Assembly: GCF_030684315.1 (NCBI RefSeq)
Contig: NC_081391.1
Location: 14,051,342 to 14,115,341 of the forward strand
Length of the DNA stretch: 64,000 bases
Direction: 5' to 3'
Origin: Stegostoma tigrinum
Lineage: Eukaryota
Of the stretch, positions 1 through 64,000 are shown piece after piece. Both the position numbers and the translations under genes were made by a program. Below the pieces are notes generated by a model. It worked only from the letters and a program-made list of their open reading frames with translations. It was not told the DNA's origin and did no database searches. Within the stretch, counting starts at the first letter, position 1, and each line of letters opens with the position of its first letter.

Positions 1-51
1 TTTATTGTCATTTTCACAGAGAAATATTTCCAGGATTTGCACTTGTGCAGG

Positions 52-237
52 AGGTCAAAGGTCAGTCAGCAATTCCATCATCGACCAGTTGTCAATTCTG
101 ATCGTTTTCTGGATCCAATTCCCATCCTGCACTGATTGGACGTGGCAGCTGATCAATTGATGAATGAGAGTGATCGGCCATCACTGATGATGTCATTTCC
201 TGCTCAAGAAAATAAAGGGCTGCTGCTCGAGTATAAA
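52..237 (+). promoter_or_regulatory. Ferritin A1 promoter: DR1, CCAAT elements, TATA
   Basis: AGGTCA-A-AGGTCA at 52-64, CCAAT/ATTGG motifs, TATAAA at 232-237. The block is conserved in front of 7 of the 8 copies. Confidence 0.7.
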
Positions 238-334
238 AATTGTCCCAAGAGAGCGATGTTTATGGTGTAGTTGATCATCTTTCTAAGTTTGTTATTTGAT
301 TTTGGAGGAAAAGGAAATCTATTTTCTTCATAAA

Positions 335-3300
335 ATGGCCTCCCAGATCAGTCAGAACTATCACCAGGATTGTGAAGCTGCTGTCAACAAGCAGGTTAAT
401 GTGGAGCTCACTGCCTCCTATCTCTATCAGTCTTTGGTGAGTTTTGTCTTGATGGAGTTGAAATTAAATCTATTCTGCAAAAATGAGCTGATCCTCTTGT
501 TTCTAATTAACTTCATAGTCTTGTAGATTTGAGGAGTTTAAGTTTGCACCTTGAAAAATCATTTTGGGATAAATGTAATGCCCTTTGGTGACAATGGATT
601 TTGATATTGATGTGCAGTATCTAATTCACCAGCTGGGATTGAGTGATAGATGGAGGGCAAATTGTTCTGTCAATTATTTTACAATTTACTGCCAGGTCTC
701 TGCCTGGTGGTAACTGTCGTTTTCCTCCCCAGAATTGACCAAACTTTACTAAAATTAGATGTAATGGTGTTGGGAGTTGTAGGCACCCCTTGGCTAGTCA
801 TCCTGTAACATTTTAATTTACCTTGATCACACTTAATTTGTGCTCTGATCCTAAATACACATGCCAGTTTCCATTCTGTGATGGAGAATGATGGCAGTGA
901 CTGGCTTCTCTGAGCATATGCACTTGTAACTTGCATTGAGGAGGCCTCAGATGTGGACTAGTTGGCTTTCTGCATTCTCAGTTCATGAATGGACTGTTAG
1001 TGGTCAGGAAGTCACTTGTTGTCCATTCCTCCAATAGATCAATACCCTCCTGTGAGTGCATGCACAGGGTGTCTGGAATAACCTGAGGTCTTCACTTCAC
1101 CAAAAAAGGTGAAGAATTGGAGTTTCAAATTCCCACGGTATGGGAAATAGTGCCTTTCTCCAGGGAGCACTGTGCCTATGGCCTCTCAAAATGGCAGGCT
1201 ATAATGGTTTGTAAATGTTGAAGCAGCTTTTGAAGGCTGCTAGATACCTGGTAGATAGTGGACACTGGGAGTGCATTCACTCACTCCCTTCAATGAGGTG
1301 GGCTGCTCTGTCCTGCATAGTGTCTACTTTGTGCATGTTGCAGCTCCACTTCTTGGGAAAAAGGGAGAATATTCATCCCTCCATGGGGCTTATGTCTGAG
1401 AAGCATTCTCTTCCCACTCTGAGGATGAAATCCCTGTACCCTTCCCTTTAGCAGGTGGGAACAGCTATCACCAATAAGCCTGTTGGGTCTTAACTGTTAG
1501 TGGTGTCCCATATCAATTGGGCAGCATGTGCCCAAACAACCTACTATTGTATATCTGTGAGATGCAGCTACCCGAGAAAAGCCAGAGAAATTTACATGAC
1601 TGTTTTTTGACAAAAGAAACTTCTCAGCCTGATCAGTTGGAACTAGATAACCTGCTCTAACAAGGTGTAGAGCTGGATGAACACAGCAGGCCAAGCACCA
1701 TCAGGGGGAGCAGGAAGGCTGATGTTTTGGGCCTGGACCCTTGAGAAATGGGGAGGGGAAGGGGTCCCTGAAATAGGAAGGGGTGGGGAGGTGAATGGAT
1801 GAGGGATAAAGAAACAGGTGGTGAGGAGACTCCAGTCTGAGGTAAGGATGGAGCCAATCAAGTCAAGTGAGTTGAGTAGGCCTGTCCGTGGGGATGGGAT
1901 TTGAGGTGGCGGGGGTCGGCGGGAGGTGGGGTGGTGTGGGGAAGTAGGTGGGAGGAAGGACGGACCAGTCGGGGAGGTGGGAACTAGCTGAGCTGTGATT
2001 GGGGGAAGGGAGATCTTTCAGCTTAAGTCCTCACTGATACCATTGGGCTGCAGGGTTCCCAAGCAGAATACAAGGTGCTGTTCCTGCAACCTTTGGGTGG
2101 CATTGGAGGCCCAGAATGAACATCAACTGTCCCCTCCTGCCCCTCTGAAGGGGAAGTAGTTTGTGACTGGGAGGTGCAGCTGCTGGTCACGAGCCCAGCA
2201 TAGGCACTCCACAAAGTGGTGTCAAGCCTCTGCTCGGATTTCCTGATGTAGAGGAGGCCACATTAGGAGCAGTGGATACAGCATACCTAACTGCAGGTGT
2301 GTAGGTCCACTTCATCTTGATGTGGAAGGTCTTGGGGCCTGGGATGAGGGGAGGTGTAGCACAATCTGTGTGGCAGGAAAAAAGCCCTGGCTAGTGGAAT
2401 GTACAAGGGAATCAGTGGTCTCTCCAGAAGGCAGCTAAGGTTGGAGAGGTAAAACATGTCTTTGTCAGATTGTAGATTGTATAAGTGCCAGAGGATGATG
2501 CACTGGGTCCTGGCATTGAGGTGGTACTGAAGGATGAGAGGATTCTGTTTTGGTTGTGTGAGGGATAAGATGCAAGACCGGTTGTGTTTTTCTTCCACTA
2601 AAGGGAAGTTACGCTCCCTCGGAAAACGAGGACATCTGGGATGCCCAGGAGTAGAATGCCTCCCCTCGGGGCTGGAGGTGAAGGAATTGGATTAGGGGAT
2701 GGCGTTTTCCTTCCACAGGAAGGTGGGTAAGGTGTATTCTAGGTAGCTGTAGGAGTCAGTAGGTTTGAAATATATCAAAGATTGATAGACAAACTTAAGG
2801 TTGAGGTAGAAGGCTCTAATGAATTAGAGGAACCGTTCAAGCTCCTTTGTGGGATGTAATGGAGGAAGATGTGGAGTTTATGGCCCATCTCCCTGTAGAA
2901 GGATTGTTCCACAAATCCTAACAGAAGCAGGCACAGCCTGGGCCCATGCAGGTGCCTATGGCCACCCCCTTCCTCTGTAGGAGGTGGGAGGAATTGAAGG
3001 AGAAGTTAGGGGTGAGGATGAGTTGGCTAGTGGACAAGGTTGTTGGTGAATGGGGACCAGTCAGACCTGCAGGATGAGAGAAGCAGAGGGCCTTCGGCTA
3101 TCTCCATGGGGAATGGATGAGGTTGGAGGCTGTGGGTGGGAGGTCATCTCCAGTGAAGTTGTAAATGGACTAGGAGATGGTTTGGTGGTCAGGGGTGGAG
3201 TCATGATGAAGGGCGGGGTGGTAGGAGGTATCGGCTGCTCTTCCACACAAGTATATGTGGCACTCCAGCTCCTGGCATTTCCTTAAACCCTGTTCAGTCA

Positions 3301-4907
3301 CGAACTTCATCCAATTCTGATGGTGCTTAGAGTGGAAATGCTCTTCTCTCTACAGACAAGAACAGGCATGGTCAATTCACAGGTTTTGGTCAAGGAATTT
3401 CAAGTTTGCCTGGTTACCAGGAGGAGGCGAGGGTTGTTTTTGATGATCCTTGAACTGGAGCTACTGGCTAATTGGACAATGGTTCTCATCCACCTTGATG
3501 TATTTAAAAAAACATGTCATGTTTATTGACTTCTCAATTTGATTGAAGGCTAAACCAGTCATGTCTGGCACCAATTGCATAATGTTTAATGGTTGTAACT
3601 TGTTTTCTCCCAGATGTCCTACTTTGACCGGGATGATGTTGCCCTCCCCCATGTCTCCCAGTTCTTCCAAGATCAGTCCCAGGAGAAGCAGGAACATGCA
3701 GAGAAGCTGCTGAAATTCCAGAATCGGCGTGGAGGCAGAGTCCTCCTCCAGGATGTGAAGGCTGGTGTTGGGTTTTTGGGGTGGGGGGAGTTGGGTGGTA
3801 GAGAGTGGCTGCTCCTCAGGGATGGCACAGTGACTCAGTGTTTACCATGCATGCCTCAGTGCCAGGGATCCAAGTTTGGTTCTTGGTTCTAGGCTCCAGT
3901 GAACGACTGGAGTTTACTTGTTCTTGCCATGTCCACATTGGCTTCACGGTTCAATGACGTGTGGGTTAGAAGGATTGCCATTTAAAATGCAGGGTTACAG
4001 GAATAAGGTGGGATTGTTCACAGAAGGGACTTGTAGCGACGAACGCAGTGGCCGTACCTGCTGATCGGGGATGAATAAAACGATGTAGTGACCTTTGTTA
4101 TTGTCACCATGTGTCAAATAGCCTGTTCCCATGCTGCAGAGATTCTGAAGCTTACCTGTCCTTCTCTCCATCCCCAGAAGCCAGAGAGGGCTGAGTGGGG
4201 TAACAGCCTGCAGGCAATGCAGGTTGCCCTGGATCTGGAGAAGAATGTGAACCAGAGTTTGCTGGATCTCCACCAACTCGCCACAGCCCAGACTGACCCT
4301 CATGTGAGCTTTCCCACCTCCTCGTTCTGATCACTGCTAGGCCCTCAGGGCAACACCTCATTGGTCTTTTGTAGATTAAAATTCACTGGGATACTTTGAT
4401 CACAATATCATATCTGAACAGTATGTTCATTTAATCAACATTAAAACAGCTCAGCAATGAGCTGAAATGGGAATTTGGATTCAGTACCACGAGTGATGTT
4501 GGCCACTGAATTCACTTTCAGGTCCACTTGCAGTAGAATGATCATTGTCTGTCACAGTTCAGCTCGGCTCCACTTCACAAACAACAAGGTGCATCTGGAA
4601 TGCTACTGTCCTCCCTGGCGCAACATCTAGATGTCAGTGGCTTTTCCAGCTGTCGAGAGCCAGTTATGGTGGGGTCTGTTTCGCAGTGGGAATTCTGAAA
4701 ATTTCCTGGATCATGCAAATGTACCAAGTTGCCATAATTCCTCTGTTGCAGCTGTGTGACTTCTTGGAGACCCACTATTTGGATGAGGAGGTGGAGATCA
4801 TCAAGCAACTTGGGGACTACATCACCAACCTGAAGCGCCTGGGAGCCCCTGAGAATGGGATGGGAGAGTACCTGTTTGACAGGCTCTCCCTGGAGGACAG
4901 CAGTTAG
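335..4907 (+). CDS. Ferritin subunit (L/M-like), copy A1; 4 exons, 176 aa; non-canonical GC donor after exon 2
   Basis: Exons 335-436 ([34 protein letters not shown]), 3614-3760 ([11 protein letters not shown]...[10 protein letters not shown]), 4178-4303 (KPERAEW...TDPH), 4752-4907 (LCDFLETHY...EDSS*). Vertebrate ferritin exon layout. Intron 2 begins GCTGGT rather than GT. Poly(A) hexamer is the variant AGTAAA (5035-5040). Confidence 0.85.
1659..3234 (-). mobile_element. Degraded Penelope-like retroelement in intron 1 of A1
   Basis: The minus strand near 2220-2287 translates as [20 protein letters not shown], a decayed GIY-YIG endonuclease motif. The terminus matches the palindromic elements at 7433 and 19084. 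Possible CTGCTCT target-site duplication at 1652-1658 and 3235-3241. Confidence 0.75.
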
Positions 4908-7429
4908 TGTGGCCTGGAGTACTGTCTGCTTGGTCTGAATGCATTCCCCACTTCACCCTGGGCAATCTGTCTCCTTCCAGGGAGAAGGGACTTGTAGCAA
5001 AGAATGTAATGGCTGTACCAGCTGAATGCAAATGAGTAAAATGATGTGTTTATCTTGGTTCTTGTCCATCATTCAGACAGCTGGACGCTGCAGGTTCTCA
5101 CCAATAGGCCTATGGGAAGAGATATCAGGCTCTGCTTTCTGCCCAGGTGCAGGAAACAGCTCAGCTGGGACTGAGATGAGTTCAACCTGACTCGTATCCT
5201 CCCAATGGGCCCTGACATGACCAGCATATTCTGTTTTACATTTGCTGCCTTTATCTCATGTGGACACAGCCTAAAGTTACTGGGAGCCGGTGAAGGTTCA
5301 AACCAAGGCCAGTACTGGTGGGCTGAGACCTACCCTGCCTTGTTACAGCCTACTGTAGTTGACAGCACTGAACAGTTCATTCCTCTGGTTGTGGGAGTTA
5401 AATATGCTGCTACCCTGAAGGGATCTTGGTGTAATTACCCTTAGCCTCGAGTCAATTCTCCTAGGAGCATTCTGAAGCTGGCCTAATGTGGCTTTTGTCA
5501 GTTTACTTTCTCTGACCTGTTCCAACACCTTCATTGCTTTTCTCACCCCTCCCACCACCCCACTCCTAGCAATAAACTTCCACCCTGCCAGTCTACAGCT
5601 GGGAAAATTCAGCCCCAACATTGACAGCACCCATATTCCATGGAGTTAGCTCAGGAAATTATCTTGAACTGTTACATGCTCATGTATGAGCTCAATACCA
5701 CTTCGAGCACCATCACTGTGTCTTTTGGAGTAACACAGCAACACTCGTGGTTCAATGCTGCCATTTGATTGGCTCTTGCTGCTAAAGCCAGCATTGAGCA
5801 CACTAAGCTGCTCCCTTGGTTCCTCTGTGCTTCACACACGCTGAGGGTTACTCCTGATGAAGGTAGATTTCACCCAATCACATTGAAGCATCAGTGCGAC
5901 TTGGAGAGGAGACCGTGAGATGCTGACTTTCCTGTACGACTGCTTCTTCTATCTTTTTGAGGTGTCAGAGAGATGATGGGTTGAGGAGGGGGTGATCAGA
6001 GCCAGCCTGGGGATTGTTCCAGGGAGTTGTGTAGCGAGTGCACACTGCAGCTTTCACTGAAGGTGTGGGTCGTTCAGGCACTGAATGTATTTGTTCCACT
6101 ACATAAAGTGTTTTATTTCAAATAATCTTGAGTCTTGGCTGTAGAATCTGTGAATCCGTGCAGTGCAGGAAGAGATTGTTCAGCCCATTTAGTCTGCACT
6201 GATCCTCTGTCCTCTGAACAGCATCTTGTTCAGACACACCCTGTCTTCTTGCCCCCATCTTTCTATCCCACAGCCATTGCAAAGTAAACTGCATGTCTCT
6301 GGACTGTGGGAGGAAAGGAACCCACACAGACACGGGGACGATGTACAGCCTCGTCAGAGTCGCCCATGACTGGAATTACATGTGGGTCCCGGGCACTATG
6401 CAGCAGCAGTGCTCATCAGTAAGATACCATGCCCCCTAAAGTAACAAAAACAGGAGAAGGTGGTGAGGAAAGTAAAGCAAGCTTTTCCTTTATAAGATGA
6501 GTTCCCAGATCAGTCAGAACTATCACCAGGATTGTGAAGCTGCTGTCAAAAGGCAGATTAATGTGGAGCTCACTGCCTCCGATCTCAATCACTCTTTGGT
6601 GAGTGCTGTCCCTGTGGGGTTAAAACTTGATCTATGTAGTTGAAGTAAATGTTTTCTCTTGAATTTAATTAACTGGACCCTCTCTCTTTGTAGATTGAGT
6701 TTTGTAGTCCTTTCCTAAATATTAATTCAGGATAAGGGCAATGTTACTATACCAATGGGGTTTGATAATGATGTACTCTGAAGCTGGGTCCCAGTTGGCC
6801 TTCAGAGATATGTGGAGGATGAAGTGTCCCTGGAGAAATTTGCCAGTTTGGTGTTTGAATTGGCAGTAGATGTCATTCCCTCTAAGATTACCAAATGTTG
6901 GTAGGGTTACTTCAGAAAGGTATTATATTGATCATACTGTGGGACTAGAATCACCCACTGGCTAGTTACCCTCTTTCTGACAGGTTTAAGTATCTGATTT
7001 TATATTTGCTTGCTTTTGTGGTGATACTTAAATATCAATTCTGATATTGACAATGATAATTCCCTATTGCAGTCTGCTGTGGCTAATCTGAGCAAACCTA
7101 CTTGAGGTTAGGCTGTGAGTGACTGGTATCTGACTTTTTAAAGTAGATCTCAGCTGAGACCTGCTTGGCATTTTGCACTCCCATCATGAGATGGGTGTGG
7201 CCTATCCCTGAACCTGTAGAAAGTTGATCTGCTTTAGTGTGTGGCGTGTTGAAGCTTCTGCAAACCATGTTTGCCTCCTGCCCCCTCACCCACACCCTGC
7301 ATCCCCTCTAGCTGCTGGAGTCTGAGATTCATGGTCCAGTCTCTATGCCATCCTGATAGGGAACAAACTGTCCCCTTTAGCCAGGTGGCAGTGAACCTGT
7401 AACTTTCCAATGGGTAGAATGTTTCAGAC

Positions 7430-7634
7430 AGTAGGAACAGCAGATGCTGGAGAATCTGAGATAACAAGGTGTAGAGCTGAATGAACACAGCAGGCCAAGC
7501 AGCATCAGAGGAGCAGGAAGGCTGATGTCTTGGGGCATGACCCTTCTGAAGGTGGGCCTAGGCCCAAAACAGCAGCCTTCCTGCTCCTCTGCTTGGCCTG
7601 ATGTGTTCATCCAGCTCTACATCATCGTATCTCA
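7430..7634. mobile_element. Older Penelope-derived palindromic insertion in intron 1 of B
   Basis: Imperfect inverted arms (tgtagagctgaatgaacacagcaggccaagcag / ctgcttggcctgatgtgttcatccagctctaca), flanked by a duplicated gggtagaatgt, with decayed hammerhead-like centre. Absent from the matching site in copies C and E. Confidence 0.7.
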
Positions 7635-7830
7635 AGGGGTAGAATGTGTTTGGAAGTTGTGTTGAAGTAACCTTGGTGAGTGCTGCAGGGGACCTGGTAG
7701 ATAATGGACCCTGAAAGGAGGTGGTGAATGCAGTCCCCATCAAGTGGGCTGCTCTGTCCTGGATGGTGTCTGCATCTTGAATGTTGCAGCTCCACTTCCA
7801 CAGACACATGGAGAATCTTCTTCACTCTCA
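7635..7830 (-). mobile_element. Ancient LINE ORF2 C-terminal remnant in intron 1 (ancestral to the array)
   Basis: The minus-strand peptide [14 protein letters not shown] resembles a LINE ORF2 C-terminal motif. The same remnant occurs near 1290-1380, 14460-14680, 32220-32450 and 58235-58460. Confidence 0.5.
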
Positions 7831-10800
7831 GCTTTTGTCTGTTAGAAAGAAGATGTCTCATGACAGATGGATGAAGCCCGTATAAACTCCATTTGGGAGG
7901 TGGGTACAGCTTTCATTGGTGAGCCAGTTGACGGGTTTTAATTACTGACCAGGGTCCCATTTCCCTTGGGGAACACGTGTGCCAATTATAAAATCCTTCC
8001 TATTCTCTCCTGCCACAGCTTGTCCCTACCCCGTTAAACAGACAAGAAATTTTGTTTGACTGCTTCTACATGAAGACAATAACTTCCCACCAGGCTTCCT
8101 CGACAACAAAACTCTTAGCTCCTGTTTCAAATATCAGAAGAATAGCCCTTCATAAACCTCAAGGCATTGGATTGTGAATATCTCGGTTCGGAAGTGAGTC
8201 ACATATGGGTGGACAAACAACAGAACGGTGCCAGCTGGGATAAGCCAAACTTTGTTGTCCAGCTTTGTGTTAACTAGTGACGTTAGATCAGCCATTATCT
8301 GTAGATACAGGTCACATTGGTTCTTTCTCTCCAATATTTGACCTTCCCTCAGTTTGATTCAATTTGTTTTGTTCATGTGACCCTTGTTCTCCCCCTTCTG
8401 GATGTGAGTGCACTAATTTTAGTGTGCTATAAACTATAACTGCAACAATCCAGAGGCAGTTACTGGGTAGGTTTTCCTTTGCACTATCTTGTTGTCGCTT
8501 TCTCTCATTCGCCTCTATTATATCTTGTAGTCATAAAATATACCGTACATTCAATCTCCCTGGTTTTGAGGCCACAGAAACCTTGCTTCCTCCTGGTTAT
8601 ATTGTTACAGCAGTGTCTAACATGTATTTCCATGCCAGCCCCAAAGGAGCAATAGTGTTACAGCTCCCCTACTCAAGTATAGCCTGCACTCCAGCTCCTG
8701 GTGCTTGTTTCAGCTGTTTGTTTGGCACTAATATTGTCCAATTCGAATGAAGGTTAGTGAGTGCAAACATGGCTGGATACAAGAAGAGCTATAATGCTGT
8801 GCCAGGCAGCCTGAGCAATTTACTGTTTGTTTTAAGCCAAACTTTTGCCAGTTTCCAACAGGAAATTGGGATTGTTCTGTTTGATCCCAGTTGAAGGATC
8901 TGCTGGACAGCTGGACATCATTGGGTTCTCAAACATGTTCACATACCAGGCAGTTAGTTTGCTGCAGAAGGCTGAACTAGAATTTGGAGTCAGTGCTGTG
9001 TTTAATGGGCTTTAACATGTTATCTCCCTTCCAGATGTCCTACTTTGACCGGGATGATGTGGCCCTCCCCCACTTCTCCAGGTTCTTCAAAGATCAGTCC
9101 CGGGAGAAGCAGGAACATGCAGAGAAGCTGCTGAAATTCCAGAATCAGCGTGGAGGCCGAGTCCTCCTCCAGGATGTGAAGGTTGGAGTTGGGTGGGAGG
9201 GTTGCAGCTGTGGAGGAGAGAATGGCAGCTCTTGTGGTGCTGCGTCCTGTTGGGATGTGAAAATCCTCTTTTGGCATGGCTTCCCTGTTTGATTTCTTTT
9301 GAAGGCAGTTTCTAAACAAGCCCTATTGTCCACCATGTCTATGCTGCCCACAAACATCAAACTAGATTAACACAATTTCCTGCACTTAGTCCACAGCCGA
9401 CTATCTTCTGGCATGAAGAAGTTGTTGAGATTAGCCTTCAATGTTGCTGGAGTAACTGCCTCCACTGACCCCACAGGTAATGCATCCCATACCTCTCCCA
9501 CCCTCGACTGGGTGGGTGGGTCCTCCAATCTCCTCAAACCTGTGCCATCTGGTCTTCATGTCTGCCATGGGGACTGTGTATTGTCCATCCTCCCTGATCT
9601 TCCACACTTCCATCAGATCACCATCCCAGGCTATCCAACCTCCCTCTCATCATTGTATTTTTGTTGTCTTTTTTTGCTTCCATCTTGGGCCAACATCCTG
9701 ATGACCCTCACCTGTACCCCCTGCAGTGCCACCTTGTCCCTCTGATGGTGGTTCTGGTCACCACACTACATTCCATCTTTGGTCTGGCCAATGCTGCCAT
9801 GTTTGTGGCAAGACTCATCCTTTCTACTGAGCCCCAAATCATGGAGACCAGCATCATGTCAGCCCCTTGCCCACTCTGTCTACCTTTGCTGAACCTTGAG
9901 GGATGGACTTGGGCATTTGTTGCTTGTCCCTTTTACTGTAAGCACATTGCTCCCTTCAATGAATTAAATAGTAGTGATGTCTGATCATCCTGCTCAGACA
10001 TGGATGAAGCCACCAGCACAGGTGAGACATAGATGCCTGGCCTGCAAGGTGCAGATTGGTACTCTACCTCAAGAGCCCTTGAGACTAAGGTGTCAATGTC
10101 CTCATCTAAATGCCAAATGGGCACTGGTGCAAACAGTTGAACTTTGTGTGAAATAAATCCCTAGCCCACAATGACTTCATGCTTCAGATCAAGGATAAAT
10201 GGAGCAAAGTGAAGTCACTTCACAAGTAATGAATGTGGGTTTTAGGGGTGGCACAGTTGCTCAGTGCCAGGGACACAGGTTTAGCTCTGGCCTCTGATGA
10301 CTGGTGATTACATGTTCAGGTTTCTTCCTACAGTCCAAATATGGGCAGGCTGGGTGAAGTAGCCATGGGGGAATTGCAGTGCAAATGGCTCAGGTAAATC
10401 TGAGATCTTCTTCAGAAGGTTGATTGCAGACTCAATGGGCTGAATGGCCTGCTCCCATGCTGCGGCGAGTCTCTGATTCTGAAGCTTAACTGTTCCTGTT
10501 TCCATCCTCAGAAGCCTGAGAGGGATGAGTTGGGTAACAGTCTGCAGGCAATGCAGGTTGCCCTGGATGTGGAGAAGAATGTGAACCAGAGTTTGCTGGA
10601 TCTACACCAACTCGCCACAGCCCAGACTGACCCTCATGCAAGCTTCACCTCTTCATTCTCATCACTGCCAGGCCTCCTCAACTTCATTGGTTGGTCTTTG
10701 TGGAGTGGAAATTCACAGACGTAACTTTGTCCAGATGCTACATTGTACCTTTGTCATCATAATTATGATGACAATGTTAAACTGCTCAACACCGAACTGA

Positions 10801-12649
10801 AATAGGAATTTGGATTACAGTCTGGTGGGAATGCTGATGTGACTTTTTTGACTGCTGAATTGGGGATTGTTGCACTATACAATACAACTTGGAGCTCTTT
10901 AAGAAGGTGAGATGAAGCAGCTGAAATGTGCTCACTGGCACAAATTCTCCACCTGTTAGCTAGATTTTCAGGGCTGTCTAGAGCTCGTTATGGCTCAGTC
11001 TTTTTCAGTAGGAATTGTGAAGTTGTCTTGGATAGTATAAATGTACCAAGTGTCATATTCCTCTGTTGCAGCTGTGTGACTTCCTGGAGACTCACTATTT
11101 GGATGAGGAGGTGGAGATCATCAAGCAACTCGGGGACTACATCACCAACCTGAAGCGCCTGGGAGCCCCTGAGAATGGGATGGGAGAGTACCTGTTTGAC
11201 AGGCTCTCCCTGGAGGACAGCAGTTAGTGTGGCCTGGAGTACTGTCTGCTTGTTCTGAATGCATTCCCCACTTCACCCTGGGCAACCCGTCTCCTTCCAG
11301 GGAGAAGAGGCTTGTAGCAAAGAATAATGGCTGTACCAGCTGAATGCAAATGAATAAAATCATTTATGATCTTGCTTATTGTCCATCATTCAGAGCACTG
11401 GATATTTTGGGAAATGTCTTATTGAGCTTGAAGGCAGTTCTCTTTCTGTAATTTGGCTGACCCAATTACTAATTGGACATGAAAACAACCTTTCAATGGA
11501 TGTATTTACTCACTCTCGATCATTGCACAGTAACTAGACGGACTTCCTTTTTCTCATGACACAGGAGACTCGAGACTTTCCCCTCTAAGTAGGATGAGGT
11601 TGGTGTTTCCCCAATTGTGGGGTGGAAAATCTTCCAGAGGTCAATTAGTACACTTCTGGATACTCTAGGTTCAATTGTCGATCAGAACTTGTCTTCCTTT
11701 TTGAGACAGGAAGTTCCCGTACCTGCTCGAAGGGATAAACCAGACGCCCATTCCATAGGATGTGGGATATCTACGTTCAATGCCAGGTTTCCCTTCCTAC
11801 AGGCTCCCCTCAGTCACCACGAGCAATGAGATTTGTCACTCGGACGATAATCTAATGGGAAGACAAGTCTGTGATTTGGAGGCTGGATCAGTTGACAAAA
11901 TGCTGGCGGAAGTAGATATATCAAGTTCTGCTCTAAATCCAGTTGCAGGAACCAGCTAAGTTAGGAAAGACACAGGCTTGACTCATCTGGTGTAACCTCC
12001 CCAGTGAGGCCCTACCATGACCAGTATTTTCTATTCTCAGCGTTGTTGTTTTTGGTCTCCTGTGGATGTAGCCTAGGGATCTTGGAGCCGGTTATGGATC
12101 AAAGCAGGACCAGCACTGGAGGCCTGTGACCTTCTCTTTCTCCCCATCTCTTGTTCCAGCCAACTGCAGTTGCACCCCCTACCCGGTTAAATCCCTCTTG
12201 ACATTTCTGAGGGAGGGTGGCTGGACTCACTGTAGGTTGGCTTTTTCATTCCTCCATCTGAGTAACATCGACCGCTCCATCTTTGCTCAAGAAGGAGTCA
12301 GTTCACACTGGGGCTGAGCTTTTCCCAAGAGCAATCCAAAATTGTCTTTCATGTGCCATCCTCCCCTTCTTCCTCCTCCTTTCTCCACCACACCCCACTT
12401 CTCTCCCAGCATTCACTCCAACAAGCTACCCAGCCCAGATCTGGGAAAACTCAGCCCAAACGTTCACAGAAGCCATTTACCAAGAGGTCAGCTGGAATTC
12501 CCCTGATCTGTATGGGATTACAATGTCTGCTCTCGATGCTAACAACAGGAAGTTGTAGTTTTTGCTGTAGAATCCCTCAATGCGGGCAGATGCCATTCAG
12601 CTGATTAAATTTGTAATGACCTACTGAGCAACCTCCTGCTCAGGGACAC

Positions 12650-12908
12650 CCTGTTCCCTTAATCCCACATTTCCCATGGCTAATCTAACAAATCCGAATG
12701 CCCCTTGTCACTGTCAGCAATTATCTTTGCCAATCGACCTAATCTGCAGCCCATTGGACGAGGGGAGGGAGTCGGAGCAGATGGTGGAAACCCATGCAGA
12801 CACAGGGAGAATGTGCAAACTCCACTCATGTTGCCAAAGGCTCGAATTGAACCAGAGTCCCTGTGGCTGTGACGTAACAGTGTTAACCACTGAGCCCCCA
12901 TCACGCCC
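12650..12908 (-). mobile_element. tRNA-derived SINE (HE1-like)
   Basis: Contains acccatgcagacacagggagaatgtgcaaactccac...gaattgaacc...ttaaccactgagcc (reverse-strand A/B-box-like head). Degraded relatives lie near 6270-6435, 20095-20275, 28160-28385, 37370-37510 and 46710-46865. Family assignment is from memory, not from a search. Confidence 0.65.
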
Positions 12909-13156
12909 AAAAGTACCAAACAAAAGGGGGAGGCTGTTGCACAGTCATCAAGTCGTACATCATGGAAATAGACTCTTCTGCCCACACAGTCCCTACAGAC
13001 CAGGTTTCCAAAACTCTGTAGTGCCATTTGGCCCATCTTCCTCGAAGCCATTCCTTCCCCCATAAGTGTCCAAATGTCTTATCAAAGTGGTAATTATACG
13101 TCTATTTTATTCTCATTTTCAGCTTGATAAACTTATACAATTTGTTCTTGCACAGG

Positions 13157-13337
13157 AGGTCAAAGGTCATTCAGCAATTCCATCATCCACCAGTTGTCAA
13201 TTCTGGTTTCTGGATCCAATTCCCATCCTGCACTGATTGGACGTGGCAACTGATCAATTGATTAACAAGAGTGATTGGCCATCACTGATGATGTCATTTC
13301 CTGCTCAAAAAATGAGGGTCTTCTCCTGGAGTATAAA
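13157..13337 (+). promoter_or_regulatory. Ferritin C promoter
   Basis: Perfect DR1 at 13157-13169, two GATTGG boxes, TATAAA at 13332-13337. Confidence 0.7.
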
Positions 13338-13434
13338 TAGAGCCCAATGGCATTGCTATTTTAGGTGTAGCTGGTTTTCTTTCTATATTTATAATTTGGT
13401 TTTGTTGGATAAGGAAAGCTGTTTCTATCACAAA

Positions 13435-16400
13435 ATGGCCTCCCAGATCAGTCAGAACTATCACCAGGATTGTGAAGCTGCTGTCAACAAGCAGATTAAT
13501 GTGGAGCTCACTGCCTCCTATCTCTATCAGTCTTTGGTGAGTGCTGTCCCTGTGGGGTTGGAGTTACTTCTGTTATGAAGTGAACTGTTTTTTTTTAAAA
13601 CAAACTAGATTAATACTCTTGTATAATAAAATGTGAGGCTGGATGAACACAGCAGGCCAAGCAGCATCTCAGGAGCACACGTTTAGCTTTTGTGCTCCTG
13701 AGATGCTGCTTGGCCTGCTGTGTTCATCCAGCCTCACATTTTATTATCTTGGAATTCTCCAGCATCTGCAGTTCCCATTATCTTTAACACTCTTGTAGAC
13801 TTGTTTGTTTTTTTTGTATCTCTCTTAGCTATTTCTTGATTCAGCGTAAATGTGGTGACAATGGGATATGATACTGATATGCAGCAACTGAGGCCCCAGT
13901 TGTCTCAATGATATATGGAGGGTGAAGCATCTTGTGATTTATCTTAAAATTCCTTTTTGGGCTGTGATTGCCTATAACTGGCTGTGGCTCTCCATAATTT
14001 TCTAAACTACTGTCAAGCTTTGATCCAGATAACCATTGGCTAACTACCTTTTTAAATCTGCCTTGATGTATCTGCTTTAGTTTTGTGCATGTAAATAAAC
14101 AAACATACTGGTTTTGGTATTTACAATAAGGTGTTGTAGTAATTTGACAAATCAGATTTTTTTAAGCTGAACTGAAGTCCTTGAGGTAAGACAAGCTGCT
14201 CCCTGCTTAAGTAGGTCTCCGATATTATTTTGGCTTTCTGTGCTCTATATCATGAAGTGGGTTTGATCCATCACTTCACAACCTATAGAAAGTTGACTTG
14301 TTATAGGTGCCTGCCCCCCCCGACCCCCCCGCCCCCAAAAGGGGGCTGCTGGAACATGCTGAGGCTATTGACCCAGAGGTGAAGAAATAAATGTTCTTCC
14401 TTTACCATTTAACCAGATAAAGAAACAAACTGGCTCCTCCCACCATGTGGTGGTGCCCCTGTGCCCTTCCAAGGAGTAGAATGTGTTCAGAAGGTGTTGA
14501 GGTCCCCTTGGTGAGTGCTGCAGGGGACCTGGTAGATAATGGACCCTGAAAGGAGGTGGTGAATGCAGTCCCCACGAAGTGGGCTGCTCTGTCCTGGATG
14601 GTGTCTGCTTCTTGCACGTTGCAGCTCCACTTTTCTCCAGACACATGGAGAATATTCATCACTCTCTGGGCTTGTGCCTATTGGAAGGAAGTCCTATCTA
14701 GGGACATGAGGATAAAGTCCCTATAACTACCTTTTTGGGAGGTGGGAATAGCTTTAACTAGTGAACCAATTGTTGGGTTTTAGTCACTGACCACTGTCCC
14801 AACTCAATAGGGAATCTTGTGTGCTGATAATAAAATCCCCACTATTCTTCACCTTCTACAACTTAACTACCCAATTAAACCACTTTTTTAACTTTTAGTT
14901 TGTATTTGAGGATTAAACTAACTTCTCACCAGGATTCTACCAAAGAACAACTTCTTCTTTTGATGTCAATAGACTGTTCCTAATCAGCAGTAACTTGTTG
15001 GATTGTGAATCTCAGTTGAAAAGTGAGTGAAATGAGTGGGGAAAACAATAGTTTAGCCTCTTGGAATAAGCTAAATTGAGCTCTCCAGCTTTGAACAAGT
15101 CAATAATCTATAGGTCACACAGTCCTGCAGATACCATTAGGTCTCCTGAACATTTGATCTTGTTTCAGTTGTGAATTTTAATGCTTTGCTTTGCAAGCTT
15201 CTGGCAACCTGAGTGCATGGCATAAACAAATGTGATAAACTATTGCTGCAACAAGCCAAAGGCTGTCACTGGGCAGGCTCTCCTTTAGCACCAAGATTCT
15301 CCTAATCGCCCTCATTCTCCTGCATACTGCAAACAGCATCTCTTGTAGAGCTGCTTTATGTAAAAAAAAAATACAGTACATCTGATCCAATTGGTTGCAG
15401 AAGACCTGTACCTACCAGCTATATTAATGTCCAGCATCTGCATGTTACTCTAGCACCAGGGGAGACATGTAATGACTGGAAGTTGCCTGACCCTGTGCAC
15501 ATCCTGCATTCCAGCTCCTGGCACTTGTTTAAACCCTATTCAGTTACCACTTCCATCCATTTCTGGAGGCTAGATGGTAGAAATGTGCTTTCAGCTTTTC
15601 TCTCCAGGCTGTGCCAGACACCCCCCCCCCAAACAATTCAGCAGGGTTTACAAACCAAAACACTGAATTTGCATCTTACGTGGAAGAAGCTGGGGTTGTT
15701 TGGTTTCCTCCAATTAAAGGAGCTGCTGGCTAATTTTGCAACACCATTAGTGAACATTGTAAGGTGTCAACAATTTTCAGCTGATTGAATCATTAGTTTG
15801 CTTTAGACTAAACCAGTCCTCCAGTTCTGAGCATGAGAAATGGGGTCAATGATGTGTTTAATGGGCTTTAACATGTTATCTCCCTTCTAGATGTCCTACT
15901 TTGACCGGGATGATGTTGCCCTCACCCATGTCTCCCGGTTCTTCAAAGATCAGTCCCAGGAGAAGCAGGAACATGCAGAGAAGCTGCTGAAATTCCAGAA
16001 TCAGCGTGGAGGCAGAGTCCTCCTCCAGGATGTGAAGGTTGGAGTTTGGGAGGGGGGCATGGTGTGGTGTGCAGGAATGGTAGCTCATGGTGTTTTCTGT
16101 TAGTAGTGACAAGATTTTCATGTGGTAAAGGATGTGAAGGTTGGAGTTGGAGAAGGCAGGCAGTGGGGAGGAGATGTGAGAAATGGCTGCTTATGGTGTG
16201 GTTTCATGTCCTGAAAGAAAGTGAAAACTGTTTTGTTTGGCTCCCCTCCTTTTGATGAAAAGGAAAGAAATCCTAGAAACACGCCTCTTGGCTCCCCTCC
16301 ACCTGCTGCTTCTCCACCCCCCCCACCCCCGCCCCCCCCACACCACCCCACCCCCGCCCCCCCACACCACCCCACCCCATGCTGACCCGATAAACACCAA

Positions 16401-18317
16401 ACCACATTAATCCCATTTACTGCACTTGGTCTACAGCCCCCATGGCATTGGTAGTTGTCTAGAAGCTGCTTAAATATTGCAGCAGGAGATGCCTCCCCCA
16501 CTGCCCCACCCCCCCCATATTATTTTTCCACTACCCTCTGGGCAAAGGATTCCTCTAACCTGCTGACTCCTCACATCAGTGCCCTCTGGTCTTAATGTCT
16601 CTTTCTCCCCACCCCCTCATAGCAGACACTCCCCATCTACTATCAAGACTCCACACTAATCAAATGCCATCACATAAACATCTCAACTGACTTCACTCTG
16701 AGGATTGGAGTGAGAAATCTAATCTCTCCTTTTAATGGATTTTTCAGTCTTGGGGCAACATCCTGGTGACCCTTCCAGTGCCATTGTGGCTCTGGTCACC
16801 ACACAGTATTCCACCTTTGCATGGCCAATGCTGCAAAGTTTGTGACAAGACTGGAGTCCCTGTACTGCGCCCCAAGAAATGGGGAAGGGCATTGTGGAAG
16901 CCAACTTCCCCACCTGTCTACACTTATGGATCCTTGAAATATCTCTAGTCTTGTTCTCTTGGTTCCTTTTATTGTCAACATATTGCTGTCCCTTCAATGA
17001 ATTAAATAGTAGTGATGCTTTTGATCATTCAGGTCAGTCCGAGATGAAGCCATAAGCACAAGTGGGACTTCAACCTGGGCCTATGCTCCAAACCTAGGGA
17101 CAGTACCACTGCTTAACGAGCCCTGGGATTAAGTTGTGAATATCTTCCTTGGGATGCCATCAGATGGGCACTGACAATTCTGTGCAAACATAACTCTTAT
17201 CCCCACTATGACCTGGTTGTGAATTGACTTTCCTTTCGGAAGAAGCAAATAGGGCTAGGTGAAAGCAATTCCTTAAATAACTGATCTGTTCTTCCTAAGG
17301 ACTTCAGGGATGGCGGTGGTTAGCACAACTGCATCAGTGCTTGGGGCACAAGCTTAATTCTGGAGTTGACATGTTCACCACATCTCTACATAGGCTTCCT
17401 CCCACAGTCCAAAGATGTGCAGGGTAGGATAGGGCATGAAAAATGCAGGATTACATGGCTGGGGCTAGGACCAGGTTGGATGCTCTTCAGATGGTCATGA
17501 GTGGGCAGAATGGCCTGATGCATGCTGCAGGGATGTTGTTTCTGAGGCTTACCTGTCCTTCTTTCCATCCTCAGAAGCCAGAGAGGGATGAGTGGGCAAC
17601 AGTCTGCAGGCGCTGCAGGTTGCCCTGGATCTGGAGAAGAATGTGAACCAGAGTTTGCTGGATCTACACCAACTCTCCACGGCCCAGACTGACCCTCATG
17701 TAAGCTTCACCACTTCATTCTCATCACTGCGAGACCCTCAGGGCAACACTTCATTGGTTGGTCTGTGTGGATTGGAAATTCACAGGTGTGCACTGATCAC
17801 TTTGGGTCCATGCTGCTGAGCAGTTGTTACATGGTGATCAGTAATGAAGTGAAATGGGAGTTTGGAAGGCAATCCATTGGGAGTGATGAAGTGATATTGG
17901 CCATTGAATTCCCATTCTCACTTGGGAGCATTACAGTGGAATGATCATTGTCCATCACCATCCAACTCAGCTCCACTTCACAAGCAGCAAGATGGAGCAG
18001 CTGAAATCCTATTGTCATCACCGACACAGATTTTCCAGGTGTTAGCTAAATTTTCAGGGCTGTCTGGAACTAGTATGGTAAAGCCTGTTTTTTTCAGTGG
18101 GAATTCTGAAATTGTCTTGGATAGTGTTAATGCACCCAGTTGTCATATTCCTCTGTTGCAGCTGTGTGACTTCCTGGAGACTCACTATTTGGATGAGGAG
18201 GTGGAGATCATCAAGCAACTCGGGGACTACATCACCAACCTGAAGCGCCTGGGAGCCCCTGAGAATGGGATGGGAGAGTACCTGTTTGACAGGCTCTCCC
18301 TGGAGGACAGCAGTTAG
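13435..18317 (+). pseudogene. Ferritin copy C; 1-nt frameshift in exon 3 (pseudogene or assembly error)
   Basis: Exons 13435-13536, 15891-16037, 17575-17699 (125 nt instead of 126; TGGGCAAC versus TGGGGTAAC gives [13 protein letters not shown]...stop at 17646), 18162-18317. Promoter and splice sites are intact. AATAAA at 18447-18452. Confidence 0.75.
13624..13784 (-). mobile_element. Young Penelope-derived palindromic insertion in intron 1 of C
   Basis: Perfect 57-bp inverted repeat at 13623-13679 / 13691-13747. Flanking direct repeat TAA(T/C)ACTCTTGTA at 13611-13623 and 13785-13797. Confidence 0.8.
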
Positions 18318-19083
18318 TGTGGCCTGGAGTACTGTCTGCTTGGTCTGAATGCATTCCCCACTTCACCCTGGACAACCTGTCTCCTTCCAAGGAGAAGGGA
18401 CTTTTGTAGCAAAGAATGTAATGGCTGTACCAGCTAAATGGAAATGAATAAAATGATGTGTTGATCTTGCTTATTGTCCATCATTCAGAGCTCTGAATAC
18501 TTTGGGTGATAGCTCTTGCTTGAAGCCAATTCGTTTTCTGTCATTTGATTGGTCCAATTTCTAATTGGATTAGGCAACCCTTCACAGAATAGCTCACTAT
18601 CCCCACATTAGAATGTAACTCGATGGAGTGTTTTTTTTGGTTTGTCCTGTGGAAATTGAAGGTGTTTCTCCTCCAAATAGGATAAGGTTGGAATTTGTCA
18701 ATTGTGGCATTGGCTTTCTTCTAGAGGACAATTAGTGCACTTCTGGAGATGGTGGGTTCAACTGTAGCTCAAAGCAATTGTCTTCCTCTGGTGACAGGAA
18801 GTTCCCACACCTTCTAAATAGACTTCTCTACCCAGCCTGATAGAATTTGGGATAGTGGTGTTCAATTGCACATTTCCCTTAATCTCTTCCCCGCCTCAGC
18901 CATCCTGCGTACTCAATTATTGCCTGAATGATGACAGCAACACAAAGTGAAGACAGCCCTTTATCTACTGACCCAGCTGCCTGATCACCAAGGTCTAAAG
19001 GAAGAGGCCCAGCAGGCTCTGATTTCAATCCAGCTGGCGGAAGCAGCAGAGGTGTGAAACAATCTCAACTGCCTGGTATATCT

Positions 19084-19268
19084 GAGATAATGGGAACTGC
19101 AGATGCTGGAGATTCCAAGATAATAAAATGTGAGGCTGGATGAACACAGCAGGCCAAGCAGCATCTCAGGAGCACAGGCTCTGATGAAGGGTCTAGGCCC
19201 GAAACGTCAGCTTTTGTGCTCCTGAGATGCTGCTTGGCCTGCTGTGTTCATCCAGCCTCACATTTTAT
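19084..19268 (+). mobile_element. Young Penelope-derived palindromic insertion downstream of C
   Basis: Perfect 55-bp arms at 19122-19176 / 19215-19269. Target-site duplication TGCCTGGTATATCT at 19070-19083 and 19269-19282. Confidence 0.85.
19170..19221 (+). ncRNA. Minimal type I hammerhead ribozyme motif
   Basis: GCT-CTGATGA-A-GGGT(CTAG)GCCC-GAAA-C-GTC-AGC: both catalytic core boxes, a stem II, a palindromic ACGT helix III, a GUC cleavage triplet, and stem I GCU/AGC extended by the long arms. Confidence 0.7.
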
Positions 19269-21577
19269 TGCCTGGTATATCTCTTCTTTTTTTTTTTTTT
19301 CCCCCCCATTGGGCCCTACCCTGACCAATAAACACTATATTCTCAGTATTGTTACTTTTGGTTTCACCATCCCAAACTGTGGCTGGAGCTCTTTCTCTTC
19401 CGCTTCTCCCCACTTCGCTCACCCCGCCCTCCCCCCACCCGACCTTTTCTATCCACGTGCCCCACCAGCCTAAACATTCACCACAGCCCCTTTCCCTGGG
19501 AGTCAGCTCAAGACGTTCACCTGAACTGTACTGGATTATAATGTAGGGCCTCATTGCTGCTTACAGCAGGATAACAGGGACCTGGGAAGAACACAGCAAT
19601 GCACTTGGTTAAATGCTGCTGTTTGATTGGCTCTTGTTGCTAATGCCAGCATTGAGCACACTAAGCTGCTCCCTTGGTTCCTCTGAGCTTTCCCCCATGG
19701 TGAACATTACTCCTGATGCAGGTTGATTGGGTGAAATCACATTGAAGGAGCAAAGTGGCTCGGAGAGGAGACATGGAGATGCTGACTTTCCTTTACGGCT
19801 GCTTCTTTTATCTTTCAAGGTGTCAGAGATCATGGGTTCGTGAGGGGGCGATCTGAGACATCCTGAGGATTGTTCCAGGGAGTTTTGTAGCGGGTGTACA
19901 CTGCAGCCTTCATCGAGGTTGGCGGGGGGGTGCTGCAGAGTCAAAAGGCACTCAACATATTTGTTCCAACCTCATAAAGCAATTTATTTTTGGTGAAAAT
20001 AAGTCTAGGCTACAGTAACCCTCAAGTGCAGGAAGGGACCATTAGGCCCATTAAATCTGCATAGACCTTCTGAACAGCATCCTCCTTAGACCCAACCCCT
20101 TTGCCTTAACTCCACATTCCCCATGGTTATTCGACCAAGCCTGCATGCCCCTGCTCACTATCGACAATCTGCAAATCGTCGGGCTGTGTGAGGAAACTCA
20201 AGCACCTGGAGGAAATCCACACAGTCCATCGCCCAGGGGTAGAATCGAACCTGGGTCCCTGGCACTGAGCCGCCAAAACATTCTAAAGTACCAAAGGAAA
20301 GGAATACACTGCGGCAAACTACGCCATGGGAATAGACTCTGCAGCGCAGCCCGAACTTGCAGACCAGGTTTTCATAAACTGTGTAGTGCCATTTGCCTAC
20401 GTTTGGCCCATCTTTCTCTAAACCGTTCCTTTCCATGTAAATCTCCAAATGTCACTTAAATGTTGTAATTCTATCCACCTCTACCACTTCCTCTGGCAGC
20501 TCATTCCATACACGCAACACCCTCTGTGTGACAATGTTGTCACTCACGCCCCTTTTAAATCTTGCCCCTCTCCCCTCAAACCGGTGCCCTCTAGTTTTGG
20601 AACCCCCCTACCCTGTCCCAGCATGCTTTTTATATACAGTCAATCTTGAGTGTGCCAATGGCAAGGCTACATTTAGTGCTCAGCAACTGTTACACTCCAG
20701 GAGGTGGTGATGAGCTGCTTATTACAGTCCACCTGGTGTCGGAGAGACCGGAATGATGCTGCTGCTGCTGCTGTTGCTGAGGAGGGGCTCCTGGGATTTT
20801 CATTCACAAACAGGGATAGTGTTCCAAGTCAGGATGGTGACAGAGTTACATGGAGCTGCTTGAGTGTCGTTGGTGCTGCCTCCAGCAAGAACATTGTAAA
20901 CTATTCCAGCACTACTCCCAACTTCAGCCTTATTGAGGGTGGGCAGGTTTTGGAAACTCAGGAGTTGAGTACTTCCTGACAGAATTCCCAGCATCTGAAT
21001 TCCCAGTTTCTGAGCTGTACCATCTACAGAACGCAATGTAAACTGAACCAGAAATTCTTCACTTGGAAACATGCTGGGGTGAATCACTAGTTCTACTTCA
21101 AACAACGAAAACAAAACTGGGAGACAGAAATGTTCAACGTGCGATACATTTCTAGCAGCAACTGAGGCATAGAGGCCTGAGGCCTACTGTGTAGAAGAGG
21201 CACTCAGCACATTTAGCGTTTTGCTTTTCAAACTGGGCTTCAAGGTCAAGGTCAGGGAGATCACATCAGATGCAGAATGGATCCACAAAGTACATCAGTT
21301 GCCTGTTTTAGATGATCCAAAAGCACATTATTTCTGTTGCTGCACAGAAATAGGAAAATGTTCAGATCAACCAAATCGAGCCATTTTTCAAAGAGCTCCA
21401 ACACCAACGTTCAAAAATTATTACGACTAATCCCTCAGAATAGCAATCCGACAGAATTCTGCAAATCTGTGATGAATGTGTCTTAACGCACAACCTCAGA
21501 TAGAAAAGTGAAGTTTTAGAGTATATTTTATTCTCATTTTCAGGGAGATGTCCTTCCAGAATTTGCACTTGTGCGGG

Positions 21578-21764
21578 AGGTCAAAGGTCATTTCAGCAAT
21601 TTCATCATCAACCAGTTGTCAATTCTGATTGGGTTTTTGACCCGATTCCCATCCTGCGCTGATTGGATGTGGCAGCTGATCAATTGATTAACAAGAGTGT
21701 TTGGCCATCACTGATGATCTCATTTCCTGCTTCAGAAAATGAGTGTTGGCTCCTGGAGTATAAA
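21578..21764 (+). promoter_or_regulatory. Ferritin D1 promoter
   Basis: Perfect DR1 at 21578-21590, CTGATTGG, TATAAA at 21759-21764. Confidence 0.7.
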
Positions 21765-21852
21765 TAGAGTCCCACAGGAGGCATGTTTACTGTTGCTCTT
21801 AACTTTGTCATTTTTCTGGGGAGGAAAATAAAGCAAGTGTTTCCTTTATAAG

Positions 21853-24800
21853 ATGGCCTCTCAGATTAGTCAGAACTATCACCAGGATTGTGAAGCTGCT
21901 GTCAACAAGCAGATTAATGTGGAGCTCACTGCCTCCTATCTCTATCAGTCTTTGGTGAGTGGAGTCTCTGTTGGGTGAAACATACTTCTGTTCTGTTGAA
22001 GTAAACTCTTCCCCTTGGATGTAATTAAGTTGTCTATCTTATAGACTGAGTTTTGTGGCTCCTACCCCTTTCTCAATGCAGGATGAGTGTGATGTTATTA
22101 TAACAATAGTTTGGTGCCTAATGTTACTGTAACTTGGGTCCCAGTTGGTTGTCAGTGAGATGTGGAGTGTTCTTGTAGTTACTTGCCTGTCCCATGATGG
22201 TGCTGTGACTGGTGGTAATTATCGCTTCCTGTGACTGTTTGAAACTTGAGGGAACTAATTTAAAAATGAATTGGGACTCACCATTGTGGGAATGGAAGCA
22301 CCATCAGCTAGTCATTGCTTTTCTTTTCCCTCTTGTATCCTTGTTTCTATTTGAATCTTGTGGGGATCTGAAGTAAACCTGCCAATTGATACTGAGAATC
22401 TTGGTTTCCTATTGCAATCAGCTTAGAATAGGCTTGTTCTTGCCCTGCAGAGCGGGGCTGAGAGGTGGCAAATGGAGTTTAATGCAGACAAGTGTGAGCT
22501 GATGCACTGTGTTAGGAGTAACCGGAAGGCAAAGTACAGGGCTAATGGTAAGATTCTTGGTCGTGTAGATGAGCATAGAGATCTGTGTCGATAGGTAGAC
22601 ACGGATTGTTGAAAGTTGCCACCCAGGTTGACAGGGCAATTAAGGCAGTGTTTTGTCTTTTATTAAGAGGATTGAGTTCTGGAACCAAGAGGTTATGGTG
22701 AAGCTATCCAAAAACTCTGGTGCATACAGTTCTGGTCACTGCATTATAAGGATGTGAAGCTTTGGAAAGGGTGTAGAGGAGATCTGCTAGGATGTTTCCT
22801 GGTATGGAAGGAACATCTTATGAGGAAAGGCTGAGGGACTTGAGGCTCTCTTCATTAGAGAGAAGAAGGTTGAGAGGTGACTTAATTGAAACATATAAAA
22901 TAATCAGAGAGGGCTAGTTCGGGTGGATAGGGAGAGCCTTTTTCCTAGATGGTGATGGTGAGCATGAGGTGGGGTAGCTTTAAATTGAGGGCTGATAAAT
23001 ATAGGACAGATGTCAGAGGTAGTTTCTTTACTCAGTAAGGGAATGCAATGCTTTGCCTGTGACAGTAGTAGATTTGCCCACTTTAGGTACACTTAAGTCA
23101 TCATTGGATAAGCAAATGGGCGTACATGGAATAGTGTAGGTTAGATGGGCTTGAGATCAGTATGACAAGTCGGCACAACATCAAGGGCTGAAGGGCCTGC
23201 ACTTGGCTGTTATGTTCTATGCTCAGATTAAACTGGGTGAGGTTGTGACTCTTATCTGATTCAGCAGATCTCCATTTGAGATCTACCTTGCTTTTCTTCA
23301 TACTCATGAGGTGGGTGTGGGCTGTCTGTATGTCAAGTGTTGGAGCTTTTCAAAGGCACAGCACTGCCATGGGGCTGAGAATGTACTGACCCAGTGACTC
23401 TGGTAAAAAGTTTATGCCCGTTGTATTTGGCCTGATTCTAAACTAACTGGACCCTCTTTCCCCAGGTGGGGTGCTTGTGCCCTTCCAAGGGGTAGAAGGT
23501 GTTTACGTAACCTTGGTGTTTGTTGCAGGGTGCTCTCTGGGCTTGTCCCTGTCAGCAGGAAGTCCCCCTCCTGATGAGGATCAAGCCCCTGTCAGCCCCA
23601 GTTTGGGAGGGGGAACAGCTTTCATTGAGCCAGCAGTTGGGTTTTAATCACTGACCCATTGTCCCAACACACCTTGTAAGCATGTGCCAGGAATGAAATC
23701 CTTACTATTCTACATCTTCTAACTGCACATTTAAATCGCAAAGATAAATTGTGCTTGTGTTTGCATTTGAGAATTGAAGCAACTTTTTTCAGCAGGATTT
23801 GTAAGAATGTGCTTGTTACTGGCTGCTTCCAATAGCAGACCTGCTAAACCTCAATACATTGAATTGTGAACATCCTGGTTTAGAAATCTACAGGACTTTG
23901 CCTGTTGGATTAAGTCAACAGTGGTTTTTCCAGGTTAATGAGGGATCTTGTCTGGAGAGTAGTTGATCTGCAGATCACTGTCATATTTGTCATGTGATCA
24001 GTTTGTTTTGTCAGTCTTTGTTTCATGTGTAATGGTACAAGTTGCTAGCAGTCTGAGTCAGTGCAGCTGATTTCGATGCAACAATAAACTGTTGCAGGAA
24101 CAACCCAAAGGCTGTCCTTAGGCAGGCTTTCCTTGGCAGATTCTTGGAGCTAACATCCTTCATTCATCTCCTCCTTCCCCCCGCCCCCCCCCAGCCACCC
24201 CAATACTGCAGTTCTTGTCAAACTAATACATACAGTGCATCCAATTGCATTGATCCTGACTCAGCAGAAAATGTGCTTCTTCCAAGCTGTTAATTGCAGT
24301 GTCTAGGATCTGTTTTCTGGTCTTTGCCAAAGCAGCAATACAGTGCCCTGCAGCTGTTCTATTGGTGTACATCCTGCACTCCAGCCCCTGGCATTTCTTG
24401 AAACCCTATTCAATCAAAGATTTATCCCATTTCTGGTGGAGGTTAATCAGTAAAAACATCAATTCACACTTATTCTCACCAAATGCTGTGCCAGACCCTG
24501 GAGTTTCAAACCAAAATAAAACACATGGTATTTACAGCTTACTGGAGGAAGCTGGGATTGTTTTGATTTTTCCAATTCAACAGCAACTGTTCAAAACTGG
24601 GTTCTGAATTGTTAATGCATCAGGTACTTAACAGCTTATTGTCAGTTTGATTTTGAGAATGCTCAACTAGCCCTGTAGTTCTGAACTGAAATTGGCCCAT
24701 GACTTGTTAATGGACTTTACCTTGTTCTCCCTTCCAGATGTCCTACTTTGACCGGGACGATATTGCCCTTCCCCATTTTTCCCAGTTCTTCAAACATCAG

Positions 24801-26996
24801 TCTCAGGAGAAGCGGGAACATGCAGAGAAGCTGCTGAAATTCCAGAATCAGCGTGGAGGCCGAGTCTTCCTCCAGGATGTGAAGGTTGGAGTTGGGTGGG
24901 GTGGGGAATGGGATGGTAATGGCTGCTCTTGTGGTGTGGTTTCAAGTCAGTGACAAGGTTTTCATTTGAGTCAAAACTTTGTTCAGCCTGTTTGATCTCC
25001 TTTTTGAAGCCAGTGTGGAAAGAAGCCCTTTGGCCCACCATGTCTATGCTGACCCCACAAACACTAACAACATTAATCCCACTTACCTGCCCTTGGTCCA
25101 CAGGCCACTGTCCTGGCACTAAGTATTTGTCCAGCTGGACCCTAAACTGATCTGGAGTAGCTGTCTCCACCACCATCCAACCCTTTATGTGGTTCATCTC
25201 ATGTTTCAAACAGCCCCTCAGAGTGGTGGGGGTGGGGTGAAGTTTCCTCCAATCCCCTCTAACCTGCTTACTCCTCAAACCTGGTTTCTCTCCTGTCTTG
25301 GTGTCTGCCATGGGAAGACATTCCATCAACTGGCCACTCTCTATTCTTCAATTACATCAGGTCACTCCCTCAGCTGTTCCTGCTCCACAGAAAATCCCAG
25401 CCTATCTAACCTCCAATCAATGGATCTTGGGCAACAGCCTGGGGAACCTCACCAGCTTCCCCCTGCAGTGCCATCCTGTCCAGGTGACTGGTGAGGCCAA
25501 AGAGGAATAATGTGGTGACCAGAAAAACAAACTGAGGAGACTGGTCCCCTTCCTGTTCCACCACACCCAACTAATAGAGGTTGCTTGCCCTCTGTCACTG
25601 TTACACCCTGTTGACCTTGTCTGAACTTTGAGGGATCTATGGTTGTGGGCCTTTCTTAACTGTTAGCAGCACAACACACTTTGCAAACACCTCGCTGTCC
25701 CTTGGATGAATTAAATAGCCGTGATGTTTCTGATCATCCTGCTCGGGCATGTATGAAGCCACCAGCACAAGTGGTACTTGAACCTTGGCCTTGTCAGCCA
25801 GAGACAGGGGCACTACCACTGTACCATGACAGCATTTAGGATTCACTCGTCAATATCCTCGCAATTCCATCAGATGGACCCTGATGCAAATCTTGTCATT
25901 ATCCCCCACAATGACCTGTTATTCACCTTCCTCCTTCAGATCAAGGACCGACAGGCAAGGTGAAAGCAATTCTGAAGGAACTGTGCTCCAGGGCTGCCTC
26001 AGGGGCTAGCAGTGTTCTCAGTGCCAGGGACACAGGTTTTGATCTGGCCTCTGGTGAGGGACTGGTGTTGACATGTCCTCCCCATGTCTGCGTTGGTGTC
26101 CTCAGAGTATAAGAGGATTGGCCATCTGAAATGCAGGGTTACAGGAATAGGGTGGGAGAAGGATGAGTTGGGATCCTCTTCAGAGCAGTTACAGACTGAT
26201 CCACGTTGTAGAGATTCTGAAGCTTAACTGTCCTTCTTTGCCTCCTCCCAGAAGCCAGAGAGGGATGAGTGGGGTAACAGCCTGCAGGCAATGCAGGTTG
26301 CCCTGGATCTGGAGAAGAATGTGAACCAGAGTTTGCTGGATCTACACCAAGTCGCCACTGCCCAGGCTGACCCTCATGTAAGCTTCACCTCCTCATTGAC
26401 TTCACTGCTAGGCCCTCAGGGCAACACCTTCATTGGTTGGTCTTTTGTGGATTAGAAATTCAGTTAGACTTTGTTTTTGTGCAGATGACATGGATCACTT
26501 CAGATCCATAGTGATTACAAAATCATTGCTGAGCAGTTGACTCCAAGTATGTATTTTAACTTGTAAACCTGTGGGGAGGACTGAGGCGATATTGGTGACT
26601 GAATTCTCATTCAGGGCCACTGCAGTGGAATGACTTTTATCCATCACAAGTCAACTCTGCTCCAGTAAATAAACAGCAAGATGAAGCAGCTAAAAAGCAG
26701 TTGTCCTCATTGCACAATTTCTCCAGGCGTTGGCTCTAGTCATCCCTGACAATCTCCCTCCATATGCATGTTTTTCAGTGGGGATTCTGAAGTTTCTTGG
26801 ATAGTGTTAATGTACCAAGTGTCATATTCCTCTGTTGCAGCTGTGTGACTTCCTGGAGACCCACTATTTGGATGAGGAGGTGAGGATCATCAAGCAACTT
26901 GGGGACTACATCACCAACCTGAAGCGCCTGGGAGCCCCTGAGAATGGGATGGGAGAGTACCTGTTTGACAGGCTCTCCCTGGAGGACAGCAGTTAG
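21853..26996 (+). CDS. Ferritin subunit (L/M-like), copy D1; intact, 176 aa
   Basis: Exons 21853-21954, 24738-24884, 26252-26377, 26841-26996. All introns GT-AG. TATA at 21759, AATAAA at 27122-27127. Confidence 0.92.
22445..23221 (+). mobile_element. CR1-type LINE 3' fragment in intron 1 of D1
   Basis: Homologous to the 3' half of the LINE at 29531 ([13 protein letters not shown]...[12 protein letters not shown]) and ends in a TGTTCTATG tail; frameshifted. Confidence 0.85.
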
Positions 26997-29530
26997 TGTG
27001 GCCTGGAGTACTGTCTGCTGTCTGAATGCATTCCCCACTTCACCCTGGCCAATCTGTCTCTCTCCAGGGAGAAAGGACTTTGAGCAAAGAATGTAATGGC
27101 TGTACCAGCCGAATGGAAATGAATAAAATGATCTCTTGATCTCAGTTACTGTGCATCATTTTGAGACCACTGATACCTCTTTGGTCAAGCAAGCTTTCTT
27201 GCCTCTCTTCACCATTGCTTTTCCCCAACCCCCTGTGGACAGACTCCAGGCCTATGGGAGCCAGTTGGGGTTCAAATGGGGCCTGTGACCGACCCTGACG
27301 ACAACCATCAACTGGTGGCCCTGCTGACCAGTTCACTTTGTCACTGAAGTCTGCTGCTCCTCCCAGGGGCCCTTGGGTTTTCTGAACTTTCTTCGTTCAA
27401 CTGCATAGATTTGTTTTTCCCCCAGAAGGAATCCAAAATTCCTTCAAGTGGCTTCCTCGGTTTGTTGCTTTCTTTCCTCCGCCCAGGGCTCAGGCCCTCC
27501 CCATAACTGGAAGTCCACCAGCCCTGAGCTGGGGGAAATTCAGCCCAAACATTATGAACAGTCACATTCCAGAGAATCATCTCCAGATTCTATGGGGCTA
27601 CTTGATTGATAGTGGATGCTCTTTAAACCATAAATACAAGGATTGGTGACCTGGAGCTTGGATGATTGCCCATGGTTCAAAATACTCACATTTGGTTTAT
27701 GCTTGCTGCTACAACTGGCCTCTGACTGTTGAAGGGTTTGTACAAAAAGCTGCTGCCTTGGTTCTTGGAACCTTTCCATGGGCTGATGAAATTTTTTTTT
27801 GACCCAGTGAGGGAGCAGGGATTTCTGGGGAAGATGGGGGCTGTCTCCTTCAGTCAAGATGCCTGGACATGCTGACTTTGCCTTACAGCTGTTTCCTTGA
27901 TCATTCAAGGTGTCTGATCATGGGTTAGGGAGGGGGTGATCAGAGACAGCCCGGAGATTATCTTGAGTTTTGGCACAAGTGCACACTGTAGCCTTAGGAA
28001 GAGTGTGGGTCATTAAGGTACTGAATAGATTTGTTCCATCACAAAAATCGTTGTTGTTTGGCCCAGTCTCTATCCTTGGTGATAGAATCCCTGCTCTCTG
28101 GCAAGAGGCCATTTGACCCAGGTAGCATCAACCTTCTGACCAGAATCCTGCTCAGACCCACCCCAGTCCTTTAACCCTGTGTCTTCCCCATGGCTAATCC
28201 AGCTTGCCCCTTGTCAATATCACCAACTTAGCATTGCCTATCCACTTGACCAGCAAATAGTTCAGATGGTGGGTGGGAAACCAAACAGACACTGTAAATG
28301 TACAAACTCCCCAGGGTGCCCTAAGGCTGTAATAAATCCCATGTCGCTGTGAGGTAAGTGTTCGCTACTGAGACACTGTTTCACCCTAAAGTACCGAACA
28401 AAGGAATATGCTGTTGCATACTGTCAGAGTCCTACAGCAGAGATACAGGTTGTTTGGCTCAAACCGTCCAGGTCGAGCAGTGTTCCAAATCTGAACTAGT
28501 TGTGTTTGCCCCGTTTCCCTCAACCAGTCCTTTCCCTGGAAATCACCAAATGTCTTTTAACAACTGCAATTGCACCTACTTCTCCTGCTTTATGTAGCCA
28601 CTCATTCTTGACATAAACCATTTTCTGTGGGGGAAAAGCTGTTCTTCAGATTCCTTCCCTCTCCTCTTCTCCCCCCCCCCCCCCCCCCGCCCCAAACTCC
28701 ACATGCCTGTGTGTGAAAACATTACCCCTACCACCTCTAGTTTTGGACTCCCCTACCCTGTCCCAGCATGCTTACTGTATGCAGTCAATCGTGAGTCTGC
28801 CAAGGGCAAGGCCACATTTAGTGCTCAGCAAGTGTTACACTTCAGGAGGTGGTGATGAGCTGGTCATTACAGTCCATCTGGTGTAGGAGAGACTGGAATG
28901 ATGCTGCTGAGGAGGGGCTTCTGGGATTTTCATTCACAAACAGGGATATTTTCCCAAGTCAGGATGGTGACAGACTTACATGGAGCTCCATTGCATGTTG
29001 TTGGTGCTGCCTCCAGCCAGAACATTGAAAACTGTTCCAGCATTACTCACTCCTAACTTCAGTCTTATTGATGGTGGGCCGGCTTTGGAAAGTTAGAAGT
29101 TGCGTAATCACAACAGAATTCCCTGCCTCTGACTTCCCAATTTTAGAGTTGTTCACTCTACAGAATGCAATGAAAACTGTAACAGATACTGTCACCTTGG
29201 AAACATGCTGGCGTTAAGCGCTGATTCAACTTCAACAATGAAAAACCAAACATGGAGACAGAAATGTTCAACGTGCGATACATTTCTAGCAGCAGCTGAG
29301 ACATAGAACCCTGAGGCCTACTGTGTATAAGAGGCACTCAGCACATTTAGCATCTTGCTTTTCAAACTGGGCTTCATGCGACCCTAAGTCACGGTGATCA
29401 CAGCAGATTCAGAATGGATCTGCAAAGGACATCGGTTGCCTGTAGCAGACGATCCAAAAGCACATTATTCTGTTGCTGCACAGAAATAGGAAAATGTTCA
29501 TATCAACCAAATCAGGGCCTTTGACAAAGA

Positions 29531-30991
29531 TGAGGATTGCAAATGTCATTCCCCTGTTCAGAGGATAGCAAATGTGGTTCCCCTGTGCAAGAAGGGGAGT
29601 AGAGACAACCCTGGTAATTGTAGACCAGTCAGCCTTACCTCAGTTGTTGGTAAAGTGTTGAAAAAGGTTATAAGGGATAGGATTTATAATTATCTCGAAA
29701 AGAATAAATTGGTTAGGGATAGTCAGCATGGTTTTGCGAAGGGAAGGTCGTGCCTCACAAACCTTATTGAATTCTTTCAGAAGGTGATCAAACAGGTATT
29801 TGAGAGTAAACCGGTTGATGTGGTGCATATGGATTTCAGCAAGTCGTTCGATTAGGTTCGCCACAGTCGGCTATTGTACAAAATGCGGAGGAATGGAATT
29901 GTGGGAGATATAGCAGTTTGGATCGGAAATTGACTTGCTGAAAGAAGACACAGGGTGGTAGTTGATGGAAAATGTTCATCCTGGAGACCAGTTACTAGTG
30001 GTGTACTGCAAGGGTCGGTGTTGGGTCCACTGCTGTTTGTCATTTTTATAAATGACCTGGATGAGTTTGTAGAAGGATGGGTTAGTAAATTTGCAGACGA
30101 CACTAAGGTCAGTGGAGTTGTGGATAGTGACGAAGGTAGCTGTAGGTCGCAGAGAGACATAGATAAGCTGCAGAGCTGGGCTGAGAAGTGGCAAATGGAG
30201 TTTAATGCAGACAGGTGTGAGGTGATGCACTTTTGTAGGAGTAACTGGAAGGCAAAGTACAGGGCTAATGGTAAGATTCTTGGTGGTGTAGATGAGCAGA
30301 GAGATCTCGGTGTCCATGTACACAGATCCTTGAAAGTTGCCACCCAGGTTGACAGGGTGGTTGAGAAGGCATACAATGTTTTGGCTTTTATTAATAGAGG
30401 GATTGAGTTCCAGAACCAAGAGGTTATGGCGAAGCTGTACAAAACTCTGGTTAGGCCGCACTTGGAGTATTGTGTATAGTTCTGGTCACCCCATTATAAG
30501 AAGGATGTAGAAGCTTTGGAAAGGGTGCAGAGGAGATTTACTAGGATGTTGCCTGGTATGGAGGGAAGGTCTTAAGAGGAAATGCTGAGGGACTTGAGGC
30601 TGTTTTCATTCGAGAGAAGAAGGCTGAGAGGTGACTTAATTGAAACATATAAAATAATTAGAGGGTTGGATAAGGAGAGCCTTTTTCCTAGGATGGTGAC
30701 AGCGAGCACGAGGGGGCATTGCTTTAAATTGAGGTGTGAACGATATAGGACAGATTTCAGAGGTAGTTTCTCTACTCAGAGTAGTGAGGGAATGGAACGC
30801 TTTGCCTGCAACGGTAGTAGATTCGCCAACTTGAGGTACATTTCAGTCGTCATTGGACGAGCATCTGGACGTACATGGAATAGTGTCGGTTAGATGGGCT
30901 CCATATCGGTATGACTGGTCGGCACAACATCGAGGGCCGAAGGGCCTGTACTGTGCTGTAATGTTCTATGTTTTATGTTCTATATTCTATG
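29531..30991 (+). mobile_element. 5'-truncated CR1-type LINE (RT domain) upstream of E1
   Basis: ORF fragments PGNCRPVSLTS, QHGF, DFSKSFD, GVLQGSVLGPLLF, KFADDTK, RPHLEYC, interrupted by stops. (TGTTCTA)n-like tail. Inserted between CAAAGA and GCTCCAAC of the empty site seen near 21389-21402. Confidence 0.93.
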
Positions 30992-31174
30992 GCTCCAACA
31001 CCAACGTACAAAAGTTATGACGGCTATTCCCTCAGATTAACAATCCGACAGAATTCCGCAAATCTGTGATGACTGAGTCTTAACGCACAACCTCAGATAC
31101 ACAAGTGAAGGTTTAGAGTATATTTTATTGTCATTTTGTGGCAAATACATTTACAGAATGTGCACTTGTAGAGG

Positions 31175-31360
31175 AGGTCAAAGCTCATTCAGCAATTCCA
31201 TCATCGACCAGTTGTCAACTGTGATTCGTTTCTGGATCCAGTTCCCTTCCTGCACTGATTGGACGTGGCAGCTGATCAACTGATCATCAAGAGTGATTGG
31301 CCATCACTGATGATGTCATTTCCTGTTTCATAAAAAGAGGGTCTGCCCCTGGGGTATAAA
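31175..31360 (+). promoter_or_regulatory. Ferritin E1 promoter
   Basis: DR1 with one mismatch (AGGTCA-A-AGCTCA) at 31175-31187, two GATTGG boxes, TATAAA at 31355-31360. Confidence 0.65.
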
Positions 31361-31447
31361 TAGAGTCCCACGGGAATGATGTTGATTGTTCTTCCTAATT
31401 TTGTTATTTTGGTGGTGAGGAGAATAAAAGAAATTTATTGTCACAAG

Positions 31448-34400
31448 ATGGCCTCCCAGATCAGTCAGAACTATCACCAGGATTGTGAAGCTGCTGTCAA
31501 CAAGCAGATTAATGTGGAGCTCACTGCCTCCTATCTCTATCAGTCTTTGGTGAGTGCTGTCTCTCGGGGTTAAACATATAAATCTGTTCTGTTGAAGTAA
31601 ATTCTTTGCCTGGCCTCTAGTGAAGCTGACAATCTAGTAGATTGAGGTTTTGTGGCTCCTACCTAAATATCAGTTCAGGATAGAGGTGGTGTTACTGTCA
31701 CGATGGTGTAGGATACTGATGTATGTTAACTCAGGTCCCAGTTGGCCTTCAGTGGTATCTGGAGGGTAAAAGCCTCTTGCTTTTTTTTTCTTTCTGACAC
31801 AAGTTTCCTGACTTCATTTGCCTGATCTCTGTGGTGGTCCTAAACAAACATGCTGATTTTTTTTAACACTGACTATAACAATAACTTCCCTGTTGCAGTG
31901 GCCCTTGTTAGTCTGAACAAACCTGAGGCTAGTCTGTGACTGGTATCTATTTTATGTGGATCTCCTTCATTGAGGCTGACTTGGCTTTACTTGTATTTAT
32001 TCAAGAGGTGGGTGTGGCCTATCCCGTTCCTACTGAGAGTTGATCTGCCGTGTGTGAGAAATGTTGGATTCCCTCTCCACCCCACCCCACCCCACACTGT
32101 GGCTGCAGGAATGTGCTGAGGCTATTAGCCCAGTGACATTGAAGAAATGGAGGTTGTTCCCATATCATTTAGCTTGACCTAAAACAAAATGTCCCCTCTA
32201 TCCCGGTGGTGATGTGACTGTGCCCTTCCAAGGAGTAGAATGTGCTTGGAAGGTATGTGTTGAAGTAACCTTGGTGAGTGCTGCAGGGGACCTGGTAGGT
32301 AATGGACCCTGAAAGGAGGTGGTGAATGCAGTCCCCATGAAGTGGGCTGCCCTGTCCTGGATGGTGTCTGCTTCTTGCATGTTGTAGCTCCCCTTCTACA
32401 GACACACGGGGAATATTCATCTCTCTCTGGGCTTGTGCCTCTTGGAAGGAAGTTGTCTTGTAAGGAGGACTAAGTCCCTATAAGCCTCACTTGGGAGGTG
32501 GGACCGCTTTAATGGTGAGCCAGTTGTTGGGGTTTAATCACTGTGTCCCAACTCTATTGGCACATGCTTCCCAAGGATAAAATCCCGACTATCTTCTGCC
32601 ACAACTTGTAACTACCCACTGAAACCACAGATATTTGCTTGCCTGACTGTGGTTTTTGGATTTGAGGATTAAAGTAACTTTACAGGAGTCCTTCCCCAGA
32701 ATGTAATTCTTAGCTGATGCTTCCAATAGCGAGCATTAGCTCTTAAACCCTTACATCGAATTGTGAACATGACAGTTTAGATATGAGTCACATGGGCTGA
32801 AAACCTACAGGATTTTTTGCCTGTTTGGGTAAAGTCAGGGCAAGTGTTTTTCCAGGTTACTGTTTTCACTAGTGACGTTATCTACAGGCCACTAATAGTT
32901 GACATTTGATCATTTGTTTTGCAATTTGTTTCAGTCATGTGACTTGGTGCAAGTTTCTGACAGCCTGAGTTTGCACTATTTAGGCAGAGCAATAACCCAC
33001 TGCTGCAACGATCCAAAGGCTGTTACTGGGCAGGCTTTCCTCGGCATTATCTTAGTGCCAAACTCCATACTGGAGACAGCACACCTTTGTAGAGTTCATG
33101 TGTACACTTACATCCCAATCTCATTGATCCTGGGTTTGCAGAAAACATGCTCCCTACTAGTCGTTGACTACAGCAGGGTTTCAACATCTTTTTTCCAGTT
33201 TTCCCCAAAGGCAAAACATAGTGCCTTGCGTCTTGTAGTTGAGAACTGGAATGGGGAGTGAGCCAGTGATGTCTGATGTAGTTTTAACTTGATCTTCCAG
33301 ATGTCCTCCTTTGACCAGGACGATGTTGCCCTCGCCCATTTCTCCCGGTTCTTCAAACATCAGTCCCAGGAGAAGCGGGAACGTGCAGAAAAGCTGCTGA
33401 AATTCCAGAATCAGCGTGGAGGCCGAGTCCTCCTCCAGGATGTGAAGGTTGGGGTTGGGTGGTGGGGGAAGTGCAGGGGGGAATGGCTGCTCTTGCGGTG
33501 TCATCTCCAGTGACAAGATTTTCAGATCCTGAGCGAGTGTGAGAAGTTCTTTTGCTTGGCTTCCCTGTTTGCTCTCCTCCATCTCCAGTGTTTCAGCATT
33601 TATGCAAGCCCTCTGGTCCACCAGGCCTATGCTGACGCAGCAAAGACCGAACTGTACTCACCCTGTACTTGGTCCAGGCCCTACTATACCCTAGTGTTTA
33701 GCACTCGCCCAGCTAGTCCTTTAAACAGTGCTGCAGTAGCCGTTTCCAGCACTTTGTTCTTCCGTTCCCCAACACACCCACCAAATTTCCTCCAATCCCC
33801 TCTATCCTGCTTCCTCAAACCTGTGCCCTCTGGTCTGAGTGTCTGCCATGGGGAAGACATTTTCCCCATCTACTGTCCAGACTTCCTTGTCTTCCATCAA
33901 ACAACCACCTCAGCCTCACCTGCTCAAAGGAAAACCCCCAGCCCATCCAATCTCTCTCCTCAATGGATTTTCTGTCTTGGCGAAACAACCTGGGGACCCT
34001 CACCAGCACCCCCTGCAGTAGCATCCTGTCCTTCTGACCAGTGAGGCCAACGATAGAATGCAGCAGAGACCGGAAGAACAATTTTCATAAAATGTGTTCA
34101 AAGGACTTGTCCCTGTGCTGTTCCTCACAACCCTGCCCCAAACTAACACATGTTACTTGGCCTATGTCCCCTTTCACACACAGTTTGCCTTGTGTGAGCA
34201 TTGAGGGATCGATGATCCTGTGTTTATTGTAAGCACATTACTGCCCCCCACAATGAATTCAAGTCATGATGGTTCTGACCATGCTGCTCGGGCATGTATG
34301 AGGCCACAAGCACAAGTGAGACTTGAACCTCAGCCTTGTCAACCGGAGCTTGGGACACTACCGCTACTTCCCCCACAGCCCTTGGGATTCACTCCTGAAT

Positions 34401-35599
34401 ATCCTTTTTAAGACTCCAGCAGATGGACACTGGTGCAAATAACTAATCTGGTACATTTTTATTCCCTGTGGTACAAGGATACGTTCCTGAGCTTCCGGCT
34501 TCAGGTCAAGGATAAATGGGGCAAGGTGAAAGGAGTCACCAAGTAGCTAATGTTTTCTTTACCTGGACTTCAGGGATGGCACAGTGGCTCAGTGGTTGGC
34601 ACTGTTGACTCAGTGCCAGGGGCACCAGTTTGGTTCTGGCCTGTGACGAGAATTTAAACGTTATCCCAAAGCATGGCTTCCCCACAGAGTAGAAAAGAGG
34701 ATTGGCAACTTGAAATGCAGGTTACACGAACAGGGTGGGAATGGGGCCAGATGGGATGCTCTTCAGCAGTTATGGTCTCAATGGGGTGAATGGCCAGCTC
34801 CCATGCTGCAGGGATTCTGTTTCTAAAGCTTACCTGTCCTTCTCTCCATCCCCAGAAGCCAGAGAGGGATGAGTGGGGTAACAATCTGCAGGCAATGCAG
34901 GTTGCCCTGGATCTGGAGAAGAATGTGAACCAGAGTTTGCTGGATCTCCACCAACTCGCCACAGCACAGACTGACCCTCATGTAAGCTTCACCTCCTCAT
35001 TCACATCACTGCTAGACTCTCAGGGTCATGTTTCATTGGTTGGTCTGTGTGGATTGGAAATTCACTGAAGTAACACTTTCCATCCATTACTTTCCTGAAC
35101 TATTGTAACATTGATCACTTGGGATCATACTGATTACAATGAGGTAAAAGGGGAATTTGATCTCTAATCTAGTGGAAGTGCTGAAATGACGTTGGCCACT
35201 GAGTTCTTCATTAGCATCATTGCAGTGGAATGATCATTGTCCATCACAATCCAACTCAGCTCCATTTCACAAACAGCAAGATGGAGCAGCTGACATGTTG
35301 TCCTCACTGGCACAAATTCTCCAGGTGTTAGCTCGCTTTTCAGGGCTGTCCAGAGCTAGTCATGGCTAAGTCTGTCTTGCAGAGGGAATTCTGAAATTGT
35401 CTTGGATTGTGTTAATGTACCAAGTGTCATATTCCTCTTGCAGCTATGTGACTTCCTGGAGACTCACGATTTGGATGAGGAGGTGGAGATCATCAAGCAA
35501 CTCGGGGACTACATCACCAACCTGAAGCGCCTGGGAGCCCCTGAGAATGGGATGGGAGAGTACCTGTTTGACAGGCTCTCCCTGGAGGACAGCAGTTAG
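31448..35599 (+). CDS. Ferritin subunit, copy E1; open frame with several radical substitutions
   Basis: Exons 31448-31549, 33301-33447, 34856-34981, 35444-35599; GT-AG introns. Differs from sister copy E2 at conserved residues (YFDR to SFDQ, H65R, Y137D). The poly(A) position reads AATGAA. Confidence 0.85.
34574..34790 (+). mobile_element. Degraded tRNA-derived SINE in intron 2 (ancestral, shared by all copies)
   Basis: gatggcacagtggctcagtggttggcactgttgactcagtgccagggg (A-box-like head). Remnants sit at the same intron position near 3820, 10245, 17308, 26000 and 60590. Confidence 0.55.
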
Positions 35600-38308
35600 T
35601 GTGGCCTGGAGTACTGTCTGCTTGGTCTGAATGCATTCCCCACTTCACCCCATGCAATCTGGCTCCTTCCAGGGAAAAGGGGCTTGTAGCAAAGCATGTA
35701 ATAGCTGTACCAGCTGAATGGGAATGAATGAAATGTATTGATGTTGCTTATTGTCCATCATTGAGACCCTTGATATTGAAGAGCTTTTGAGAGCTTCAAG
35801 CCTGTAATTTTGGCTAATGAAATTATTAATTTGACAAAATATTTCCCTGGTCTTCCCTCCAACACCACCGCAGCATCAGTCTCGGAATTCCTGTGGAACT
35901 TCCTCTAAGTTATGAATCGAAGTTATTCCCCCAGCCAGAACTTGAGGTTGGGGCCTGCGGGGTGTAAAATCAGTTTGTACTATTATCTCACACCCAGGTA
36001 TGATGAATACAGGTGCAGCTAAAATTTTCATTGCTTTCGAAAGAGAAAACACCCCTGCTTGGCCGAAAGAAAGACTTGACACCCACTTTCACTGAAACAG
36101 GACTGTTGGATCCTTTATGTTCATGTCTAGTTTGCTTAGCAATAGCTTCCCTGTCAACCTCCACCAACCGAGACTTATTGCTAAAGTCCACACAAATCAC
36201 AAGTTGATGCCAACGTAAATTCAGTGCCAGCTGGCTCGGCTTGCCTCAACAAGAGCTTAAGGGAAGAGACCCAGCAGCGTCCCCCCTCTAGCCTTGTGGA
36301 GGAACCAGCAATGCTGGGAGCAATAAACTTAAACTTAGCAATGTGGATCTGACACACCTGGTCTATTCTATTGAAATCAATGTTATTACTTTTTCCTGAC
36401 AGTGCCTCCTAGATTCACTGAGACCCAGTTGAGGTTCAAGCTAAGACCAGCCCTGTGGCCTCCTGACCCCCACCACCAACTGCCTGCCTCAGGACAGCCA
36501 TCAGCAGTTGCTCACAATGACCAGTTCATTTGTTCCTTCGCCTGAGGAACATGCGCTGCCCTCCCAGGCGATATGGATTAAATCCCCATTGGAGCTCGAC
36601 AAGAAAGCTCACACGGGGGGAACCATTTCCCAGGAGTAATCCAAAGCTGTCCTAATGTGGTTTTGCTCCATTTACTTCCTTGCTCTCTGCCAGGTCTTGG
36701 TCAGAAACCCCACCACGCCTAGTAATAAACTTCAGGCCAGCCAGCCCAGAGATGGGAATATTCAGCACAAGTCTGCTTGAAAAAATTCACCTGAACTGGA
36801 TGCACTTAATGCGACCGACAGCAGGATAACAGTGACCTGGGAATGACACAGCAACGCTCCTGGTTAAATGCTGCCATTTGATTGGCTCTTGCTGCTGAAG
36901 CCTGCAGTGAGCGCACTAAGCTGCTCCCTTGGTTCCTCTGAGCTTCCCCCACGGGGAGGGTTACTCCTGATGCAGGTTGATTTCACCCGATCACATGGAA
37001 GGAGCAGTGTGACTCAGGGAGGAGACCTGCAGATGCTGACTTTCCTGAATGGCTGCTTCCTTTATCTTTCGAGGTGTCAGAGATCGTGGTTTAGGGAGGG
37101 GGCTATCAGAGACATCCTGGGGAATGTTTCAGGGAGTTTTGTAGCGAGTGCACACTGCAGCCTTCACTGAGGGTGTGGGTCTTTAAGGCACTGAATGTAT
37201 TTGTTCCACCACGTAGAGTTTTATTTTAAACCATCTTGAGTCTTGGGTGTAGAATCCCTGCAGTGCGGGAAGAGGTTGTTCAGCCCATTTAGTCTGCACT
37301 GATCCTCTGAACAGCATCTTGTTCAGACACACCCTGCCTTCTTACGCCATCTTTCCCACGGCCAGTCCAAAATAAACTGCATGTCTTTGGACTGTGGGAG
37401 GAGGCCCACACAGGCACGGGGAGGATGTGCAGCCTCCACACGTGACTGGAATTGACCCCAGGTCCCTGGCACTATGAGGCAGTAATGCTGACCATTAAAA
37501 TACCCTGCCATCCAAAAGTTACAAAAAACAGGAACACTCTGTTGCACAGAATTAGAGTGAATGACTCATTTCTTACGGAAACAGACCCTTCGGTCCTACC
37601 CGTCCATGCTGACGGGGTTTCCCAACCTGACATAGTCCCACTTGCCTGCCTTTGGCCCATATCCTTCTAAACCATTCCTTTCCATGTAAATCTCCAAATG
37701 TCACTTAAATGTTGTAATTCTAACTACATCCACCACTGTCTCTGACAGCTCGTTCTAAACATACACACCACCTTCTGTATGAAAATGTTGCCCCTCATGT
37801 CCCCATCAAATCTTACCCCTCTCCCCTCAAACCGATGCCCTCTAATTTTGGACGCCCCCCCCCCCCCCCGATCCTGTCCCAGCATGCTTTTTATATACAG
37901 TCAATCTTGAGTGTGCCAACGGCAAGGCTACATTTAGTGTTCAGCAACTGTTACACTTCAGGAGGTGGTGATGAGCTGCTTATTACAGTCCACCTGGTGT
38001 AGGAGAGACCGGAATGATGCTGCTGCTGTTGCTGAGGAGGGGCTTCTGGGATCTTCACTCACAAACACTGATATTATTCCAAGTCAGGATGGTGACGGAT
38101 TTACTTGGAGCTGCTTCAGTGTCACTGGGGCGGCATTGAGCTGGAAAATTGCAAGCTTCTCCAGCATTATTCCCAACTTCAGTCTTATCGATGGTGGACA
38201 GACTCTGGAAAGTCTGAAGTAGAGTTATTCACAACAGAATTCCCAGACTCTGACTTGGTCTCAAAGCCATGAGCACATGAATTAGGACTGACCTCTGCCC
38301 ATGGTTTC

Positions 38309-39716
38309 TTAGAAAATAGAACCTAGAACAGTGCAGCACAGTTCACGCCCTTCAGCCCACGATGTTGTTTCGAACTTTTATCCTAAACCCAAGGCCTATC
38401 TCACCTCCACTACCTTATACTATCATCCATATGCTTATCTAATAGCCGCTTAATTGCCCCTAACGAGGCCGACTCCACGACACTCTCTGGCAATGCATTC
38501 CACGCCCCAGCCACTCTCTGAGTAAAGAACCTGCCTCTGACATCCACCCTATATCTACCTCCACTCACTTCAAAACTATGCCCCCTCATAATAGCTAACT
38601 CCATCCTAGGAAAAAGTCCCTGGCTGTCTAATCTGCCTATACTTATGATCATTTTGTACACCTCTATAAAGTCACCTCTCATCCTTTGTTCTGAAGAGAA
38701 AAGCCCTCGTTCTCTAAACGTTTCTTCGTAAGATCTTCCCTCCATTCCAAGCAACATCCTGGTAAATCTCCTCTGCACCTTTTCTAACACTTCCACATCT
38801 TTCCTGGAATGAGGTGACCAGAACTGGTCACAATACTCTAGATGTGGCCAAACCAGGCTTTTGTATAGCTGGAGCATAACTTCACAGCTCTTGAACTCAA
38901 TCCCTCTATGAATGAAAGCTAACACACCACATGCCTTCTTAACAACTCTATCCACCTGACTGGCAGCTTTCAGGGAACTGTGGACATGAACCCCGAGATC
39001 CATCTGCTCCTCCACACTGCCAAGAATCTTTCCGTTAACCCTGTGTTCTGCTTTCAAATTTGTCCTTCCAAAATGAATCACTTCACGCTTTTCAGGGTTA
39101 AACTCCATCTGCCACTTCTCAGCCCCACTCAATACCCGACCAATGTCCTTTTGTAACCTAGAACAGCCCTCCACACTATCCACAAGTCAAATCACCTTCG
39201 TATCTTCCAAAAACTTACTAATCCGCCATTCCACTCCTACATCCAAATCATTTAACAAAATCATAAATAAAAGAGGACCCCGAACAGACCCTTGAGGTAC
39301 ACCACTCGTAACTGAGCGCCATGTTGAATATTTTCAGTCAACTGTCACCCATGTCTTCTATGGGTCAGCCAATTCTGAATCCAATCTGCCACATTTCCCC
39401 CGTCGCATGCCTCCTGACTTTCTGCATGAGCCTGCCATGGGGAACCTTATCAAAAGCCTTACTTCAATCCATGTATCCCACATTCACTGATCTACCTTCA
39501 TCCACATGTTTGGTCATCCCTTCAAAGAATTCAATCAGATTTGTGAGGCATGATGTACGCCTCACAAATCCACACTGGCCGTCACAAATCATACTGTGCC
39601 TGTGCAAGTGATAATTAATTCTGTTTCTTAGAGCCCTTCCCATTAATTTGCCCACCACTGGCATAAGACTAGCTGGCCTGTAATTTCCAGGGTTACCCCA
39701 TTCCCTTTTTTGAACA
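38309..39716 (-). mobile_element. 5'-truncated CR1-type LINE (different subfamily) between E1 and A2
   Basis: Minus-strand ORFs 39464-39745 (PGNYRPASL) and 38410-39183 ([12 protein letters not shown]...PHLEYC...AGAWNALP). The tail reads TAGAAAATAGAACCTAGAACA on the + strand. Confidence 0.92.
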
Positions 39717-40498
39717 CATGAATAATATTCAAACTTGTCATTCAAAGCTAAAAGATAGCACTAGATTGCATCCTGCTTTTTGAAGCAGATATTGAGTGAA
39801 AGTAACTTGCTTCCACCAATCTGTACATCAGTGCTGTGATCATACTCGAACGTTCATTGGGGATCCTCAATTCCCAAAGCCTCACAGACCACCAGTCCAT
39901 GGGAGGCTGCTCCATTCAACGCAGTTTCTGAGCCATACATTCTACAGAATGTAATGTAAACAGGACCAGCAACTCTCCACTTGGAAACATGCTGGACTTA
40001 AGCTCTCGATTTACTTCATTCAATTAAAAACCAAACTTTGCGAAAGAAAGTTTGCATGTGCTATACATTTCCAGCAGCAATGTAGACAGGGAGGTGTGAG
40101 GTCTACTATGCAGGAGAGGCACTCAGCACATTTAGCACCTTGCTTTTCAAACTGCACTTCATGAACCCAACGTCAAGGAGATCACAGCAGATTCAGAATG
40201 GATCCACAAAGGAATGAGCTTCCTGTATGAGGTAACCCAAAAGCACATTGTTTCTGTCGCTGCACAGCAATAAGAAAATGTTTACTGTTAACAAAATCTG
40301 GCCATTTTTCAATGGGCACCAACGCTGTTATTCAACAAGTACAAAGACTAATCCCTCAGAGTAACAAACTGACAGAATTCTGCCAATCTGTGATGAGTGT
40401 GTCTTAAGATATAATCTCAGATACAATCGTGAACTTTTAGAGTATATTTTATTGTCATTTTCACATAGAAATATTTCCAGGATTTGCACTTGTGCAGG

Positions 40499-40684
40499 AG
40501 GTCAAAGGTCATTCAGCAATTCCATCATCGACCAGTTGTCAATTCTGATCGTTTTCTGGATCCAATTCCCATCCTGCACTGATTGGATGTGGCAGCTGAT
40601 CAATTGATGAACGAGAGTGATCGACCATCACTGATGATGTCATTTCCTGCTCAAGAAAATAAAGGGCTGCTGCTCGAGTGAAAA
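40499..40684 (+). promoter_or_regulatory. Ferritin A2 promoter (TATA degenerate)
   Basis: Perfect DR1 at 40499-40511; the TATAAA position reads TGAAAA. Confidence 0.55.
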
Positions 40685-40783
40685 AAATGTCCCAAGAGAG
40701 TGTGATGTTTATGGTGTAGTTGGTTATCTTTCCAAGTTTGTTATTTGATTTTGGAGGAAAAGGAAAGCTATTTTCTTCATAAA

Positions 40784-43700
40784 ATGGCCTCCCAGATCAG
40801 TCAGAACTATCACCAGGATTGTGAAGCTGCTGTCAACAAGCAGGTTAATGTGGAGCTCACTGCCTCCTATCTCTATCAGTCTTTGGTGAGTTTTGTCTCG
40901 ATGGAGTTAAAATTAAATCTATTCTGCAAAAATGAGCTGATCCTCTTGTTTCTAATTAACTTCATAGTCTTGTAGATTTGAGGTGTTTCAGTTTGCACCT
41001 TTAAAAATCATTTTGGGATAAATGTAGTGCCCTTTGGTAACAATGGATTTTGATATTGATGTGCAGTATCTAATTCACCAGCTGGGATTGAGTGATAGAT
41101 GGAGGGCAAATTGTTCTGTCAATTATTTTACAATTTACTGCCAGGCCTTTGCCTGGTGGTAACTGTCATTTTCCTCCCCAGAATTGACCAAACTTTACTA
41201 AAATTAGATGTAATGGTGTTGGGAGTTGTATGCACCCCTTGGCTAGTCATCCTGTAACATTTTAATATACCTTGATCACACTTACTTTGTGCTCTGATCC
41301 TAAATACACATCATGCCAGTTTCCATTCTGTGATGGAGAATGATGGCAGTGACTGGCTTCTCTGAGCATATGCACGTGTAACTTGCATTGAGGAGGCCTC
41401 AGATGTGGACTAGTTGGCTTTCTGCATTCTCAGTTCATGAATGGACTGTTAGTGGTCAGGAAGTCACTTGTTGTCCATTCCTCCAATAGATCAATGCTCT
41501 CCTGTGAGTGCATGCACAGGGTGTCTGGAATAACCTGAGGTCTTCACTTCACCAAAAAAGGTGAAGAATTGGAGTTTCAAATTCCCACGGTATGGGAAAT
41601 GGTGCCTTTCTCCAGGGAGCACTGTGCCTATGGCCTCTCAAAATGGCAGGCTATAATGGTTTGGAAATGTTGAAGCAGCTTTTGAAGGCTGCTAGGTACC
41701 TGGTAGATAGTGGACACTAGGAGTGCATTCACTCACTCCCTTCAATGAGGTGGGCTGCTCTGTCCTGCATAGTGTCTGCTTTGTGCATGTTGCAGCTCCA
41801 CTTCTTGGGGGGAAAAAGGGAGAATATTCATCCCTCGTGGGGCTTATCACTGAGAAGCATTCTCTTCCCACACTTTCAGGATGAAATCCCTGTACCCTTC
41901 CCTTTAGCAGGTGGGAACAGCTATCACCAATAAGCCTGTTGGGTCTTAACTGTCAGTGGTGTCCCATATCAATTGGGCAGCATGTGCCCAAACAACCCAC
42001 TATTGTACATCTGTAAGATGCAGCTACCCAAGTAAAGTCAGAGAAAGTTGCATAACTGTTTTTCGACAAAAGAAACTTCTCAGCCTGATCAGTAGGAACT
42101 AGATAACCTGCTCTAACAAGGTGTAGAGCTGGATGAACACAGCAGGCCAAGCAGCATCGGGGGAGCAGGGAAGCTGATGTTTTGGGCCTGGACCCTTGAG
42201 AAATGGGGAGGGGAAGAGGTCCCTGAAATAGCAAGGGGTGGGGAGGTGGATGGATGAGGGATCAAGAAACAGGTGGTGAGGAGACTCCGGTCTGAGGTGA
42301 GGATGGAGCCAATAAAGTCAAGTGAGTTGGGTAGGCCTGTCCAGGGAGGTGGGGATGGGGTTTGAGGTGGCGGGGGAGGTGGGGTGGGGTGGTGTGGGGA
42401 AGTAGGTGGGAGGAAGGATGGACAAGTTAGGGAGGTGGGGACTAGCTGAGCTGTGACTGGGGGAAGGGAGATCTTTCAGCTTAAGTCCTCACTGATACCA
42501 TTGGGCTGCAGGGTTCCCAAGCAGAATACAAGGTGCTGTTCCTGCAACCTTTGGGTGGCATTGGAGGCCCAGAATGAACATCAACTGTCCCCTCCTGCTC
42601 CTCTGGAGGGGAAGTAGTTTGTGACTGGGAGGTGCAGCTGCTGATCACGAGCCCAGCATAGGCACTCCACAAAGTGGTGTCAAGCCTCTGCTCGTCTTTC
42701 CTGATGTAGAGGAGGCCACGTTAGGAACAGTGGGTACAGTATATCTCACTGCAGATGTGTAGGTCCACTTCTTCTTGATGTGGAAGGTCTTGGGGCCTGG
42801 GATGAGGGGAGGTGTAGCACAATCTGTGTGGCAGGAAAAAAGCCCTGGCTAGTGGAATGGACAAGGGAATCAGTGGTCTCTCCAGAAGGCAGCTATGGTT
42901 GGGGAGGTGAAAAAATGTCTTTGTCAGATCGTAGATGGTATAAGTGCCAGAGGATGCTGCACTGGATCCTGTCATTGAGGTGGTACTGAAGGATGAGAGG
43001 ATTCTGTTTTGGTTGTGTGCGGGATAAGATGCAAGACCGGTTGTGTTTTTCTTCCACTAAAGGGAAGTTACGCTCCCTCGGAAAACGAGGACATCTGGGA
43101 TGCCCAGGAGTAGAATGCCTCCCCTCAGGGCTGGAGGTGAAGGAATTGGATTAGGGGAAGGCGTTTTCCTTCCGCAGGAAGGTGGGTGAGGTGTAATCTT
43201 GGTAGCTGTAGGAGTCAGTAGGTTTGAAATAGATCAAAGATTGATCGACAAACTTAAGGTTGAGGTAGAAGGTTCTAATGAATTAGAGGAACCGTTCAAG
43301 CTCCTTGTGGGATGTAATGGAGGAAGATGTGGAGTTTATGGCCCATCTCCCTGTAGAAGGATTGTTCCACATATCCTAACAGAAGCAGGCACAGCCTGGG
43401 CCCATGCAGGTACCTATGGCCACCCCCTTCCTCTGTAGGAGGTGGGAGGAATTGAAGGAGAAGTTAGGGGTGAGGATGAGTTGGCTAGTGGACAAGCTTG
43501 TTGGTGAATGGGGACCAGTCAGACCTGCAGGATGAGAGAAGCAGAGGGCCTTCGGCTATCTCCACGGGGAATGGATGAGGTTGGAGGCTGTGGGTGGGAG
43601 GTCATCTGCAGTGAGGTTGTAGATGGACGAGGAGATGGTTTGGTGGTCAGGGGTGGAGTCATGATCAAGGGCGGGGTGGTAGGAGGTATCGGCTGCTCTT

Positions 43701-45351
43701 CCACACAAGTATATGTGGCACTCCAGCTCCTGGCGTTTCCTTAAACCCTGTTCAGTCACGAACTTCATCCAATTCTGATGGTGCTTAGAGTGGAAATGCT
43801 CTTCTCTCTACGGACAAGAACAGGCCTGGGCAACTCAGGTTTTTGTCAAGGAATTTTAAAAAGTGTTTGCCTGGTTACCAGGAGGAGGCGAGGGTTGTTT
43901 TTGATGATCCTTGAACTGGAGCCACTGGCTCATTGGACAATGGTTCTCATCCACCTTGATGTATTCAAAAAATTCATGTTTATTGACTTCTCAATTTGAT
44001 TGAAGGCTAAACCAGTCATGTCTGGCACCAATTGTATGATGCTTAATGGATATAACTTGTTTTCTCCCAGATGTCCTACTTTGACCGGGATGATGTTGCC
44101 CTCCCCCATGTCTCCCAGTTCTTCCAAGATCAGTCCCAGGAGAAGCAGGAACATGCAGAGAAGCTGCTGAAATTCCAGAATCGGCATGGAGGCAGTCCTC
44201 CTCCAGGATGTGAAGGTTGGTGTTGGGTTTTTGGGGTGGGGGGAGTTGGGTGGTAGAGAGTGGCTGCTCCTCAGGGATGGCACAGTGACTCAGTGTTTCC
44301 CATGCATGCCTCAGTGCCAGGGATCCAAGTTTTGTTCTTGGTTCTAGGCTCCAGTGAATGACTGGAGTTGACTTATTCTTGCCATGTCCACATTGGCTTC
44401 ACGGTTCAATGACGTGTGGGTTAGAAGGATTGCCATTTAAAATGCAGGGTTACAGGAATAAGAAGGGACTTGTAGCGACGAATGTAGTGGCTGTACCTGC
44501 CGATTGGGGATGAATAAAATCATGTCGTGACCTTGGTTATTGTCACCATGACTCAAATAGCCTGTTCCCATGCTGCAGAGATTGTGAAGCTTACCTGTCC
44601 TCTCTCCATCCGCAGAAGCCTGAGAGGGATGAGTGGGGTAACAGCCTGCAGGCAATGCAGGTCGCCCTGGATCTGGAGAAGAATGTGAACCAGAGTTGGC
44701 TGGATATGCACCGAGTCGCCACAGCCCAGACTGACCCTCATGTAAGCCTTCCCACCACCTCCTCATTCTGATCACTGCTAGGCCCTCAGGGCAACACCTC
44801 ATTGGTCTTTTGTAGATTAAAATTCACTCGGATACTTGGATCACAATATCATATCTGAACAGTATGTTCATTTAATCAACATCAAAGCAGCTCAGCTATG
44901 AGCTGAAATGGGAATTTGGATTCACTACCAGGAGTGATGTTGGCCAATGAATTCACTTTCAGGGCCACTTGCATTAGAATGATCATCGTCTGTCACAGTT
45001 CAGCTCAGCTCCATTTCACAAACAAGAAGGTGCATCTGGAACGTTACTGTCCTCACTGGCGCAACATCTCCTAGATGTCAGTGGCTTTTCCAGCTGTCGA
45101 GAGCTAGTTATGTTGAGGTCTGTTTCGCAGTGGGAATTCTGAAATTTTCCTAGATCATGCAAATGTACCAAGTTGCCATAATTCCTCTGTTGCAGCTGTG
45201 TGACTTCCTGGAGACTCTCTATTTGGATGAGGAGGTGGAGATCATCAAGCACCTTGGGGACTACATCACCAACCTGAAGCGCCTGGGAGCCCCTGAGAAT
45301 GGGATGGGAGAGTACCTGTTTGACAGGCGCTCCCTGGAGGACAGCAGTTAG
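40784..45351 (+). pseudogene. Ferritin copy A2; frameshifted pseudogene
   Basis: Exons 40784-40885, 44071-44215 (145 nt; GGCAGAGTC to GGCAGTC, 2-nt deletion), 44616-44741 (SLLDLHQL to SWLDMHRV), 45196-45351. The TATA box is mutated (GTGAAAAAAA near 40679). Confidence 0.85.
42115..43692 (-). mobile_element. Degraded Penelope-like retroelement in intron 1 of A2 (same insertion as in A1)
   Basis: Collinear with 1659-3234; minus strand reads IYCTHCS*RGLLYIRK. Confidence 0.75.
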
Positions 45352-48232
45352 TGTGGCCTGGAGTAGTGTCTGCTTGGTCTGAATGCATTCCCCACTTCAC
45401 CCTGGACAACCTGTCTCCTTCCAGGGAGAAGGGGCTTGTAGCAAAGAATGTAATGGCTGTACCAGCTGAATGCAAATGAATAAAATGATGTGTTTATCTT
45501 GGTTCTTGTCCATCATTCAGACAGCTGGATGCTGTCGGCTTTCACCAATAGGCCTATGGGAAGAGATATCAGGCTCTGCTTTCTACCCAGGTGCAGGAAA
45601 CAGCTCAGTTGGGACTGAGATGAGTTCAACCTGACTCGTATCCTCCCAATGGGCCCTGACATGACCAGCATATTCTGTTTTTCATTTGCTGCCTTTATCT
45701 CATGTGGATACAGCCTAAAGTTACTGGGAGCGAGTGAAGGTTCAAACGAAGGCCAGTACTGGTGGGCTGTGACCTACCCTGCCTTGTTACAGCCTACTGT
45801 AGTTGATTGCACTGAACGGTTCATTCCTCTTTTCATGGGAGTTAAATATGCTGCTACCCTGAAGGGACCTTGGCGTAATTACCCTTAGCCTCGAGTCAAT
45901 TCTCCTAGGAGCATTCTGAAGCTGGCCTAATGTGGCTTTTGTCAGTTTACTTTCTCTGACCTGTTCCAACACCTTCATTGCTTTTCTCACCCCTCCCACC
46001 ACCCCACTCCTAGCAATAAACTTCCACCCTGCCAGTCTACAGCTGGGAAAATTCAGCCCCAACATTGACAGCACCCATATTCCATGGAGTTCGCTCTGGA
46101 AATTATCCTGAACTGTTACATGCTCATGTATGAGCTCAATACCACTTCGAGCAGCATCACTGGGTCTTTGGGAGTAACACAGCAACACTCATGGTTCAAT
46201 GCTGCCATTTGATTGGCTCTTACTGCTAAAAGCAGCATTGAGCGCACTAAGCTGCTCCCTTAGTTCCTCTGAGCTTCCCACACGCTGAGGGTTACTCCTG
46301 ATGCAGGTAGATTTCACCCGATCACATTGAGGGAGCAGTGTGACTGGGAGAGGCGACCGTGAGATGCTGACTTTGCTGTACAGCTGCTTCCTTTACCTTT
46401 TCGAGGTGTCAGAGAGATGATGGGTTGAGGAGGGGGTTATCGGAGACAGCCTGAGGATTGTTTCAGGGAGTTTTGTAGCGAGTGCACGCTGCAGCCTTCA
46501 CTGAAGGTGTGGGTCGTTCAGGCACTGAATGTATTTGTTCCACTACATAAAGTGTTTTATTTCAAACAATCCTGAGTCTTGGCTGTAGAATCCCCGCAGT
46601 GCGGGAAGAGGTTGTTCAGCCCCTTTAGTCTGCACTGATCCTCTGAACAGCATCTTGTTCAGACACACCCTGTCTTCTTGCCCCCATCTTTCTACCCCAC
46701 AGCCGTTCCAAAATAAACTGCATATCTCTGGACTGTGGGAGGGAAGGAACCCCCACAGACACGGGGAGGATGTGCAGCCTCCTGAGAGTTGCCCATGACT
46801 GGAATTACATGTGGGTCCCGGGCACTATGCAGCAGTAGTGCTCGTCATTAAGAAACCATGCCACCTAAAGTAACAAAAACAGGAGCACCCTGTTGCATAT
46901 GATGAGAGTCGCAAACACATTCATTACAGAAATAGACCCCATTGCCCCTGCTGATGAGGTTTCCACGTTTGGCCCATTTCCCTTTAATGCCATTCCTTTC
47001 CATGTAAATCAGCAGATGGCTTTCAAAAGTTCTAATTATGCCACTTCCTCTAACAGTGTATTTCATATACAGATCACCCTCTGTGAGGATAGAGTTGGCC
47101 TTCTGGTTCCCTTTCACATCTTTCCCCTCAAACCCATGTCTTCTAGTTTTGGACTCCCCTACCATGTCCCAGCATGCTTTTTACATACCGTCAACCTTGA
47201 GTGTGCCAGTGGCAAGGCTACATTTAGTGCTCAGCAACTGTTACACTTCAGGAGGTGGTGATGAGCTGGTTATTACAGTCCACCTGGTGTCGGAGAGACC
47301 GGAATGATGCTGCTGAGGAGGGGCTTCTGGGATTTTCAGTCACAAGCAGGGGTATTGTTCCAAGTCAGGATGGTGACGGACTTACATGGAGCTGCTTGAG
47401 CAATGTTGGGGCTGCATTGAGTCAGCAAATTGTAAAGTATTCATTAACACTTCCTAACTGTGGTTTTGAAGATGATGGACAGGCTTTGCAAAATCAGCAG
47501 TTGAGTTATTCACAACAGAATTCCTCGCATCTGACTTGCTCTTAAACCCATGATGATTCACAAGGTGTGATCTCAGACCATGGTTTATGTATAATATTCA
47601 TACTTGTAAGTTAATCTAATAGGACGAGACTGCAACCTGGTATTTGAAGCAGATATTGAGACAAAGTAACTTGCTTCCACCAGTCTGTACATCAGTGCTG
47701 TGATCATACCCTAACATCTTCAATTCCCAAAGCCTCACAGGCCACCAGTCCATGGGAGGCTGCTCCATTCAACACAGTCAAGGTTGCCTGTGCTACACAT
47801 TTCCAGCAGCAATTTAGACAGGGAGGCCTAAGGCCTACTGTGTAGAAGGAGACACTCAGCACATTTAACGATTGCCTTTCAAACTGGGCTTCATGAGACC
47901 CAATGTCAAGGAGATCACAGCAGGTTCAGAATGGATCCACAAAGTACATCAGTTACACGTACTAGATGACCCAAAAGCACATTCATTCTGTTGATGCACA
48001 GCAGTAGGAAAATGTTTAATGTCAACAAAATCTAGCCATTTTGCAATGGACTCCAACACTGTCATTCGAAACATATGAAGACAAATCCCTCAGAGTAACA
48101 AACTGACAGAATTCAGCAAATCTGCGATGAGCGTGTCTTAATAGTTAACCTCAGATACTCAAGTGAAGTTGTAGAGTATATTTTATTGTCATTTTTAGGT
48201 TGATATACTTACCGAATTTGTACTTGTGCAGG

Positions 48233-48418
48233 AGGTCAAAGGTTAAGCAGCAATTCTATCATCGACCAGTTGTCAATTCTGATCGGTTTCTGGATCCAAT
48301 TCCCATCCTGCACTGATTGGATGTGGCAGCTGATCAATTGATTAACAAGAGTGTTTGGCCATCACTGATGATCTCATTTCCTGCTTCATAAAATGAGTGT
48401 TGGCTCCTGGAGTATAAA
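48233..48418 (+). promoter_or_regulatory. Ferritin D2 promoter
   Basis: DR1 AGGTCA-A-AGGTTA at 48233-48245, CTGATTGG, TATAAA at 48413-48418. Confidence 0.65.
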
Positions 48419-48506
48419 TAGAGGCCCAGGGCAGGGCTGTTTACTGTTGCTCTTAGCTTTGTCATTTTGGTGGTGAGGAAAATAAAGCAAGCTTTTCCTT
48501 TATAAG

Positions 48507-51500
48507 ATGGCCTCCCAGATCAGTCAGAACTATCACCAGGATTGTGAAGCTGCTGTCAACAAGCAGATTAATGTGGAGCTCACTGCCTCCTATCTCTATC
48601 AGTCTTTGGTGAGTGGTGTCTCTGTTGGGTGAAACATACTTCTGTTCTGTTGAAGTAAACTCTTCCCCTTGGATGTAATTAAGTTGTCTATCTTATAGAC
48701 TGAGTTTTGTGGCTCCTACCTCTTTCTCAATGCAGGATGAGTGTGATGTTACTGTAACAATAGTTTGGTGTCTAATGTTACTCTAACTTGGGTCCCAGTT
48801 GGTTGTCAGTGAGATGTGGAGGGTGGAGTGTTCTTGTAGTTACTTGCCTGTCCCATGATGGTGCTGTGACTGGTGGTAATTATCGCTTCCTGTGGCTGTT
48901 TGAAACTTGAGGGAACTAATTTAAAAATGAATTGGGACTCACCATTGTGGGAATGGAAGCACCATCAGCTAGTCACTGCTTTTCTTTTCCCTCTTGTAGC
49001 CTTGTTTCTATTTGAATTTTGTGGGGATCTGAAGTAAACCTGCCAATTGATACTGAGAATCTTGGTTTCCTATTGCAATCAGCTTAGAATAGGCTTGTTC
49101 TAGCCCTGCAGAGCTGGGCTGAGAAGTGGCAAATGGAGTTTAATGCAGACAAGTGTGAGGTGATGCTCTTTGGTAGGAGTAACCGGAAGGCAAAGTACAG
49201 GGCTAATGGTAAGATTCTTGGCAGTGTAGATGAGCAGAGAGATCTGTGTCGATAGACACGGATTGTTGAAAGTTGCCACCCAGGTTGACAGGGCTGTTAA
49301 GGCAGTGTTTTGGCTTTTATTAATAGAGGGATTGAATTCTAGAACCAAGAGGTTATGGTGAAGCTGTACAAAACTCTGGTGTGGCAGCACTTGGAGTATT
49401 GTGTACAGTTCTGGTTGCTGCATTATAAGGATGTGGAAGCTTTGGATAGGGTGTAGAGGAGATCTACTAGGATGTTGCCTGGTATGGAGGGAAGGCCTTA
49501 TGAGGAAAGGCTGAGGTACTTGAGGCTGTTTTCATTGGAGAGAAGAAGGTTGAGAGGTGACTCAATTGAAAGATATAAAATAATCAGAGGGGTAGATAGG
49601 GAGAGCCTTTTCTGTGGATGGTGATGGCGAGCATGAGGGGGCATAGCTTTAAATTGAGGGGTGATAGATATAGGACAGATGTCAGAGTTAGTTTCTTTAC
49701 TTGGTAGCAAGGGAATGGAATGCTTTGCCTGCGACAGTAGTAGATTTGCCAATTTTAGGTACACTTAAGTCATCATTTGACTTTAGCATATGGACTTACA
49801 TGGAATAGTGTAGGTTAGATGGGCTTGATCGGTATGACAAGTTGGTGCAACATGAAGGGCCTGTACTGTGCTGTTATGTTTGAAGTTCAGATCAAACTGG
49901 GTGAGGTTGTGACTGGTATCTGATTAAGCAGATCTACTTTGCTTTTTTTCATACTGATGGGGTGGGTGTGGGCTGTCTGTATGTCAAGTGTTGGAGCTTT
50001 TCAAAGGCACAGCACTACCATGGGGCTGAGAATGTGCTGAGGGTACTGACCCAGTGACTATGGAAAGAAGCTTATCCCTGTTGTGTTTGGCCTGACTCTA
50101 AACTAACTGGCCCCTTTTTCCCCAGGTGGTGGAGTGCCTGTGCCCTTCCAAGGGGTAGAATGTGTTTAGAAGGTGTTAGAAGTAACCTTAGTGAGTGTTG
50201 CAGGGTGCTGTCTGGGCTCGTGCCTGTCAGCAGGAAGTCCTGTCATGATGAGGATCAAGTCCCTGTCAGCCCCACTTTGGGAGGTGGGAACAGCTTTCAT
50301 TGAGCCAGCAGTTGGGTTTCAATCGCTGACCCACTGTCCTAACACACCTTGTAAGCATGTGCCAGGAATGAAATCCCTACCATTCTACATCTTCCAAGTG
50401 CCCATTTAAATGACAATGATAAATTGTGCTTGGGTGTTTGCATTTGAGAATTAAAGCAACTTTTTTCAGCAGGATTCGTAAGAATGTGATTCTAAATGGC
50501 TGCTTCCAATAGCAGACCTGTTAAACCTGAATATGTTGAATTGTGAACATCCTAGTTAAGAAATCTACAGGACTTTGCCTGTTGGATTAAGTCAACAGTG
50601 GTTTTTCCAGGTTATTGTTTTAATGAGTGATCTCCTCTGGAGAGTAGTTGATCTGCAGGTCACTGTCATATTTGTGATGTGATCAGTTTGTTTCTTTCAT
50701 GGGTAATGGTACAAGTTCCCAACAGTCTGAGTCAGTACAGCTGTTTTAGATGCAACAATCCAAAGGCTGTCCCTTGGCAGGCTTTCCTTTGGACTTTTCT
50801 GGCCTTTGTCAAAGGAGCAATACAGTGCCCTGCAGCTGTTCTATTGGTGTACATCCTGCACTCCAGCTCCTGGCATTTCTTGAAACCCTATTCAATCACT
50901 AATTTATCCCGTTTCTGGTGGAGGTTCATCAGTAAAAACATCAATTCACATTTGTTCTCACCAAATGCTGTGCTAGACCCCCTTGAGCAATTTACCAGGA
51001 GTTTCAAACCAAAATAAAACACATGGTATTTACAGCTTATCTAGAGGAAGCTGGGATTGTTTTGATTTTTTTCCGATTCAACAGCAACTGTTCAAAACTG
51101 GGTTCTGAATTGTTAATGCATCAGGTACTGAACAGCTTACTGTCAGTTTGACTTTTTTAGAATGCTCAAGTAGCCCTATAGTTCTGAACTGAAATTGGAC
51201 CATGACTTGTTAATGGGCTTTACCTTGTTCTCCCTTCAAGATGTCCTACTTTGACCGGGACGATGTTGCCCTTCCCCATTTTTCCCGGTTCTTCAAACAT
51301 CAGTCCCAGGAGAAGCAGGAACACGCAGAGAAGCTGCTGAAATTCCAGAATCAGCGTGGAGGCAGAGTCCTCCTGCAGGATGTGAAGGTTGGAGTTGGGT
51401 GGGCTGGGGGATGGGATGGTCATGGCTGCTCTTGTGGTGTGGTTTCAAGTCAGTGACAAGGTTTTCATTTGAGTCAAAACTTTGTTCAGCCTGATTGATC

Positions 51501-53504
51501 TCCTTTTTGAAGCCAGTGTAGAAAGAAGCCCTTTGGCCCACCATGTCTATACTGACCCCACAAACACTAAACCACATTAATCCCATTTACCTGCCCTTGG
51601 TCCACAGGCCACTGTCCTGGCACTAAGTACATGTCCAGCAAGGCCTTAAACTGATCTGGAGTAGCTGTCTGTCTCCACCACCATCCAAACCTTTGTGGTT
51701 CGTCTCATATTTCTAACTCCCCCTCGGAGTGGGTGAGGAGGGTGAAGAGTTTCCTCCAATCCCCTCGAACCTGCTTACTCCACAAACCTGTATTCTCTCT
51801 GGTCTTGCTGTCTGCCATGGGGAAGACATTCCATCAACTGGCCACTCTCTCTCCAATAATTACATCAGGTCACTCCCTCAGCCTTTCCTGCTCCACAGAA
51901 AATCCCAGCCTTTCTAACTTCCAATCAATGGCTCTTGGGCAACCTCACCAGCATCCCCCTGCAGTGCCATCCTGTCCTTGTGACTGTTGAGGCCAAAGAG
52001 GGAATAATGTGGTGACCAGAAAAACAAACTGTGAAGACTGGTCCCCTTCCTGTTCCACCCCACCAAACTAATAGAGGTTGCTTGCCCTCTGTCACTGTTA
52101 CACCCTGTTGACCTTGTCTGAACTTTGAGGGATCTATGGTTGTGGGCCTTTCTTAACTGTTAGCAGCACAACACACTTTGCAAACACCTCGCTGTCCCTT
52201 TGATGAATTAAATAGCCGTGATGTTTCTGATCATCCTGCTCGGGCATGTATGAAGCCACCAGCACAAGTGGTACTTGAACCTTGGCCTTGTCAGCCAGAG
52301 ACAGGGGCACTACCACTGTACCATGACAGCATTTAGGATTCACTCGTGAATATCCTCGCAATTCCATCAGATGGACCCTGATGCAAATCTTGTCATTATC
52401 CCCCACAATGACCTGTTATTCACCTTCCTCCTTCAGATCAAGGACCGACAGGCAAGGTGAAAGCAATTCTGAAGGAACTGTTCTTCAGCTGTGCTCCAGG
52501 GCTGCCTCAGGGGCTAGCAGTGTTCTCAGTGCTAGGGACACAGGTCTGGATCTGGCCTCTGGTGAGGGGCTGGTGTTTACATGTCCTCCCCTTGTCTGCG
52601 TTGGTGTCCTCATAGTATAAGAGGATTGGCCATCTGAAACGCAGGGTTACAGGAATAGGGTGGGAGAAGGACGGGTTGGGTTCCTCTTCAGAGTAGTTAC
52701 AGACTGATACACATTGTAGAGATTCTGAAGCTTAACTGTCCTTCTTTCCCTCCTCCAGAAGCCAGAGAGGGATGAGTGGGGTAACAGCCTGCAGGCAATG
52801 CAGGTTGCCCTGGATCTGGAGAAGAATGTGAACCAGAGTTTGCTGGATCTACACCAAGTCGCCACTGCCCAGACTGACCCTCATGTAAGCTTCACCTCCT
52901 CATTGACTTCACTGCTAGGCCCTCAGGGCAACACCTTCATTGGTTGGTCTTTTGTGGATTAGAAATTCAGTTAGACTTTGTTTTTGTGCAGATGACATGG
53001 ATCACTTCAGATCCATAGTGATTACAAAATCATTGCTGAGCAGTTGACTCCAAGTCTGTATTTTAACTTGTAAACCTGTGGGGAGGACTGAGGGGATATT
53101 GGTGACTGAATTCTCATTCAGGACCACTGCAGTGGAATGACTTTTATCCATCACAAGTCAACTCTGCTCCAGTAAATAAACAGCAAGATGAAGCTGCTAA
53201 AAAGCAGTTGTCCTCATTGCACAATTTCTCCAGGCATTGGCTCTAGTCATCCCTGACAATCTCCCTCGATATGCACGTTTTTCAGTGGGAATCGTGAAGT
53301 TGTCTTGGATAGTGTTGATGTAACAAGTGTCATGTTCCTCTGTTGCAGCTGTGTGACTTCCTGGAGACCCACTATTTGGATGAGGAGGTGGAGATCATCA
53401 AGCACCTTGGGGACTACATCACCAACCTGAAGCGCCTGGGAGCCCCTGAGAATGGGATGGGAGAGTACCTGTTTGACAGGCTCTCCCTGGAGGACAGCAG
53501 TTAG
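48507..53504 (+). CDS. Ferritin subunit (L/M-like), copy D2; intact, 176 aa
   Basis: Exons 48507-48608, 51241-51387, 52759-52884, 53349-53504; GT-AG introns. TATA at 48413, AATAAA at 53632-53637. Confidence 0.92.
49106..49880 (+). mobile_element. CR1-type LINE 3' fragment in intron 1 of D2 (same insertion as in D1)
   Basis: Collinear with 22445-23221. Confidence 0.85.
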
Positions 53505-55535
53505 TGTGGCCTGGAGTACTGTCTGCCTGGTCTGAATGCATTCCCCACTTCACCCTGGCCAATCTGTCTCCTTCCAGGGAGAAAGGACTTGGAGCAAAGA
53601 ATGTAATGGCTGTACCAGCTGAATGGAAATGAATAAAATGATCTCTTGATCTCAGTTACTGTGCATCATTTTGAGCCCATTGATACCTCTCTTTGGTCAA
53701 GCAAGCTTTCTTGCCTTAGTTCACCACTGCTTTCCCCAACCCCCGTGGACAGACTCCAGGCCTATGGGAGCCAGTTCGAGTTCAAATGGGGCCTGTGACC
53801 TACCCTTAGTACAGCCATCAACTGGTGGCCCTGCTGACCAGTTCCCTTTGTCACTGAAGTCTGCTGCTCCTCCCAGGGGCCCTTGGGTTTTTCTAAACTA
53901 TCTTGGTTCAACTGCATAGATTTGTCTTTCCCCAGAAGGAATCCAAAATTCCTTCAAGTGGCTTCCTCAGTTTTTTGCTTTCTTTCCTTTGCCCCGGGCT
54001 CAGTCCCTCCCCATAACTGGAAGTCCACCAGCCCTGAGCTGGGGAAATTCAGCCCAAACATTCTGAACAGTCACATTCCAGAGAATCCTCTCCAGTTTCT
54101 CTGGGGCTACTTGATTGATAGTGGATGCTCTTGATACCATAAATACAAGGATTGGTGACCTGGGGCTTGGATGATAGCCCACAGTTCAAAATACTCACAT
54201 TTGGTTTAAGCTTGCAGCGACAACTGGCCTCTGACTGTTGAAGGGTTTGTACAAAAAGCTGCTGCCTTGGTTCTTGGAACCTTTCCATGGGCTGATGAAA
54301 TTTTTTTGACCCAGTGAGGGAGCAGGGATTTCTGGCGAAGGTGGGGACTGTCTCCTTCAGTCAAGATGCCTGGACATGCTGATTTTCCTGTACAGCTGTT
54401 TCCTTGATCATTCAAGGTGTCAGATCATGGGTTAGGGAGGGGGTGATCAGAGACAGCCCAGAGATTGTCGTGAGTTTTCGCACAAGTGCACACTGTAGCC
54501 TTTAGGGAGAGTGTGGGTCATTAAGGTGCTGAATATATTTGTTTTGTTTGCCCCATATCCCTCAACCATGCCTTTCCCTGGAAATCACCAAATGTCTTGT
54601 AACAACTGTAATTGCACCCACTTCTCCTGCTTCGTATAACAGCTCATTCTTTACATAAACCATTTTCTGTGGGAAAAGCTCTTCCACCCCCCCCCCAACC
54701 CCACATGCCTGTGTGTGAAAACATTACCCCTACCACCTCTAGTTTCGAACTCCCCTACCCTGTCCCAGCATGCTTACTGTATGCAGTCAAGCTTGAGTCT
54801 GCCAATGGCAAGGCCACATTTAGTGCTCAGCAAGTGTTACACTTCAGGAGGTGATGATGAGCTGGTCATTACAGTCCACCTGGTGTCGGAGAGACCGGAA
54901 TGATGCTGCTGCTGAGGAGGGGCTTCTGGGATTTTCATTCACAAACAGGGATATTTTCCCAAGTCAGGATGGTGACAGACTTACATGGAGCTCCATTGCA
55001 TGTTGTTGGTGCTGCCTCCAGCCAGAACATTGAAAACTGTTCCAGCATTACTCACTCCTAACTTCAGTCTTATTGATGGTGGACCGGCTTTGGAAAGTTA
55101 GAAGTTGCGTAATCACAACAGAATTCCCTGCCTCTGACTTCCCAGTTTTTGAGTTGTTCACTCTACAGAATGCAATGAAAACTGTAACAGATACTGTCAC
55201 CTTGGAAACATGCTGGCGTTAAGCGCTGATTCAACTTCAATAATGTAAAACCAAACATGGAGACAGAAATGTTCAACGTGCGATACATTTCTAGCAGCAG
55301 CTGAGACACAGAACCCTGAGGCCTACTGTGTATAAGAGGCACTCAGCACATTTAGCATCTTGCTTTTCAAACTGGGCTTCATGCGACCCTAAGTCACGGT
55401 GATCACAGCAGATTCAGAATGGATCTACAAAGGACATCGGTTGCCTGTATCAGACGATCCAAAAGCACGTTATTCTGTTGCTGCACAGAAATAGGAAAAT
55501 GTTCATATCAACCAAATCAGGGCATTTGACAAAGA

Positions 55536-56995
55536 TGAGGATAGCAAAGGTCATTCCCCTGTTCAGAGGATAGCGAATGTGGTTCCCCTGTTCAAGAAGG
55601 GGAGTAGAGACAACCTGGTAATTGTAGACCAGTCAGCCTTATCTCAGTTGTTGGTAAAGTGTTGAAAAAGGTTATAAGGGATAGGATTTATAATTATCTA
55701 GAAAAGAATAAATTGGTTAGGGATAGTCAGCACGGTTTTGTGAAGGGAAGGTCGTGCCTCACAAACCTTATTGAGTTCTTTCAGAAGGTGAGCAAACAGG
55801 TATTTGAGAGTAAACCGGTTGATGTGGTGCATATGGATTTCAGCAAGTCGTTCGATAAGGTTCGCCACAGTAGGCTATTGTACAAAATGCGGAGGAATGG
55901 AATTGTGGGAGATATAGCAGTTTGGATCGGAAATTGGCTTGCTGAAAAAAGACAGAGGGTGGTCGTTGATGGAAAATGTTCATCCTGGAGACCAGTTATT
56001 CGTGGTGTACTGCAAGGGTCGGTGTTGGGTCCACTGCTGTTTGTCATTTTTATAAATGACCTGGATGAGTTTGTAGAAGGATGGGTTAGTAAATTTGCAG
56101 GCGACACTAAGGTCAGTGGAGTTGTGGACAGTGACGAAGGATGCTGTAGGTTGCAGAGAGACATAGATAAGCTGCAGAGCTGGGCTGAGAAGTGGCAAAT
56201 GGAGTTTAATGCAGACAGGTGTGAGGTGATGCACTTTTGTAGGAGTAACTGGAAGGCAAAGTACAGGGCTAATGGTAAGATTCTTGGTGATGTGGATGAG
56301 CAGAGAGATCTCGGTGTCCATGTACACAGATCCTTGAAAGTTGCCACCCAGGTTGACAGGGTGGTTTAGAAGGCATACAATGTTTTGGCTTTTATTAATA
56401 GAGGGATTGAGTTCCAGAACCAAGAGGTTATGGCGAAGCTGTACAAAACTCTGGTTAGGCCGCACTTGGAGTATTGTGTACAGTTCTGGTCACCCCATTA
56501 TAAGAAGGATGTAGAAGCTTTGGAAAGGGTGCAGAGGAGATTTACTAGGATGTTGCCTGGTATGGAGGGAAGGTCTTACGAGGAAATGCTGAGGGGCTTG
56601 AGGCTGTTTTCATTCGAGAGAAGAAGGCTGAGAGGTGACTTAATTGAAACATATAAAATAATTCGAGGGTTGGATAAGGAGAGCCTTTTTCCTAGGATGG
56701 TGACAGCGAGCACGAGGGGGCATTGCTTTAAATTGAGGTGTGAACGATATAGGACAGATTTCAGAGGTAGTTTCTCTACTCAGAGTAGTGAGGGAATGGA
56801 ACGCTTTGCCTGCAACGGTAGTAGATTCACCAACTTGAGGTACATTTCAGTCGTCATTGGACGAGCATATGGACGTACATGGAATAGTGTAGGTTAGATG
56901 GGCTCCATATCGGTATGACTGGTCGGCACAACATCGAGGGCCGAAGGGCCTGTACTGTGCTGTAATGTTCTATGTTTTATGTTCTATATTCTATG
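55536..56995 (+). mobile_element. 5'-truncated CR1-type LINE upstream of E2 (same insertion as E1)
   Basis: ORFs 55659-56369 and 56385-56897 encode CR1 reverse transcriptase motifs (FADD changed to FAGD); same junctions as the 29531 copy. Confidence 0.93.
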
Positions 56996-57178
56996 GCTCC
57001 AACACCAACGTTCAAAAGTTATGACGGCTATTCCCTCAGATTAACAATCCGACGAAATTGTGCAAATCTGTGATGACTGAGTCTTAACGCACAACCTCAG
57101 ATACACAAGCGAAGGTTTAGAGTATATTTTATTGTCATTTTGTGGCAAATACATTTACAGAATGTGCACTTGTACAGG

Positions 57179-57364
57179 AGGTCAAAGGTCATTCAGCAAT
57201 TCCATCATCGACCAGTTGTCAACTGTGATTCGTTTCTGGATCCAGTTCCCATCCTGCACTGATTGGACGTGGCAGCTGATCAACTGATCATCAAGAGTGA
57301 TTGGCCATCACTGATGATGTCATTTCCTGCTTCATAAAAAGAGGGTCTGCCCCTGGGGTATAAA
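57179..57364 (+). promoter_or_regulatory. Ferritin E2 promoter
   Basis: Perfect DR1 at 57179-57191, two GATTGG boxes, TATAAA at 57359-57364. Confidence 0.7.
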
Positions 57365-57451
57365 TAGAGTCCCACGGGAATGATGTTGATTGTTCTTCCT
57401 AATTTTGTTATTTTGGTGGTGAAGAGAATAAAAGAAATTTATTGTCACAAG

Positions 57452-60400
57452 ATGGCCTCCCAGATCAGTCAGAACTATCACCAGGATTGTGAAGCTGCTG
57501 TCAACAAGCAGATTAATGTGGAGCTCACTGCCTCCTATCTCTATCAGTCTTTGGTGAGTGCTGTCTCTCGGGGTTAAACGTATAAATCTGTTCTGTTGAA
57601 GTAAATTCTTTGCCTGGCCTCTAGTGAAGCTGACAATCTAGTAGATTGAGGTTTTGTGGCTCCTACCTAAATATCAGTTCAGGATAGAGGTGGTGTTACT
57701 ATCACGATGGTGTAGGATACTGATGTATGTTAACTCAGGTCCCAGTTGGCCTTCAGTGGTATCTGGAGGGTAAAAGCCTCTTGCTTTTGTTTTCTTTCTG
57801 ACACAAGTTTCCTGACTTCATTTGCCTGATCTCTGTGGTGGTCCTAAACAAACATGCTGATTTTTTTTAACACTGACAATAACAATAACTTCCCTGTTGC
57901 AGTGGCCCTTGTTAGTCTGAACAAACCTGAGGCTAGTCTGTGACTGGTATCTATTTTATGTGGATCTCCTTCATTGAGGCTGACTTGGCTTTACTTGTAT
58001 TTATTCAAGAGGTGGGTGTGGCCTATCCCGTTCCTACTGAGAGTAGATCTGCTGTGTGTGAGAAATGTTCGATCCCCTCTCTGCCCCCTCTCCACCCCAC
58101 CCCACCCCACACTGGGGCTGCGGGAATGTGCTGAGGCTATTAGCCCAGTGACATTGAAGAAATGGAGGTTGTTCCCATATCATTTAGCTTGACCTAAAAC
58201 AAAATGTCCCCTCTATCCTGGTGGTGATGTGACTGTGCCCTTCCAAGGAGTAGAATGTGCTTGGAAGGTATGTGTTGAAGTAACCTTGGTGAGTGCTGCA
58301 GGGGACCTGGTAGGTAATGGACCCTGAAAGGAGGTGGTGAATGCAGTCCCCATGAAGTGGGCTGCCCTGTCCTGGATGGTGTCTGCTTCTTGCATGTTGT
58401 AGCTCCCCTTCTACAGACACATGGGGAATATTCATCTCCCTCTGGGCTTGTGCCTATTGGAAGGAAGTTGTCTTGTAATGAGGACTAAGTCCCTATAAGC
58501 CTCACTTGGGAGGTGGGACCGCTTTATTGGTGAGCCAGTTGTTGGGGTTTAATCACTGTGTCCCACCTCTACTGGCACATGCTTCCCAAGGATAAAATCC
58601 CGACTATCTTCTGCCACAACTTGTAACTACCCACTGAAACCACAGATATTTGCTTGCCTGAGTGTGGTTTTTGGATTTGAGGATTCAAGTAACTTTTCAG
58701 GAGTCCTTCCCCAGAATATAACTCTTAGCTGATGCTTCCAATAGCGAGCATTAGCTCTTAAACCCTTACATCGAATTGTGAACGTGACAGTTTAGATATG
58801 AGTCACATGGGCTGAAAACCTACAGGATTTTTTGCCTGTTTGGGTAAAGTCAGGGCAAGTGTTTTTCCAGGTTACTGTTTTCACTAGTGACGTTATCTAC
58901 AGGCCACTAATAGTTGACATTTGATCATTTGTTTTGCAATTTGTTTCAGTCATGTGACTTGGTGCAAGCTTTTGACAGCCTGAGTTTGCACTATTTAGGC
59001 AGAGCAATAACCCACTGCTGCAACGATCCAAAGGCTGTTACTGGGCAGGCTTTCCTCGGCATTATCTTAGTGCCAAACTCCAAACTGGAGACAGCACACC
59101 TTTGTAGAGTTCATGTGTACACTTACATCCCAATCTCGTTGATCCCGGGTTTGCAGAAAACATGCTCCCTACTAGTCGTTGACTACAGCAGGGTTTCAAC
59201 ATCTTTTTTTCCAGTTTTCCCCAAAGGCAAAACATAGTACCTTGCGTCTTGTAGTTGAGAACTAGAATGGGGAGTGAGCCAGTGATGTCTGATGTAATTT
59301 TAACTTGATCTTCCAGATGTCCTACTTTGACCGGGACGACGTTGCCCTCGCCCATTTCTCCCGGTTCTTCAAAGATCAGTCCCAGGAGAAGCGGGAACAT
59401 GTAGAAAAGCTGCTGAAATTCCAGAATCAGCGTGGAGGCCGAGTCCTCCTCCAGGATGTGAAGGTTGGGGTTGGGTGGTGGGGGAGTGCAGGGGGGAATG
59501 GCTGCTCTTGCGGTGTCATCTCCAGTGACAAGATTTTCAGATCCTGAGCGAGTGTGAGAAGTTCTTTTGCTTGGCTTCCCTGTTTGCTCTCCTCCATCTC
59601 CAGTGTTTCAGCATTTATAAAAGCCCTCTGGTCCACCAGGCCTATGCTGACCCAGCAAAGACCGAACTGTACTCACCCTGTTCTTGGTCCAGGCCCTACT
59701 ATACCCTAGTGTTTAGCACTCGCCCAGCTAGTCCTTTAAACAGTGCTGCAGTAGCCATTTCCAGCACTTTGTTCTTCCGTTCCCCAACACACCCACCAAA
59801 TTTCCTCCAATCCCCTCTATCCTGCTTCCTCAAACCTGTGCCCTCTGGTCTTAGTGTCTGCCATGGGGAAGACATTTTCCCCATCTACTGTCCAGACTTC
59901 CTTGTCTTCCATCAAACAACCACCTCAGCCTCACCTGCTCAAAGGAAACCCCCCAGCCCATCCAATCTCTCTCCTCAATGGATTTTCTGTCTTGGCGAAA
60001 CAACCTGGGGACCCTCACCAGCACCCCCTGCAGTACCATCCTGTCCTTCTGACTAGTGAGGACAACGATAGAATGCAGCAGAGGCCGGAAGAACAATTTT
60101 CATAAAATGTGTTCAAAGGACTTGTCCCTGTGCTGTTCCTCACAACCCTGCCCCAAACTAACACATGTTACTTGGCCTATGTCCCCTTTCACACACAGTT
60201 TGCCTTGTGTGAGCATTGAGGGATCGATGATCCTGTGTTTATTGTAAGCACATTACTGCCCCCCACAATGAATTCAAGTAATGATGGTTCTGACCATGCT
60301 GCTCGGGCATGTATGAGGCCACAAGCACAAGTGAGACTTGAACCTCAGCCTTGTCAACCGAAGCTTGGGACACGACCGCTACTTCCCCCACAGCCCTTGG

Positions 60401-61616
60401 GATTCACTCCTGAATATCCTTTTTAAGACTCCAGCAGATGGACACTGGTGCAAATGACTAATCTGGTACATATTTATTCCCTGTGGTACAAGGATACGTT
60501 CCTGAGCTTCCGGCTTCAGGTCAAGGATAAATGGGGCAAGGTGAAAGGAGTCACCAAGTAGCTAATGTTTTCTTTACCTGGACTTCAGGGATGGCACAGT
60601 GGCTCAGTGGTTGGCACTGTTGACTCAGTGCCAGGGGCACCAGTTTGGTTCTGGCCTGTGACAAGAATTTAAACATTATCCCAAAGCATGGCTTCCCCAC
60701 ACAGGAGAAAAGAGGATTGGCAACTTGAAATGCAGGTTACACGAACAGGGTGGGAATGGGACCAGATGGGATGCTCTTCAGCAGTTATGGTCTCAATGGG
60801 GTGAATGGCCAGCTCCCATGCTGCAGGGATTCTGTTTCTGAAGCTTACCTGTCCTTCTCTCCATCCCCAGAAGCCAGAGAGGGATGAGTGGGGTAACAGT
60901 CTGCAGGCAATGCAGGTTGCCCTGAATCTGGAGAAGAATGTGAACCAGAGTTTGCTGGATCTACACCAACTCGCCACAGCCCAGACTGACCCTCATGTAA
61001 GCTTCACCTCCTCATTCACATCACTGCTAGACCCTCAGGGTAACATTTCATTGGTTGGTCTGTGTGGATTGGAAATTCACTGATGTAACACTTTCCATCC
61101 ATTACTTTCCTGAACTATTGTAACATTGTAATCAGTATGATCCCAAGTGATCAATGAGGTATAAGGGGAATTTGATCTCTAATCTAGTGGAAGTGCTGAA
61201 ATGACGTTGGCCACTGAGTTCTTCATTAGTATCATTGCAGTGGAATGATCATTGTCCATCACAATCCAACTCAGCTCCATTTCACAAACAGCAAGATGGA
61301 GCAGCTGACATGTTGTCCTCACTGGCACAAATTCTCCAGGTGTTAGCTCGCTTTTCAGGGCTGTCCAGAGCTAGTCATGGCTAAGTCTGTCTTGCAGAGG
61401 GAATTCTGAAATTGTCTTGGATAGTATAAATGTACCAAGTGTCATATTCCTCTGTTGCAGCTGTGTGACTTCCTGGAGACTCACTATTTGGATGAGGAGG
61501 TGGAGATCATCAAGCAACTCGGGGACTACATCACCAACCTGAAGCGCCTGGGAGCCCCTGAGAATGGGATGGGAGAGTACCTGTTTGACAGGCTCTCCCT
61601 GGAGGACAGCAGTTAG
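57452..61616 (+). CDS. Ferritin subunit (L/M-like), copy E2; intact, 176 aa
   Basis: Exons 57452-57553, 59317-59463, 60871-60996, 61461-61616; GT-AG introns. TATA at 57359. The poly(A) position reads AATGAA. Confidence 0.92.
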
Positions 61617-63806
61617 TGTGGCCTGGAGTACTGTCTGCTTGGTCTGAATGCATTCCCCACTTCACCCTGGGCAATCTGGCTCCATCCAGGGAGAAGGGGC
61701 TTGTAGCAAACAATGTAATGGCTGTACCAGCTGAATGGGAATGAATGAAATGTATTGATGTTGCTTATTGTCCATCATTGAGACCCTTGATATTAAAGAG
61801 CTTTTGAGAGCTTCAAGCCTGTAATTTTGGCTAATGAAATTATCAATAATTTGACAAAATATTTCCCTGGTCTTCTCTCCAACACACCCCCGCCTCAGTC
61901 TCGGAAATCCCGAGGAACTTCCTCTGTTATGAATCAAAGTTATTCCTCCAGCCAGAGCATGAGGTTGGGGCCTGTGGGGTGTAAAATCACTTTGTACTGT
62001 TATCTCACACCCAGGAATGATGAATACACGTGCAGCTAAAATTTTGTATTGTTTTCAAAAGAGAAAACACGCCTGCATGTGCAAAAGAAAGACTTGACAC
62101 CCACTTTCAGAGAAACAGGGCTGTTGGATGCTTATTTTCATGTCTAGCTTGCATAGCAATAGCTTCCCTGTCAACCTCCACCAACCTAGACTGATGCTAA
62201 AGTCAACTGAAATCACATGTTGATGCCAACATAAATTATGTGCGGGCTGGCTCAGCTTTCCTCAACAAGAGCTTAAGGGAAGAGATCCATCAGCGACCCC
62301 CTCTCTAGCCTTGTGGAGGAGCCAGCAATGCTGGGAGCAATAATATTAAACTTAGCAACTGGGATCTGCCACACCTGGTCTATTCTACTCCAATCATTTT
62401 TATTACTTTGTGCTGAGAGTGCATCCTAGAACTTGAGGTTGGGGCCTGTGGGCAGGAAAATCACTTTTTGCTATTATCTCACAGCACGTACAATGAATAC
62501 ACATGCAGTTAAGATTCTCGGTGAGCCAGTTGAGGTTCAAGCCAAGACCAGCCGTGTGCCCTGCTGACCACCGCCACCAACTGCCTGCCTCAGGACAGCC
62601 ATCAGCAGTTGCTCACAGTGACCAGTTCATTTGTTCCTTCGCCTGAGGAATATGTGCTGCTCTCCCCGGGGATGTGGATTGAATACCCATTGTAGCTCGA
62701 CAAGAGAATTCACACGGGGGGAACCGTTTGCCATGAGTAATCCAAAGCTGTCCTAATGTGGCTTTGCTCCATTTACTTTCTTGCTCTCTGCCAAGTCTTG
62801 GTCAAAAACCCCACCACGCCTAGTAATAAACTTCAGGCCGGCCAGCCCAGAGCTGGGAATATTCAGCACAAGTCTGCTTGAAAAAATTCACCTGAGCTGG
62901 ATGCACTTAATGGCACCTACAGCAGGATAATAGTGACCTGGGAATAACACAGCAACGCTCCTGGTTAAATGCTGCCATTTGATTGGCTCTTGCTGCTAAA
63001 GCCAGCATTGAGCCCACAAAGCTGCTCCCTTGGTTCCTCTGAGCTTCCCCCACGGGGAGGGTTACTCCTGATGCAGGTTGATTTCACCCGATCACATTGA
63101 AGGAGCAGTGTGACTCAGGGAGGAGAACTGGAGATGCTGACTTTCCTGAATGGCTGCTTCCTTTATCTTTCGAGGTGTCAGAGATCGTGGTTTAGGGTGG
63201 GGGCTGTCAGAGACATCCTGGGGCATGTTTCAGGGAGTTTTGTAGCGAGTGCACACTGCAGCCTTCACTGAGGTGTGGGTCTTTAAGGCACTGAATGTAT
63301 TTGTTCCACCACATAAAGTGTTTTATTTTAAACAATCTTGAGTCTTGGCTGTAGAATCCCTGTCGTGCAGGAAGAGGTTTTTCAGCTCATTTCGTCTGCA
63401 CTGATCCTCTGAACAGCATCTTGTTCAGACACACCCTGCCTTCTTACGCCATCTTTCCCATGGCCAGTCCAAAATAAACTGCATGTCTTTGGACTGTGGG
63501 AGGAGGTCCACACAGGCACGGGGAGGATGTGCAGCCTCTACACGTGACTGGAATTGACCCCAGGTCCCTGGCACGAGGGTTCAGTAATGCTAACCATTAA
63601 AATACCCTGTTTGCATACAATTAGAGTTAATGACTCATTCCATATGCAAACAGACCCTTCAGCTACTCCAGCATTATTCCTAACTTCAGTCTTATCGATG
63701 GTGGACAGACTCTGAAAAGTCTGATGTAGAGTTATTCACAACAGAATTCCCAGACTCTGACTTGGTCTCAAAGCCATGAGCTCATTAATTAATTGCCCAT
63801 GGTTTC

Positions 63807-64000
63807 TTAGAAAATAGAACCTAGAACAGTACAGCACAGTTCAGGCCCTTCAGCCCACGATGATGTGCCGAACGTTTATCCTAAACCCAAGGCCTGTCTC
63901 ACCTCCACTACTTTATGCTATCATCCATATGCTTATCTAATAGCCGCTTAAATGCCCCTAACGAGGCCGACTCCACTACACTCTCCGGAAATGCAATCCA
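63807..64000 (-). mobile_element. 3' end of the same CR1 LINE insertion after E2 (cut by the window edge)
   Basis: Collinear with 38309-38500. Confidence 0.85.

Follow-up and report, generated by a model that had tools for sequence, protein, structure and literature searches.

Are the ferritin genes on this stretch of Stegostoma tigrinum DNA (64,000 nucleotides, here called the window) a shark version of the mammalian light (L) chain, or a light-chain look-alike of separate origin? The initial annotation had described them as having a light-chain-type, probably inactivated ferroxidase centre, and had left the choice between an L orthologue and a convergent subfamily. Eight ferritin genes of four exons each, all on the forward strand, occupy positions 335-61616 (Table 1). 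The AAG and GAG codons attributed to all eight copies, for Lys at position 62 (K62) and Glu at position 141 (E141), are present in 8/8 and had been correctly placed. Because of the deletions in copies 3 and 6, only six of the eight frames are open; thus E107, said to be kept in every copy, is retained in the open-frame copies, but lies out of frame, together with E141, in the two frameshifted ones. Y34 and H65 are each lost from a single copy, as had been proposed.

Table 1. Ferritin gene copies of the window and the promoter of copy 1 (positions in the window; promoter motif names are putative and presumed from consensus matches).
Feature	Position	Strand	Exons	K62 codon	E141 codon	Remarks
Promoter and short 5' leader, copy 1	53-334	+				Typical of the array; no IRE; DR1-like repeat 53-64; inverted CCAAT (Y-box-like) 133-139; E-box 146-151; TATA 232-236
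Copy 1	335-4907	+	335-436, 3614-3760, 4178-4303, 4752-4907	3686-3688 (AAG)	4788-4790 (GAG)	Open 176-aa frame; GC donor 3' of exon 2
Copy 2	6497-11227	+	6497-6598, 9035-9181, 10512-10637, 11072-11227	9107-9109	11108-11110	Frame open; Y32D, Y34N, W93L; GC donor 3' of exon 3; lacks the conserved promoter
Copy 3	13435-18317	+	13435-13536, 15891-16037, 17575-17699, 18162-18317	15963-15965		Frameshift from 1-nt deletion, early exon 3
Copy 4	21853-26996	+	21853-21954, 24738-24884, 26252-26377, 26841-26996	24810-24812	26877-26879	Intact
Copy 5	31448-35599	+	31448-31549, 33301-33447, 34856-34981, 35444-35599	33373-33375	35480-35482	Frame intact; H65R
Copy 6	40784-45351	+	40784-40885, 44071-44215, 44616-44741, 45196-45351	44143-44145		Frameshift from 2-nt deletion, late exon 2
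Copy 7	48507-53504	+	48507-48608, 51241-51387, 52759-52884, 53349-53504	51313-51315	53385-53387	Intact
Copy 8	57452-61616	+	57452-57553, 59317-59463, 60871-60996, 61461-61616	59389-59391	61497-61499	Intact

The genes fit an animal 24-mer ferritin, with a four-helix bundle and a short fifth helix encoded by a four-exon vertebrate gene. A near-identical database protein, P0008, aligned with the bullfrog M chain over 176 residues without a gap, with K opposite the bridging Glu of the M chain and E opposite its Gln. The residue register is therefore unambiguous: Lys, not Glu, stands at position 62, and L chains in the PDB carry K and E at the same two positions, as the hallmark claim requires. Among 68 array units sampled, K62, E141, E27, E107 and E64 were found in 44/44 intact copies (one sampled copy uses the synonymous AAA for K62), H65 in 43 and E61 in 39, and the three-fold channel residues are retained in the family, as had been noted. 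The H/M-chain ligand set (E27, Y34, E62, H65, E107, Q141) is thus incomplete in every intact copy. Other L-like strings, put forward as additional light-chain markers, are not diagnostic, being frequent in E62/Q141 proteins: among 106 database proteins with that site intact, EAAVN occurs in 23, DEWG in 44, and LF.RL.L in 14. The string [15 protein letters not shown] is found in 18 of the 106, compared with 3 of the 114 mammalian L chains. The nucleation carboxylates on the inner surface of L occupy positions 57, 60, 61 and 64. Since these are only partly present in the array chains, where position 57 is D or H and position 60 is Q or R, a strong nucleation role is doubtful.

In the array chains, K62 takes the place of the iron-bridging Glu of the di-iron site. 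We infer that it fills this pocket, paired with E107 and, in carpet sharks, also with E141; such a chain would oxidise Fe(II) at a low rate, if at all, yet would remain a stable shell subunit. The word "inactivated" can be applied only conditionally, because the knock-out of H-chain ferroxidase activity described in PMC6929972 is the double mutant E62K+H65G, whereas H65 and E27 are both present in the array chains and both absent from each of the 114 mammalian L chains examined. The centre might instead be rewired, with E27 and H65 binding one metal at site A and carpet-shark E141 serving as a new carboxylate of site B, for slow oxidation or for another metal such as zinc. Beyond the array copies, E27 is present in 83 of 84 database proteins of the K62 clade that cover the position (the remaining one has D) and H65 in 93 of 99, from ten genera, which speaks for such a rewiring. 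We nevertheless consider it unlikely: the bridging position is occupied by K62, 6 of 31 clade proteins outside carpet sharks have C, R or Y instead of H65, and the two residues may have been retained for structural reasons or because the chains have diverged little overall. In the frog M chain, moreover, catalysis is impaired by Q141E, a mutant present in the PDB.

The window is part of an array of ca. 170 tandem K62 copies spread over 1.42 Mb. The suggested high-dosage amplification in a cartilaginous fish therefore extends far beyond the eight copies, while the expansion itself is already in print. A second array on the same chromosome, with intact E62/Q141 sites, gave 228 pattern hits, so that about four in ten array copies lack the bridging ligand. 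Both arrays together amount to some 400 ferritin genes without an IRE. In databases, K62 copies are named heavy- or middle-like. A cytohesin-type gene was placed left of the array by a Sec7 search; its cytohesin-like exon had no match in PDB or Pfam. A SET gene also neighbours the array.

An array of this size could be expanding neutrally and decaying, with K62 a loss-of-function mutation that became fixed as unequal crossing-over spread it. The 24 of 68 sampled units that are broken or partial, the 79 variable positions among the 44 intact copies, and the 127-kb repeated blocks visible in the hit positions are what such a history would leave. The mean pN/pS of intact copies is 0.27, however, the promoter is conserved, and intact multi-copy K62 genes persist in ten genera, which lie to either side of the deepest division among sharks. 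Transcripts are also spliced: public run X10 (tissue not stated) covers the K62 gene in an exon-restricted manner, with joints of GT..AG type where predicted; its contigs contain the three splice joints predicted for copy 7, a match at the level of the family rather than of the copy. Run X10 also holds loose ends of the E62-array type; K62-gene cover in runs X1, X2 and X3 was slight or repeat-derived. We conclude that purifying selection acts on the K62 family, and that its genes are transcribed and their transcripts spliced. The neutral reading, already disfavoured, is very improbable.

A genome-wide search with the Rfam IRE_I model, in which only 82 candidates were scored, gave two matches, the H gene on C20 and the single M gene on C50, the chromosome of the arrays. 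No IRE_I match was found in the window or in the array copies examined. The E62 array likewise lacks an IRE and shares its promoter design with the K62 array: z was at least 4 in 33 of 48 promoter pairs, with a maximum of 9.5, against shuffles that keep dinucleotides only approximately. K62-array promoters did not align with those of the IRE gene, the H gene or the K27 gene (z ≤ 1.6 in 18 pairs), and the 3' UTRs of the two arrays showed no similarity (z ≤ 0.6).

Phylogenetic trees were built from subsets of 77 rows (quick search only), 39 rows, and 39 then 38 rows; in the 38-row set, the poorly predicted P0375 was dropped and P0451 and P0486 are partial. The C20 IRE gene falls inside the H clade and the K62 clade outside it, so there is no nesting within H chains; the K62 subfamily belongs to the M/L (non-H) group. 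In the 39-row tree the K62 clade is supported at 100/100, and a carpet-shark subclade (100/99) is nested among its Q141 members. All 31 clade proteins outside carpet sharks (six genera) are K62/Q141, while all 60 carpet-shark proteins covering the site have E141. This confinement makes the E141 match to L convergent, and two E141 changes are needed even on a tree that joins the sharks with L. Independently, K62 also appears in M-type paralogues of lizards and marsupials, so the E62K change recurs.

For K62 itself, the origin is less clear-cut. The best tree with all columns places the shark clade as sister to tetrapod L (93/79), but support falls to 21/0 when columns 62 and 141 are removed; the grouping thus rests on the trait itself. 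Forcing the K62 clade with the E62 array lowers the log-likelihood by 8.0 units (AU p 0.083), and forcing it with mammalian L in the smaller set is not rejected either (AU p 0.145 and 0.084). Early trees without oocyte-L had placed mammalian L inside a group of crocodile and lizard genes of the E62/Q141 type (97/91, 98/96), but the nesting dissolved once three oocyte-L proteins were added, and this apparent proof of convergence was a sampling artefact. Of the two origins offered by the initial annotation, neither is rejected for K62, and the choice leans towards convergence because the promoter is homologous to that of the shark E62 array. A one-to-one L orthologue is contradicted by the intact IRE-bearing M-type gene on the same chromosome. 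Most likely, an ancestor of the shark E62 array was duplicated and the copy gained E62K before the squalomorph-galeomorph split; Q141E would have been added later in carpet sharks, a stepwise parallel of tetrapod L.

The same role could have an older origin, the K62 clade being orthologous, in cartilaginous fish, to the L lineage of tetrapods (FTL plus oocyte-L), with a single E62K change in the jawed-vertebrate ancestor and the E27/H65 intermediate kept by sharks. Besides the sister grouping and the constraint test, this is suggested by the oocyte-isoform-like light chains of amphibians and lizards (P0373, P0451, P0486; three sequences only, partial or low-quality). They form a clade with mammalian L (99/98) and have K62 and E141 as the carpet-shark array does (2/2 covering each site); the frog protein keeps E27, and some share L37, V102, Q119 and T125 with the K62 clade. 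In databases they are named after oocytes, which agrees with the ovary expression described for clusters in sharks. The array chromosome carries RUVBL2 and BAX, neighbours of FTL in human, at ca. 4 and 12 Mb from the array (the IRE gene is at 7 Mb), and a dead paralogue resembling bullfrog L at the array locus suggests that old paralogues survive there. Glycogen synthase gives no synteny support, since a reduced-sensitivity search placed it on C20 and C33, not C50. Against the older origin weigh the loss of support without the trait columns, the two E141 origins, and the shared promoter and missing IRE, an element that is typical of vertebrate ferritin mRNAs. No K62 member was among the retrieved chimaera, ray, coelacanth, lungfish and sturgeon proteins, a thin sample, and P0008 is 75% identical to the shark E62 array, compared with 62-65% to mammalian L and 60% to lizard oocyte-L. 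We regard the older origin as possible but the less probable of the two. The light chain would then have begun as an ovarian single-E62K ferritin in the jawed-vertebrate ancestor, been amplified by sharks, and received Q141E twice, in tetrapods and in carpet sharks, a history we put forward only tentatively.

Most similar to the K62 chain in sequence and structure are fish and amphibian M (H') chains and the shark E62 array (69-75% identity; best PDB and Foldseek matches at TM 0.93-0.94). In M chains, however, E62 and Q141 are preserved and the ferroxidase is active, and the single M gene of the shark carries an IRE. Mammalian FTL, also of four exons, shares K62, E141 and E107 with the carpet-shark array (110, 108 and 110 of 114 FTL, respectively), but has a larger number of carboxylates on its inner surface; it is typically present as one gene under IRE control (PMC4117605).

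The K62 chains form a shark-wide M/L-group subfamily, with ca. 170 IRE-less copies here, and we read them as putative L-like partner chains of low ferroxidase activity that would store iron in bulk in the ovary; from sequence comparison, we give this reading about an even chance. K62 chains would co-assemble with intact E62/Q141-array chains into mixed 24-mers, as mammalian L does with H. Without an IRE and with massive gene dosage, bulk ovarian ferritin could be made irrespective of cell iron, most likely for stocking a large yolky egg. The expansion was described by Sahm et al. 2024, a preprint on Greenland and white sharks, as ancient, exceeding 150 copies in few clusters and shared by distant sharks, features that the array matches; its section 6 reports ovary-specific expression of the largest cluster, in another species and with K62 and E62 arrays not separated (bioRxiv 10.1101/2024.09.09.611499). 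Copies are called FTL or FTH1 there by human similarity, and that section is silent on ferroxidase residues, IREs and a K62 clade. Fish have been described with H and M chains only, M being orthologous to mammalian L (PMC4117605). A separate shark-wide K62 subfamily was not found in the literature searched, in which subscription papers are thinly covered and to which the preprint's supplements may add.

It appears that sharks divide labour in an H/L-like way between two large arrays that are co-regulated, and the reported ferritin expansion needs rereading in terms of the copies that lack the bridging ligand. Whichever its origin, the family offers natural intermediates, K62/Q141 and then K62/E141, with E27 and H65 intact, on which one can test directly in what order, and to what end, the changes towards an inactive L chain arose.

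Eight ferritin genes of four exons each were found in the window, all on the plus strand. In all eight, codon 62 is AAG and codon 141 is GAG (human H-chain numbering), which bears out the initial annotation, positions included. The register was fixed by a gap-free alignment of the near-identical database protein P0008 with the bullfrog M chain; its structure model (pLDDT 87) has the usual ferritin fold and matches frog M with TM 0.93-0.94. Frameshifts disrupt copies 3 and 6, and both Y34 and the promoter are missing from copy 2, so five or six of the eight genes look functional. Further "L-like" strings cited in support of an L-type chain carry no weight, being common in intact H and M chains. 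A repeat element inside intron 1 of copy 7 was covered in three of four runs.

The window is part of a longer array of K62 genes, about 0.56 of whose 1.42 Mb was sampled (68 units, 63 with four exons and 44 with an intact frame); extrapolation from the spacing of sampled units gives about 170 copies, which in the database are named heavy- or middle-like. An E141 pattern had 197 forward matches, 25 of them elsewhere, and a stricter K62 pattern had 120. K62, E141, E27, E64, E107, C130 and D131 are retained in 44/44 intact sampled copies and H65, Y34 and E134 in 43/44 each; mean pN/pS among these copies is 0.27. At one place, K62 match positions recur at an offset of ~127,028 bases, which suggests either that a segment was duplicated very recently or that the assembly contains a duplication. 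Retrocopies of K62/E141 type (L005) and of E62 type (C11, C5 and C2) were also found; retrocopies that are inherited imply germ-line transcripts.

Positions of ferritin loci and neighbouring features in the zebra shark genome (G000; C, contig; L, locus)
Feature	Location	Strand	Description
Window	G000:C50:14051342-14115341
K62 array	C50:12,987,143-14,403,990		1.42 Mb
Repeat element	window 49024-49930		copy 7
Microsatellite, L036-L037	G000:C50 about 12.974-12.984 Mb		~10 kb TG/CA, directly left of first array gene
Sec7 gene	C50		left of K62 array
SET-domain exon	C50		right of K62 array
Recurring K62 matches	G000:C50 13.68-13.91 Mb
E62 array	C50 about 19.95-21.6 Mb, more copies on C216	both	intact E62/Q141 chains
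Divergent ferritin, L113-L114	G000:C50:21659128-21670211	+	single gene
RUVBL2	C50, 18.55 Mb
BAX	C50, 26.43 Mb
Glycogen synthase and H-chain genes	G000:C20:18.05 and 19.0 Mb
Retrocopy, L005	G000:C2:16740223-16740546		decayed, intronless

E62/Q141 chains gave 172 and 228 pattern matches, and C216 possibly duplicates part of the E62 array as an unplaced contig. No IRE was found in eight loci of that array; the only two IREs found belong to an H-type gene of C20 and to the single M-type gene that sits at the E62 array's end. The housekeeping M gene is thus intact in zebra shark. RUVBL2 and BAX, which flank human FTL, are both on C50, so the M/L chromosome holds both arrays, which are relatives lacking an IRE. 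Glycogen synthase, whose human counterpart GYS1 adjoins FTL, lies ~0.9 Mb from the H-chain gene, and none was found on C50. The divergent ferritin 50 kb past the IRE gene carries K27, L62, N65, Q107 and N141, seemingly a second kind of dead centre. Bullfrog L ferritin is among the top PDB matches of its exon 4, and E27K and E107Q are frog-L features; the amphibian "lower" subunit may thus have its shark orthologue in this gene.

The K62 proteins fall into a single clade (support 100/100) with members in Heptranchias, Heterodontus, Scyliorhinus, Mustelus, Carcharodon, Cetorhinus and four carpet-shark genera. Non-carpet-shark members are K62/Q141 (31/31 proteins), while carpet sharks have K62 in 67/68 and E141 in 60/60 proteins covering the site. 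We therefore conclude that K62 and E141 arrived at different times. Unlike mammalian L chains, in which E27 and H65 are absent (114/114 proteins), the sharks retain both. K62 is also seen, separately, in an M-type paralogue of marsupials and of one lizard (P0366, P0506-P0515, P0132), named FTHL17-like or heavy-chain-like, whose representatives are K62/Q141 with E27 and H65. Ferritins without iron ligands, E62K among them, are known in sponges and other invertebrates (PMC8395497), and teleost M is reported to be the orthologue of mammalian L (PMC4117605). Shark-type ferritins under Salmonella or Aeromonas names (P0313, P0316, P0337, P0100) are probably contamination.

The initial annotation had left L orthology and convergence as alternatives. 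In trees lacking amphibian and lizard oocyte-isoform light chains, mammalian L came out nested within the E62 genes of reptiles, a sampling artefact that vanished once these were added. With three such proteins, tetrapod L formed a clade (99/98), sister to the shark K62 clade at 93/79. This support falls to 21/0 when columns 62 and 141 are dropped, and joining the K62 clade with the shark E62 array is not rejected (p 0.083). Protein sequences cannot decide between descent and convergence. Promoters of the two arrays are similar (z up to 9.5), with a common order of CCAAT-like element, TGATGTCATT and TATA, and unlike those of IRE genes; one of eight E62 promoters had no match. The shared promoter and absent IRE make us lean towards an E62-array ancestor for the K62 array; descent from an old L lineage is less likely. 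On the best tree, E141 must have arisen twice.

Contigs from public run X10 (not labelled RNA, and with no tissue given) cover the four exons and the 3' UTR with hardly any unique intron sequence, and each of the three predicted introns is spanned by a GT..AG joint. Their loose ends match E62-array sequence, so both families are in the run; contig depth is no measure of expression. We conclude that the K62 subfamily is real, selected and transcribed. In the L chain, K62 forms a salt bridge with E107. The shark ferritin expansion is already in print: a preprint describes 155 FTL and 179 FTH1 copies in Greenland shark, clusters syntenic with white shark and a largest cluster expressed specifically in the ovary, with no discussion of ferroxidase residues in the section covered (10.1101/2024.09.09.611499). 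The literature covered, which was incomplete, yielded no account of the K62 subfamily or of its stepwise resemblance to L.

E62 ligates both irons, and E62K with H65G abolishes H-chain activity (PMC6929972). The K62 chain would be slow or inactive, yet stable. The main doubts come from the retained E27 and H65 and the sparse nucleation carboxylates, which leave room for a one-metal site. A slow or inactive K62 chain would mix with E62-array chains in bulk ovarian ferritin, which would be uncoupled from iron control.
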